Shown one piece after another: positions 1 to 48,367 of a stretch of DNA of 48,367 nucleotides. A program made the translations under genes and the position numbers. The notes under the pieces are model-generated. The model saw only the letters and a program-made list of their open reading frames with translations, was not told the origin of the DNA and made no database searches. Source of the stretch: Bacteroidaceae bacterium (GTDB lineage: Bacteria > Actinomycetota > Coriobacteriia > Coriobacteriales > Atopobiaceae); contig CAVKOL010000002.1 in assembly GCA_963658035.1 (NCBI GenBank), forward strand, positions 1 through 48,367. The letters are read 5' to 3'. Position 1 is the first letter of the stretch. The number at the start of each line of letters is the position of its first letter.

Positions 1-10
1 GGAGAACAAC

Positions 11-301
11 ATGCAGGTCAAGGCTTATCTTCAGGTCATCATGACCATCAACCCCCAGAACCGCCCCGCCGCGGCCGAGGTCTACAACACCTACCGCCAG
101 CCCTTCCTGGACGAGGTCGAGGGCGCCCTCACCAAGGAGTGCCTGATCCGCGACGAGGACGTCCAGGTGATCCACGGCTTCGACTCGATGGAGCACGCCA
201 AGGCCTATCTCCAGACCCCGCTCTTCACCGAGAAGGTCGCCCCCGGCCTGCAGCCCACCTGGGCCGCCGACCCCGACATCCGCTTCTACGAGGTTCTTTA
301 G
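11..301 (+). CDS. Small hypothetical protein (possibly ABM-like dimeric alpha/beta-barrel fold)
   Basis: 96-aa ORF, GGAG RBS at 1-4, strongly GC3-biased codons; 'HGFDSMEHAKAY' resembles ABM/DUF1330-like barrels (inference). Confidence 0.8.
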   Translation: MQVKAYLQVIMTINPQNRPAAAEVYNTYRQPFLDEVEGALTKECLIRDEDVQVIHGFDSMEHAKAYLQTPLFTEKVAPGLQPTWAADPDIRFYEVL

Positions 302-721
302 TTGTCGGGCATTCGCCTCACATGCGAGAAGAGCTTCTCGGCCCAGCAGGTCGAGGAGCTCTTTTTGTCTGTGGGATGGGTCTCTGGGCAGTACCCGCAG
401 CGGCTGCACCGCGCGCTTATGGGGTCGTCGCTGGTGATCAGCGCCTGGGACGGCGAGCGGCTGGTTGGCCTGGTGCGCGCGCTGGACGACGGCGAGCTTA
501 CCGCGTACGTGCACTACGTTTTGGTTGACCCGGCCTATCACGGCCAGGGGATCGCCAGCCGAATGATTGAGGCGGTCAAGGAGCACTACCGCGACTACCT
601 CTACATCGAGGTCATGCCCGAGGAGAGCAAAAACGCCGCCTTCTACCAGCGCTTTGGTTTCAAGGTGATGGAAGACGGCGTGGCGATGCAGATCGTCAAC
701 GCGCAAACGGCTCGGTATTAG
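302..721 (+). CDS. GNAT family N-acetyltransferase
   Basis: Acetyl-CoA motif 'VLVDPAYHGQGIAS' and C-terminal 'AAFYQRFGF'; TTG start directly after the upstream stop. Confidence 0.9.
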   Translation: MSGIRLTCEKSFSAQQVEELFLSVGWVSGQYPQRLHRALMGSSLVISAWDGERLVGLVRALDDGELTAYVHYVLVDPAYHGQGIASRMIEAVKEHYRDYLYIEVMPEESKNAAFYQRFGFKVMEDGVAMQIVNAQTARY

Positions 722-754
722 CGGAGCGGGCGCCGCACCGAGGCGCCTACCTAT

Positions 755-812
755 AATCCCCTGCATTCCATGCCATTTTTGCCCCCAAATCTGGCATGAA
801 ATGCAGGGGATT
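755..812. repeat. 21-bp inverted repeat hairpin between convergent genes (possible bidirectional terminator)
   Basis: AATCCCCTGCATTCCATGCCA (755-775) pairs with TGGCATGAAATGCAGGGGATT (792-812), 1 mismatch. Confidence 0.75.
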
Positions 813-836
813 TTGGTGTGGCTTCCGGCGGGTAAC

Positions 837-1106
837 CTAACGCGCGGCTCGGAACGGAATCAAGCCGTATATCACGACGGTGTCGGCTTCTTCGTCGTAC
901 TCGTAAATCAGGTCGAACGGCTTGACGATGACCTTAAGGACACCAGTGCCAAACTGCTCTTTTATCGAAGCGGGCACGGCGGAGGACCCAATACGGGGAA
1001 AAGACTCGATAGAACGCAGGGCATTCGCAAGGTCGTCCTGAACACGGGGAGAATAGACGTACGATGCATCGTCGAGAAAACCCTCGGTATAAATCATCCT
1101 AGCCAC
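837..1106 (-). CDS. Type II toxin, RelE/ParE family
   Basis: About 89 aa with 'SIESFPRIG...KVIVKPFDLIYEYDEEADTVVIYG' RelE/ParE pattern; GTG at 1106 overlaps the antitoxin stop (alternative ATG at 1097). Confidence 0.85.
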   Translation of the reverse strand: MARMIYTEGFLDDASYVYSPRVQDDLANALRSIESFPRIGSSAVPASIKEQFGTGVLKVIVKPFDLIYEYDEEADTVVIYGLIPFRAAR

Positions 1107-1389
1107 GGGCGGCTCTTCTCTGCTCGATGGCCACCAACGCGGCGTCCGTGCCCTCAACGAAGCGGCCCGACGCATAATCGGCACGGCCGCGCTCGATGAT
1201 CGCACGCATGCGCTCCTCATAAGCCGCTTGCTCGGCAGTCTCGCGCAGTTTTTCTTCGAACAGTGCCTCGGAGCAAAACACAAAGGCGCCGTTGCCATTC
1301 TCGGTGATGTGAACGACCTCGTTGAGCGCGGCGTCCTTGATTTCGCGCTGCTTTGTTTTGAGGGCGGCGGATGAATAGATTGCGGTCAT
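1099..1389 (-). CDS. Type II antitoxin, Phd/YefM family
   Basis: N-terminus 'IYSSAALKTKQREIKDAALNEVVHITENGNGAFVF' fits Phd/YefM; AAGGAG RBS; directly upstream of the toxin. Confidence 0.85.
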   Translation of the reverse strand: MTAIYSSAALKTKQREIKDAALNEVVHITENGNGAFVFCSEALFEEKLRETAEQAAYEERMRAIIERGRADYASGRFVEGTDAALVAIEQRRAARG

Positions 1390-1418
1390 GGCGACTCCTT
1401 GTGACGCGCGAATTGATG

Positions 1419-1454
1419 ATTATAGAGTACCTGATTGAGTACTCTATTTGGTAC
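1419..1454 (-). promoter_or_regulatory. TA promoter -10 (TATAAT) overlapped by a palindromic operator
   Basis: TATAAT on minus strand at 1419-1424; ATAGAGTAC-N8-GTACTCTAT at 1422-1447; GTAC cores at 1427, 1439 and 1451. Confidence 0.75.
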
Positions 1455-1484
1455 TGATTTAGGTTCGATTCGCATGATGGTACG

Positions 1485-1520
1485 AAAAAGCCCGGTGCCG
1501 CGGAGTGCGGGGCCGGGCTT
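1485..1520 (-). terminator. Intrinsic terminator of the ABC operon
   Basis: Minus strand AAGCCCGG...CCGGGCTTTTT hairpin plus U-tract just downstream of the ATPase stop. Confidence 0.7.
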
Positions 1521-1563
1521 GGTTGGTTCGGGCAGGCGCGGGACGCCGGGCAAAGCCGGGCCG

Positions 1564-2367
1564 CTAACCCAACAGCATGCGGTCGTTGGCAAACTGCTCG
1601 CCGCTGGCCTCCTCGAACTTGTGCAGCAGGTCGGCGACGGTGAGGGCCTTCTTCTCCTCGCCCTCGACGTCATAGATGATGTGACCGTCGGCCATCATGA
1701 TCAGGCGGTTGCCCAGGCTGATCGCGTCGCTCATGTTGTGCGTGACCATAAGGGCCGTGAGCTTGCGCTCGGTGACGATCTTCTCGGTAAGCTCAAGCAC
1801 CTTGGCGGCCGTCTTGGGGTCCAAGGCGGCGGTATGCTCATCAAGAAGCAGCAGCTTGGGGTCGGTCAGCGTGGCCATAAGCAGCGTCAACGCCTGGCGC
1901 TGGCCGCCAGAGAGCAGGCCCACCTTGGCGTTCATGCGGGTCTCCAGACCCAGGCCCAAGGTGGCGAGAAGCTCAGGGTACTCGGCCTTCTCTTCCTTGG
2001 TGATGCCCCAGGCCAGGCCGCGCTTCTTGCCGCGGCGCTTTGCGAGGGCCAGGTTCTCGGCGATCTGCAGGTCGGCCGCGGTGCCGCGCATGGGGTCCTG
2101 GAACACGCGGCCCAGGTACTTGGCGCGCTGCGACTCGCTCATGCGCGATATGTCGACGCCGTCCAGCTCAATCACGCCGCAATCCAGCGGGTAAACGCCC
2201 GCGATCATGTTGAGCAGCGTGGACTTGCCGGCGCCGTTGCCGCCAATCACGGTGACAAAGTCGCCGTCGTTCAAGGTGAGGTCGACGCCCGCCAAGGCGC
2301 GCTTCTCGGTGACGGTACCGGGGTTGAAGGTCTTCTTCACATGCGAGATCTTAAGCATGCTACTCAT
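1564..2367 (-). CDS. ABC transporter ATP-binding protein
   Basis: Walker A GGNGAGKST, signature LSGGQ, Walker B LLLLDEH, H-loop VTH. Confidence 0.95.
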   Translation of the reverse strand: MSSMLKISHVKKTFNPGTVTEKRALAGVDLTLNDGDFVTVIGGNGAGKSTLLNMIAGVYPLDCGVIELDGVDISRMSESQRAKYLGRVFQDPMRGTAADLQIAENLALAKRRGKKRGLAWGITKEEKAEYPELLATLGLGLETRMNAKVGLLSGGQRQALTLLMATLTDPKLLLLDEHTAALDPKTAAKVLELTEKIVTERKLTALMVTHNMSDAISLGNRLIMMADGHIIYDVEGEEKKALTVADLLHKFEEASGEQFANDRMLLG

Positions 2368-3274
2368 CCCCCTTCGTGTAGGACGCGCGCAGGCGGTGCT
2401 TCTCGATCACGACCGGGACGCACAGGGCCAGCGCCACGATGATGGCCGAGAGGAGCTTCATGTCGTTGGCGTCCATGCCCAGCTGCAAGACGATGGCGCG
2501 AATCAAAAAGTAAACGATCGAGCCAATGACGGCGGCAACCAGGCGTGCTCCAAACTTGGTAAGGCCGCCGGGCAGCAGACGGCCCAGCACCTCACCGATG
2601 ACGATGGCGGCCAGGCCAATGACGATGGCACCCGTGCCCATGCCAATGTCGGCGTACTTCTGGCTCTGGCAAATGAGGCCGCCCGAGAGGCCCACCAGCG
2701 CGTTGGACAAAATAAGAGCGATCATCTTGGTGGCGTTGGTGTTTTGTCCCAGCGCGCGGATCATGTGCTCGTTGTTGCCGGTGGCGCGAAGGGCGGTGCC
2801 GATCTCGGTGCCAAAGAACCAGTACAGGGCCCAAATCACCAGGACGGCCAGGATGGCTCCGATGATGGTGACCACGGTGCTCTGCGGCAGGCCCGTGAGG
2901 TCGGCCACCTTAGAGAAGATCGTGTCGTTGGCCAAAAGCGGCGTGTTGGACTTGCCCATGATGCGCAGGTTGATGGACCACAGGCTGATCTGGGTCAGGA
3001 TGCCGGCGAGAATGGCCGGAATCTCGAAGACCGTGGTGAGAATGCCCGTGACGGCGCCCGCCACGCCTCCGGCCAGCATGCCGCAGACGGTGGCCAGCGC
3101 CGGGTCGACGCCAAAGTTGACCACCAGGACGGCCACCGTGGCGCCGCCCAGGGCAAAGGACCCGTCAACCGTCATGTCGGGGATGTCCAGCAGGCGGAAG
3201 GTGATAAAGACGCCCAGGACGAGAAGACCCCAGAGGATGCCCTGGGACACGGCGCCTTGAAGTGCGATGAGCAT
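2360..3274 (-). CDS. ABC transporter permease (BPD_transp_2 type)
   Basis: Multi-TM protein with 'PDMTVDGSFALGG' and 'ALRATGNN'; overlaps the ATPase start. Confidence 0.92.
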   Translation of the reverse strand: MLIALQGAVSQGILWGLLVLGVFITFRLLDIPDMTVDGSFALGGATVAVLVVNFGVDPALATVCGMLAGGVAGAVTGILTTVFEIPAILAGILTQISLWSINLRIMGKSNTPLLANDTIFSKVADLTGLPQSTVVTIIGAILAVLVIWALYWFFGTEIGTALRATGNNEHMIRALGQNTNATKMIALILSNALVGLSGGLICQSQKYADIGMGTGAIVIGLAAIVIGEVLGRLLPGGLTKFGARLVAAVIGSIVYFLIRAIVLQLGMDANDMKLLSAIIVALALCVPVVIEKHRLRASYTKGDE

Positions 3275-3360
3275 GTGCGCTCCTTCTTACTAGGAAGCGG
3301 GCATGCGCAGCCCGGCTAAGGGTCGCATGCCCGCAAAACAGGTCGTTTACCTGCGCGGAT

Positions 3361-4386
3361 TTAAGCGTCCAGAGCAGAGAGGTCGACGCCGATGGCCTCG
3401 GCCATCTCGTCGTTCTTCACCACGACAAGCTCGTCGGTCGAGAGGTGCTCGATGGGCATGTCGGCGGGCTTGGACTCGCCCTTCAAGATCTTGACGGCCA
3501 TCTCGCCGGCAAGTTTGCCCAGGTCCTTGTAGTTGATCGAGAGGGTAAAGAGGCCGCCTGCCTCGCACATGCCCTCCTCGCCGGTGATAAACGGGAGCTT
3601 GTTCTCTTTGCAAATCTGACCAACCTGCGCGGCGCCCGCGGCGATGGTGTTGTCGGTGGGCGCGTAGAGGGCGTCGACCTTGCCCACGGCCGACTCGACG
3701 ACGGACTGGATCTCGTTGGAGCTAGAGACCGCGTACTCCTCGTAGGAGATGCCGATGGCGTCGAGCTCCTCCTTGGCGGTAGCGATCTGGATGTCGGAGT
3801 TGGACTCGGCCGAGCAGTACAGCAGGCCGACCTTCTTCACGTCGGGCAGGACCTTCTGCATCATCTGGAGCTGCTCGGCAACGGGGGTGAGGTCAGAGGA
3901 GCCGGTGACGTTGGTGCCGGGCTTGTCGTTGTCCTTGACCAGGCCAGACGCAGCGTAATCGGTGATGGCAGAGCCCACGATGGGGATGTCGGAGGTCGCA
4001 GCGGCGGCTGCCTGGGCGGCCGGGGTCGCGATGGCAAAAATCAGGTCGACGCCGTCGCCCACGAACTTGGACGCGATGGTCTGGCAGGCGGACTGGTCGT
4101 TCTGCGCGTTTTGCTGGTCGATCGAAACCGAGAGGCCCGATGCCTCGACGGCCTCGACAAAGCCCTCGTTGGCGGCGTCGAGGGCGGCGTGCTCGGTAAG
4201 CTGGACGACGCCGATCTTGTAGGACGCGGAGCCCGAGCCGCTGCTGGAGCTGGAGCTGGAGCCGCTGGTGCTGGAGCTAGAGCCGCTGGTGCTGGAACTG
4301 CTGGAGCTAGACCCGCAGCCGGCAAGAACGGCAGACGCGGCGGCCAGGCCACTGATGGCGGCGAAGTTCCTTCTGGTGATGTTCAT
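3361..4386 (-). CDS. ABC transporter substrate-binding lipoprotein (ABC_sub_bind family, TrpX-like aromatic amino acid binders)
   Basis: Start MNITRRNF with AGGAAGGGG RBS; lipobox LAGC; Ser-rich linker; motifs 'EHAALD', 'IATPAAQA', 'NVTGSSD', 'PTDNTIA'. Confidence 0.92.
   Translation of the reverse strand: MNITRRNFAAISGLAAASAVLAGCGSSSSSSSTSGSSSSTSGSSSSSSSGSGSASYKIGVVQLTEHAALDAANEGFVEAVEASGLSVSIDQQNAQNDQSACQTIASKFVGDGVDLIFAIATPAAQAAAAATSDIPIVGSAITDYAASGLVKDNDKPGTNVTGSSDLTPVAEQLQMMQKVLPDVKKVGLLYCSAESNSDIQIATAKEELDAIGISYEEYAVSSSNEIQSVVESAVGKVDALYAPTDNTIAAGAAQVGQICKENKLPFITGEEGMCEAGGLFTLSINYKDLGKLAGEMAVKILKGESKPADMPIEHLSTDELVVVKNDEMAEAIGVDLSALDA
4243..4311. repeat. Tandem repeats encoding the Ser/Gly/Thr linker (SSSSTSG units)
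   Basis: Repeated GCTGGA and GAGCCGCTGGTGCTGGA units inside the SBP gene. Confidence 0.7.
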
Positions 4387-4458
4387 ATTTCTCCCCTTCC
4401 TGTGGGTAATACGCCTCTTTTGCGCGGAAATTCTAACCCGCTGCAGCTTTAAGCGTCC

Positions 4459-4488
4459 AAAACGCCCCAGATCAGAAACACTGGGGCG
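4459..4488 (-). terminator. Intrinsic terminator downstream of the small CxxC ORF and upstream of the ABC promoter
   Basis: Minus strand CGCCCCAG-loop-CTGGGGCG-TTTT; a TAGAAT -10 candidate follows at 4430-4435. Confidence 0.65.
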
Positions 4489-4602
4489 CATGATTTAACA
4501 CAGGAAATTAGAAGAGATGGCGAGAAGACCGTGCGGCAGCTACCAGTCGCCGCCAATCGACGAGGAGCCATCGAGGTCCCTCAAGAAACGGTGCGCGCCT
4601 AC

Positions 4603-4797
4603 TTACCAGCCAGAACCAACGCTGTAGCCGTGGCTATCTTTCTTGTAGAAGCGGTGATTGCAATGCTTGCAACGAAAATACTTGGGTTCAGAATTGCGGG
4701 CGTCATACTCAAGATCGCTCCTGTCGCAGTTGGGGCAGTAAAAGTAGCGCACTTTCCCCTGTTTGCTGGCAAGAAACTGATTTTCTTCTCGGTGCAT
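4603..4797 (-). CDS. Small putative zinc-ribbon protein (CxxC-x18-CxxC)
   Basis: 64 aa with 'CPNC' and 'CKHC'; fills an otherwise empty gap and is followed by a terminator; weak RBS and lower GC. Confidence 0.55.
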   Translation of the reverse strand: MHREENQFLASKQGKVRYFYCPNCDRSDLEYDARNSEPKYFRCKHCNHRFYKKDSHGYSVGSGW

Positions 4798-4928
4798 GAC
4801 CTGCCGCCTGCCGAGAAAAAACGTCCCTTACCGAGCAGGGTGCGGGCGACTGCGCGAGGGGCGGGAATACTCCCTGGTGATTGTGTGAAAAGCGAGGGGC
4901 TTTTCACTCCACCCGCCAGCGAGAGGAC

Positions 4929-6026
4929 ATGAGCATGGCACGCGTTTTCATTAGCCCCAGCAAGTACCTTCAGGGTCCCGGCGAGCTTGACCGCCTGGGC
5001 GAGTACACCAAGGTCTACGGTAACAAAGCCCTGGTCATCATATCTGCGGGCGGCCTCAAGCGCTTTGGCGAGCGCGTGGACGCGAGCTTTGCCGCCGCGG
5101 GCGCCGAGCTGGTCTACGACAACTTCAACGGCGAGTGCTCTCAGGCCGAGATCGACCGCCTGGTGGCCGTGCTTAAGAACTGCGGCGCAGACGTCGTCGT
5201 GGGCCTGGGCGGCGGTAAGATCTTTGATACTGCAAAGGCCGTTGCTGCAGCCGTTGACCTGCCCGTGGTTATCGTTCCCACCATCGCCGCGACCGACGCG
5301 CCCTGCTCGGCCCTCTCGGTTATCTACACCGACGACGGCCAGTTCAAGGAGTATCAGTTCTTTAAGCAAAACCCCAACCTGGTGCTTATGGACACCGAGG
5401 TCATCGCCAAGTCGCCCGTGCGCCTGACGGTATCTGGCATGGGCGATGCGCTGGCCACGTACTTTGAGGCCCGCGCCTGCACGCGCTCCGACGCCGGGAC
5501 CTGTGCCGGCGGCAAGGTGACCGGCGCCGCGATGGCCCTGGCCCGCCTGTGCTACGACACCCTCATGAGCGACGGCGTCAAGGCCAAGCTGGCGCTTGAG
5601 GCCGGGGCCTGCACCGAGTCTGTCGAGAAGGTCATCGAGGCAAACACCCTGCTCTCGGGCCTGGGCTTCGAGTCGGCGGGCCTGGCCGGCGCCCACGCGA
5701 TTCACAACGGCATGACCGCCATGGAAGAGACCCACGCCTACTACCACGGCGAGAAGGTCGCCTTTGGCACCCTGACCCAGCTGGTTTTGGAGAACGCGCC
5801 GGAGCTCTACGAGGTCCTGGACTTCTGCGTCGAAGTGGGCCTGCCCGTCACGTTTGCGCAGCTGGGCGTCGAGGACGCCAGCTACGAGCGCGTGCTTGAG
5901 GTCGCCAAGCTGGCTTGCTCGGACGCCGACACACTGCACAACATGCCGTTTGAGGTCACGCCCGAGAAGGTCGCCGCGGCTATGCTGGCCGCCGACGCCT
6001 ACGGGCGCGCGGCGCTGGAGGAGTAG
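4929..6026 (+). CDS. gldA: Glycerol dehydrogenase
   Basis: 'SPSKYLQG', 'GLGGGKIFDTAK', 'PTIAATDAPCSALSVIY', 'GLAGAHAIHNG', 'HGEKVAFG'; GAGAGG RBS. Confidence 0.93.
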   Translation: MSMARVFISPSKYLQGPGELDRLGEYTKVYGNKALVIISAGGLKRFGERVDASFAAAGAELVYDNFNGECSQAEIDRLVAVLKNCGADVVVGLGGGKIFDTAKAVAAAVDLPVVIVPTIAATDAPCSALSVIYTDDGQFKEYQFFKQNPNLVLMDTEVIAKSPVRLTVSGMGDALATYFEARACTRSDAGTCAGGKVTGAAMALARLCYDTLMSDGVKAKLALEAGACTESVEKVIEANTLLSGLGFESAGLAGAHAIHNGMTAMEETHAYYHGEKVAFGTLTQLVLENAPELYEVLDFCVEVGLPVTFAQLGVEDASYERVLEVAKLACSDADTLHNMPFEVTPEKVAAAMLAADAYGRAALEE

Positions 6027-6089
6027 CGCCGGGCGGCGGCCCCGCGTCCGCGGCGGGCTTCTCGCCACCTGCTCCAGCAGCAGCCCCAG

Positions 6090-7325
6090 CTAATCTTCGG
6101 TTCCCCCCAAGTCCCCCAGGCCAAGCAGGCGATCTGCTTCCTGGGGGTCTTCCATTGCCGTAACGTCCTTGAGCTTGCGATTGATCACGTTGGTGCGGGT
6201 CGTGATGATGTTGCTCACGGTGCCGCGGGCGGTGTCGAGCTGCTTCAAGGCGCGCTCGAGCTCGGCCTGGTAGCGGGGGAACTCGGCCTTGACTGCGGCC
6301 AGGACCTGGGCGATCTCGTCGGCGCGGCGCTGGAGGGCCAGGGTCTGGTAGCTCATCTGCAAGCTGTTGAGAAGTGCGGCCATCGTGGAGGGACCAGCGA
6401 CGTTGACGTGGTAGTCGCGCTGCAAGCATTCCAGCAGGCCGGGATGGTCGACGACCTCGGCGTAGAGGCCCTCAAACGGCAAAAACATGATGGCGAAGTT
6501 GGTGGTCTGCGGCACGCTGATGTACTTCTCGCAAATGTCCTTGGCTTCGGCCTTGATGCGGGTTTCCAGCACCTTGCGGGCGGCGTCGACCGCGTCCTTC
6601 TCGCCGGATTCTTGGGCATCGCGCAGCTGGTCGTAGGCATCGCCGGGGAACTTGGCGTCGATGGGCAGGTAGATGGTGCCGTCCTCGACCGGGATCTTGA
6701 CAGCAAACTCAACGCGGTCGTTGCTGCCGGGTTTGGTGGCAACATTTTGGTCGTACTGGTCGCGGGTGAGGATGTCGCCCAGGATGGCGGCCAGCTGCAC
6801 CTCGCCCAGGATACCGCGGGTCTTGACGTTGGACAGCACGCGCTTTAGGCCGCCGACGTCCTGGGCCACGGCCTGCATCTCGCCCAGGCCTTTGTAGACG
6901 GCCTCGAGCTGCTCGTTGACCTGCGAAAACGAGCGGGCCAGGCTGTCGTTAAGGGTGCGCGAGAGCTTCTCGTCCACCGTGGCACGCATCTCGGTGAGCT
7001 GGCTGTTGTTGTCCTCGCGGATCTTCTCGAGCTTGGTGTCCACGGTGTCGCGGATGCGGTCGAGCTTGGCCTCGGCGGTGTAGGTGTTTTGCTGCAGAGC
7101 AGCGGCAGTTTCGCGGCGGGAGGCGTCGATCTTGGCCTCGAGGCGCTGGTCGGCCGTGGCCAAGGCGGTGTTCACCGCGTCGAAGTGCGTCTTGTTGAGG
7201 GCGCGGTCCTGGCGCTGGCCCTCTTCCAGGGCGGCCACACGCTTTTGCGAAAGCAGCGCCATTGCGGCCGCTACCAGCGAACACGCCGCCGAGACACCAA
7301 GAAACACCAGAACAACCGCGTCCAT
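6090..7325 (-). CDS. rmuC: DNA recombination protein RmuC
   Basis: N-terminal TM and coiled coil; 'NVKTRGILGEVQL', 'LPIDAKFP', 'FAIMFLPFEGLYAE', 'GPSTMAALLNSLQM'. Confidence 0.92.
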   Translation of the reverse strand: MDAVVLVFLGVSAACSLVAAAMALLSQKRVAALEEGQRQDRALNKTHFDAVNTALATADQRLEAKIDASRRETAAALQQNTYTAEAKLDRIRDTVDTKLEKIREDNNSQLTEMRATVDEKLSRTLNDSLARSFSQVNEQLEAVYKGLGEMQAVAQDVGGLKRVLSNVKTRGILGEVQLAAILGDILTRDQYDQNVATKPGSNDRVEFAVKIPVEDGTIYLPIDAKFPGDAYDQLRDAQESGEKDAVDAARKVLETRIKAEAKDICEKYISVPQTTNFAIMFLPFEGLYAEVVDHPGLLECLQRDYHVNVAGPSTMAALLNSLQMSYQTLALQRRADEIAQVLAAVKAEFPRYQAELERALKQLDTARGTVSNIITTRTNVINRKLKDVTAMEDPQEADRLLGLGDLGGTED

Positions 7326-7436
7326 GCGCGCTCCAATCTGCGAGGTTTGACCCTGCCATTCTAGTGGGTTTGGCCGGGCACTTGGAGGGTTGGCGGGCTT
7401 CATGGAACGAAATCGCAGCCCTGCATCAAAACACAA

Positions 7437-7472
7437 AAACCCGCCGTTCCCTCTACAGAGAACGACGGGTTT
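7437..7472 (-). terminator. Terminator of the GH3 gene
   Basis: AAACCCGCCGTTC...GAACGACGGGTTT hairpin with a minus-strand U-tract. Confidence 0.7.
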
Positions 7473-7510
7473 ACGAGTATCTAAGGGCGATCGAAGGCCC
7501 GAGCTACCCC

Positions 7511-10324
7511 TTACTTCTCCCCGTGAAGCTTGCGGGAGAGCCAGCCCTGCGGCTTGCCGGCCTCGCGCCAGCGCACCATGCCTACGTGGCGGCGCCAGAA
7601 GTACAGCGTCATCAGGGCAACAAACACTACGTCAAAGCCGGTGAAGACACCCTTGATCGTGCCGGCCAGGCCACTCGTCGCGGTCTCCAACGCGTCGGAG
7701 TTAGCCACCATGTACAGCACGTTGTGCGTGGCGCGGCGAAGCGCCTGGTGCCCGGCGGCGGTATCGGTAGTGTCAGCGGTCATCTGCAGGTCCTGCAGGA
7801 AGTTGAGGTTGAGGTCGTTGCCCGCGCGGAGGCTCCGGTTGACGTCAGAGGTCGCCGCGGCCATGGTGCAGTCGGTGACCACGGCGCCGCGGAAGCCCCA
7901 CTCGCCGCGCAGGACATCGGTCAACAATGCCGAGCTCTCGGCCGCGGGCGTGGTGCCCAGGCGGTTGTACGAGCTCATCATGCCCGTGTTGCCCGCTTCC
8001 TTAACGATGATCTCGAAGGGGCGCAGGTAAATCTCGCGGAAGGCCTGCTCGTTGAACCAGGTCACCAGGCCGCCGTCGCTGCGGTGGGTCTCCTGGTCGT
8101 TGGCGGCAAAGTGCTTGACGTAGCAGTAGACGCCGTTGTCCTGGATGGCCTTGGCCTCGGCGGCGATCACCTTGCCAGAAAGCAGGCCGTCCTCAGAGAC
8201 GTACTCGTAGTTGCGGCCGCCAAACGCGCTGCGGTGGATGTTGACGGCGGGCGCGTACAGGCCAGAGATCCCGTAGGCCTTGGCCTCGGCCGCAAAGACC
8301 TCGCCCAGGCGGGCCGCCAGCTCGCAGTTCCACGTCTGGCCCAGGACCGACTGGCCCGTAAGCTGCGTACCGTTTACGCCAACCATCAAATTGTTGATGC
8401 CGTTGGGGCCGTCGCACTCGGTGAGGGCAGGCTTGCCCACGCTCTCAATCGAGGTAGTGAGCCAACCGGCGTTGCCCACCAGGACCTCCATCTCGCCCAG
8501 GCTCACCTGGTCAAGAAGGTCGTCCCACTTGGCGTCGTCGTAGTCCAGGCCCTTCATATCAGCCAGGGTCAGGCCGTTCTTGGCACCGGTGGTGATGTCC
8601 TGGGTCTCGGAGTTGTCCAGGGGCGCGGGGTTGGTCAGGGCCTCTACCTGGGCGGCAGTGGCCTCCTTGGTCAGCGGCGAGACCTCGGTGGGCATGGTGC
8701 CCGCCCAATCGGCGCGGCTCAGGTAAACCAGGTCGTCACCAAAGCTCACGTCGTCAAAGAGGTTGGTCGCGGCCACGTCATCGCTGTCGCGCTTGCTGTC
8801 GTTGTCGTCGTTGTAGATGACGTCGGCGTCCACGTGCACGGTCTGGCTCGCCACCACGTGGTGCGAGTCGGTCTGCAGCTGGATGCCGTAGTCGCCGGCC
8901 TCAAGCACGTACGCGCCGCCGGAGGCCTTGACGCCCGTGTAGTCGTAGCTGGCCATATCCTCGCGGGCAAAGCTGATGCTCAGGGTCTGGGACTCGCCCG
9001 GCTCAAGCAACTTGGTCTTGTCAAAACCGGCGAGAACCACCGAGCTCTTCTCGATGCCGCCCTTGGTGTACGGCGCGGCAACGTAAATCTCGGCCACCTG
9101 CTTGCCGGCCACGGTGCCGGTGTTGGTCACGGTCACCTTGGCGGTGATGGTGGTGCCGTCGTCGGTCACAGAGTCCAGGGTCTGGTCAAACGTGGTGTAG
9201 GACAAACCGTAGCCAAAGGGGTACTGGACCGTGGTGTCGTAGTCGATGAAGCCGTCGGCCGCGGCGGTCTCGTAGTAGCGATAGCCCACGTAGATGCCCT
9301 CTTGGTACTCCACGTAGTGGTAGTTGTCGGCGCCGCTGGCCGCGTCGCCGGTGCCCGCGAACAACGCCGAGTTGGTGTACGTCGTGTTGGTGTAGTCGCG
9401 CCCGCCAAAGTTGTAGTAGCTGGGAGCCGACTCCACGGCGTACGGGAAGCTGTCCACCGTCTTGCCCGAGGGGTTGACGGCGCCGGTCAGCACGTTGCCG
9501 ATGGCGTTGCAGCCGGTGGCGCCCACGGTGCCCACCCACAGGGCCGCGTCGATGCCCTCGTCCTCAAGAAAGCCCAGCTCCATGGCGTTGGGGCTGTTGA
9601 GAACCACCACGACGCGGTCGAAGTTGGCCTTGGCAACGGCGAGAAGGTCCTCCTCGTTGGGGGTCAGCTCGAGGTAGCTGCGACCGGCCTCGGAGCCCTG
9701 GTAGTCGGCCATGTCGGTGGGAAGGTCGGTGCCCTCGCCGCCCTTGCGGGTAAAGACCACGATGGCCGTGCTGGAGTAGGCGCGGGCGTCGGCGGCCCAG
9801 CCCTCGTCGTAGCTGGACTGCGGCAGCTCGTAGAGGTTCCAGTCGGTGCCAACCAGGCCGTAGTCGATGGCCGAGGCGGCGCTGTTGTCGTAGAAGCTCT
9901 TGAGATCGGGGTTGACCTCGATGCCGGCATTAGCCAGGCCCTGGTAGAAGCTCACGTTGGAGGCCTCGTCGCCCGAGCCCGAGCCGGTGCCGCCGTAGCT
10001 AAAGTTGTTGCCCGCGGTGGAGCCCAGGACGTTTACCTTGGCAGAGCCGCCCAGCGGCAGCGCGTTGTTGTCGTTCTTAAGAAGGACGATGCCCTCGGCC
10101 TCGACCTCCTCGGTAAGGGCGGCCGTGGCGGCGCTGGCCGTCTGGCACTCCTCACTGGTGGTGTCGGTCACCTTGGTAAAGACGTCAACGATGTCCAGGT
10201 GCGGGGAAAGAAATCCCCAAAACGCCACGTTGAGCGCGACGATAACCGCCATCAGCAAGCACACAACAACCAACAAAGGCCTGTTGGGGCGACGTGGCAC
10301 GCGCGCTTTCTTCTCCTTTTCCAT
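7511..10324 (-). CDS. GH3 beta-glucosidase with permuted domain order (GH3_C, Fn3-like, GH3_N) and N- and C-terminal TM anchors
   Basis: 'EGIVLLKN', 'YQEGIYVGYRYYET', 'YPFGYGLSYT', 'GRNYEYVSEDG', 'KHFAANDQE', 'MMSSYN', nucleophile motif 'VVTDC'. Confidence 0.93.
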   Translation of the reverse strand: MEKEKKARVPRRPNRPLLVVVCLLMAVIVALNVAFWGFLSPHLDIVDVFTKVTDTTSEECQTASAATAALTEEVEAEGIVLLKNDNNALPLGGSAKVNVLGSTAGNNFSYGGTGSGSGDEASNVSFYQGLANAGIEVNPDLKSFYDNSAASAIDYGLVGTDWNLYELPQSSYDEGWAADARAYSSTAIVVFTRKGGEGTDLPTDMADYQGSEAGRSYLELTPNEEDLLAVAKANFDRVVVVLNSPNAMELGFLEDEGIDAALWVGTVGATGCNAIGNVLTGAVNPSGKTVDSFPYAVESAPSYYNFGGRDYTNTTYTNSALFAGTGDAASGADNYHYVEYQEGIYVGYRYYETAAADGFIDYDTTVQYPFGYGLSYTTFDQTLDSVTDDGTTITAKVTVTNTGTVAGKQVAEIYVAAPYTKGGIEKSSVVLAGFDKTKLLEPGESQTLSISFAREDMASYDYTGVKASGGAYVLEAGDYGIQLQTDSHHVVASQTVHVDADVIYNDDNDSKRDSDDVAATNLFDDVSFGDDLVYLSRADWAGTMPTEVSPLTKEATAAQVEALTNPAPLDNSETQDITTGAKNGLTLADMKGLDYDDAKWDDLLDQVSLGEMEVLVGNAGWLTTSIESVGKPALTECDGPNGINNLMVGVNGTQLTGQSVLGQTWNCELAARLGEVFAAEAKAYGISGLYAPAVNIHRSAFGGRNYEYVSEDGLLSGKVIAAEAKAIQDNGVYCYVKHFAANDQETHRSDGGLVTWFNEQAFREIYLRPFEIIVKEAGNTGMMSSYNRLGTTPAAESSALLTDVLRGEWGFRGAVVTDCTMAAATSDVNRSLRAGNDLNLNFLQDLQMTADTTDTAAGHQALRRATHNVLYMVANSDALETATSGLAGTIKGVFTGFDVVFVALMTLYFWRRHVGMVRWREAGKPQGWLSRKLHGEK

Positions 10325-10468
10325 TCTCTTCCCTTCTTCCCGTGGCTGGCGAGAAGACCTTCTCGCCGCCGTTTGTCACAGCGGGGCCGGGAGCGGCGCG
10401 GACCGAGCCTGGTCCCGCAATCTAACGTCGGCAGAAACTCTACGGGCCGGGCGGCGGGCACGGGGGCG

Positions 10469-10498
10469 GTTGACTTAAAATGCGCTGAGGGTGACTTA
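10469..10498 (-). promoter_or_regulatory. Candidate LytTR-binding direct repeats upstream of the GH3 gene
   Basis: TAAGTCA on minus strand at 10492-10498 and 10471-10477, period 21 bp; candidate -10 TAGATT at 10419-10424. Confidence 0.6.
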
Positions 10499-10576
10499 GT
10501 TGGAGACGCGCGAGCGGGCCGCCGCAGGCAGGTTGGCTTGGGCGCGCTGTGCGATAAAACGGGCGGAGGGACCGGC

Positions 10577-11296
10577 ATGTACAAGGCGATCATCGTGGAG
10601 GACGACCGCGAGGCGGCCAATACCCTGCGCAACCACCTGGCCCGCTTTGGCGCCGCCTCGGGCGTCGAGTTTTCCACCGAGGTCCTAACCAGTGCCCTTG
10701 AGCTGCTGGAAAGCTCGGGCCACCGCAGCTGCGACATCTACTTTTTGGACATTGGCCTGCCGGGCATCAATGGCATGGAGGCCGCCCAGATCATCCGCCA
10801 GACCGACGAGGTCACGCCCATCGTCTTTGTCACCGACCTGGCGCAGTATGCCGTGCGCGGGTACTCGGTAAACGCACTGGATTTCATGGTGAAGCCCGTG
10901 AGCTACCAGGACTTTGCCCTGCGCATGGGCCGAGCGCTTCGCGTGATGGCGAGAAACGACGGAGCCCGCGTGACGCTGCCCACGGCCACTGGCCTGCGCG
11001 TTGTTGCCCAGCGCGACGTGATTTTTGTCGAGATCATCAAGCACGACCTGTACTGGCACGTGGCCGGCGAGGCCGAGCCGCTGCGCATGCGCGGGTCGCT
11101 CAAGGCTGTGGAAGAGGAGCTGCCCGCCGCGCGCTTTTGCCGCATCGCCGCAGGTTACATCGTCAACATGGCCCACATCACGCGGGTCACGGGCGCGGCC
11201 GTCACGATGAGCGACGGCACCGAGCTGGCCATCTCGCGCTCGCGCAAGGCCGAGGCCATGACGGCCTTCTCACGTTTTGCGGGCGGGAGCATCTAA
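10577..11296 (+). CDS. LytTR family response regulator
   Basis: REC domain 'IIVEDD', 'YFLDIGLPGINGMEAA', 'FMVKPV'; LytTR domain 'FCRIAAGYIVNMAHI...LAISRSRK'; GGAGG RBS. Confidence 0.93.
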   Translation: MYKAIIVEDDREAANTLRNHLARFGAASGVEFSTEVLTSALELLESSGHRSCDIYFLDIGLPGINGMEAAQIIRQTDEVTPIVFVTDLAQYAVRGYSVNALDFMVKPVSYQDFALRMGRALRVMARNDGARVTLPTATGLRVVAQRDVIFVEIIKHDLYWHVAGEAEPLRMRGSLKAVEEELPAARFCRIAAGYIVNMAHITRVTGAAVTMSDGTELAISRSRKAEAMTAFSRFAGGSI

Positions 11297-12672
11297 TGGG
11301 CCAGACGGACGGCGTGTTTTTAGGCACCGACATCGCCCTGGGCGAGCCGTGGCACCTCATCGTGGTCTTTATCTTCATGCTGGCCCGCTTGTTTGGCGGG
11401 GTTCTTCTCTTTTCTTGGCGCGTGCCCAAAAAGCCGCGCTTTGCCCTGCGAACCGTGACGGTCATTGCCCTTTTGACCTGCGTTTACTTGGTGATTTTCC
11501 TGTGGCTGTTCGATATTGCGGCGCCTTCTGTTGGCTGGTACTACGTGGCCATCTACGCGTGTTTCTCGCTGCTTTTGGTCCTAAGCTACGCGGGGTTTCT
11601 TGTGCTGTTCGAGGCCTCGGCCTGGACGGCGCTGTTTTGCACCACGGCGGGCTACACCGTGTCTAACCTGGCCACGGGCGTCGCCGAGCTTGCGGCCACG
11701 GTGCAGCGCTTTGTTGGCATCGACCCCTCGGCGCCGGGGGTCTACCTGGTAAGCAACGCGCTGGCGCTGGGCGTTGTCTACGGCAGCTGTTACCTGCTGG
11801 TTGCCCGCCGGATCGACCACGAGGACCTGGCGCAGCTGGGCAACCGCGGCATGCTGGTCATGATGCCCATGGTAAGCCTGGCGATTATTGGCTTTGACGT
11901 GGTCATCAAGGCGCTGGACGGCAGCGGGATACCGCTTGGACTGAGCGTTGTTTTGCGCGCTCTGCACGGCCTGGCCTGTGTGAGCGTCATGTGGTCCGAG
12001 TACCAAATGCTCTTTAGGTCGCGGCTTGAGCACGAGCGCGAGGTCACCGAGCGGCTACTCGCCGAGCACGACCGCCAGCTGCGCTTTTCTCAGCAAAACA
12101 TCGAGGCAATCAACATCAAGTGCCACGACCTGCGGCACCAGATTCGCGCCTTGAGCAGCGGCGGGGCAGCGGTCGACGGTGCGGTGCTTGAGGACTTGGC
12201 GCGCACCGTGCGGATGTACGACTCTTCGGTGCAAACGGGCAACCAGGCGCTGGACACGATTTTGACCGAGAAGCGCCTGCTATGCGAGAGCCGCCACATC
12301 ACGCTGACCTGCATCGCCGACGGCGAGGCACTGGGCGGCGTGGCCGCGGCCGATATTTACTCGCTGTTTGGCAACGCGTTGGACAACGCAATCGAGGCTG
12401 TGGGCGAGCTGGACGACGCGGCGCGGCGCTCGATCACGCTGGTCGTGCGGCGGGTCATGGGCTGCGCGAGCATCCACGTGGAGAACTACTGCGCGGGCCC
12501 GCGGGAGCTGGGCGACGACGGGTTGCCCGTTACGACCAAAGAAGACCAGGTCAACCACGGTTTTGGGACCCGGTCGATGCAGGCCATTGCCAAGAAGTAC
12601 GGCGGGACCTTCTCGATTGCGGCCGGCGAGGACACCTTTGCGCTTGATGTCATGATCCCGCTGGAGGGGTAG
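11296..12672 (+). CDS. Membrane sensor histidine kinase (GHKL, AgrC/VirS-like)
   Basis: Multi-TM N-terminus, H-box 'KCHDLRHQI', N-box 'FGNALDNAIEA', G-box 'HGFGTRS'; TAATG overlap with the regulator. Confidence 0.92.
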   Translation: MGQTDGVFLGTDIALGEPWHLIVVFIFMLARLFGGVLLFSWRVPKKPRFALRTVTVIALLTCVYLVIFLWLFDIAAPSVGWYYVAIYACFSLLLVLSYAGFLVLFEASAWTALFCTTAGYTVSNLATGVAELAATVQRFVGIDPSAPGVYLVSNALALGVVYGSCYLLVARRIDHEDLAQLGNRGMLVMMPMVSLAIIGFDVVIKALDGSGIPLGLSVVLRALHGLACVSVMWSEYQMLFRSRLEHEREVTERLLAEHDRQLRFSQQNIEAINIKCHDLRHQIRALSSGGAAVDGAVLEDLARTVRMYDSSVQTGNQALDTILTEKRLLCESRHITLTCIADGEALGGVAAADIYSLFGNALDNAIEAVGELDDAARRSITLVVRRVMGCASIHVENYCAGPRELGDDGLPVTTKEDQVNHGFGTRSMQAIAKKYGGTFSIAAGEDTFALDVMIPLEG

Positions 12673-12689
12673 GCGCAGGATGCCGCAGA

Positions 12690-12832
12690 CACGAAATCGC
12701 GAAATGTGGTGTCTTGTCTGGTTTTAGCGAGTAGACCACCCGTTTTGGGTGACGTTTGCCCAGTTGGCGCAAAGCAAAATCGCTTGGCTACTGGGCAAAT
12801 CCGTACAAGACACCACATTTCGCGACTTCGTG
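12690..12832. repeat. 143-bp imperfect palindrome (28-bp outer arms, 1 mismatch)
   Basis: CACGAAATCGCGAAATGTGGTGTCTTGT ... ACAAGACACCACATTTCGCGACTTCGTG, with degenerate inner pairing. Confidence 0.85.
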
Positions 12833-12855
12833 AAGCGGCAAGTACGCGGGATACG

Positions 12856-12893
12856 AAAACCCGCCGCTCTCTGCACAGAGAACGGCGGGTTTT
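12856..12893. terminator. Bidirectional-type terminator between the kinase and surface protein genes
   Basis: AAAACCCGCCG...CGGCGGGTTTT hairpin flanked by A and T tracts. Confidence 0.75.
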
Positions 12894-12917
12894 ATAGGTT
12901 GGAGCTTTATCTACCGC

Positions 12918-15900
12918 TTAGGAGCGACGGCGAGAGAAGCGCGCGGCGCCCAGGCAGACGGCTGCGGCGGCGAGAAGGGCCGCAGCGCCGGTGAAGGACG
13001 CGTCGCCGGTGGCGGGGGTGCCCTTCTTCGAGGCCTTCTTGGTCTCGGTGGTCGTGGTGGTCTCGGTCTTGGTCGTGTCGTCGTCGGTCTTGGAGTCGTC
13101 CGACGCGGGCGCGGCGACCTTGACGGTCACGGACACGCCGAGGTCGAGGCCCTCGGTGTCCAGGTCGCCGTCATAGGCGACGCGGGTGACCGCGCCCTTG
13201 ACCTGCAGTTCCTGCGCAGTCGTCGCGCCGGCGTTGAAGCCCTCGACGGCCTCCCACTCGACGTCGCCCTCGGCGACCTCGCCGTTCTCGAGCTTGACCT
13301 CGACGGTCTTGGGAAGCTGCCAGTCGCCGGCCGCGGCGTCCTCGAAGGACACCTCGACGGCCTGGGGCTGCTCGACGCCCGTCGCCTTGAGGTCACGGGT
13401 CGCGGCGAAGGAAACAGCCAGGCAAAGCCTGCCGTCGACCACCGTGAAGCCGGAGGCCTCGACCTCGGGGTCGGTCACACCCGCGGCGGCGGTCACCTTG
13501 ATGGTGGCATTAGCGGAGAGGACCTGGTCGACGCCCTCGAGGCCCTCGGCGTCGGCCAGGTCGATCAGCGCGGTGTAGGCAGTGGAGAAGCCCGCCTTGC
13601 CGTTCTCAGACTCGGGCGACCAAGTGACGGGGCGGTCACCGTCATCGATGGCCTTGACGAGGTCGAATGTGCTGCCGTCGGAGCCCGTGAGCACGAGCGC
13701 GCTGACGCTGGTAGCCAGCGTGGCGCCCGCCGTGGGCGAGGGCTCGTCCATCTCGATCTCCACCTCGGTCACGACCGGGGTGTAGACGGCCACGAGCTGG
13801 TCGATGTCGCCGACCTCATCGAAGGGCACGGTCACGGTGCCGGCCACGTCGTCGTTGACCCAGCTATCCTCGACGCCCTCCCAGTTGCAGAAGTTGTAGC
13901 CTGCCTTGGCGGGCGCGATGATGACGACGTCGGCGTCGCCCTCGGTCCAGGACACGTCGAACTCGCCGAGCACGGCGCGGTCATCGGACTGCGGCACGGC
14001 CTCGTCGTCGGAAAGCGCCGCGACGGCCACGGCCTCGGAGTTACCGCCGCCCAAGCCGGCCTCGATCCCGCCGTTGACCATCTTGACGCTGACCTTGCCG
14101 CCCGTGGCCTCGTCCTCGGGCTTCTCGCCGTCGGTCTTATACGTGTTCGTGACGACGGTCAGGGCGCCGGTCGCGGAGTCGACCAGGGCGCTGTCGGGGT
14201 AGCATCCCTTATCGGAGTTGCCGGTCGTGACCGTCGTGGTTCCCCAGTTGAGGCTCTTGTCGAAGTACAGGGGGACGCTCTTGTCGCTGGCGCAGTAGAT
14301 GGTCGCCTGGTACTTAGTCCCGGGCTTGGCCGTGCCGCTGACCTGGGTCTTGGTGTCGCCGTCGACCTCGTACCAGGTCATCGACGCCGTGGCCCAGCCG
14401 TAGCCGCCAAAGCCGTGGTCGTCGCGGCGCACCTTGGCCGTCGCGGGGAAGGCCTGACCGGCGACGGGGGTGTCGATCCTGACCTCGACCTTCTCGGCGC
14501 GGTAAATATATCGAGGGATGGCGTTGACGTCGTTTTGCGGCATGGTGAAGTTAAGGACATTGTTATACAGGGCGTCGCCCGAGATGTAGTCGCCGACGGG
14601 GTGCAGACCGGTCGTACGGTCGGTATCCCAATACCAGAAGACCTTGTTGTCGTCCTTGGTCGCGGGCGTCACCAGGGTGACGGCGCTGCCGTTGCGGTAC
14701 TTACCTTGACTCTCGCCGTCGACCTTGGCCGTGAACTCCTTGGTGGTGTGGCGCTGCCAGGCGTCGCCGCCGCTGTCGGTGCCGTAGCTCACGTAGTAGC
14801 CGGACAGGTCGTAGAACAGGCAGTCCTTGGTCTCCGGCGTGAAGTTCTTCGCGATGCGACGGTCACCCGTGGTGCCGGTGCGCACGCCAACGGCCGAGCC
14901 CTCCTTCAGGCTGCCCGTGATGTAGGCCTTAGCCGAGCCGCCCCCGTTCTCGCGCAGGAAGACGTCGTCGGCATTGCCGGACTTATAACCACGGTTGTTG
15001 CCCTTGATCACGCACACGCCATTGAGCACGACGTCGTAGCTGTGCCAGACGTAGACGCCGCCGCCCTCGTAGTTGCCGCCGCTGTCGACGCTGCAGGAGT
15101 TGCCGGTGATGGTGCAGTTCTCGAAGGTGTTGCCGTCGTCGCAGACGTAGGCGCCGCCGCCCTCGTACTTGCACCAGTTGTCCTTGATCGTGCAGTTCTT
15201 GACCTTGGTGTTCTTGTGGTCCAGCTCGATGCCGCCGCCGTCGTAGGCGGAGTAGTTGTTAGTGATCGTGACCTTCTCGATCAGGCTGCTGCCATCCTTA
15301 TTATCGGACGTCTCGGCCACGTGAATGCCGCCGCCGCTTTGGTCCTTCTTGACCGTAGTCCTGGACGAGTAGACGGCCTTGTTGCCCGAGACGGTGCCGG
15401 TGCCGTCGCCGGTCAACGTGACGTTGCTCCCCGCAAAGTAAATGCCGCCGCCGGCGCCGGCGTGGTTGTTGTCGATGTGGGAACCGTTGGTCATTTTGAT
15501 GGTGGCGCCATCAAGCACGCGCACTCCGCCGCCGTGACCCCCAGTAGAGCCCCAGTTGTTGGAAATAGACGACGCGTCCATGTTGATGGTGACGCCGCCG
15601 CCGGTAGCGCAAACGCCGGCTCCGTCTATCGCGTTGCAGTGTTCGATCGACGCGCCGTTCTTCATATTGAGCGTCGTGTTGCCCGCAAGCGACACCGCTC
15701 CGTCGCCGTTGTCAGAGTTGTCGTCGACGGAGCTCCCGCTCCAGCCAATGCTTCCGGCGATGGTAACGCCGTCCAAGGTGACGGTAGCGCCGCCCCTTGC
15801 CCTGATTGTATTAACCCTGCCGTTCTTGCTGGTAATCAGGCCGCCGGTCGTCACCTCGTAGTCGTACTCTTTGCCGTCATCGTTGCTGTAGCCGCGGTAC

Positions 15901-16289
15901 GTGAAGGTGGCCTTCTTGCTTGAGGTCAGGACCAGCTCACCCTTTTCGTGTACGGAAAAGACTTGGCACTTGCTGGCATCGATGCGGTGGCCGTCCATGT
16001 CGACGGTGACCTTCTTGCCCTCGGGCACGTAAAGCCCGCCGCTAAGGTCCCAGTCGACCGTCATGACGAGAGTAGTGTCGCTGTTGGCGGCCTCGTCCAT
16101 AGCGTCCTGGAGATGCTCGTTGTCAAAGGATTTAGATCCAACCTTGGCGCAGTCGTAGGTTGTGCTTGTATCCTCATCTGCTAACGCGGCGGTGGGCAGC
16201 GCAAGGGCGCAGACCAGGGCGGTCATTGCCACCGCAAAGGCGGCGGCGAGAAGCCCGGGTCTTCTCAGCTTGGGCGGGTTTTGTCTCAT
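12918..16289 (-). CDS. Sortase-anchored surface protein with right-handed beta-helix (Pmp/pectin-lyase-like) repeats and Ig-like stalk domains
   Basis: GAGGAGG RBS; signal peptide ending ALA; repeated 'GGGI/GGGV/GGGA' with 'I..N.A' turns; C-terminal 'TPATG', hydrophobic helix and 'RRRS'. Confidence 0.85.
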   Translation of the reverse strand: MRQNPPKLRRPGLLAAAFAVAMTALVCALALPTAALADEDTSTTYDCAKVGSKSFDNEHLQDAMDEAANSDTTLVMTVDWDLSGGLYVPEGKKVTVDMDGHRIDASKCQVFSVHEKGELVLTSSKKATFTYRGYSNDDGKEYDYEVTTGGLITSKNGRVNTIRARGGATVTLDGVTIAGSIGWSGSSVDDNSDNGDGAVSLAGNTTLNMKNGASIEHCNAIDGAGVCATGGGVTINMDASSISNNWGSTGGHGGGVRVLDGATIKMTNGSHIDNNHAGAGGGIYFAGSNVTLTGDGTGTVSGNKAVYSSRTTVKKDQSGGGIHVAETSDNKDGSSLIEKVTITNNYSAYDGGGIELDHKNTKVKNCTIKDNWCKYEGGGAYVCDDGNTFENCTITGNSCSVDSGGNYEGGGVYVWHSYDVVLNGVCVIKGNNRGYKSGNADDVFLRENGGGSAKAYITGSLKEGSAVGVRTGTTGDRRIAKNFTPETKDCLFYDLSGYYVSYGTDSGGDAWQRHTTKEFTAKVDGESQGKYRNGSAVTLVTPATKDDNKVFWYWDTDRTTGLHPVGDYISGDALYNNVLNFTMPQNDVNAIPRYIYRAEKVEVRIDTPVAGQAFPATAKVRRDDHGFGGYGWATASMTWYEVDGDTKTQVSGTAKPGTKYQATIYCASDKSVPLYFDKSLNWGTTTVTTGNSDKGCYPDSALVDSATGALTVVTNTYKTDGEKPEDEATGGKVSVKMVNGGIEAGLGGGNSEAVAVAALSDDEAVPQSDDRAVLGEFDVSWTEGDADVVIIAPAKAGYNFCNWEGVEDSWVNDDVAGTVTVPFDEVGDIDQLVAVYTPVVTEVEIEMDEPSPTAGATLATSVSALVLTGSDGSTFDLVKAIDDGDRPVTWSPESENGKAGFSTAYTALIDLADAEGLEGVDQVLSANATIKVTAAAGVTDPEVEASGFTVVDGRLCLAVSFAATRDLKATGVEQPQAVEVSFEDAAAGDWQLPKTVEVKLENGEVAEGDVEWEAVEGFNAGATTAQELQVKGAVTRVAYDGDLDTEGLDLGVSVTVKVAAPASDDSKTDDDTTKTETTTTTETKKASKKGTPATGDASFTGAAALLAAAAVCLGAARFSRRRS

Positions 16290-16455
16290 GGGGGTCCTCC
16301 TCTTGGGACGGCGCGCGGGCACGTAAATGGTGTTGAGTTTAGCGGTTTTCAGGCGCCGTTTATGGCACAGAATCCCACCTGCAAAAATCGGGCTTGTCTG
16401 ACGGTTTTGGCCCTTTTCAGCTGCAGTTTGTTGGGTTGTCTGATGGCGCGGGCAC

Positions 16456-16498
16456 AAAAAAGGGGCTTGTCTGATGGTTGAGCATCAGACAAGCCCCT
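16456..16498 (-). terminator. Terminator of amtB-PII
   Basis: Perfect AGGGGCTTGTCTGATG / CATCAGACAAGCCCCT stem followed by a minus-strand U-tract. Confidence 0.85.
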
Positions 16499-16553
16499 AA
16501 AGTGCAGCGAGGTATCGCCCGCAGGGAAGGTGCGCTAAACCGCCCGCGTCGCG

Positions 16554-18266
16554 CTACTCCGCAGTGTCGGTGAGGGCGAGAAGGTCCTCCTCGCCGGTGC
16601 GGACCTTGACGACCTTCTCGACGCCGTAGACAAAGATCTTGCCGTCGCCGATGTGGCCCGTGTACAGGACGCGCTTGATGACGTCAACGATCTGCTGGTA
16701 GGGGATGTTGCCCACCACGATCTCGACCTTGACCTTGGGAAGCAGGCGAGCGTCGACCTCGACGCCGCGGTACTTCTCGCCGGCGCCCTTTTGCAGGCCG
16801 TAGCCGGTGACCTGGGAGACGGTCATGCCGGTGATGCCGGCCTTGTTGAGGGCAACCTTGAGCTCATCGAGCTTGGAAGCCTTGCAGCACACGCTGATGT
16901 TGTGCATGCCGGTGGCAACGGGGGAGGCCACGACGGGCACGGCGGCGTTGACCTTGGCCTCGCTGGCCTTGTCGATGTCGTCCTCGCCCAGGTCGGTGCC
17001 CTCGTAGGGGTTCACCAGCTCGAGGTTGGCGTAGGTGGGGTCGCTAATGGCAAAGCCGGAGTAAGCGGTGGGCAGGCCGTGCTCGGCGAAGTCCAGGCCG
17101 TCGATCTCGATCTCCTCGGAGACGCGCAGGCCAACAAACTTGTCGATGACCTTGAAGACGATGAACATGGTCACCAGGACCCAAGCGGCGACGGAGACAA
17201 GACCCAGAGCCTGGATACCGAGCTTAGCCACGCCGCCGCCGTAGAACAGGCCGCCGTCGGTGGCAAAGAGGCCGACGCACAGGGTGCCAAAGGCACCGCA
17301 GGCACCGTGGACCGAGATGGCGCCAACGGGGTCGTCGATCTTGGCCACGTTGTCAAAGAACTCGACGGAGAGGATCACGAGGATGCCAGCGACAAGACCG
17401 GTGATGGCGGCGCCAAAGGGATCCATAACGTCGCAGCCGGCGGTGATGGCAACCAGGCCGGCGAGCGAGGCGTTGAAGGTGAGGGACACGTCGGGCTTGC
17501 CGTAGCGGCACCAAGTGAAGATCATGGCCGCGAGGGTCGCCATGGCGGCGGCAAGGTTGGTGTTGAAGACCACGAGACCGGCGTTGGTCATGACGTCGTC
17601 GCCGGTCATCGAGACGGTGGAGCCGCCGTTGAAGCCAAACCAGCAGAACCACAGGATAAAGACGCCCAGAGCCATGGCGGTCATGTTGTGGCCCAGAATG
17701 GCGCGGGGCTTGCCGTCCTTGCCGTACTTACCAATGCGGGGGCCGAGAAGAGCAGCGCCCAGGCAAGCGGTCACGCCGCCCACAAAGTGGACCGCGGTGG
17801 AGCCGGCGAAGTCGTGGAAGCCCAGCTCAGAGAGCCAGCCGCCGCCCCAGATCCAGTGACCAGAGATGGGGTAGACAACCAGAGAGATCATGGCCGAGTA
17901 CAGGACGTAGGCCTTGAAGTTGGTGCGCTCGGCCATGGAGCCAGAGACGATGGTTGCCGCGGTGGCGCAAAAGACGGTCTGGAAGATGGCGTAGACCCAG
18001 GTAGGCAAAGTGCCAAAGTCGTAGCTGCCCTGGATAAACGGGTCAAAGCTGCCAATGAGGGCACCGGTGCCGCCAAACATGATGCCAAAGCCAACGATCC
18101 AGTAGCACGGGGTGCCAATACAGAAGTCCATCAGGTTCTTCATCAAGATGTTGCCCGTGTTCTTGGCGCGGGTGAGGCCCGCCTCGCACAGGGCGAAGCC
18201 TGCCTGCATGAAGTACACCAAAAACGCTCCGACGAGCGTCCAGGTAACGTCAGCCGAACTGAACAT
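16554..18266 (-). CDS. amtB: Ammonium transporter AmtB fused to a C-terminal P-II (GlnK/GlnB) domain
   Basis: Amt motifs 'FMQAGF', 'DFAGSTAVH', 'WFGFNGGS', 'DDPVGAISVHG'; P-II motifs 'GMTVSQVTGYG...YRG', 'TGHIGDGKIFV', 'VRTGE'; AGGAGG RBS. Confidence 0.95.
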   Translation of the reverse strand: MFSSADVTWTLVGAFLVYFMQAGFALCEAGLTRAKNTGNILMKNLMDFCIGTPCYWIVGFGIMFGGTGALIGSFDPFIQGSYDFGTLPTWVYAIFQTVFCATAATIVSGSMAERTNFKAYVLYSAMISLVVYPISGHWIWGGGWLSELGFHDFAGSTAVHFVGGVTACLGAALLGPRIGKYGKDGKPRAILGHNMTAMALGVFILWFCWFGFNGGSTVSMTGDDVMTNAGLVVFNTNLAAAMATLAAMIFTWCRYGKPDVSLTFNASLAGLVAITAGCDVMDPFGAAITGLVAGILVILSVEFFDNVAKIDDPVGAISVHGACGAFGTLCVGLFATDGGLFYGGGVAKLGIQALGLVSVAAWVLVTMFIVFKVIDKFVGLRVSEEIEIDGLDFAEHGLPTAYSGFAISDPTYANLELVNPYEGTDLGEDDIDKASEAKVNAAVPVVASPVATGMHNISVCCKASKLDELKVALNKAGITGMTVSQVTGYGLQKGAGEKYRGVEVDARLLPKVKVEIVVGNIPYQQIVDVIKRVLYTGHIGDGKIFVYGVEKVVKVRTGEEDLLALTDTAE

Positions 18267-18542
18267 ATCTACCTCCTTTTTGCTTCCTTCCTTGTTGGCG
18301 AGAAGCCCTGCGCGCACGTTTACCGGGAAAAATGGTGCGTTTACCCGGCAGGTTGGCTCGCTCGCCAAAATTAAGTTGACAGATAAGTGATTCGTCTGGT
18401 CGCGCTGAAACAGTTCGTTACCGGGAGAAAACAACTTGTGAGAAGCACGAAACGCGTTGTTCTTTTACGGGCGTTTTGGGGCGAAGCGGCCTCAACTAGC
18501 GCTATAAGGGAGAAGGAAATCCCAGGTTTGGAGGTTGTTGGA

Positions 18543-19943
18543 ATGGAAACTAGCGAGAAGAACGGGGCCGGCGCGGCCGAGGCGCCCCTCTCCCCCATCG
18601 TCGCGGTGCCGGCTGTGGCAAAGCGCTGCCAGCGCAAGAAGGGCCTCGAGCGCATCACGCACAACGGAACGATCGCCGCCGCCGTTATGGTGGCCGCTGC
18701 CGTGGCCGCCGTCATCGTGGCAAACACCGATGCGTACTACCCCGTGCTCGAGCTTCTCGAGCAGCCCCTGGCCATCACGCTGGGGCCCTTTGTGGCAAGC
18801 ATCACCTTGGAGGCCTTTATCAACGACTTCCTGATGGCAATCTTCTTCTTGTCTGTGGGCATCGAGCTTAAGTACGAGCTCACGGCCGGCGTCTTGACCA
18901 ACCCGCGCCAGGCCATGATGCCGATCCTGGCCGCGTGCGGCGGCGTGGCGGCGCCCGCGATCATCTACACCCTGCTTAACTGGGGCGGAGCGACCAACGG
19001 CTGGGCCGTCCCCATCGCGACCGACATCGCCTTTGCCCTGGGCATCATGTCCCTTGCGGGCGACAAGGTGGCGCCCGCGGCCAAGGTGTTCTTCTCGACG
19101 CTGGCCATTGCCGACGACCTTTTGGGCATCATCGTGATCGCGCTGTTCTACGGGCAGTCGCCCTCGGTGCCGTGGCTGATTGCCTCGGCCGCGGTGTGCG
19201 TAGGCCTGTGGGCGCTCAACAAGCTGCAGGTATATCACGCGCGCTGGTACATTGTGCTGGGACTGGTGCTGTGGGCCTGCATGCTGCAGTCCGGCGTCCA
19301 CGCCACGCTGGCGGGCGTTATTCTCGCCTTCTTCCTGCCGGTTAAGTCCGACATCAAACTTGAAAACGTCCAGGACTGGCTTGGGGCCCGCGGCGCCGAG
19401 CTTGACGACGCCTACGACCCCGAGATGCACGTTCTTGGCCAGCACGGCTTTACCGCCACGGCCAAGCGCGTCGAGAACATCATGCACCGCGTGACTCCGC
19501 CGCTGCAGCGCGTCGAGACCGCGATCGCCACGCCGGTGAACTTCATCATCTTGCCGCTGTTTGCCTTTGCCAACGCTCAGCTGCGCGTGGTTGGCGTCGA
19601 CCCGGCGAGCATCCTGGGCGACCCGGTGGCGCAGGGCGTCTTCTTTGGCTTGGTGCTTGGCAAGCCGCTGGGCATCGTCGCCGTCACAACGGTGCTGGTC
19701 AAGATTGGCTTCTCGCCGCTGCCCGAGGGCTCTACCTGGGGCCAGCTGGTCTGCGTGGGCGTGCTGGGCGGCGTGGGCTTCACGATGTGCATCCTGATTT
19801 CGGGCCTCTCGTTTGACTACGGCGCCGAGCAGCTGGCCGCCAAGTGCGCGATCCTTGTCGCCAGCGTTGCCGCCAGCCTGCTTGGCCTGGTCCTTCTCAA
19901 CGTCGCCCACGCCATCGAGGGCAAGGCGCACGCAAAGGCGTAG
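18543..19943 (+). CDS. nhaA: Na+/H+ antiporter NhaA
   Basis: 'INDFLMAIFF', 'GWAVPIATDIAF', 'LAIADDL', 'SGVHATLAG', 'PLFAFANA', 'GVGFTM'. Confidence 0.93.
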   Translation: METSEKNGAGAAEAPLSPIVAVPAVAKRCQRKKGLERITHNGTIAAAVMVAAAVAAVIVANTDAYYPVLELLEQPLAITLGPFVASITLEAFINDFLMAIFFLSVGIELKYELTAGVLTNPRQAMMPILAACGGVAAPAIIYTLLNWGGATNGWAVPIATDIAFALGIMSLAGDKVAPAAKVFFSTLAIADDLLGIIVIALFYGQSPSVPWLIASAAVCVGLWALNKLQVYHARWYIVLGLVLWACMLQSGVHATLAGVILAFFLPVKSDIKLENVQDWLGARGAELDDAYDPEMHVLGQHGFTATAKRVENIMHRVTPPLQRVETAIATPVNFIILPLFAFANAQLRVVGVDPASILGDPVAQGVFFGLVLGKPLGIVAVTTVLVKIGFSPLPEGSTWGQLVCVGVLGGVGFTMCILISGLSFDYGAEQLAAKCAILVASVAASLLGLVLLNVAHAIEGKAHAKA

Positions 19944-19974
19944 GCATAGGCTCGGCAGCCCTTCTCGCCGCCTC

Positions 19975-20113
19975 GCTACAAAATCGCGGCTCGGGCGCTG
20001 GAAATTTGCGCCCGAGCCGCGTTTTTGTAGCAAATGACCCCAAATTCAGCGCCCGAACGGCACTTTTGTAGCAAAAAGCCCTTCCCGCTGCGCCCGGTCG
20101 GCGATTTTGTAGC
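19975..20113. repeat. Array of 24-bp units: one inverted plus three direct copies at a 41-bp period
   Basis: GCGCCCG-N8-TTTTGTAGC at 20008, 20049 and 20090; inverted copy at 19975-19998. Confidence 0.8.
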
Positions 20114-20161
20114 GCCCAATGTCCAGACGCCGAGAACCCCCGCGCCGAGAAGCCCTTCTCG

Positions 20162-20803
20162 CTACTTCTTGGCCAGCTTGGCCTTGATCAGGCCCACGAT
20201 GGTGGGGATGACCGAGACCAGGACGATGCCAACGATCAGCAGCTCAAAGTGCTCCTGCACAAAGGGGATGCCGCCAAAGAAGTAGCCCAGCAGGGTAAAC
20301 AGGGTCGACCACGTGATGCCGCCCAGGACGTTGAACAGCACGAAGCTGTGCCACTTCATGCCGCCCATGCCCGCGATAAACGGGACAAACGTGCGAATGA
20401 ACGGGAAGAAGCGCCCCAGGAAAATGGCCAGGTGGCCCCACTTGTCCAGGAAATCCTCGGACTTCTTGATGCGCTCGGGCGTCATGGCCTTGACCTTGCC
20501 CGACGCAATGATCCGCTGCCCAAAGAAGTGGCCGATCATGAAGTTGCACTGGTCGCCCAAAATCGCGGCCACCCAGGCCACGGCGAGAAGCGCCACGATG
20601 TTAAAGCCGCCGCCCTGCGCAAAGAAACCCGAGGCAAACAGCAGCGAGTCGCCCGGCAAGAAGGGGAAGAACACGACGCCGGTCTCGATGAAGATGATGA
20701 GAAACACGCAGCCGTACGCCATCACGGGGCCGGCGGCGATCCAGCCGGCAATCGCGGTGCGCGGGTCTTTGAGCAGGGTAACGATGAAATCGATGAAGCC
20801 CAT
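20162..20803 (-). CDS. DedA family (VTT/SNARE_assoc) membrane protein
   Basis: 'IFIETG..FFPFLPGDSLLFASG', 'ILGDQCNF', 'GRFFPFIRTFVPFIAG'. Confidence 0.93.
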   Translation of the reverse strand: MGFIDFIVTLLKDPRTAIAGWIAAGPVMAYGCVFLIIFIETGVVFFPFLPGDSLLFASGFFAQGGGFNIVALLAVAWVAAILGDQCNFMIGHFFGQRIIASGKVKAMTPERIKKSEDFLDKWGHLAIFLGRFFPFIRTFVPFIAGMGGMKWHSFVLFNVLGGITWSTLFTLLGYFFGGIPFVQEHFELLIVGIVLVSVIPTIVGLIKAKLAKK

Positions 20804-20873
20804 GGGCATCCTTTCGCGGGGACGGCGAGAAGTGCTTTTTTGGACGCGCGTCAAAAAGCGTCCGTACACAACA

Positions 20874-20900
20874 CAACCCCACAGACGAGCTGCGGGGTTG
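20874..20900 (-). terminator. Hairpin downstream of SRP RNA
   Basis: CAACCCCGCAG...CTGTGGGGTTG on the minus strand immediately after the ffs 3' end; weak U-tract. Confidence 0.55.
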
Positions 20901-20905
20901 CAAAC

Positions 20906-21012
20906 AGTGCGTTGAATGGGAACGGGCGCCCGCCAGAGGCCCCTTATGGCTGCTACCTCCCGGTCCTGACCAGGTTCGAGGTGTGACGTCGCCCGAACCC
21001 ATTCAACGCACT
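20906..21012 (-). ncRNA. ffs: Signal recognition particle RNA (small, 4.5S type)
   Basis: Minus strand carries the helix-8 core GAACCTGGTCAGGACCGGGAGGTAGCAGCCATAAG inside a long closing stem (AGTGCGTTGAATGGG / CCCATTCAACGCACT); -10-like TACAGT at 21020-21025. Confidence 0.93.
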
Positions 21013-21453
21013 AGCCACTACTGTACCCAAAAATCGCGGCGGGCGCACCCGCGAGGCGCTCCTCTCCACAGGATGCCCCAAGGCTCGTGAAGGATTTATC
21101 CCCGCCGGTTTAGAATCCGTGCCGCCGGGAATCATGAAGTTGTGCAGAGACGAGCGCGCGGCTTTAAATCGCGAACCCGCGCACTCGCACTGTTTTGCTT
21201 AAATCAGCGGCAGCTGCCAAAGTGGGGGCTCCTCGGGTCTTTGACCTGCGGGGCCCTCGTCAATTAGCGAGAAGATCTTCTCGCCGCCGGCCGGAACGCC
21301 GCGCCCCGATGCGCTCGCCGCCGCGCCCGCCGGCCACCCAAAACCGACTTATGTCACATCACTGTAAGGGTCGGCCGCGCCGTCAGAAAACCCAGCTAGC
21401 TCGTGTACAATGCACTACGGTTAGTCGAACTTATCCGCAAGAGAAGGGTCCTC

Positions 21454-21480
21454 ATGAAACCTCGACCTGCCAGTCGATAA
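21454..21480 (+). promoter_or_regulatory. Candidate leader peptide uORF MKPRPASR in the Mg2+-transporter 5' UTR
   Basis: ATG AAA CCT CGA CCT GCC AGT CGA TAA after GAGAAGGG; TACAAT -10 at 21406-21411; hairpins downstream. Confidence 0.45.
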
Positions 21481-21567
21481 CCCTGCGGCGTGTCTCCATC
21501 GCGCCAAAGGGCGCACATCTGCAACGGCGTCGGCCCGCGTGGGCCGCGTATGGGCAAAGGAGCACGA

Positions 21568-23418
21568 ATGATTTACCTCTCCCAGCTTATGGGAAACCCT
21601 GTGTATGCCTCGGACGGCGAGAAGATCGGTACCGTCTCCGACCTGGGCATTGCCACCGGCGAAGTTTTTCCGCGCGTCACCAGCCTGGCCTTTCGTGGGC
21701 CCGGCCGCACGCCGTTGATGATCAGTTGGCGCAAGTACGTCGACACCTACGACGAGAAGGAAATCCACCTCAAGGTCACGGCCGTCGAGATTCGCTTCTC
21801 GTACCTGCAGCCCGACGAGGTTCTTCTCGCCCGCGACATCTTGAACAAGCAAATCGTTGATACTCGTGGCATGCGCGTCGTGCGCGTTAACGACCTCAAG
21901 CTGTCGGACACCAACTCCACCCAGCTGCGCCTGCTTGGCGCCGAGGTGGGCGCGCGCGGCATCCTGCGCTCGCTGTCCCCCGCCGTCGAGAAGATCGGCC
22001 TGCGCCTGGCCCGCACCTTTGGCAAGCCGCTGCCCGAGAAGATCATCGCGTGGAGCTACATGGACCTGGTCGAGCGCGACCTGTCCAACGTGAAGTTGAG
22101 CGTCTCGCACAAGACGCTGGACGACATGCACCCCGCCGACATCGCCGACATCATCGAGCGCCTGGACCCGCGTCTGCGCGGCCAAGTGTTTGCCCAGCTA
22201 GACGACGAGCAGCGCGCCGGTGCCATGGCCGAGTTCGACGACGACGCGATGGCCGCCGAGCTCATGGGCAATATGAACGAGCGCGACGCCGCCAGCATGC
22301 TGTCCGAGATGGACCCCGACGACGCCGCCGAGCTGGTGAGCGAGCTTGACTACGACAAGGCCGAGAAGCTCCTGCGCCTGATGGGCGTGCAGGAGCAGCG
22401 CGCCATTCGCCAGCTGCTGGGCTACCGCGAGGACACGGCCGGCCGCATCATGACCTCGGAGTTTGCCGCGCTGGACGAGGAGTCCACCGTGGGCGACGCC
22501 GTTGAGCTGCTGCGCGGCCTGGACGACGACTTCGAGAGCGTGCGCTACGTCTACCTCACCGACGAGGACAACAAGCTGAGCGGCGTCGTGACCTTGAACT
22601 CGATCATTGTGTCCGACCCGGCGACCGTGCTTAAGGACATCTGCACCGACGAGGTCATCACCGCCAGCCCCGAGGACGACCAGGAGGACGTGGCCGAGAA
22701 CATCGCCAAGTACAACCTGCTGGCCATGCCCGTTGTGGCAGACGACGGCCACATGCTGGGCATCGTTACCGTCGACGACGCGCTGGACGTCCTGGAAGAA
22801 GAGCACGCCGAGGACCTGCAGATCGCCGGCGGCCCCACGGCTGACGACGAGAACGCCCACGGCGGCGACCTGGTGTGGCTGCTGCGCCGCAACGCGTGGT
22901 TCTTGCTGTGGGTCATTGGCGTGGTGGTCCTGGCGGCCGCGGCACCCATGGTCGCGGCGGGGGCGGACTCGGTGCTGTTGCTGCTGTGCGGCGCGGCGCT
23001 GCCGGCGGCGCTGGTCATGGCCGACGACTCCATGAGTTACGTCACCAACTTCTTCCTGCAAAACGACCCCGATGACGACGACTCCCCCTCTATGCTGGGC
23101 TTCACCGTGAAGAGCCTGGGCCTGGGCGTGGTTGTTGCGGGCATCATTGTTTTAACTTCCATGGCTTTGAAGAGCCTGCGCGTGGCCGAGCCTTTGCCCT
23201 CCGTGCTGCCCGGCCTTGCGCTTGGTTTGGCCGCGGCGGCCTGCTCGGTGTTTGTCTCGTTCCTGCTTTGCCCGATCTACCTGCTGGTTCTTCGCAGGCG
23301 CGACGAGAAGAACCTGGACACGTCGGGTTTCTCGCTGTCTGTGACCACGATGGTTGTGGCGCTGGCGGTGTTCCTTGGCGCTGCTGCCCTGCTGGCCCCG
23401 GTTTTCTTGGGGGCATAG
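21568..23418 (+). CDS. mgtE: MgtE-like protein (two PRC-barrels, MgtE_N, CBS pair, divergent TM domain)
   Basis: 'HPADIADIIE', 'EMDPDDAAE', 'YREDTAGRIMT', 'KYNLLAMPVV...LGIVTVDD'; AAGGAG RBS. Confidence 0.85.
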   Translation: MIYLSQLMGNPVYASDGEKIGTVSDLGIATGEVFPRVTSLAFRGPGRTPLMISWRKYVDTYDEKEIHLKVTAVEIRFSYLQPDEVLLARDILNKQIVDTRGMRVVRVNDLKLSDTNSTQLRLLGAEVGARGILRSLSPAVEKIGLRLARTFGKPLPEKIIAWSYMDLVERDLSNVKLSVSHKTLDDMHPADIADIIERLDPRLRGQVFAQLDDEQRAGAMAEFDDDAMAAELMGNMNERDAASMLSEMDPDDAAELVSELDYDKAEKLLRLMGVQEQRAIRQLLGYREDTAGRIMTSEFAALDEESTVGDAVELLRGLDDDFESVRYVYLTDEDNKLSGVVTLNSIIVSDPATVLKDICTDEVITASPEDDQEDVAENIAKYNLLAMPVVADDGHMLGIVTVDDALDVLEEEHAEDLQIAGGPTADDENAHGGDLVWLLRRNAWFLLWVIGVVVLAAAAPMVAAGADSVLLLLCGAALPAALVMADDSMSYVTNFFLQNDPDDDDSPSMLGFTVKSLGLGVVVAGIIVLTSMALKSLRVAEPLPSVLPGLALGLAAAACSVFVSFLLCPIYLLVLRRRDEKNLDTSGFSLSVTTMVVALAVFLGAAALLAPVFLGA

Positions 23419-23419
23419 C

Positions 23420-24763
23420 GTGGCAAGCGAAGAGAAGATGCAGGTAGCAGGGGGCGAGAAGGGCGCGGGTGCGGGCCGCGGCGGAGCGGTGAAGCCCGGC
23501 GGGGCTGCGACCCGCGGTGCGGCGGCCAAGCCCGAGCGCCGCAAGCTCGACCCCAAGCGCGTGCTGGCCGCAATGGGCCCCGGCATGGTGGCGGCTTTGG
23601 CCGGCGCCGACGCGGGCGGCGTGGCCACGTACTCCAGCGCGGGCGCCTACTTTGGCTTTGGCCAGCTGTGGACTGTGCCGGTCATGTGCCTGCTGCTAAT
23701 TGTGGCGCAAGAAACCGCAGCTAGAATGGGGTGCGTCACCGGCAAGGGCTTTGCGTCTCTTATCCGCGAGCAGTTTGGCGTGCGTCTCTCGGCCCTGGCA
23801 ATGCTTGCACTTTTGATATCCAACACCACGGTCACGCTTTCTGAGTTCGCGGGCATCGCCTCGGGACTGGCTCTGTTTGGCGTCCCCGCCATCGTGAGCG
23901 TACCCACCGCGGCGCTGGCCATCTGGCTTCTCACCATGAGCGGCTCGTACCACCGCATCGAGAAGGTCCTGCTGGCCATTAGCTGCGTTTTTGTCACCTA
24001 CGTGGTGGCCGGCATCATGGTGGGGCCCGATTGGGGCGACGCCCTTAACGCCACGCTGATCCCGCGCTTCTCGACCGACCCCACGTACTTTAGCGTGCTG
24101 GTGGCAAACATCGGCACCACCATCGCGCCGTGGATGATTTTCCTGGCGCAAAGCAACGTCGTTGAGAAGAACGCGCACGCCGAGGACCTCCCCTACCAGC
24201 GCATCGACACCGTGACCGGCTCGATTGTGGCCAGCATCATCAGCTGGTTCATCATCTTGACGACCGGAGCCGTGCTGTTCCCCGCGGGCATCGCGGTATC
24301 TAGCGCCGAGGACGCCGCGACCGCGCTGGCGCCGCTGGTGGGCGACTACGCGCAGCTGCTCTTTGGCGCGGGCCTGGTAGGAGCCTCGTTTTTGGCCGCG
24401 TGCGTGCTGCCCGGCATCACGTCGAGCGCCATCTGCGAGGCCTTTGGCTGGGAGCGCGGCAGCGACCGCAACTGGCAGGAGGCCCCGGTTTACCGCGGAA
24501 TCATCACGGCCGTCATTATCTTCTCGGCCGTTGTGGTGGTCATCCCCAACGTCGACCTCTTTGACATCATGATGTTGGCCCAGGTCATCAACGGTGTTTT
24601 GCTGCCGGTGCTGCTGGTCTTCATGGTGCTGATCGCCAGCGATCGCCACGTGCTGGGCAAGCACGCCAACTCCAAGGCCTGGAACGCCCTCACGTGGTTC
24701 ACGATCATCGCCGTCGTGATTTTGACGATCATCATGTTCGTCCTGCAGGCGCTGGGGGTCTAA
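23420..24763 (+). CDS. NRAMP-related divalent cation transporter (NrmT/NRMT Mg2+-type)
   Basis: SLC11 fold motifs; TM1 'GADAGG' in place of DPGN and TM6 'GTTIAPWM' in place of GAxxMPHN; starts 1 nt after the mgtE-like stop (alternative ATG at 23438). Confidence 0.88.
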   Translation: MASEEKMQVAGGEKGAGAGRGGAVKPGGAATRGAAAKPERRKLDPKRVLAAMGPGMVAALAGADAGGVATYSSAGAYFGFGQLWTVPVMCLLLIVAQETAARMGCVTGKGFASLIREQFGVRLSALAMLALLISNTTVTLSEFAGIASGLALFGVPAIVSVPTAALAIWLLTMSGSYHRIEKVLLAISCVFVTYVVAGIMVGPDWGDALNATLIPRFSTDPTYFSVLVANIGTTIAPWMIFLAQSNVVEKNAHAEDLPYQRIDTVTGSIVASIISWFIILTTGAVLFPAGIAVSSAEDAATALAPLVGDYAQLLFGAGLVGASFLAACVLPGITSSAICEAFGWERGSDRNWQEAPVYRGIITAVIIFSAVVVVIPNVDLFDIMMLAQVINGVLLPVLLVFMVLIASDRHVLGKHANSKAWNALTWFTIIAVVILTIIMFVLQALGV

Positions 24764-24813
24764 CAAGGGGCGCTGAGGGGTCTGCCGAGGGGTCGCCGGC
24801 CGACCGCCAAAAC

Positions 24814-24956
24814 CAAAAACGCGACAAGTCTGCCAACGAAATTGAAATTGCCGAGTATCACCAAAACCCGCAAGCTTCTGACCTGCGGGTTTTGTTTTGC
24901 CATTAGGCGCGATACTCGTTCAAACCGATTTCGTTGGCTTACTTGTCGCGTTTTTG
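24814..24956. repeat. 143-bp imperfect palindrome with an internal hairpin
   Basis: CAAAAACGCGACAAGT..GCCAACGAAAT...CGAGTATC pairs with GATACTCG...ATTTCGTTGGC..ACTTGTCGCGTTTTTG; inner AAAACCCGCA...TGCGGGTTTT. Confidence 0.85.
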
Positions 24957-25031
24957 AATTTCGCAAGGCAACCCGCCACACGCAGTAGCGCAGCAGGCGG
25001 GTCGCCGCCGGCTCGCCCCCCGGCAGGCCAC

Positions 25032-25070
25032 AAAAAACGGGCGGGCACCGGATTTTGGTGCCCGCCCGTT
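25032..25070 (-). terminator. Terminator of the giant adhesin operon
   Basis: AACGGGCGGGCACC / GGTGCCCGCCCGTT stem with a minus-strand U-tract. Confidence 0.85.
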
Positions 25071-25097
25071 GGGGGGGTCTAGCTGGCGAAAAGGCCT

Positions 25098-25685
25098 TTA
25101 GGCTGCAAGGGCCGCCTTGAGGCCCGCCAGGTCAGAGAACTCGGTCTCGACGTTGCCGTTTTGGCGGTCGATCTTGATGACCTTGCCCTTCCAGGTGGGC
25201 TCGGCCCGCTGCTCGGCCGCACCAGCGGCCGCGGTGCCTTCCCCAGCCGGGGGCTCAAAGGCCTCGACCTTGGCCTCGTCGTCCTGGGCATCTGCCGCCT
25301 TGAACTTATCGGTCTGGACCACAAACTGGTACTCGAACTCGCCCTGCTCAGGCATGTCCTGGTTAGAGAAGTCGTAGTCCAGCTGCTCCAGGATGGACTG
25401 CATGACGTCCACACGGTCCTGCGCGCTCTCAACGCTCACGACGCCGCGCTCAGAGTTGAACAGAGCGTTGGGCGCCACGTAGATCGTGCGGATCTGGCGC
25501 TGACGCGACTGCTCAAAGCGAACAATGCCCACGATGATCAGCGCGTCAAGCACCCACCACAGGATAGAGACCACAAGGTCAAGCGGGTTGTCGACCTCGT
25601 TGAAGCCCAGGCGGAACCACAGCCACAGCAAGAAAGCCGAAACCAAAATCGCGATGGCCATGACCAGGTAGTTGTTCTTCTTCAT
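25098..25685 (-). CDS. Hypothetical membrane protein (2 N-terminal TM helices plus an acidic soluble domain)
   Basis: 195 aa, starts 3 nt after the adhesin stop with a GGAGG RBS inside the adhesin's last codons; host-like codon usage. Confidence 0.85.
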   Translation of the reverse strand: MKKNNYLVMAIAILVSAFLLWLWFRLGFNEVDNPLDLVVSILWWVLDALIIVGIVRFEQSRQRQIRTIYVAPNALFNSERGVVSVESAQDRVDVMQSILEQLDYDFSNQDMPEQGEFEYQFVVQTDKFKAADAQDDEAKVEAFEPPAGEGTAAAGAAEQRAEPTWKGKVIKIDRQNGNVETEFSDLAGLKAALAA

Positions 25686-25688
25686 GGC

Positions 25689-28600
25689 TTAGGCCTCCAT
25701 TCCTGCGGTCTTGGTGGCGTCGACGGGCGAGGTGCCCTCGTCGTCGTTGCCGCCAAGAAGGTCGTTCATGTTCTTGCGGAGCTTGCGGGTGTGGTTGGTG
25801 CGGTGCAGCCACACGGCCAGGCCGTAGATGGCGGTCACAACCATGCCCACAAACATCCAGAAGTGGACCCAGCAAGACCTCTGAGTAGTGCCCAAGGGGT
25901 TGGCCTCGTCGTAGATGACCTCGTCGTCAGCAGACTCGCCGGTGACGGTCTCTGCCACGGTCTCCAAGGCCTCAACCACGGTGTCGAGAGGAGCGGGCAG
26001 CTCGTCGACGGTGGTGGCGGGCGTCACGGGCGCGGGAGCCGGCGTGGGCGTGGTGCCGCCGTCGGTCGGGGTCGTGTCGCCGCCGTTGTTGTCGGGCGTC
26101 GGCGTGGGCGTCGGGACGGCCTCGGTCACCGTCAGGGAGCCAAGCTCCTCGACGATGGTGTAGTTGCTGGCCTTGGCGCCGCGCCAGTCGATCTGGTAGC
26201 CGTTGACGGAGGTGCCAAGCTCGGTCTGGCTGCCGGTGGTGCTGGCAACCACGTAGTCGTTGCCCACAAGGCCGCTAAGGGTCAGCTCGCTGCTGGTCAG
26301 CGCGCTACCGTCGTAAGGCTTGGTGGCAGAACCGGTGATGACGGTAAGAACAGCCGGGCGGATCTGGTACGTGGCGTCCAGCTCGCCGGTGTAGTTGCCC
26401 TTGCCCTTGACGGTGACGGTCACGGTGCCGGCGTTGGTGGTGTCCTCGCTGTAGACCAGCTCGTAATCCACGCCCTCAACCAGCTCGTTGCCGTCGGCGT
26501 CCTTGACGGTGGGCTTCTGCTGCTGCTCGCGGCCGTTGTAGGTGACGTCCTCGGGGTCCTCAATGGTGAAGGTGCGCTTCAACGTGGAGTCGTCGGGGTT
26601 GTCGGGGTCGGCCTGCTTGTGGTTGTCAACCGTATTGGTGTCCTCGCCGTGGACGGGGTTGCCCGCCGGGTCGGTGCCGTCGGCGGTCGCGCGGTTGCTC
26701 ACGCTACCGGCGGCGATGTCGGCGTCGGTCACGGTGTAGGTGGTGTAGAACTCACGGCTCTCGCCGACGGCCAGGGTGACGTCGGACTGGCTAAAGCCGG
26801 TCTTGGCGTCGGCCACGGTGATGCCGCTCACGCTGACGTTGCCCTTGTTGGTGACCTTGATGGTGTACTTCACTACATCGCCCGCGGCGTAGGATCCGGC
26901 TGCGGCGGTCTTCTCGACAACCAGGTCGTTAGAGACGGCCTCGGTGGTGGTGTCGGTACGACCCTCGTCGCCGGTCACCTTGTTGCCGCTGGGATCGGTG
27001 GCGGTGCCGGTGGCCACGTTGACCACCTTGCCGGCCACCATGTCGGCCTCGGTCACGGTGTAGCTGGTGGGAATGACCTTGGACTCGCCACGAGCCAGGT
27101 CAAAGGCATCAGAGACAAGCCCGGTGAGGTCGTCGGTCACCACGACGCCGGTGAGGTCGACGTTGCCGTTGTTGACCACGGTCAGCGTGTAGTCGATCAC
27201 GTCGCCGGCCTTGACGTCGGTCACGCCGCCGTCGGACTTAACGATGTAGAAGGACGGCGCGGCCTTCTCGGTGTGGTCCTCGTGGGTACCCGGGGTAACG
27301 GGCGTCGGGTCAACGGGGTCCACAGGGTTGTCGCCGGTGGCGGTCGCGGTGTTGACGACCTTGCCGGCCACGACGTCGGCCTGGGTCACGGTGTAGGTGT
27401 AGTGCAGCTCCTTGTACTCGCCGGGCAGCAGGCTGGCGATCTGCGCGGTCTCGCCCTGGGCCAGCACGACGCCGTCCAGCTGGTCGTTGACGTTGACGTT
27501 GTTGATCGTCACGTTACCGGTGTTCTTGACGGTAACGGTGTAGTTGACGACGTCGCCCTCCTTGAGCAGGGTGTCGGCCGCAACGTCGCTGGTCTTGGTG
27601 ACGGTGAGCTGCGGGTTGGCGTCGTCGACGTTGGTCTTGTCGTCGGCATCGTAGGTCTTATCGATGCCAGAGAAAGTCACGGTGGCGGTGTTGGTGAACT
27701 CGCCGGCCAGGATGTCCTTCTCCTGGATAGTGTAGGTGGCGGTGGTCGTCACGGTCTCGCCGGGCCGGACGTTCTCAAAGACGCTCTGCTCGAGCAAGGC
27801 GCCCTCGATCTCGCCAAAGGTCACGGTTTTGGCCGTGTCATAGATGTTCTTGGCCGTGATGGTGTAGGTCACGGTGTCGCCCAGGCCGTAGGTGCCGGCC
27901 TCGTGCGTCTTGGTGACCACCACGTTGTCGTCGACGTCGTCGGTCACCGTAAGGGTGCCGATCTTCTCGACCACTGTGTAGTTGGACTGCTTGGCGGTGT
28001 AGCCGTTGCCGCCAATGCCCAGAATGCCGGCATTAGCCCACTCGATTGAGTAGGTGTTGGCCGAGCTACCCACCTGCGTCTGGCTGCCGGTGGTGGCAAA
28101 GCCAATGGTCTCACCCTTCACCAGGCCGCTGTAGGAGCCGGGGGCGAGAAGAGCCTGGCCGTCGTAGGTCTTGGTGCGGTCGGGAGTGACCACGGTCAAG
28201 GTCGCGGGCAGGATCTGGTAGGTGGCGGTACCGGCACCGGTGTAGTTACCCTTGCCGGTAACGGTCACGGTCACAGTACCGGTGTTGGTGGTGTCCTGGG
28301 TGTAGGTGAGGTCGTAGTCCACGCCCTCAACCAGGTCGTTGCCGTCGGCGTCCTTGACCGCGGGCTTCTGCTTCTGGGAGTCGCCGTTGTAGGTGACGTC
28401 GTCGGGGTCGGCCACGGTGAAGGTGCGCTTAAGCGTGGGGTCGTCCGGGTTGTCGGGGTCGGTCTGCTTGTGGTTGTCCACGGTGCAAGTGTCCTCGCCG
28501 TGGACGGGGTTGCCCGCGGGGTCGGTGCCGTTGGCGGTCGCGAGGTTCTCGACCTTGCCGGCGGCGATGTCGGCGTCGGTCACCACGTAGGTGGTGGTGA

Positions 28601-31600
28601 ACTCGCGGCTCTCGTTAACGCCCAGAGTAACGCCGGACTCGTTGAGGCCGGTCTTGGCGTCGGCCACGGTGATGCCGCTCACGGTGACGTTGCCCTCATT
28701 GGTGACCTTGATGATGTACTTCACCACGTCGCCCGCAGCGTAGGAGCCGACTGCGGCGGTCTTCTCAACCGTCAGCCTGCCGTCGATGTCCTCGGTAGTG
28801 GAGGTCGTCTCGCCCTGGCCGGGAACGTTGTTGCCGCTGGGGTCGGTCGCGGTAGCGGTGGCCACGTTGACGACCTTGCCGGCCACCATGTCGGCCTCGG
28901 TCACGGTGTAGGTGGTGGTGAAGGTCGCGTAGTCGCCCTTCGCGATGTCGACAGAGTCGGACGTGAAGCCGGTAAGCTCATCGGTCACAGTGACGCCGGT
29001 GAGGTCGACGTTGCCGTTGTTGGTGGCGGTGACCGTGTAGGTGATCACGTCGCCCGCCTTGACGCCCTCGGTCTTGTCGGCGGTCTTCTCAATGTACAGA
29101 GAAGCGCTGGCGGACTCGGTCGGGTCAGTGGTCTCGCCCGGGGTGACGTCGGTCTGCTTGTCGCTCGGGTTGTCCGCGGTGGCGGTGGCGGTGTTGGCCA
29201 CCTTGCCGGCCACGACGTCGGCCTGGGTCACGACGTAGCTGTAGTGCAGGGTGGCGCTGGCGCCGGGGGCCAGGCTGGCGATGGCCGAGCTCTCGCCCGC
29301 GGTCAGGACCGCGCCCTCAAGCTCGTCGATAACGACGACGTTGGTGAGGGTCAGGTTGCCCGCGTTCGTGGCGGTGACGGTGTAGCTGACAACGTCGCCC
29401 TCCTTGAGCAGGGTGCCCTCGGCCACGTCGCTGGACTTGGTAACGACCAGCTTGGGGTTGGCGTTGTCGATGGGCTTGTCGGAGTCCTTGCCGCCGATGG
29501 TCTCGGAGTCCTCGCCGTACGGGACGCGCGGGCTCTCGGGATCCTTGGGGTTGGGAACGTCATCGCCCTGGGCGGTCACGGTGTTCTTGTAGGAGCCGGC
29601 CACGATGTCGGACTCGGTGATCACGTGCGTGGTCGTGAACTCCTTGGACTCTCCCACGACGAGCTCCGCGATGTTCTCGTAAAGACCGGTCTGGGCGTCG
29701 TTGACCTTGACGTTGTAGTAAGGCACGTTGCCCTTGTTGGTCACGGTGATGGTGTACTCGACGGTCTCGCCCAGCTTGTAGGAGCCGGACGCGGACGCCT
29801 TGGCGGTCTTGGTGACCTCGAGGGTGGCGTCGACATCATCGACGTCGGTTTCGACCGTACCGTCCTCGGGCGTCGGGACGACCTTGGGGTCGTCGGTGGT
29901 GCCGCCGGTGGTGGTGGCGATGTTAAGGACGTCGCCGTTAAGGATGTCAGCAGAGATGACCTTGTGGCTGGCCGCGATGGCAGTCGTAGTCGCGCCGGGG
30001 GCAAGAGACGCCACGGTCACGGGAGCGAAGCCGTCGGCGTTATCGTCCACGACCTGGAAGTTCTTGGCCGTGAGGTTGCCGTTGTTGGTAACGGTGATCT
30101 CGTACTCGATGGTCTCGCCGAGCTTGAAGGCGCCATTCTCGCCCGTGCCGCGGTTGGTCACGATCTTGGAGACGACCAGGTCGGCGCGGCCGTTATCGAT
30201 CGGGTAGTCGCCCTCGTCGCCGCCGATGACCTCGGTGTCCTCACCGGACGGGGTGACCGGGGTATCGGTCTTCGGGTCGGTCACGGCGTCGGCCGTGGCG
30301 GTCGCGGTGTTGGCGTAGGTGCCGACCACGATGTCGGCCTCGGAGATGACGTGGGTGGTCGTGAACTGCTTCTCCTCATCAACAGCGAGAGTCTCAATGA
30401 TCTCGTTGAGGCCGGTCTTGGGGTCGACGACCTTGACGTTGTTGTAGGCCACGTTGCCCTTGTTGGTCACCGTAATGGTGTAGGTGACCTCCTCGCCACG
30501 CTCATAGGCCTTGCCGTTGGCGGGCGCCGAGGCGGTCTTCTCGACGTCGAGGGTCGTGTTGAGCTCGTCGATGGTCTTGGTGTCGGAGCCCTTGCCGTCA
30601 ACGTCGTTGCCGGACGGGTCGGTGCCCTTGGCGGTGGCGGTGTTGACCATGGTGCCGGCCAGGATGTCGGCCTCGGTCACCTTGTGGGTTGCCGTGAAGG
30701 TCGCGGACTGGCCGGGCTCAAGGGAGTCGACGGTCTTCTCGCCGAAGTTGTCGGCGTTGGGGTCGGTAACCGTGATGTTGGTCACGGTCTGGTTGCCGGT
30801 GTTCTTGACGGTGATGCTGTAGTTGATGGTCTCGCCCAGCTTGAAGGCGCCGTCGGCGGCGGTGCCGTTCTGCTCGGCGGCCTTGGTCACGGTCAGGGCC
30901 GCGGCGGGCGTGTCGGTGGGCTCGGTGTCGGTGCCAGGCTCGACGGGCACGACAGGCTTATCCGGGTCGGTGCTGGTGCCCGTGGCGGTGGCCTCGTTTA
31001 CCACGGAGCCGGCGCGGACGTCGGCCTCGGTCACCACGTGGGTGGCGTCGAACTCGGCGGAGGCGCCCGGGGCAAGAGACGCGATGGTCTGCTCCTCGAA
31101 GCCGTCGGCGTTGGCGTCGTTGACCTTGACGTTGTTAACCGTCAGGTTGCCGTCGTTGGTGACGACAATCTTATAAGAGATGGTCTCGCCAAGCTTGTAG
31201 GCCTTGCCGTCGGCAGGCTCACTCGTGGCGGTCTTGGTCACGGTGACGTGGCCGTTCTTGGACTCGGTCTTGTCCTCCTTCTCGCCAGGAACGACCTCGG
31301 GGTCCCCGCCGTCGGTCTTGCCAGAGGCGGTGGCGGTGTTAAGGACCTTGCCGGCGAGAATATCGCTCTCGGTCACGGTGTAGACGTACTTGACCGTGGC
31401 AGAAGCGCCAGGAGCCAGCGTGCCAACCTCGGCGCTCTGGCCCTCGGCCAGGGTTGCGCCGGTCAGCTGGTCCTCGACCACGACATCGGTCGCAGTCAGG
31501 TTGCCGGAGTTGGTGACCTTGACATCGTAAGCGATCTGCTCGCCCAAGGCGTAGGTGCTGCCGTTGGCGGGCTTGCTCGTAGTGGTCTTCTCCACCGTGA

Positions 31601-34600
31601 GCTGGGCCGCGGCCTCGTCGGCCTCGACCGTGTCCTCGGCAGAGTAGGTCTTATCGGTACCGGAGAAGGACACGGTAGCAGTGTTCTTGAAGCTGCCGGC
31701 CAGGATATCGGCCTCGGTAATGGTGTAGGTAGCCGTGGCGGTCACAGAAGCGCCGGGGGCAACGTTCTCGAAAACGCTCTGGTCAAGCGAGACACCCTCT
31801 TGCTCCGTGATGGTCAGGGTCTTAGCCGTGTCATAGATGTTCTTCGCCGTGATGGTGAAGCTCACGGTATCGCCCAGGTAGTAGGTGCCTGCGGTGTGCG
31901 TCTTAGTAATGACCTTGCTGTTATCGCTAGGCTCGGTCACCTTAAGGGTGCCCAAAGTCGCAGCCACGGTGTAGTTGTTCTTGTCGGCAGTGCCGTCCCA
32001 ATCAATCTTGTAGCCGTTCTCGCTCTCGCCCACGTAGGTCTGAGAACCCGTGGTCGTGAACGTAGCGGTCTCGTTCTTAACGAAACCAGAGATAGAACCG
32101 GCGGCGGTCAGCGCCTCGCCGTCATACTCCTTCTCCGCATCAGGCGTAGAGACGGTAAGCGTAGCCGGCGTCACCTTAAGCGTTGCCGTAGCAGCAGTGT
32201 CAACGTTGAACTGATCGGTAACGTCGTTGCCGCCCTTGTCCTTGATGACAAACGCGTCGACCTTAGCGGTGGTCTCGCCAGCATTGGTGATGCTAGCGTT
32301 GCTGGTGATCTCATACGTGAAGCCAGTGGGCAAGCTGCCGGCGATGGAGCCGGTAGCCTCGTGAGCATCGCCGTCGTAAGCACCCTCGTAGCCAGTAAGC
32401 TTCACGACGATCGAGCTGTCGTCCTTGCGAACGCTGAGGCTGCCGTTGACCTTTGCGATGTCGTAGTTGTTGGCGTCGGTGTTGTCCTTAAGCGTGTACG
32501 TGAACTCGTTCTCCTTCGAGTCCCCAACGTTCTTGACAGAGTTGGAGAAGGAGTAGAACGCAACGCCCTGCTCGCCAACAAACGAACCGCTGGTCACAGA
32601 GGCACTCTCGGCCTTCTGCTCTTCGCCGTTGTAGACAAAGTCGCCGTCGGCAGAGGTGATGGTCACCTGGCGCTTGTTAATCGTGAGCTTCTCGGTGCCA
32701 TAGACGTAGCCGTCGAAGTTCTCGCTAGAAGCACGAACCGAGACGACCTTGGAGTCAGACACATTGGTAGCGGAGAAGGACGAAGGATCCTCAGTCCAGG
32801 TCACACCATCAAGGCTGTACTCAATCTTGGCGGTGTTGTTGTAGTTAACCGTCGCGGTCGCGGCAGGCAGCGTGTAGGTGTTGCCGTCGTAGGTCTCCAC
32901 CTTGTCAGAGACGCTCAGCGTAATGTTGCCCTCGGCGCTTGCCTTGTTGACAATCAGCTTGCCGTAGACCTTGGTTATCTCGTAGTTGCTCGCAAGCGTG
33001 CCGTCCTTGAGCACGTAGTCGAACTCGTTAACGTAGCCCTCGGTGTTGGGCAGGATGAAATTGCTGTCGTACCAGGTGTAGTTCTGGCTGACGTTCTCGC
33101 CCGTGGCAAAGCCGTCGCCGCTGACAGTGACGCCACGGCGCGTGATGGTCTTGCCGTCGTACTTCTTGTTGCCAGAGTCGGACGTAAGCGTGACCTGGCG
33201 CTTAGTGATCTTGTACTCCTTGGTCACCGAGCCGGTGTAGTTGCCGGCGCCAGTAATGGTCACCGTGATGGTGCCGACGTTCTTGAAATCGGTGGTCTCG
33301 ACGCCATCGCGCTTGTACGAAATGGTGTAATCGGTGCCGGCGATCAGGGCGTTGCCGTCCTTATCCTCAACCAGCGGGACCCACTGGTGATTAGCGGCGT
33401 CGTACTTAGAGTCGATGGGGTCGTCGATCTCCACGCCCTTGTAGGACGGATTGGGTTCCTCGTCGGTTCCGGGCACGATGGACTGCTTGGTCACCTCAAG
33501 GGTGCCGTTGATATAGGTAATGTCGTAGTTGCTAACCTTGGCCGTAGCGCTGTCCTTAGCAGCAAAGGCGTTGGGGCTAGAACCCTCGTCGGTCTGAGTG
33601 CCATAGAAGTCGTAGTCGAAGCTCTGGCCGCTAACAAGGCCGGTCTTCTCGGTGGTCTCGGAAGCGGTGGCCACGTGCTTGGTCAACGCGGTGCCGTCAT
33701 AAACCTTGGAGGCGTCGGCAGAAGTCAGGGTGACCGGGCGAGCGGTGACGTTGAGGTAGCCCTTGAACTCGGTGTTGATGCCACTGAAGTTGCTCGTCAC
33801 GTCATCGCCGGCAGCGTTGAAGATCTTGAAGGTGTCGACCTCAACGTAGCTCTGGCCCTTATCGGTCTGGGAGCCCTTAAGGGTATAGCTGCTGGTAAAG
33901 CCGGCCGGAACGCCCATAACCGTAGCCGTGGTGTCCTCGCCCTCGAGCGCAGTGCCGTCGTAGACCTTGGTTGCGCCGGCGGGAACGACGTAAATCGCTG
34001 CGGTGTTAGGCGTCACCTCAAGCTCGCCAAGCTCCTCCTCAACGGTGTAGTTGGAAGCTTTAGCGGTGCTGTCGGCAGCAGCCCAGTCAATGGTATAGGT
34101 GTTGGAACTCTTGCCAACGGTGGTCTGAGAACCAGTAGTCAAGAAGGGCGCGTAGTCGCCATCGACAAAACCGGTGACCTTGCCCTGGGCAGTGAGGGCA
34201 GAGCCGTTGTACTGCTGCTTGGCAGAAGGCGTGGTGACCTTAAGGGTCGCGGGCGTGATCTTAATGGTGCCGTCGTGCTTATCGAGCTTGAGGTCGGCAG
34301 TGACGTCGACGCCGTCGGTGTTCTTGATCACAAACGTGTCCGCGGTAGCCGTGATGCCGTCGCCGTTGACGTCGGTCGCCTTCGCGCTAGAAGCCGCCTC
34401 GACGGTGTAGCCGGCGGGCAGGTTGGTCACGGTAACGGTGGCGCCGTGCTCCTTGCCGTCGTAAACACCGGTGTAACCGGTGGTGGTCACAACTACAACG
34501 TTGGAGCTCTCGGTAACGGTCAGGGTGCCAAGCTGCTCGGAGACGGTGTAGTTGCCCTGCTTGGCAGTGCCGGTCCACTCAATCTCGTACGTGTTGGTGC

Positions 34601-37600
34601 TGGACCCCGTCTTGGTCTGGGAGCCAGTAGTGGAGAAGACCGTGGTCTCGTTGTTCACAAAGCCAGAGATGCTGCCGGCAGCCGTGAGCGGCTGGCCGTC
34701 ATAAGACTTGCTGTCGCTGGGAGTAACAACGTTAAGCGTGGCCGGGTTGATCTGATAGGTACGATCAAAGCTGCCGGAGTAGTTGCCCTTACCGGTGATG
34801 GTCACGGTAATGATGCCGTCAACGTTGGTGAAGTCGGTACGAGTGCCGTAGCCAACCTCGTAATCGGTGCCCTCGACGAGGGTCTTCTCGCCGTCCATAA
34901 CAGCCGGGACCCACTTGTGCCCCTGGCCGTCATAGGTCACGTTGCTGGGGTCGTCGACCGTGATGGTGTAGGTCTCATCCTCGGTGGGAACGATGGACTT
35001 GGCGGTAACCGTCAGCGTGCCCTTGTTCTCGGACTGGATGTAGTAGTTGCTCTCCTGGGCGCTACCCCACTCGATGGTGTAGCCGTTCTCGGAAGAGCCC
35101 TCGTCGGTCTGGGAACCCGTGGCGTTCACCGTGGCGGTCTCGCCGTTAACAAGGCCGGTGAGGTTATCGGCCGTGGCCGCAGCGGTCAACGGAGTGCCGT
35201 CGTAAACCTTGGAAGCGCTGGGGGTGCTCACCTGCAGCGGAGCCGGGGTGATCTTGTAGGTCTTGGCCACGGTGCCGGAGTAGTTGCCCTTGCCGGTGAT
35301 GACGACCGTGATGGTGCCGGTGTTGGTGAAGTCGTCGGTCGCATCCTCGCTGCGCTTGTACACGACGCCATAGTCGACGCCCTCGGTAAGCACGGTACCC
35401 TGAGCACTCTTAACCGTCGGCGCCCACTTTTGAGCAGCGCCGTTGTAGACAACGTCGGAGGGCTCGTTCACGGTAGCGCCGGTGTAGCTATCGCCGTCCT
35501 CGGGGTTAATGGACTGAGCGGTAACCGTCAGCGTGCCGAGAACGGGCTCGGAGATCTCGTAGTTACTGAGCCTATCGGCCTTGATCTGATACTCAATAGT
35601 GTTGGTAGACGAGCCGACCTCGGTCTGGGAACCGGTGCACTCAATGACCGGGTAACCATCGGAGCCCAAGACATAGTCGTCGTAGACGATGCCGCCGTTC
35701 AGGTGAGGCAGCACGTCATAACCGTCCCAGTCGTTCTTGGTGGTCAGCGCGGTTCCGTCGTAGACCTTGGTCGCGCTCTTGGTCTTAACCTGGACCGGGC
35801 GCTTCGTGATGGTGATGGTCTCGGTAGCGGTGGCCGTGCCATCAAAGTTAGGCGACGTAGCGCGGATGTTCACAACCACAGGCTCGGTCGTGGCGTTCGT
35901 CTGCTTGATGGAGCTGGGGTCGGAGTACCAATCACCATAGGGATCGCTCGCAAGCTGGTACTCAATCGTGACGTCGTCAGTAAGGTCGTTGCCCTCGTTG
36001 TCCTTCGGCGCGGCGCTAGCGGTGCCCGCGGAGTGCGAATTGGCATCATAAACAGCCGTCACGTCGGCACCGGCGAGGTTGAGGTTCGCGGCAGAGAGCT
36101 TGTTGACCGTCAGGTCGCCCTCAACCGTGGTGATGCTGTAGTTGGTGGCAGAGGTACCCTCATTCAGCTCATAGGTGAAAGCGTTCTTGCTCGTGCCAGC
36201 ATTGGTCTGGGAGCCGGTAGTCGCAGCAGTGAAGCCCTGCTCGCCGACGAAGCCTTCGTTCTTCTCGGCGTCATAGGCGGTAGCGGTGACCTGGTCGTTG
36301 GTCAGCGCGGTGCCATCATAGTCCTTGGTGGCGCTGCCAGAAGTCAGCGTCACGGGGCGCTTGGTGATTTCATACGTCTTGGTGATAGAGCCGGAGTAGT
36401 TACCCTTGCCGGTGATGGTCACCGTAATGGTGCCGTCGACGTTGGTGAAGTCGGTGCGGTCGTTGAAGCTGACCTCGTAATCGGTGCCCTCGACGAGGGT
36501 CGTCTCGCCGTCCTTAACAACCGGGGCCCACTTGTGCTCCCGGCCGTCATAAACAGTGTTGCTGGGGTCGTTGACGGACATGTCGTTGGTCAGAGTCTTG
36601 GCGTTGATGGTCAAGCTGCCCGAGACGCTAATGTTGTAGTTGCCGGTGGAGTCGGTGATGCCGTCGGCCTTGGCGACGCTCCAGGTGTAGTTGGAGACCT
36701 GGGTGTACGGAGTGGTAGAAGCAGCGGTACCGGCAACCTTTGCGCCCTCGAGCGTCAAGGTCTCGCCGGCGAGAAGACCGGTGGCCTTCGCTGCGGTCAA
36801 CTCAAGCGCCTGCTCCTGGCCGTTGTAGGTTACGTTCGTGGAATCATCAACAGTAATGTTGAGCGGGTTCACCTGCAGCGAGTACTCGGCAGTAGCCGCG
36901 TGCTCAGCGTCGCTGTTGGTGTAGTTGGAGTTGTAGGCACGGACCTTCACGTCCACCTTAGAGACGGTGCCGTCAGCAGCACGAACGACATCGGTGACAG
37001 AAGGCGCGTTGGCAGTCCAGGTCTTACCGCCATCGGTGCTGTACTCAACCGTGGTGCCTTCGGTGACGTTGACCGTAACAGAACCGCTGTGGGCCTGGGC
37101 GTCATAAGAGCCGGAGTAGCCCGTGGCGTTGACGGTCAGACCGTCCTTCTTGGTGATGGTCAGCGTGGCAGAGACAGAGATGGTGTAGTTGTCGGTCGAG
37201 TCGGCGCCGGACTTTGCGACGCTCCACTGATAGCCGCTGAGACCAGCGTTGTCCTTGGTGTAGACCCCGGCGTCGGTACCCGAAATCGGGCAGTCCCAAA
37301 GCTTAAGCGTCTCGCCGGTCACGACACCAGTAACGGTGACGCCCTCGACGTTCTTGCCATCCTCGGCGTAGATGTACTTGGTCTGCTCCTGGCCGGTGTA
37401 CTCGGTCGAGAAGCTACCCGTGACCGTAATTTCGGCCTTGGAGATGGTGAATTCCTTCTCGGCAGAGAGCTCAGGATAGTTCTTGGTCGCAGCCCACGTG
37501 GCAACGACCTTGTAGTCGCCAGCGTTGACGGGAGCAGCGTCGAGCGCCTCCCACTCGCTGCCGTTCTTCTTGTAATAGGTATAGGTTGCCTGATCGCTGT

Positions 37601-40600
37601 GGGCGTTGTTCGACGAGGCCAGCGTGTTCTTCGAGTCAAACTGACCGTCGTACGTCCAACCCTCGATCGAGACGGACGCGTTGAACTCGGAAGCATCCTT
37701 CTTCGTAATCTCAAGGGTGCCGAGCTGGTCCTCGCCACGAGTGTAGTTGGAGCTCTTGGTGTTCTCGCCCCAAGCGATTTCGCCGGTCACAGCGTTCGAG
37801 GTCGAGGCGGTGACATCCGGACCAATCGTGGTAGCCGTCGCAGTAGCGGACTCGCCGGAGACAAGTCCCTCCACCGTCGCGGTGCCAACAAGCTCCGCGC
37901 CGTCATACGCCTTGGAATCAGTGTTGGTCTTTACGTAATAGGTCTTGGGGGCAATCTTGATGGTTGCGTCGGCAGTCAAAGTGGTGGTCACGCCGCCAAC
38001 AGTGACGTCCTGCTTAACCTTTACGGGATACTCGCCCGCGTCAGTATAGGTCGGCGCAGTCGTGTTCCAAGTGGCGCCACCATCGGTTGAGTACTGAACC
38101 GCACCCGCATCAATGAGCTTCTTGGCCTGCTCGACATACTTGGAATCAAGACCCGTGTTGTCGTTGATGCTGATATCAACGCTTACGCCATGGCTGGCGC
38201 CATCATAGGTGCCCTCATAGCCCGTAGCAGAGAGGCTTGCCCACAACGCATCAAGCGTGTAGGTCTGGTCCTTACTATATATATAAGTGACGGTCTCGCC
38301 CGCCGTACGAATCGCGGCAGCCTGGCCATCACGTTCCTTATCCATCCAGCCAATGAAGACGTGGTCCTCGGCAGAAGGAACGCTATCGGTCACCACGAAG
38401 GTGTCGTCCTTCGTGAAGCCGTAGTTGTAGTACCACTTCTGGCTACCCGAGGTCTGAGTCGTGTCAGACGGCGCAGTCCACGAAGCGCCGCCGAGCACCA
38501 GGTTGTAACCAGCCTTGCCGGCCTTCTTCTTGTACGTAAGAGTAATGACGTTGCTCGAGTCATTGCTGGTAATCTTCAGCGCAGACGTGCTGGCCTTGCT
38601 GTAGGAGTAACCAGCGATCGTGGGCTTCTCGATTTCGGAGACCTTAATCTCGTCGTTGACCTTGCAGCCCGAGACAGTCTTAGGCTCGGCAATCTCGTTG
38701 CTGCTCTCGTCTACATACTTAATGGTGTACTTGCTGTACTGAGTAAAGGTCCAGGCACCGGTGAAGGTGATCGTCTCGCCCTTGCGGCTCGTTGTAACGG
38801 AATCTTTGTCCCACCCGGCAAAAGTCCAGTAGCCGTTGTTGGCCGCGTCCTCGTAAACGGTCTGCGTGGGGCTCTTTGCCTTTACGGTCTTATTCGCCTG
38901 ATAAGTGCTCTTGTCAACCGGCAGGTAGCTATTGATCGCTCCGGGAAGGCTCATGGCCGAAGTCCCGGAAACAAACTGATACTGCACGTCGGTCTTGGGA
39001 GCAATATTGCACGTAGCGGTAGCCGTCTTGGTAACCGTGGCACCCGAGGCGATATCGCCAGAGGTAATGGTATAGGTGCCCGTATAGGTCGAAGTCGCGT
39101 TTACCGTAAGCACCACGCTGCCACGGTTGCAGTCAGCGTCGGTGGCCGTATAGTGAACGGTTCCCGTAAAGGTACCGTCGGTGTTCTGGGTCAAGTTCTC
39201 GACATCTACGGAAGTGCCGTTGATGTCTGCGCTGTTTACATGCACGCCAGTAACGGTGTCCTTGCCGCTGCCGGTGGTCTTGGGGGTAATGGTGACGGTG
39301 AACGTAAGTTCATCGCCGGCAGCCACGTTATTGGTACGATCGCTTACCGCGGTCACAGTCATATCAGGCGACTTCGCGCTGACGGTAAAGTTCTGGCTCA
39401 TGCTCGACTGGGGGCCTCGGTAATAACCAAAGGCCGCAACATAGCCCGCGGCCTTGGCGGCGGCCATAACCGTCGAAAGCCCGGGATAGCTAGCGATGTT
39501 GCCCCAGTTGGTGCCGTCAACTGCGTACATATCGCCATTACCCGAAGCATTAAGACCGGTAACTATATAGTTGTCGTTTGGCTTAACAAAGAAGACGATG
39601 TAGCCGGACTCGCTCGACGTGGTGTAGTTGTTAACGGTAAAGCTGCTGGTAGCGGGAGTGAACGCGACGTTGCTCACGTCGCTCGAGTTGTGCCAATTGA
39701 AGTACACGACGTCAGCGTTCTCGATAGTCGTGGTAAAGGTCGCGTTGTACTTGCCCGTGGTCGAATCGGTCTTAGTGACCTGAACCGTCTTCTTTGCAAC
39801 CTCGGTATCATACGTGGCGATGACCTCAACGGTGCCTTCCGCCACGCCGGTCAAAACACCGTTGCTGTCGATAGTGGCAATGCTCGGATCCGAAGTGGTC
39901 CAAGTCACATCGCCAGAGAAGCCAGTTGCAACATAGGGCGCAAGCTTACCAACCTCAAGGGTGTCGTTACCGGTAACGGCAAGTTCCTTGACCTCGGACT
40001 TCTTGAGCACGTGAATGGTATAGGTCTCGGTGTTGGTTTTCTGGTTCCAACCGCTGCCCGTTGTATAGGTGTGCGTGACCGTGGTCGAGCCGACCTTCAC
40101 GCCGGTAACGGTCGCCGAGCTACCCGAAGAAGCAAGCGTTGCAACGCCGCTATCGGAGTTGGCCCAGCTGTGGTTCCTGTTGCCCGAACCGGCAAGGTCA
40201 ATGGACTCGCCAACGTAGATGTACTTCTCGTAGGTAGTATCCTCGCCCTTTTGGTCGGGAATCTCGATGGTCTCGTCAGAGCTGCTCGCGTAAATGTAGC
40301 CGCTGTACGCCTTGACCACGGCAGTGTATACGCCGTCCTGAGTAAAGTCGGAATCGTCGTGATAGTACTGACTTGCGTTGAGCTTTACGCCGTCGCGGTA
40401 GTACTCGATGGGCAGCATGCTTCCGCTGAGAACCGAAGAGTCGATGACCTCGTTGGTCTCAGAGTCGATAAGCGTAGGAACCCACCAGTGGCTCTCTCCC
40501 ACCGTGACGGGGGAAGGATCCTGGATGTAGAAGCTGCGCTTCTTCACCGTAACGGTATACGTAAGCGCCTGGTCGTTCGAATGAGAAGCGCCGTCCTTGT

Positions 40601-41555
40601 CGACGTAAGAGCACGAAACCGTGTAGTCCTTGCTCACGCCATCGAAGCTCGCGACATAGCTGGCGGTAATGGAAAGCGTAGCAGACAGGCCATCCTCAGA
40701 AGCGACAGGCTGGTCGTGGGAGTCGCTGTACCAACCGGTTGCCTTGCTTCCTTCGGGCCCGTTGAACGTCAGCGTGATGGAGTCGCCCATCGTGACTTCG
40801 GTGGGACCAGAGATGGAATACTCGGCAGAGGCGGTCTCGGTGGCGGAACCGTCGGCGCCCTCGTCGCTGTTCTCATCATTATTAATAACAGTGGCGTCGT
40901 CGACGGTGACGGCGGCGGGGGTCTGGGCGGCGGCCGCGTCGGCGGGCTTCTCGGACTCGACGTAGAGGGTCACGCCCTGGGCGATGTCCGCAGCAGAGAT
41001 GGTGTAGGTGCCGTTAGCGTCGGCGTCGAGCTCCTTGCGGTCGGAGCCGTTGACCGAGATGCTGACCTCGGCGAGCTGGTAATCGGTGTTGGCAGCAGCG
41101 GTGAACATGAAGTCATCGGAGGTGGGAACCGTGACCTTGCTCGTGGGGGCTGCGATCACCTGGTTGGCGTAGGTGATGGTGGAGTTGGAGAGCTCGAGGG
41201 CGATATCGGCCTCGGTAGCGTCCTGGGCATCGGCGGCCGGCTGCTCGACGGCTTCGGCGGTCTTCTCGTCTACAGAGTCGTCCTCGGCGGGAGCCTGCGC
41301 GTCGACCGCGGACTCGGTCGTCTCGACAGACTCCTGGTTATCGACGGCCCCTTCGGCATCGTCTTCGACCTGGTCCTGGACCTGCTCGACGGCCTCTTCC
41401 TGCGCGGCAGTGAGCTCCTTTTGGACCTCGGCCAGGGCGCCGGTAGGCCACATGGACCAAACCAACAGCGCCGAAGCGGCGACAGAGGCAATCTTGTGGC
41501 TCAGCGGGTGCTCGCTGGCACGGCGCTTTGCGCTTGCGTTGTTCTTGACACTCAT
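25689..41555 (-). CDS. Giant (about 5,288 aa) repetitive cell-surface protein/adhesin: Big_2-like, SHIRT/MucBP-like, many MBG-like and DUF11/DUF7507-like Ig repeats, Pro/Thr linker, C-terminal TM
   Basis: AGAGGTGG RBS before ATG at 41555; signal peptide ending ALA; repeats 'TSGSATKxYDGTAL...GSQTxxGxSxN', 'V(T/K)NxGNV', 'ITGKGNYSG'; C-terminal hydrophobic helix and basic tail. Confidence 0.92.
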   Translation of the reverse strand: MSVKNNASAKRRASEHPLSHKIASVAASALLVWSMWPTGALAEVQKELTAAQEEAVEQVQDQVEDDAEGAVDNQESVETTESAVDAQAPAEDDSVDEKTAEAVEQPAADAQDATEADIALELSNSTITYANQVIAAPTSKVTVPTSDDFMFTAAANTDYQLAEVSISVNGSDRKELDADANGTYTISAADIAQGVTLYVESEKPADAAAAQTPAAVTVDDATVINNDENSDEGADGSATETASAEYSISGPTEVTMGDSITLTFNGPEGSKATGWYSDSHDQPVASEDGLSATLSITASYVASFDGVSKDYTVSCSYVDKDGASHSNDQALTYTVTVKKRSFYIQDPSPVTVGESHWWVPTLIDSETNEVIDSSVLSGSMLPIEYYRDGVKLNASQYYHDDSDFTQDGVYTAVVKAYSGYIYASSSDETIEIPDQKGEDTTYEKYIYVGESIDLAGSGNRNHSWANSDSGVATLASSGSSATVTGVKVGSTTVTHTYTTGSGWNQKTNTETYTIHVLKKSEVKELAVTGNDTLEVGKLAPYVATGFSGDVTWTTSDPSIATIDSNGVLTGVAEGTVEVIATYDTEVAKKTVQVTKTDSTTGKYNATFTTTIENADVVYFNWHNSSDVSNVAFTPATSSFTVNNYTTSSESGYIVFFVKPNDNYIVTGLNASGNGDMYAVDGTNWGNIASYPGLSTVMAAAKAAGYVAAFGYYRGPQSSMSQNFTVSAKSPDMTVTAVSDRTNNVAAGDELTFTVTITPKTTGSGKDTVTGVHVNSADINGTSVDVENLTQNTDGTFTGTVHYTATDADCNRGSVVLTVNATSTYTGTYTITSGDIASGATVTKTATATCNIAPKTDVQYQFVSGTSAMSLPGAINSYLPVDKSTYQANKTVKAKSPTQTVYEDAANNGYWTFAGWDKDSVTTSRKGETITFTGAWTFTQYSKYTIKYVDESSNEIAEPKTVSGCKVNDEIKVSEIEKPTIAGYSYSKASTSALKITSNDSSNVITLTYKKKAGKAGYNLVLGGASWTAPSDTTQTSGSQKWYYNYGFTKDDTFVVTDSVPSAEDHVFIGWMDKERDGQAAAIRTAGETVTYIYSKDQTYTLDALWASLSATGYEGTYDGASHGVSVDISINDNTGLDSKYVEQAKKLIDAGAVQYSTDGGATWNTTAPTYTDAGEYPVKVKQDVTVGGVTTTLTADATIKIAPKTYYVKTNTDSKAYDGAELVGTATVEGLVSGESATATATTIGPDVTASTSNAVTGEIAWGENTKSSNYTRGEDQLGTLEITKKDASEFNASVSIEGWTYDGQFDSKNTLASSNNAHSDQATYTYYKKNGSEWEALDAAPVNAGDYKVVATWAATKNYPELSAEKEFTISKAEITVTGSFSTEYTGQEQTKYIYAEDGKNVEGVTVTGVVTGETLKLWDCPISGTDAGVYTKDNAGLSGYQWSVAKSGADSTDNYTISVSATLTITKKDGLTVNATGYSGSYDAQAHSGSVTVNVTEGTTVEYSTDGGKTWTANAPSVTDVVRAADGTVSKVDVKVRAYNSNYTNSDAEHAATAEYSLQVNPLNITVDDSTNVTYNGQEQALELTAAKATGLLAGETLTLEGAKVAGTAASTTPYTQVSNYTWSVAKADGITDSTGNYNISVSGSLTINAKTLTNDMSVNDPSNTVYDGREHKWAPVVKDGETTLVEGTDYEVSFNDRTDFTNVDGTITVTITGKGNYSGSITKTYEITKRPVTLTSGSATKDYDGTALTNDQVTATAYDAEKNEGFVGEQGFTAATTGSQTNAGTSKNAFTYELNEGTSATNYSITTVEGDLTVNKLSAANLNLAGADVTAVYDANSHSAGTASAAPKDNEGNDLTDDVTIEYQLASDPYGDWYSDPSSIKQTNATTEPVVVNIRATSPNFDGTATATETITITKRPVQVKTKSATKVYDGTALTTKNDWDGYDVLPHLNGGIVYDDYVLGSDGYPVIECTGSQTEVGSSTNTIEYQIKADRLSNYEISEPVLGTLTVTAQSINPEDGDSYTGATVNEPSDVVYNGAAQKWAPTVKSAQGTVLTEGVDYGVVYKRSEDATDDFTNTGTITVVITGKGNYSGTVAKTYKITPAPLQVSTPSASKVYDGTPLTAAATADNLTGLVNGETATVNATGSQTDEGSSENGYTIEWGSAQESNYYIQSENKGTLTVTAKSIVPTEDETYTITVDDPSNVTYDGQGHKWVPAVMDGEKTLVEGTDYEVGYGTRTDFTNVDGIITVTITGKGNYSGSFDRTYQINPATLNVVTPSDSKSYDGQPLTAAGSISGFVNNETTVFSTTGSQTKTGSSTNTYEIEWTGTAKQGNYTVSEQLGTLTVTESSNVVVVTTTGYTGVYDGKEHGATVTVTNLPAGYTVEAASSAKATDVNGDGITATADTFVIKNTDGVDVTADLKLDKHDGTIKITPATLKVTTPSAKQQYNGSALTAQGKVTGFVDGDYAPFLTTGSQTTVGKSSNTYTIDWAAADSTAKASNYTVEEELGELEVTPNTAAIYVVPAGATKVYDGTALEGEDTTATVMGVPAGFTSSYTLKGSQTDKGQSYVEVDTFKIFNAAGDDVTSNFSGINTEFKGYLNVTARPVTLTSADASKVYDGTALTKHVATASETTEKTGLVSGQSFDYDFYGTQTDEGSSPNAFAAKDSATAKVSNYDITYINGTLEVTKQSIVPGTDEEPNPSYKGVEIDDPIDSKYDAANHQWVPLVEDKDGNALIAGTDYTISYKRDGVETTDFKNVGTITVTITGAGNYTGSVTKEYKITKRQVTLTSDSGNKKYDGKTITRRGVTVSGDGFATGENVSQNYTWYDSNFILPNTEGYVNEFDYVLKDGTLASNYEITKVYGKLIVNKASAEGNITLSVSDKVETYDGNTYTLPAATATVNYNNTAKIEYSLDGVTWTEDPSSFSATNVSDSKVVSVRASSENFDGYVYGTEKLTINKRQVTITSADGDFVYNGEEQKAESASVTSGSFVGEQGVAFYSFSNSVKNVGDSKENEFTYTLKDNTDANNYDIAKVNGSLSVRKDDSSIVVKLTGYEGAYDGDAHEATGSIAGSLPTGFTYEITSNASITNAGETTAKVDAFVIKDKGGNDVTDQFNVDTAATATLKVTPATLTVSTPDAEKEYDGEALTAAGSISGFVKNETATFTTTGSQTYVGESENGYKIDWDGTADKNNYTVAATLGTLKVTEPSDNSKVITKTHTAGTYYLGDTVSFTITAKNIYDTAKTLTITEQEGVSLDQSVFENVAPGASVTATATYTITEADILAGSFKNTATVSFSGTDKTYSAEDTVEADEAAAQLTVEKTTTSKPANGSTYALGEQIAYDVKVTNSGNLTATDVVVEDQLTGATLAEGQSAEVGTLAPGASATVKYVYTVTESDILAGKVLNTATASGKTDGGDPEVVPGEKEDKTESKNGHVTVTKTATSEPADGKAYKLGETISYKIVVTNDGNLTVNNVKVNDANADGFEEQTIASLAPGASAEFDATHVVTEADVRAGSVVNEATATGTSTDPDKPVVPVEPGTDTEPTDTPAAALTVTKAAEQNGTAADGAFKLGETINYSITVKNTGNQTVTNITVTDPNADNFGEKTVDSLEPGQSATFTATHKVTEADILAGTMVNTATAKGTDPSGNDVDGKGSDTKTIDELNTTLDVEKTASAPANGKAYERGEEVTYTITVTNKGNVAYNNVKVVDPKTGLNEIIETLAVDEEKQFTTTHVISEADIVVGTYANTATATADAVTDPKTDTPVTPSGEDTEVIGGDEGDYPIDNGRADLVVSKIVTNRGTGENGAFKLGETIEYEITVTNNGNLTAKNFQVVDDNADGFAPVTVASLAPGATTTAIAASHKVISADILNGDVLNIATTTGGTTDDPKVVPTPEDGTVETDVDDVDATLEVTKTAKASASGSYKLGETVEYTITVTNKGNVPYYNVKVNDAQTGLYENIAELVVGESKEFTTTHVITESDIVAGSYKNTVTAQGDDVPNPKDPESPRVPYGEDSETIGGKDSDKPIDNANPKLVVTKSSDVAEGTLLKEGDVVSYTVTATNAGNLTLTNVVVIDELEGAVLTAGESSAIASLAPGASATLHYSYVVTQADVVAGKVANTATATADNPSDKQTDVTPGETTDPTESASASLYIEKTADKTEGVKAGDVITYTVTATNNGNVDLTGVTVTDELTGFTSDSVDIAKGDYATFTTTYTVTEADMVAGKVVNVATATATDPSGNNVPGQGETTSTTEDIDGRLTVEKTAAVGSYAAGDVVKYIIKVTNEGNVTVSGITVADAKTGLNESGVTLGVNESREFTTTYVVTDADIAAGKVENLATANGTDPAGNPVHGEDTCTVDNHKQTDPDNPDDPTLKRTFTVADPDDVTYNGDSQKQKPAVKDADGNDLVEGVDYDLTYTQDTTNTGTVTVTVTGKGNYTGAGTATYQILPATLTVVTPDRTKTYDGQALLAPGSYSGLVKGETIGFATTGSQTQVGSSANTYSIEWANAGILGIGGNGYTAKQSNYTVVEKIGTLTVTDDVDDNVVVTKTHEAGTYGLGDTVTYTITAKNIYDTAKTVTFGEIEGALLEQSVFENVRPGETVTTTATYTIQEKDILAGEFTNTATVTFSGIDKTYDADDKTNVDDANPQLTVTKTSDVAADTLLKEGDVVNYTVTVKNTGNVTINNVNVNDQLDGVVLAQGETAQIASLLPGEYKELHYTYTVTQADVVAGKVVNTATATGDNPVDPVDPTPVTPGTHEDHTEKAAPSFYIVKSDGGVTDVKAGDVIDYTLTVVNNGNVDLTGVVVTDDLTGLVSDAFDLARGESKVIPTSYTVTEADMVAGKVVNVATGTATDPSGNKVTGDEGRTDTTTEAVSNDLVVEKTAAAGSYAAGDVVKYTIKVTNKGNVSVSGITVADAKTGFSQSDVTLAVGESREFYTTYTVTDADIAAGSVSNRATADGTDPAGNPVHGEDTNTVDNHKQADPDNPDDSTLKRTFTIEDPEDVTYNGREQQQKPTVKDADGNELVEGVDYELVYSEDTTNAGTVTVTVKGKGNYTGELDATYQIRPAVLTVITGSATKPYDGSALTSSELTLSGLVGNDYVVASTTGSQTELGTSVNGYQIDWRGAKASNYTIVEELGSLTVTEAVPTPTPTPDNNGGDTTPTDGGTTPTPAPAPVTPATTVDELPAPLDTVVEALETVAETVTGESADDEVIYDEANPLGTTQRSCWVHFWMFVGMVVTAIYGLAVWLHRTNHTRKLRKNMNDLLGGNDDEGTSPVDATKTAGMEA
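26150..29480. repeat. Internal tandem duplication (about 1.5 kb homologous blocks, 1,851-bp offset) in the giant gene
   Basis: 26542-26739 and 28393-28590 are near-identical ('GTDPAGNPVHGEDT..VDNHKQ.DPDNPDD.TLKRTFT'); boundaries approximate. Confidence 0.85.
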
Positions 41556-41875
41556 ATAACCCACCTCTTAGTCCGTTGCGAGCGTGCCCGCAATCGACCA
41601 GCTTTTGCGATACGAACCTTTGCCGGGCAAAATCTATAGACTTCTCCCATTAAAGATAGTTATGAATAATATTACCGCAATATGGAGGGGGTATACAGCT
41701 GAATATGCCCTTAACCAAGAACTTAACGCCCAGGTCACAAAGGGTGGGGTGCAACAAAATAGCGGGCCTAGATAGGTTTATTCCATCCGGGCCCTACGCT
41801 CTTATTTAGACCATCGATTCCATGTCCCGGTTCTTATGCCTTCCAAAAGACCAGGGGATTGCTCTATGGGACTTT

Positions 41876-41949
41876 TTGCTTCCGCTAATTTGAATTAACG
41901 GAAGCAAATTGTGGTTCGCTTCCGTTAAGATTGGTCTAACGGAAGCGAA
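41876..41949. promoter_or_regulatory. Two tandem palindromes upstream of fic (candidate operators)
   Basis: TTGCTTCCGCTAA-N6-TTAACGGAAGCAA (41876-41907) and TTCGCTTCCGTTA-N9-TAACGGAAGCGAA (41915-41949). Confidence 0.7.
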
Positions 41950-41967
41950 TTTGCTTTGGAGGCGCCC

Positions 41968-43164
41968 ATGGATGCCCAGTGGCCAGCCATTACAACTGAA
42001 ATTCTTCCTTGGCATTTGGACGCCGACGAGCTGGACGACATCCCGCGGAGCCGAAGGCGCAAGATTGGGTCCACCTACGAAGCGGCGGTTCCGCTGCATA
42101 TTGCCGAGTTGCCACTTGAGGTTCCAGCCGAGCTAATCACGCACATCGAGGCGCTTGTGAGCGACCTCTCGCGGTTTGATGCCCTGCAGGCCGAACGGGG
42201 GTACAACCTGCCTGCGCTCTTGTTGCGAAGCGAATCTGCCGCAAGCTCGCAGATCGAGAACCTTACCTCCAGCGTGCGCAACGTGGCGTTGGCCGAGGTC
42301 AGCGGCGACGGCCCGCAGAACGCCCTACTCATCATGGGCAACCTTGCGGCAATGAAAGAAGCGCTGGCTTTTGACGGGGAGGTCAGCATCCCCGCCATCC
42401 TCGAGATTCACCGCGCACTGATTACCCGTGGGGGCATGACGTTTGGTGGGCAGCTGCGCGACCAACAGGTTTGGATCGGGGGCAATGCATACAGCCCACA
42501 CGGCGCCCTGTATGTTCCGCCCGCGCACCAACACGTTCCCGAGCTTCTCGAAGACTTGGTGGCCTTTGCGCGCCGCGAGGATATTGGTGCTGTGACGAAG
42601 GCCGCTCTTGTGCATGCACAACTTGAGACGATTCACCCGTTTATCGACGGTAACGGCAGGACTGGTCGCACGCTTCTGCATAAGATTTTAAAAGATGAAG
42701 GAGTGCTGCGACAGACGGCGGTGCCTGTCTCGGCGGGGCTGCTGCATGATGTCGACAGCTATATGGACTCGCTTGAGGAATTTCAGAAGGGTAACCCCGT
42801 TGCCGTGATTGAGCAGCTGGTTGATGCGCTTGAGCTTGCGCTGGCCATTGGCTCGAGAACCGCCGCGCAAATTGATAAGGTTATGGCCGGTTGGAACGAC
42901 GTCATTACCGAAAGGGCGGGATCGAGTATTAGGCGGCTACCGCAGCTGCTGGCAGAGCAGCCGGTGGTTAACTCGGCCTACGTCGCGGATGGCCTCTCGA
43001 TTACTACGCGCGCGGCAACGAGTTTAATCACGCGGGCCTGTGAGTACGGAATCTTGCGACCCATGGGTAACCGCCGCCGCGGGGAGTTTTACCAGGCAGA
43101 CGCCATCATCGATGTCCTGGAAGAGATTTCCAGCGAAACCGGGATTCGCCGGATGTTCTCGTAG
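41968..43164 (+). CDS. Fic family protein (class II-like) with a C-terminal wHTH-like region
   Basis: Canonical HPFIDGNGRTGR motif; N-terminal inhibitory-type motif 'SSQIEN'; GGAGG RBS; lower GC3 than neighbours. Confidence 0.93.
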   Translation: MDAQWPAITTEILPWHLDADELDDIPRSRRRKIGSTYEAAVPLHIAELPLEVPAELITHIEALVSDLSRFDALQAERGYNLPALLLRSESAASSQIENLTSSVRNVALAEVSGDGPQNALLIMGNLAAMKEALAFDGEVSIPAILEIHRALITRGGMTFGGQLRDQQVWIGGNAYSPHGALYVPPAHQHVPELLEDLVAFARREDIGAVTKAALVHAQLETIHPFIDGNGRTGRTLLHKILKDEGVLRQTAVPVSAGLLHDVDSYMDSLEEFQKGNPVAVIEQLVDALELALAIGSRTAAQIDKVMAGWNDVITERAGSSIRRLPQLLAEQPVVNSAYVADGLSITTRAATSLITRACEYGILRPMGNRRRGEFYQADAIIDVLEEISSETGIRRMFS

Positions 43165-43183
43165 CCCGGCAAGCATGCGGAGT

Positions 43184-43303
43184 TTTTGCACGACCCGATG
43201 GCGGGTTGGCAGGTAGTTAAACGGATGCCGTTTACGTTTGCGCAGGTAGACGAAGTGCGGGTTTTGGCGGCTACTTGAGAAAACGCGATTGGGTCGTGCA
43301 AAA
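43184..43303. repeat. About 120-bp element with 16-bp inverted ends
   Basis: TTTTGCACGACCCGAT ... ATTGGGTCGTGCAAAA (1 mismatch), between convergent fic and pilT. Confidence 0.7.
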
Positions 43304-43351
43304 GTCAAGGTTGCGCGCGGCGGCAGGGCAAAACGCGGCCGCGCGACACAG

Positions 43352-43391
43352 AAAAGGTGCCCGGGCGCCGCTGCGCGGCGACCGGGCACCT
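43352..43391 (-). terminator. Terminator of the pilus-like operon
   Basis: Minus strand AGGTGCCCGGTCGCCG...CGGCGCCCGGGCACCTTTT. Confidence 0.75.
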
Positions 43392-43420
43392 CGTTTCAAG
43401 CGTAAAACCGCCTGCGAACC

Positions 43421-44494
43421 CTACAGGCCCTCGGACGCAAAGCGTCTCTCGAGCGCCTCGGGATAGTTGGCGTACTGCAGCGCGGTCTCCTTGGACACCT
43501 TGCCCGACTTCGCCACGGCGAAAAGCGCCTGATCCATGGTCTGCATGCCGCTCTTGCCGCCCGCCGCGATCACCGAGTCGATCTGGTAGGTCTTCTCCTC
43601 ACGAATCAGGTTGCGAATGGCCGTGTTCATCGTCATGATCTCGAACACCGGCACGGTGCCGCCGTCGACGGTGGGTACCAGCTGCTGCGCGACCGTTGCC
43701 TGCAGGACCAGCGAAAGCTGGATGCGAATCTGGCGCTGCTGCGTGGCCGGGAAGGCGTCGACAATGCGCTCGACCGTATCGGCCGCGCTGGTGGTGTGCA
43801 GGGTCGAAAGCACCAGCTGGGCCATCTCGGCGGCGGTCACGGCCGCGCCGATCGTCTCGGCGTCGCGCATCTCGCCCAGCATGATGACGTTGGGGCTCTC
43901 GCGCATGGCCGAGCGCAGGGCCTCGGCGTAGGTGGCCACGTCGGTAGGCACCTCGCGCTGGGTAACGATGCAGGTACCATGCTTGTGCACGTACTCGATG
44001 GGGTCCTCCATCGTGATGATGTGGCCGCTGCGCTCGTGGTTCATGCGGTCGATGATGCAGGCCAGGGTGGTCGACTTGCCGCTACCTGCGGGGCCGGTGA
44101 CCAGCACCATGCCCTTGGACACGTTGGCCAGGCGAAGGACGCTCTCGGGGATGTTCTTCTCAACCGGGTCGGGCAGGCCAAACGGAATCACGCGCACAAC
44201 CGCGCCGTACGAGCCGCGCTGGCGGAAAATGTTGGCCCTAAAGCGGCCAACTCCGGGCAGCGCGAACGAGAAATCCTCGTCGTGGTTCTCTTTTGCCTGG
44301 AAATAGGTGATGTCGCGGCCGGCAGTGGCGTAGATCGCGCGGACCATGGCCTCGGTGTCGGCGGGCATGAGGGGGGTCTCGCCAACGCGCACCTGGACGC
44401 CGCTGGACTGATAGGTGAGCGGCAGGCCGGCGATGAAGAAGACGTCGGAGGCCTGGGCCTCGATCATCTGGCTGAGCAAATCCTTGAGTTCCAT
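43421..44494 (-). CDS. pilT: PilT/PilU family type IV pilus ATPase
   Basis: Walker A GPAGSGKST, Asp box TMEDPIE, Walker B MLGEMRD, PilT-specific AIRNLIRE and GMQTMDQ motifs. Confidence 0.93.
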   Translation of the reverse strand: MELKDLLSQMIEAQASDVFFIAGLPLTYQSSGVQVRVGETPLMPADTEAMVRAIYATAGRDITYFQAKENHDEDFSFALPGVGRFRANIFRQRGSYGAVVRVIPFGLPDPVEKNIPESVLRLANVSKGMVLVTGPAGSGKSTTLACIIDRMNHERSGHIITMEDPIEYVHKHGTCIVTQREVPTDVATYAEALRSAMRESPNVIMLGEMRDAETIGAAVTAAEMAQLVLSTLHTTSAADTVERIVDAFPATQQRQIRIQLSLVLQATVAQQLVPTVDGGTVPVFEIMTMNTAIRNLIREEKTYQIDSVIAAGGKSGMQTMDQALFAVAKSGKVSKETALQYANYPEALERRFASEGL

Positions 44495-44515
44495 GAGATT
44501 TCCCTTCTTGGTTTG

Positions 44516-45061
44516 CTAGTTTGCGCTGGTAGACGAGGTGGACGAGGTTCCGGTGGGGCTGGAGCCAGACCACAGGTTGGTCTGGGCCTCGGCCTGGGCG
44601 GTGGACATCTTCCACTGCGTGATGTCGCAGGCCAGGGCATCGGTGACGGTCACAACGGCGTCGAGCGTGCGGCCGTTGGCGGCCACGACGGTGAACTCGA
44701 CGTTGTTGCCGTCAACCGAGAAGGACACATCAAGGCCAGCGTCGGTGGCTTCGACCTGGGTAAGCGCGTCGGTCTGAATCTTGGTCGCGTTGGCCTTGAC
44801 GTAGGCCACGGCCTGGGCCGCGGTGCCGCCCTGGGCCGCGGTCTTTGCGACCTGCGCATCTACCTGGGACAGAATAGCCTGCCCCACGCCGTCGATCTGG
44901 TAGGTCTCGCTCACCGAGACGCCCTGCTTTTGGGTGGTGGCCCACGTCGCGCGGGCGGTCACCACGCACAGGACGGCCAGGACGCTCATCAAAAGGATTG
45001 CCAGCAACGTGATGAAGCTCACGATACCAATACGCACGTTACCTGCGGTTTTCTTGGCCAT
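44516..45061 (-). CDS. Pilin-like protein (short basic leader plus N-terminal hydrophobic helix, PilX/GspK-like position)
   Basis: 'MAKKTAGNVRIG-IVSFITLLAILLMSVLAVL'; no Glu5; located in the pilus operon. Confidence 0.7.
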   Translation of the reverse strand: MAKKTAGNVRIGIVSFITLLAILLMSVLAVLCVVTARATWATTQKQGVSVSETYQIDGVGQAILSQVDAQVAKTAAQGGTAAQAVAYVKANATKIQTDALTQVEATDAGLDVSFSVDGNNVEFTVVAANGRTLDAVVTVTDALACDITQWKMSTAQAEAQTNLWSGSSPTGTSSTSSTSAN

Positions 45062-45062
45062 G

Positions 45063-45560
45063 TTACTTCACCCCGCTTACGTAACGAGAGGCATCCAGCG
45101 AGAAGAGCGGGTCGGCGGCTGCGGCCGTGCCGGCGGCGTCCCCGGCCTCGACCACCGTGATGTGCGCGCGGTACAAGGTCCCGGCGTCGGTGGCCTGGGT
45201 CTCGACCTCGCAGGTCACGGCCAGCGACTCGGTGTTCTTCTCGCCAGCGGCAAAGCCCTGGCCAACAGGGGTGCCAGCGGCCACGGCGGCCGGGCTGTTA
45301 GAGAACTCCTCGGCCGCGGACTGGGCCATCTGGATGGCGGCCGTCAAGTCCTCGGACTCGGTGGCCAGGGTGCCCGCCTTTGCATACAGCGAGGTAAACA
45401 CGGCCATCGAGACCACGATCGCAAACAGCAAGATCAAGGACTCGACCACAAAGGCCAGGCCCGTCCAGGCGTGGCCCTCGTCACCGCGGCGGGCAGCAAC
45501 CCCGCCGGCGCCCTCAAGCTCTTGGGGCCCAAACGAGCCTAGGTTCTTCTCGCCAGCCAT
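45063..45560 (-). CDS. Pilin-like protein
   Basis: 'TGLAFVVESLILLFAIVVSMAVF' hydrophobic helix with a Glu, then an amphipathic helix 'AAIQMAQSAAEEF'; TAATG coupling to the upstream gene. Confidence 0.75.
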   Translation of the reverse strand: MAGEKNLGSFGPQELEGAGGVAARRGDEGHAWTGLAFVVESLILLFAIVVSMAVFTSLYAKAGTLATESEDLTAAIQMAQSAAEEFSNSPAAVAAGTPVGQGFAAGEKNTESLAVTCEVETQATDAGTLYRAHITVVEAGDAAGTAAAADPLFSLDASRYVSGVK

Positions 45561-46105
45561 TACAGGTCACCCCCCTGAAGGTTGCGCAGCGCGACCTCGC
45601 AGGTGCCCTGATCTGTGGTGATGCTAAACAGCCCGTGGGAGACGCCAAAGCTAAACGTGCTGGACTCGGCCAGCTCGGTTGCCGCCGAGGGCGTGTAGGC
45701 CGCGCCCTGAATGGCGTACTCCTGCAGGATTTTGCCCTGGTAGAGGTAGGTGCGAATCTCGTAGGTGCCACTATCGAGGTGCTGAACGACCACCAGCGAG
45801 CGGCCCTCGGGGCCCTCGCCCACGGCCACGCTGCCCGTGGCGTCGTTGGCGCGCACCGAGTTGATGATCAGCTCCATGCCCTCGCGCGACTGGTTGTTGG
45901 CCCGCTGAGCTGCGGCAACGCGGCTGTACACGTTGACGCCGGTGACCAGGGCAACCAGCAGCAGCACAAACAGCACGGCCAAAAACAGCGGCGAGAAGAG
46001 CCTGGCGGCCCGCCCGGTCTTCTCCTCACGCAGAGAAATGCGCGCGACGCTGGTTAGGGCCTCGGCGCGGTCGATCTTGTTGGTGTTTTGGCTGGTCATG
46101 CTCAT
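45560..46105 (-). CDS. DUF4860-like pilin-like protein
   Basis: TM ending 'TGVNVY', 'NSVRANDATGSV', 'YEIRTYLYQGKILQEY' match the DUF4860 pattern as recalled; ATGA overlap with the upstream gene. Confidence 0.75.
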   Translation of the reverse strand: MSMTSQNTNKIDRAEALTSVARISLREEKTGRAARLFSPLFLAVLFVLLLVALVTGVNVYSRVAAAQRANNQSREGMELIINSVRANDATGSVAVGEGPEGRSLVVVQHLDSGTYEIRTYLYQGKILQEYAIQGAAYTPSAATELAESSTFSFGVSHGLFSITTDQGTCEVALRNLQGGDL

Positions 46106-46428
46106 CGCGGCGCCACCACCACACTGGGGACGATGTTGTCGGCAAACCACTCGTAGGTGATGATGTAGTCGTTGTGGTTGATGGTCAAGCCGTAGCTTTC
46201 CTCGAGGTGGCTCAGCGAGCTGGGGTACGCGCCCTCGATCGAGGCGCACTGCTTGGCCGCCGAGAGGATCGACTCACGCAGCGCCGCCGCGCCCTGGACG
46301 CGAGCGTTGTGGCGAGCAACCCCCGCCACGGCCGCGACGGCCACGCACACGACCAGCACCACGGCCACGATGACCCAACGCCGCTTCTTGCGTTTGCCCT
46401 CTTCTTTATAGGTGAGCTCGTGAAACAT
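46102..46428 (-). CDS. Small pilin-like membrane-anchored protein
   Basis: Basic leader KRKKRR, one TM, then 'AAKQCASIEGAYPSSLSHLEESYG', reminiscent of the pseudopilin 'GxYP..L..L' motif. Confidence 0.75.
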   Translation of the reverse strand: MFHELTYKEEGKRKKRRWVIVAVVLVVCVAVAAVAGVARHNARVQGAAALRESILSAAKQCASIEGAYPSSLSHLEESYGLTINHNDYIITYEWFADNIVPSVVVAPR

Positions 46429-46453
46429 CGATATTGGCCTGCCCTTCTCGCCG

Positions 46454-47506
46454 CTAGCCGATGGAGCTCATGATGCCAACCAGGGGCATCATCACGGCGA
46501 TCAGCGTGGCGCTCACGGCCAGCGTGAGGAAGACGGCCAGCGCGGGCTCGACGGTGTCGATAACCGCGTCGATCTGCATCGTGGCGTCGTCGAAGAAGAC
46601 GTCGGACAGGCGGCCCAGGACCTCGTCGGTCGAGCCGGAGCGGGTGCCCACGACCAGCATGCGGGCGTAGACGGGCTCAAACAGGTCGTTCTCTGAGATG
46701 GCCTGGCCCAGGCTGCGGGGGTTGTCGATATTGGTCATCGACGCGTGCGCGGCCTCGATCTTTTGGCGCAGCTCGGCGTGGTCGACGGTCTTCTCGGCTT
46801 CCTCCATGGCCTGAGCATCGTGGACGCCCGAGGCAATGTAGGCGGCAAGCGCGCTGGTGAAGCGCGAGAGGGCCAGCTGGTACATGGCGGCCTTGGTGGC
46901 CGGGTAGCCCTCGAGGAACTTTACAAGTTTGATGCGGCCGGTCTCGGACTTGGCCTGGACGGCCATGACCAGGACGGCCACCGTGGCGATCAAGACAACG
47001 GCCAGCGCGATCCAGCCGATGACCATCGACGCACCCACCGAGCCAAACGAACCCGAGGTCAAAGACCCCGCGATGTCTTTATAGACATCGGAGAAGATCG
47101 GCAGGATGACCGCAACGGTAAAGGCCAGGATGACGCTCATGACGCACAGGAGCGCGGCCGGGTAGCCCACGGCGCTTTGCAGCTTGGCAAACAGGCGGCT
47201 CTCGCTGCCGTAGTAACGGTCGAGGCTGCGAAGGACGCGGTCGGTGCGGCCCGAGGCCTCGCCCACGCGAACCATGCTCACGGCGTAAGGCGGGAAGGCC
47301 TCGGTCGATTCCATGGCCTCGGCCAGGCCCACGCCCTCGACCAGCTTGGAGTAGGTCTTGTCGCAAACGTCCTTGAAGTAGGACTGCTCGCGGTTCTCGG
47401 ACAGCATGTGAACGGCCTCGTCGATCTGGACGCCGGCCGAAAGCATGGTTGCGACGCTTCCACAAAAGGCGCTGATCGCGCTGCTTTCAAGTAGCTTATC
47501 TGCCAT
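46454..47506 (-). CDS. Type II secretion system F / PilC-family platform protein
   Basis: Two T2SSF repeats ('ATMLSAGV', 'MVRVGEASG', 'SAVGYP', 'MLVVGTRSG', 'TVEP', 'AVMMPL') with 3 TM helices. Confidence 0.92.
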   Translation of the reverse strand: MADKLLESSAISAFCGSVATMLSAGVQIDEAVHMLSENREQSYFKDVCDKTYSKLVEGVGLAEAMESTEAFPPYAVSMVRVGEASGRTDRVLRSLDRYYGSESRLFAKLQSAVGYPAALLCVMSVILAFTVAVILPIFSDVYKDIAGSLTSGSFGSVGASMVIGWIALAVVLIATVAVLVMAVQAKSETGRIKLVKFLEGYPATKAAMYQLALSRFTSALAAYIASGVHDAQAMEEAEKTVDHAELRQKIEAAHASMTNIDNPRSLGQAISENDLFEPVYARMLVVGTRSGSTDEVLGRLSDVFFDDATMQIDAVIDTVEPALAVFLTLAVSATLIAVMMPLVGIMSSIG

Positions 47507-47605
47507 AAGTGCTCCAGGTTCTAAGTAGCCAGCTTCACAGTTGATAGAGACTTTACCACGGTTTACCTTGGCGAGAGGTACCCCCTGGGTAATTTGGCGA
47601 ACGTT

Positions 47606-48367
47606 TTAATACAGATGTCGGGCTGTATAGGTCTTGCCGTCGCCCACGTTGGCGCCTCCCCCGCTTGCCGCAAAGGTCAGGTCGACGCGTGACCAGGTGT
47701 TTTGCTGGACGTCGAAGGACGCCGAGGTCCAGGTGCCGTCGATGTAGACCATCAGCCAGGCGTGCGAGATGTTGTCGGGCGAGACGTCACCGGTCACGAT
47801 CTGCGCGGCGATTCCCTGGCTGCGCAGCATCGCGGCACCCAGGCTGGCGTAGTCAAAGCAGATGCCCGAGCCGTCGGCCAGGGTTTGATCGGGGTCGGGG
47901 ACGTAGCCCGACGAGTCCTTGAGCTGGGCGGCCTTCTCGTCATCATAAGTAATGTTGTCGCAGATCCAGTTGCAGATCGCGGCGAGGGCGTCGCCTTGGG
48001 TCTGGGCATTGGCAACAAGCTCGCGGGCCTTGGTCACGCAGGAGCTGCCCTCGGCGTAGTTGCAGATGATGTTGGGGCGCAGGTAGGGGGCAAACTCGCT
48101 TTCTAGCTGGGCGTCTGCTGTGGCGCGGGCGAGCTCGACGTAGCTTGAGCCGGTGGTGTTTTGCATGACGCGCACCAGGTAGGAGCCGCTGCCCAGGGTG
48201 AGGGGGACCGCGGCCGGCGTGCCGTCGGCGGGCATATCCAGGTTGTAGCTTGCCTCGCCCAGGCTCACCTGGATCTTGAGGCGACTGGAGCTGGTGGCCG
48301 CCGCCGAGACATAGCCTTGCGCGGCGTGGCTGACGTCGATCAAGGCTCCGTTGTCCCCCGTAGCTGC
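47606..48367 (-). CDS. Transglutaminase-like domain protein (5' end outside the window)
   Basis: Cys-His-Asp triad motifs 'GICFDYA', 'HAWL', 'VDLT'; frame open to the window edge. Confidence 0.88.
   Translation of the reverse strand, partial: AATGDNGALIDVSHAAQGYVSAAATSSSRLKIQVSLGEASYNLDMPADGTPAAVPLTLGSGSYLVRVMQNTTGSSYVELARATADAQLESEFAPYLRPNIICNYAEGSSCVTKARELVANAQTQGDALAAICNWICDNITYDDEKAAQLKDSSGYVPDPDQTLADGSGICFDYASLGAAMLRSQGIAAQIVTGDVSPDNISHAWLMVYIDGTWTSASFDVQQNTWSRVDLTFAASGGGANVGDGKTYTARHLY

What the first reader, a model, noticed from the sequence alone, without database searches (positions are those of the whole stretch)
1963..46452. GGCGAGAAG/CTTCTCGCC 9-mer behaves like an undescribed DNA-uptake sequence
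Seen: 30 exact copies by manual scan (some may be missed). GGCGAGAAG starts at 1963, 4519, 5748, 10348, 12969, 16245, 16575, 18297, 20582, 20824, 21616, 23453, 28143, 36768, 45990. CTTCTCGCC starts at 6058, 6597, 10359, 14121, 16773, 19709, 19961, 21277, 21823, 30735, 31278, 34884, 45237, 45546, 46444. A rough base-composition estimate at about 64% GC gives fewer than 1 copy. Nine copies are intergenic although intergenic DNA is only about a tenth of the window. Coding copies are read in three ways (Gly-Glu-Lys; Leu-Leu-Ala using the non-preferred CTT; x-Phe-Ser-Pro), so one peptide motif cannot explain them. Strand use is balanced 15:15. Known: Neisseria DUS and Pasteurellaceae USS are 9-10-mers at about one per kb, strand-unbiased and often paired in hairpins, whereas Chi and KOPS are strand-polarised. 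Inference: this is a self-DNA recognition or uptake signal, or a nucleoid-protein binding site, in a monoderm actinobacterium, where I know of no described uptake sequence.
Basis: partly seen in the sequence, partly recalled or inferred. Interest (0 to 1): 0.9.

Follow-up and report, generated by a model that had tools for sequence, protein, structure and literature searches.

The report
Abundant uptake-sequence-like 12-bp genome motif
A 12-base DNA word, GNCGAGAAGNNC, is scattered about once per kilobase on both strands of this gut-type actinobacterial genome and some of its relatives, in the way DNA-uptake tags are scattered in Neisseria and Haemophilus, but what reads it is still unknown.

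Summary
The window holds 31 exact GGCGAGAAG copies (16+/15-), against 0.69 expected. Genome-wide (2.37 Mb) it is the commonest 9-mer, with 1270 copies. It is the core of a sharp consensus, G-N-C-G-A-G-A-A-G-N-N-C (2388 copies, about 1 per kb).

- It stays far above codon-aware nulls; the antisense reading CTT-CTC-GCC occurs 537 times against 46 expected.
- Single-mismatch variants are 5-100 times rarer, except at the degenerate second position.
- It is not strand-polarised.
- It is not a repeat family.

It is twice as dense in intergenic DNA, densest between convergent genes, sometimes paired in hairpins, and depleted in a prophage. 44% of all Leu-Leu-Ala tripeptides are written with this one 9-mer.

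The same word dominates genomes of 51-68% GC in four genera of this (probably Atopobiaceae) family and in one other family. Eleven of the other 18 species of this genus have two to six times fewer copies. It was not enriched in 200 other Actinomycetota.

No reader protein was found. ComEA, ComEC, DprA and a Tad-type ATPase are present, but they are also present in motif-poor congeners. Best reading: a DUS/USS-like self-DNA tag (about 0.4). The function is untested.

The parts
1963..1974 (+). motif copy GGCGAGAAGCTC; antisense frame 0 (Leu-Leu-Ala reading) in ABC ATPase gene 1564-2367(-)
4519..4530 (+). motif copy, intergenic
5748..5759 (+). motif copy, sense frame 0 (Gly-Glu-Lys) in Fe-ADH gene 4881-6026(+)
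6055..6066 (-). motif copy, intergenic, in the gap between convergent genes 4881-6026(+) and 6090-7436(-)
6594..6605 (-). motif copy, sense frame 0 in RmuC gene
10348..10367 (.). two copies as an inverted pair, GGCGAGAAG-AC-CTTCTCGCC; intergenic hairpin
12969..12980 (+). motif copy, antisense frame 0 in gene 12918-16457(-)
14118..14129 (-). motif copy, sense frame 0 in gene 12918-16457(-)
16245..16256 (+). motif copy, antisense frame 0 in gene 12918-16457(-)
16575..16586 (+). motif copy, antisense frame 0 in Amt-PII gene 16554-18434(-)
16770..16781 (-). motif copy, sense frame 0 in Amt-PII gene
18297..18308 (+). motif copy, antisense frame 0 in Amt-PII gene
19709..19717 (-). 9-mer copy without the downstream C; antisense frame 2 in NhaA gene
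19958..19969 (-). motif copy, intergenic, downstream of NhaA
20582..20593 (+). motif copy, antisense frame 0 in VTT-domain gene 20165-21010(-)
20824..20835 (+). motif copy, antisense frame 1 in VTT-domain gene
21274..21285 (-). motif copy, intergenic
21616..21627 (+). motif copy, sense frame 0 in MgtE gene; kept in 12 of the 13 aligned congeners
21820..21831 (-). motif copy, antisense frame 0 in MgtE gene. Clade-specific gain: the other congeners read CTC/CTT-ATC/ATT-GCG/GCC
23453..23464 (+). motif copy, sense frame 0 in Nramp gene, in a variable stretch; seen in this genome and, at the same place, in one of the nine congeners aligned there
28143..28154 (+). motif copy, antisense frame 0 in the 5291-aa ORF
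30732..30743 (-). motif copy, sense frame 0 in the 5291-aa ORF
31278..31286 (-). 9-mer copy without the downstream C; sense frame 0 in the 5291-aa ORF
34881..34892 (-). motif copy, sense frame 0 in the 5291-aa ORF
36768..36779 (+). motif copy, antisense frame 0 in the 5291-aa ORF
45234..45245 (-). motif copy, sense frame 0 in small membrane-protein gene 45063-45560(-) of the pilus-like locus
45543..45554 (-). motif copy, sense frame 0 at the start of gene 45063-45560(-)
45990..46001 (+). motif copy, antisense frame 2 in gene 45560-46249(-)
46441..46452 (-). motif copy, intergenic, just downstream of the T2SSF gene
331..47941 (.). 20 further copies of the degenerate form GNCGAGAAGNNC with A, C or T at the second position. 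All 49 copies together: 23 on +, 26 on -

Best explanation
GGCGAGAAG is the core of a 12-bp asymmetric word, G-N-C-G-A-G-A-A-G-N-N-C. A force acting on the DNA itself, not on proteins, keeps it at about one copy per kb on both strands of this genome. I think a lineage-specific protein most likely reads it on double-stranded DNA as a tag of 'own-kind' DNA during natural transformation. DNA fragments carrying the word would be taken up preferentially through the ComEA/ComEC channel behind a Tad-type pilus. Recombination would then slowly spread new copies through the population, which is the DUS/USS molecular drive. Copies would settle where they cost least: the two reading frames that give Gly-Glu-Lys and Leu-Leu-Ala, intergenic DNA, and terminator-like hairpins. 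Shown here: the abundance, the consensus, the strand neutrality, the DNA-level origin, the lineage distribution and the directional gain.
For: - Abundance: top 9-mer genome-wide, 1270 copies, 18-46 times Markov order 0-2 expectation.
- Consensus: ten specified positions, with single-base variants 5-100 times rarer except at position 2. The same logo appears in intergenic DNA.
- DNA-level origin: the antisense reading occurs 537 times against 46 under synonymous shuffling and 25 under codon-order shuffling; the sense reading 449 against 296 and 96. 44% of Leu-Leu-Ala tripeptides are encoded by CTTCTCGCC here, 49% in G026 and 34% in G133, while in motif-poor G017 it is not among the top four encodings.
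- Strand neutrality: 631:639, per-contig dispersion chi2/df about 1. 100 + and 100 - copies interleave in the first 440 kb of G010. In the complete genome G061 only 57-60% lie on the G-rich strand; I estimate about 56% from its G/C and A/T strand skews alone, and the most polar 8-mers reach 74-78%.
- Placement: intergenic 0.91/kb against 0.48/kb in coding DNA. Gaps between convergent genes 1.34/kb, tandem 0.87, divergent 0.64. 25 close inverted pairs in the GGCGAGAAG...CTTCTCGCC order against 13, 11 and 12 for the other arrangements, several followed by T runs.
- Foreign DNA: a prophage end has 0 copies of the 12-bp pattern in 10 kb at host-like GC. Low-GC windows carry 0.44/kb against 1.0-1.3/kb elsewhere.
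- Independent of composition: it is also the top 9-mer in genomes of 51%, 60% and 68% GC.
- Directional gain: in orthologues of G000 and G017, antisense sites are 26 G000-only, 2 G017-only and 0 shared, and half are synonymous recodings. Clade-specific sites were made by two or three coordinated substitutions.
- Machinery: ComEC intact in 19 of 19 congeners. ComEA in 5 of 5 tested. DprA in 18 of 19. A Tad/CpaF-like ATPase in 6 of 6, G000 and the five other genomes tested. Flp/Tad-pilus-dependent transformation is described for the actinobacterium Micrococcus luteus (PMC4322843; search listing and start of abstract seen).
Against: - No receptor or other determinant was identified.
- ComEC, ComEA, DprA and the Tad-type ATPase are just as intact in motif-poor congeners, so they do not explain who has the motif.
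- The type IV pilus-like locus in the window is present in two motif-poor species and was not found by DNA search in two motif-rich ones.
- The distribution is patchy within one genus: of its 19 species (G000 included) 8 are high, 3 intermediate and 8 low. As I recall them, DUS and USS are family-wide.
- Spacing is random, not even (CV 1.0).
- None of the papers listed by my three searches reports natural transformation or an uptake sequence in these taxa.
- All the statistical properties would also fit an abundant orientation-blind DNA-binding protein.
Confidence: 0.4

Rival explanations
1. The word is the binding site of an abundant chromosome-associated protein (architectural, segregation-related or silencing). 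The protein reads double-stranded DNA regardless of orientation, and selection for occupancy keeps the sites.
For: Strand neutrality and a sharp 12-bp consensus with two free positions look like a protein footprint of about one helical turn. The identical word is kept across genera of 51-68% GC and in a second family, which suggests a conserved reader. The competence genes tested do not discriminate motif-rich from motif-poor species.
Against: As far as I recall, no known nucleoid protein has thousands of exact 10-position sites written into coding frames at the cost of rare codons. Eight of the 19 species of the genus do without it at baseline frequency, which is odd for an architectural role. 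Spacing is random. Enrichment behind genes and in hairpin pairs is not predicted. No candidate protein was found.
Confidence: 0.2
2. It is a by-product of a sequence-specific mutation or repair bias with no function of its own. Examples would be repair linked to a modification enzyme, or biased gene conversion. This is what has been proposed for the cyanobacterial HIP1 palindrome (recalled, not looked up).
For: Near-matches are converted to matches. GGCAAGAAGNNC has 114 copies in G000 (2.37 Mb) against 77 in just 400 kb of G017. Sites are made by several coordinated substitutions. The patchy distribution fits a gene that is easily gained and lost. The prophage is depleted.
Against: The only C5 methyltransferase in G000 is present in motif-poor G012, reduced to remnants in motif-rich G010 and G018, and was not found in G026. 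No Vsr endonuclease was found in G000, which is 93.9% complete. No N4/N6 methyltransferase of family PF01555 was found. The two N6 methyltransferases sit on low-GC contigs that carry two and no copies of the 12-bp pattern in 6.6 and 3.9 kb. As I recall it, very-short-patch repair acts on one position of a site, not ten. The motif is not a palindrome.
Confidence: 0.13
3. It is a Chi-like signal read on single-stranded DNA by the AddAB helicase-nuclease. It would switch AddAB from degradation to repair and so mark self DNA. It would be needed in both orientations because breaks are two-ended.
For: An AddAB-type pair is encoded on contig C75, and the AddB-like subunit ends in a Cys-rich motif that I recall as typical of its iron-sulfur nuclease domain. 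The density per orientation, about 1 per 3.7 kb, the enrichment in core DNA and the depletion in a prophage all resemble Chi. AddB is only 46-47% identical between G000 and its congener G017, so its specificity could differ.
Against: As I recall them, known Chi sites are 5-8 nt long and clearly co-oriented with replication. Here the bias is 57-60%, against about 56% that I estimate from strand composition alone, and it is absent at contig level. AddB is present in all 5 genomes tested, including three motif-poor ones. The enrichment and its imprint on coding sequence are far stronger than I recall for any Chi.
Confidence: 0.1
4. It is an FtsK/SpoIIIE guide sequence (KOPS/SRS). The core GAGAAG is shared with the Bacillus subtilis SRS GAGAAGGG and resembles the Lactococcus KOPS GAAGAAG (both recalled).
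For: The shared core hexamer. One FtsK gamma domain is present in G000 and in 149 of 151 genomes of the order.
Against: The defining polarity is missing. GAGAAGGG is itself unpolarised here, 365:363. Motif-rich genomes have no extra gamma-domain paralogue.
Confidence: 0.02
5. It is a side effect of codon usage or of a favoured peptide, or it is a dispersed repeat family.
For: GGC, GAG and AAG are preferred codons. Motif-poor congeners still hold 190-350 copies of GGCGAGAAGNNC, against about 20-30 for the reversed control.
Against: The excess survives both codon-aware nulls. The logo is the same in intergenic DNA. The word is the top 9-mer even in a genome of 51% GC. 1264 of 1265 39-bp contexts are unique.
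Confidence: 0.01

Closest known systems
DNA uptake sequence (DUS) of Neisseriaceae, read by the minor pilin ComP (recalled; dialects: PMC7371117, search listing and start of abstract seen)
   Same: A 10-12 bp word at roughly one per kb, on both strands alike. Often found as inverted pairs behind genes. Scarce in mobile DNA. Related lineages carry the same core with small extensions (here GGGCGAGAAG in G026).
   Different: Different sequence and a different phylum with a monoderm envelope. No ComP-like receptor was found. About 79% of copies lie in genes. Presence is patchy even within one genus. Uptake bias is untested.
Uptake signal sequence (USS) of Pasteurellaceae (recalled)
   Same: A 9-mer core inside a longer consensus. 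Most copies lie in coding DNA, in the frames that give tolerable peptides, so the word leaves an imprint on protein composition (GEK and LLA here). One-off variants are present but much rarer.
   Different: No AT-rich flanks here. There is a two-base unspecified gap followed by a fixed C. The receptor is unknown, and natural competence is not described for these taxa.
KOPS / SRS guide sequences for FtsK/SpoIIIE (recalled)
   Same: Shares the GAGAAG core with the Bacillus SRS. Over-represented chromosome-wide.
   Different: No replication-oriented polarity, which is the defining property.
Chi sites of RecBCD/AddAB (recalled)
   Same: An over-represented asymmetric word enriched in core DNA. AddAB is present.
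   Different: Longer, far more enriched, and essentially unpolarised.
HIP1 highly iterated palindrome of cyanobacteria (recalled)
   Same: About one copy per kb, lineage-patchy, written into coding sequence, function unresolved.
   Different: HIP1 is a palindrome linked to methyltransferases. This word is asymmetric, and the one C5 methyltransferase does not track it.

Membership tests
DNA uptake sequences (DUS/USS) | Short word over-represented by an order of magnitude or more, about one per kb genome-wide | tested here: met
   1270 copies of the 9-mer and 2388 of GNCGAGAAGNNC in 2.37 Mb. It is the top 9-mer and 18-46 times Markov order 0-2 expectation.
DNA uptake sequences (DUS/USS) | Excess is at DNA level, not explained by codons or peptides | tested here: met
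   Synonymous and codon-order shuffles, the intergenic logo, and top 9-mer rank at 51% GC.
DNA uptake sequences (DUS/USS) | Both orientations equally frequent, no replichore polarity | tested here: met
   631:639, chi2/df about 1. G010 has 100:100 in its first 440 kb. G061 has 57-60% on the G-rich strand, against about 56% that I estimate from strand composition.
DNA uptake sequences (DUS/USS) | Enriched in intergenic DNA, with inverted pairs behind genes | tested here: met
   0.91/kb intergenic against 0.48/kb coding. Gaps between convergent genes 1.34/kb. 25 close inverted pairs. Only about 4% of copies are in such pairs.
DNA uptake sequences (DUS/USS) | Under-represented in recently acquired DNA | tested here: met
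   One prophage end has 0 copies in 10 kb. Low-GC windows carry 0.44/kb. None of 80 viral contigs carrying a hairpin pair is motif-rich, which is weak evidence.
DNA uptake sequences (DUS/USS) | Shared by a clade, with dialects | tested here: inconclusive
   The same core is abundant in genera g1 (part), g15, g17 and g19 and in family f9, with a G-extended dialect in G026. Eight species of the genus are at baseline, and the one examined (G017) shows no alternative word.
DNA uptake sequences (DUS/USS) | Organism has DNA-uptake machinery and is naturally transformable | tested here: inconclusive
   ComEC, ComEA, DprA and a Tad-type ATPase are present, but equally in motif-poor congeners. Transformability cannot be tested here, and none of the papers my searches listed reports it.
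DNA uptake sequences (DUS/USS) | Motif-bearing DNA is taken up preferentially, through a specific receptor | not testable with these tools
   Needs uptake or transformation assays. No receptor candidate was found, and the window's pilus locus does not correlate.
KOPS/SRS (FtsK/SpoIIIE guides) | Strong co-orientation with replication on each replichore | tested here: not met
Chi sites | Orientation bias with replication; recognised by RecBCD/AddAB | tested here: not met
   The bias is not above what strand composition gives. AddAB is present, but also in motif-poor genomes. Recognition itself is not testable here.
HIP-type iterated palindromes linked to methyltransferases | Palindromic word; presence tracks a methyltransferase | tested here: not met
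   The word is asymmetric. The C5 methyltransferase does not track it. No Vsr was found.
REP/MITE-type dispersed repeats | Conserved sequence beyond the core | tested here: not met
   1264 of 1265 39-bp contexts are unique. The flanks show only codon periodicity.

The most novel reading that the evidence does not exclude
This is a true DNA uptake sequence, the first outside Neisseriaceae and Pasteurellaceae and the first in a Gram-positive phylum. An undiscovered receptor would read it during Tad-pilus/ComEA/ComEC-dependent transformation in Atopobiaceae. Species that lost the receptor would be sliding back to baseline, so gain and decay of an uptake sequence could be watched within one genus.
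Probability: 0.35. Interest if true: 0.92.

Novelty: new variant of a known kind. Interest (0 to 1): 0.8.

Why it matters
As I recall, sequence-specific DNA uptake is known from only two proteobacterial families, and its origin and its receptors are long-standing questions. Here a signal with the same statistical anatomy appears in gut and oral-type Coriobacteriia. It shares one exact core across genomes of 51-68% GC, and closely related species lack it. If uptake is not the answer, a protein or process that writes one 9-mer into 44% of all Leu-Leu-Ala tripeptides is still an undescribed force on genome and protein composition. In practice, the word could serve as a lineage marker for binning and for spotting foreign DNA, and possibly as a handle for making these bacteria genetically tractable.

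Tried and rejected
- Codon or peptide artefact: rejected.
- Repeat family: rejected.
- KOPS/Chi-type polarity: rejected at contig level, over 440 kb of G010, and across a complete chromosome.
- An alternative dialect in motif-poor congener G017: none. No dominant k-mer in 400 kb.
- Window pilus-like locus (43.4-47.5 kb) as determinant: no correlation. It is present in motif-poor G016 and G017 and was not found by DNA search in motif-rich G010 and G018.
- ComEC, ComEA, DprA and the Tad-type ATPase as discriminators: present on both sides.
- C5 methyltransferase on C127: no correlation. The ORF after it does not look like a Vsr, and no Vsr family match was found.
- N6 methyltransferases: they lie on motif-poor, low-GC contigs. 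PF01555: none found. RecC: none found.
- Extra FtsK-gamma paralogue in motif-rich genomes: none.
- AddB presence or absence: found in all 5 genomes tested.
- Unusually similar genes between G000 and 131 kb of G026: nothing striking; median identity about 41%.
- Viral contigs carrying hairpin pairs: 1 + 79 loci, none motif-rich.
- G036 fetch: gave only two tiny contigs.
- Literature: no paper holds the 9-mer, and those holding CGAGAAG are unrelated. None of the papers listed links uptake sequences or natural transformation to Coriobacteriia or to other Actinobacteria. Three papers pairing GAGAAG with methyltransferases were listed, none concerning these taxa by title.
- Not done: a whole-genome presence/absence screen for the determinant. 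It would have needed more genome fetches than the caps allow.

Full report
**Observation**

The window holds 31 exact copies of GGCGAGAAG, 16 on the + strand and 15 on the - strand. Dinucleotide-preserving shuffles give 0.69 on average and never more than 3.

The window is contig C2 of a 2.37-Mb assembly in 216 contigs with 63.4% GC. In the whole assembly the word and its complement form the commonest 9-mer, with 1270 copies. Its core CGAGAAG is the commonest 7-mer, with 4328 copies. Markov models of order 0, 1, 2 and 3 expect 28, 43, 69 and 196 copies. The word ranks first among all 9-mers by z-score at orders 2 and 4.

**Anatomy**

Aligning all copies shows a fixed C three bases downstream (90%) and a tolerant second position. 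The consensus is G-N-C-G-A-G-A-A-G-N-N-C. This 12-bp pattern occurs 2388 times (1162 + 1226), about one per kb, and 49 times in the window against 0.60 expected.

With the 12-mer GGCGAGAAGNNC as reference (1137 copies), every single-base change at a specified position has between 2 and 208 copies. The exception is position 2, where C has 645, T 322 and A 285.

The same logo appears in 306 kb of intergenic DNA, so the flanking G, C and C are not codon effects. Flanks beyond the 12 bp are not conserved: 1264 of 1265 39-bp contexts are unique, so this is not a dispersed repeat.

**Coding context and nulls**

I called genes crudely, as stop-to-stop ORFs chosen by third-position GC. This gave 1844 ORFs covering 87.6% of the genome.

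Location of the 1270 copies:

| Location | Copies |
|---|---|
| In frame as Gly-Glu-Lys | 402 |
| In frame on the opposite strand as Leu-Leu-Ala (CTT-CTC-GCC) | 396 |
| Other four frames | 204 |
| Intergenic | 268 |

That makes 0.91 copies per kb of intergenic DNA against 0.48 per kb of coding DNA.

| Null model | Sense copies | Antisense copies |
|---|---|---|
| Observed | 449 | 537 |
| Synonymous codons shuffled within each gene (protein and codon usage kept) | 296 | 46 |
| Codon order shuffled | 96 | 25 |

The DNA word shapes the proteins. Gly-Glu-Lys is 3.4 times its amino-acid expectation here, against 1.5 times in a motif-poor congener. 44% of all Leu-Leu-Ala tripeptides are written with this single one of 144 possible encodings.

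In the window itself the split is 11 sense, 10 antisense in frame, 3 in other antisense frames and 7 intergenic, in 8.6% non-coding DNA.

**Strand and position**

- Totals are 631:639. The scatter of strand ratios among contigs equals binomial expectation (chi2/df 0.99), whereas ordinary 8-mers reach 4-5.
- In congener G010, whose main contig exceeds 2 Mb, the first 440 kb holds 100 copies on each strand, interleaved.
- In G061, a complete single-contig genome of a neighbouring genus, I sampled 28 stretches of 20 kb around the chromosome. GC skew defines two replichores. 151 of 263 copies of the 12-bp pattern (57%) and 98 of 164 9-mers (60%) lie on the G-rich strand. I estimate about 56% from the G/C and A/T strand skews alone, and the most polar 8-mers reach 74-78%. 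This is not Chi- or KOPS-like polarity.
- Spacing between copies is exponential (CV 1.00), so it is neither clustered nor especially even.
- Among intergenic regions, gaps between convergent genes are richest (1.34 9-mers per kb). Tandem gaps have 0.87 and divergent gaps 0.64.
- Close pairs in the order GGCGAGAAG...CTTCTCGCC number 25, most with loops of 2-12 bases and several followed by T runs. The other three arrangements number 13, 11 and 12. One such pair lies at 10348-10367.

**Foreign DNA**

The longest motif-free stretch is the first 10 kb of contig C25. It has host-like GC and encodes an anti-repressor, a repressor, an integrase, an endolysin, a holin, a reverse transcriptase and a tail protein, so it is a prophage end. 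The whole 20-kb contig has two 9-mers.

Density rises from 0.44 per kb in windows below 54% GC to 1.0-1.3 per kb at 62-68%. Two scans of 2.9 million viral contigs for hairpin pairs returned 1 and 79 loci. None has a motif-rich background; the maximum is 0.15 extra copies per kb.

**Relatives**

All 18 other species of the genus exceed the reversed-word control, but at different levels:

| Group | Species (other than G000) | Copies of GGCGAGAAGNNC |
|---|---|---|
| High (G000 itself has 1136) | 7 | 822-1148 |
| Intermediate | 3 | 474-526 |
| Low | 8 | 190-349 |

In 400 kb of the low species G017 there is no dominant k-mer and no alternative word. GGCAAGAAGNNC (77 copies) is commoner than the motif (46), so this is codon-level baseline.

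Across 150 other genomes of the order, the word is abundant in these groups:

| Group | Genomes | Copies |
|---|---|---|
| Genus g15 | 4 of 4 | 890-1151 |
| Genus g17 | 10 of 10 | 216-468, in 1.5-1.7 Mb |
| Genus g19 | 1 | 392 |
| Family f9 (G026) | 1 | 564, in 1.4 Mb |

All other genomes stay at or below about 85 copies per Mb.

Sequence samples confirm that it is the top 9-mer in G026 (60% GC) and in G061 (51% GC), and the joint top in G133 (68% GC). G026 carries a G-extended dialect, GGGCGAGAAG, in 53 of its 85 copies, and a sharper consensus.

In 200 other genomes from 65 families of the phylum, none exceeds about 25 copies per Mb. Eight of those genomes are flagged unpublished, and they enter only this negative tally.

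The taxon is not named. The best full-length named relative of the window's Amt gene is an Atopobiaceae MAG (72% identity). It shares the NhaA-Amt gene order and shows 20 CGAGAAG in 22 kb. I therefore read the family as probably Atopobiaceae, in the order Coriobacteriales.

**Direction of change**

In an alignment of the MgtE-Nramp region from 13 species of the genus (G000 and 12 others), some sites are shared by nearly all. Others are specific to the window's clade and were made by two or three substitutions at once. For example, CTC-ATC-GCG became CTT-CTC-GCC, which includes an Ile-to-Leu change.

In 169 orthologue pairs between G000 and G017 (54,218 aligned codons), in-frame sites divide as follows:

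| Orientation | G000 only | G017 only | Shared |
|---|---|---|---|
| Antisense | 26 | 2 | 0 |
| Sense | 13 | 8 | 7 |

In 13 of the 26 G000-only antisense sites the protein is unchanged, and G017 uses commoner Leu codons. Sites are not placed in less conserved parts of the proteins: flanking identity is 0.743 against 0.747 for the same genes overall.

**Search for a reader**

- ComEC is intact in 19 of 19 species of the genus.
- ComEA was found in all five genomes tested.
- DprA was found in 18 of 19.
- A Tad/CpaF-type ATPase was found in all six genomes tested, G000 included.

The machinery for DNA uptake therefore exists, but it does not separate motif-rich from motif-poor species.

The window's own pilus-like locus holds a PilT-like ATPase at 43421-44494, four small membrane proteins, and a T2SSF protein at 46454-47506. 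It is present in the window's clade and in two motif-poor species, and was not found by DNA search in two motif-rich ones.

Other candidates that do not track the motif:
- The one C5 methyltransferase.
- Vsr, RecC and PF01555 methyltransferases: none was found in G000.
- The two N6 methyltransferases, which sit on low-GC contigs carrying two and no copies of the 12-bp pattern.
- FtsK gamma, which is single-copy in 149 of 151 genomes.
- An AddAB-type helicase-nuclease, which is present, but whose AddB subunit is found in all five genomes tested, motif-poor ones included.

**Interpretation**

A sequence-specific force acts on the DNA, is blind to orientation, and operates in some lineages and not in their close relatives. 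Orientation-blindness argues for a reader of double-stranded DNA rather than a tracking motor or a single-strand scanner.

The combination seen here is about one copy per kb, both strands alike, frame-constrained copies that distort protein composition, enrichment behind genes and in hairpins, scarcity in a prophage, and a shared core with a dialect. As I recall the properties of DUS and USS, this is their anatomy.

I therefore put a DUS/USS-like self-DNA tag first, at about 0.4. The remaining weight goes to an abundant DNA-binding protein (0.2), a functionless repair or conversion bias (0.13), a non-polar Chi-like signal for AddAB (0.1), and smaller or unknown alternatives.

Weighing against uptake:
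- No receptor was found.
- The motif is patchy within one genus.
- Spacing is random.
- None of the papers listed by my searches reports transformation in these taxa.
- Flp/Tad-dependent transformation is described in the actinobacterium Micrococcus luteus (PMC4322843; search listing and start of abstract only). This makes the route plausible but proves nothing here.

**Novelty**

No paper in the library holds the 9-mer. Nine papers mention both uptake sequences and Actinobacteria, and by their titles and abstract openings none describes one in that phylum. The motif, its consensus and its distribution therefore appear to be undescribed. If it works as an uptake signal, it is a new variant of a known kind in a new phylum.

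**Limits**

- The gene calls are crude.
- The assembly is fragmented and 93.9% complete.
- Relatives are unnamed and partly incomplete.
- Statements about DUS, USS, Chi, KOPS/SRS and HIP1 are from memory, except where a paper is cited.

Noticed in passing
window 25689-41564 (-): A single 5291-residue ORF with many internal repeats, an N-terminal signal-like start and a C-terminal membrane anchor, so probably a giant surface protein. It carries five exact 9-mer copies in 15.9 kb, below the window average.
   Followed up: no
window 43421-47506 (-): A type IV pilus-like locus: a PilT-like ATPase (357 aa), four small membrane proteins, one with a possible prepilin-like segment, and a T2SSF platform protein. 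It is shared with the window's clade and with two motif-poor congeners, and was not found by DNA search in two motif-rich ones.
   Followed up: partly
window about 16375-16515 and about 19972-20117: Intergenic elements of about 140 bp, with internal hairpins (for example GGGGCTTGTCTGATGG...CATCAGACAAGCCCC) and repeated TTTGTAGC units. They match dozens of places in this genome and in the five closest congeners, so they look like a small MITE-like or terminator repeat family, distinct from the motif.
   Followed up: partly
window 16554-18434 (-): An ammonium transporter fused to a PII domain. Its closest named relatives are mostly Firmicutes (Gemmiger 75%, Lachnospiraceae 68%) besides an Atopobiaceae MAG (72%). 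This suggests exchange among gut anaerobes.
   Followed up: partly
G000 contig C25:1-10700 (locus L222): A prophage end with integrase, repressor and anti-repressor, endolysin, holin and tail protein. A reverse transcriptase lies next to the tail gene (a possible diversity-generating retroelement), and four CTTCTCG cores lie 30-42 bases apart at 10030-10132.
   Followed up: partly
G000 contig C75:2225-9121 (-): An AddAB-type helicase-nuclease pair. The AddB-like subunit is only 46-47% identical to that of a congener whose DNA matched the window at about 80% identity where compared. The gene is interrupted by a run of N in the assembly.
   Followed up: partly
whole genome G000, contigs of 25 kb or more: GC skew correlates negatively with gene orientation (r = -0.86), so coding strands are C-rich. 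In this assembly skew reflects transcription direction more than replication.
   Followed up: no
window 41956-43164 (+): A Fic/DOC-domain protein gene lies between the giant ORF and the pilus-like locus, in an 8.4-kb stretch (36777-45236) without any exact 9-mer copy.
   Followed up: no
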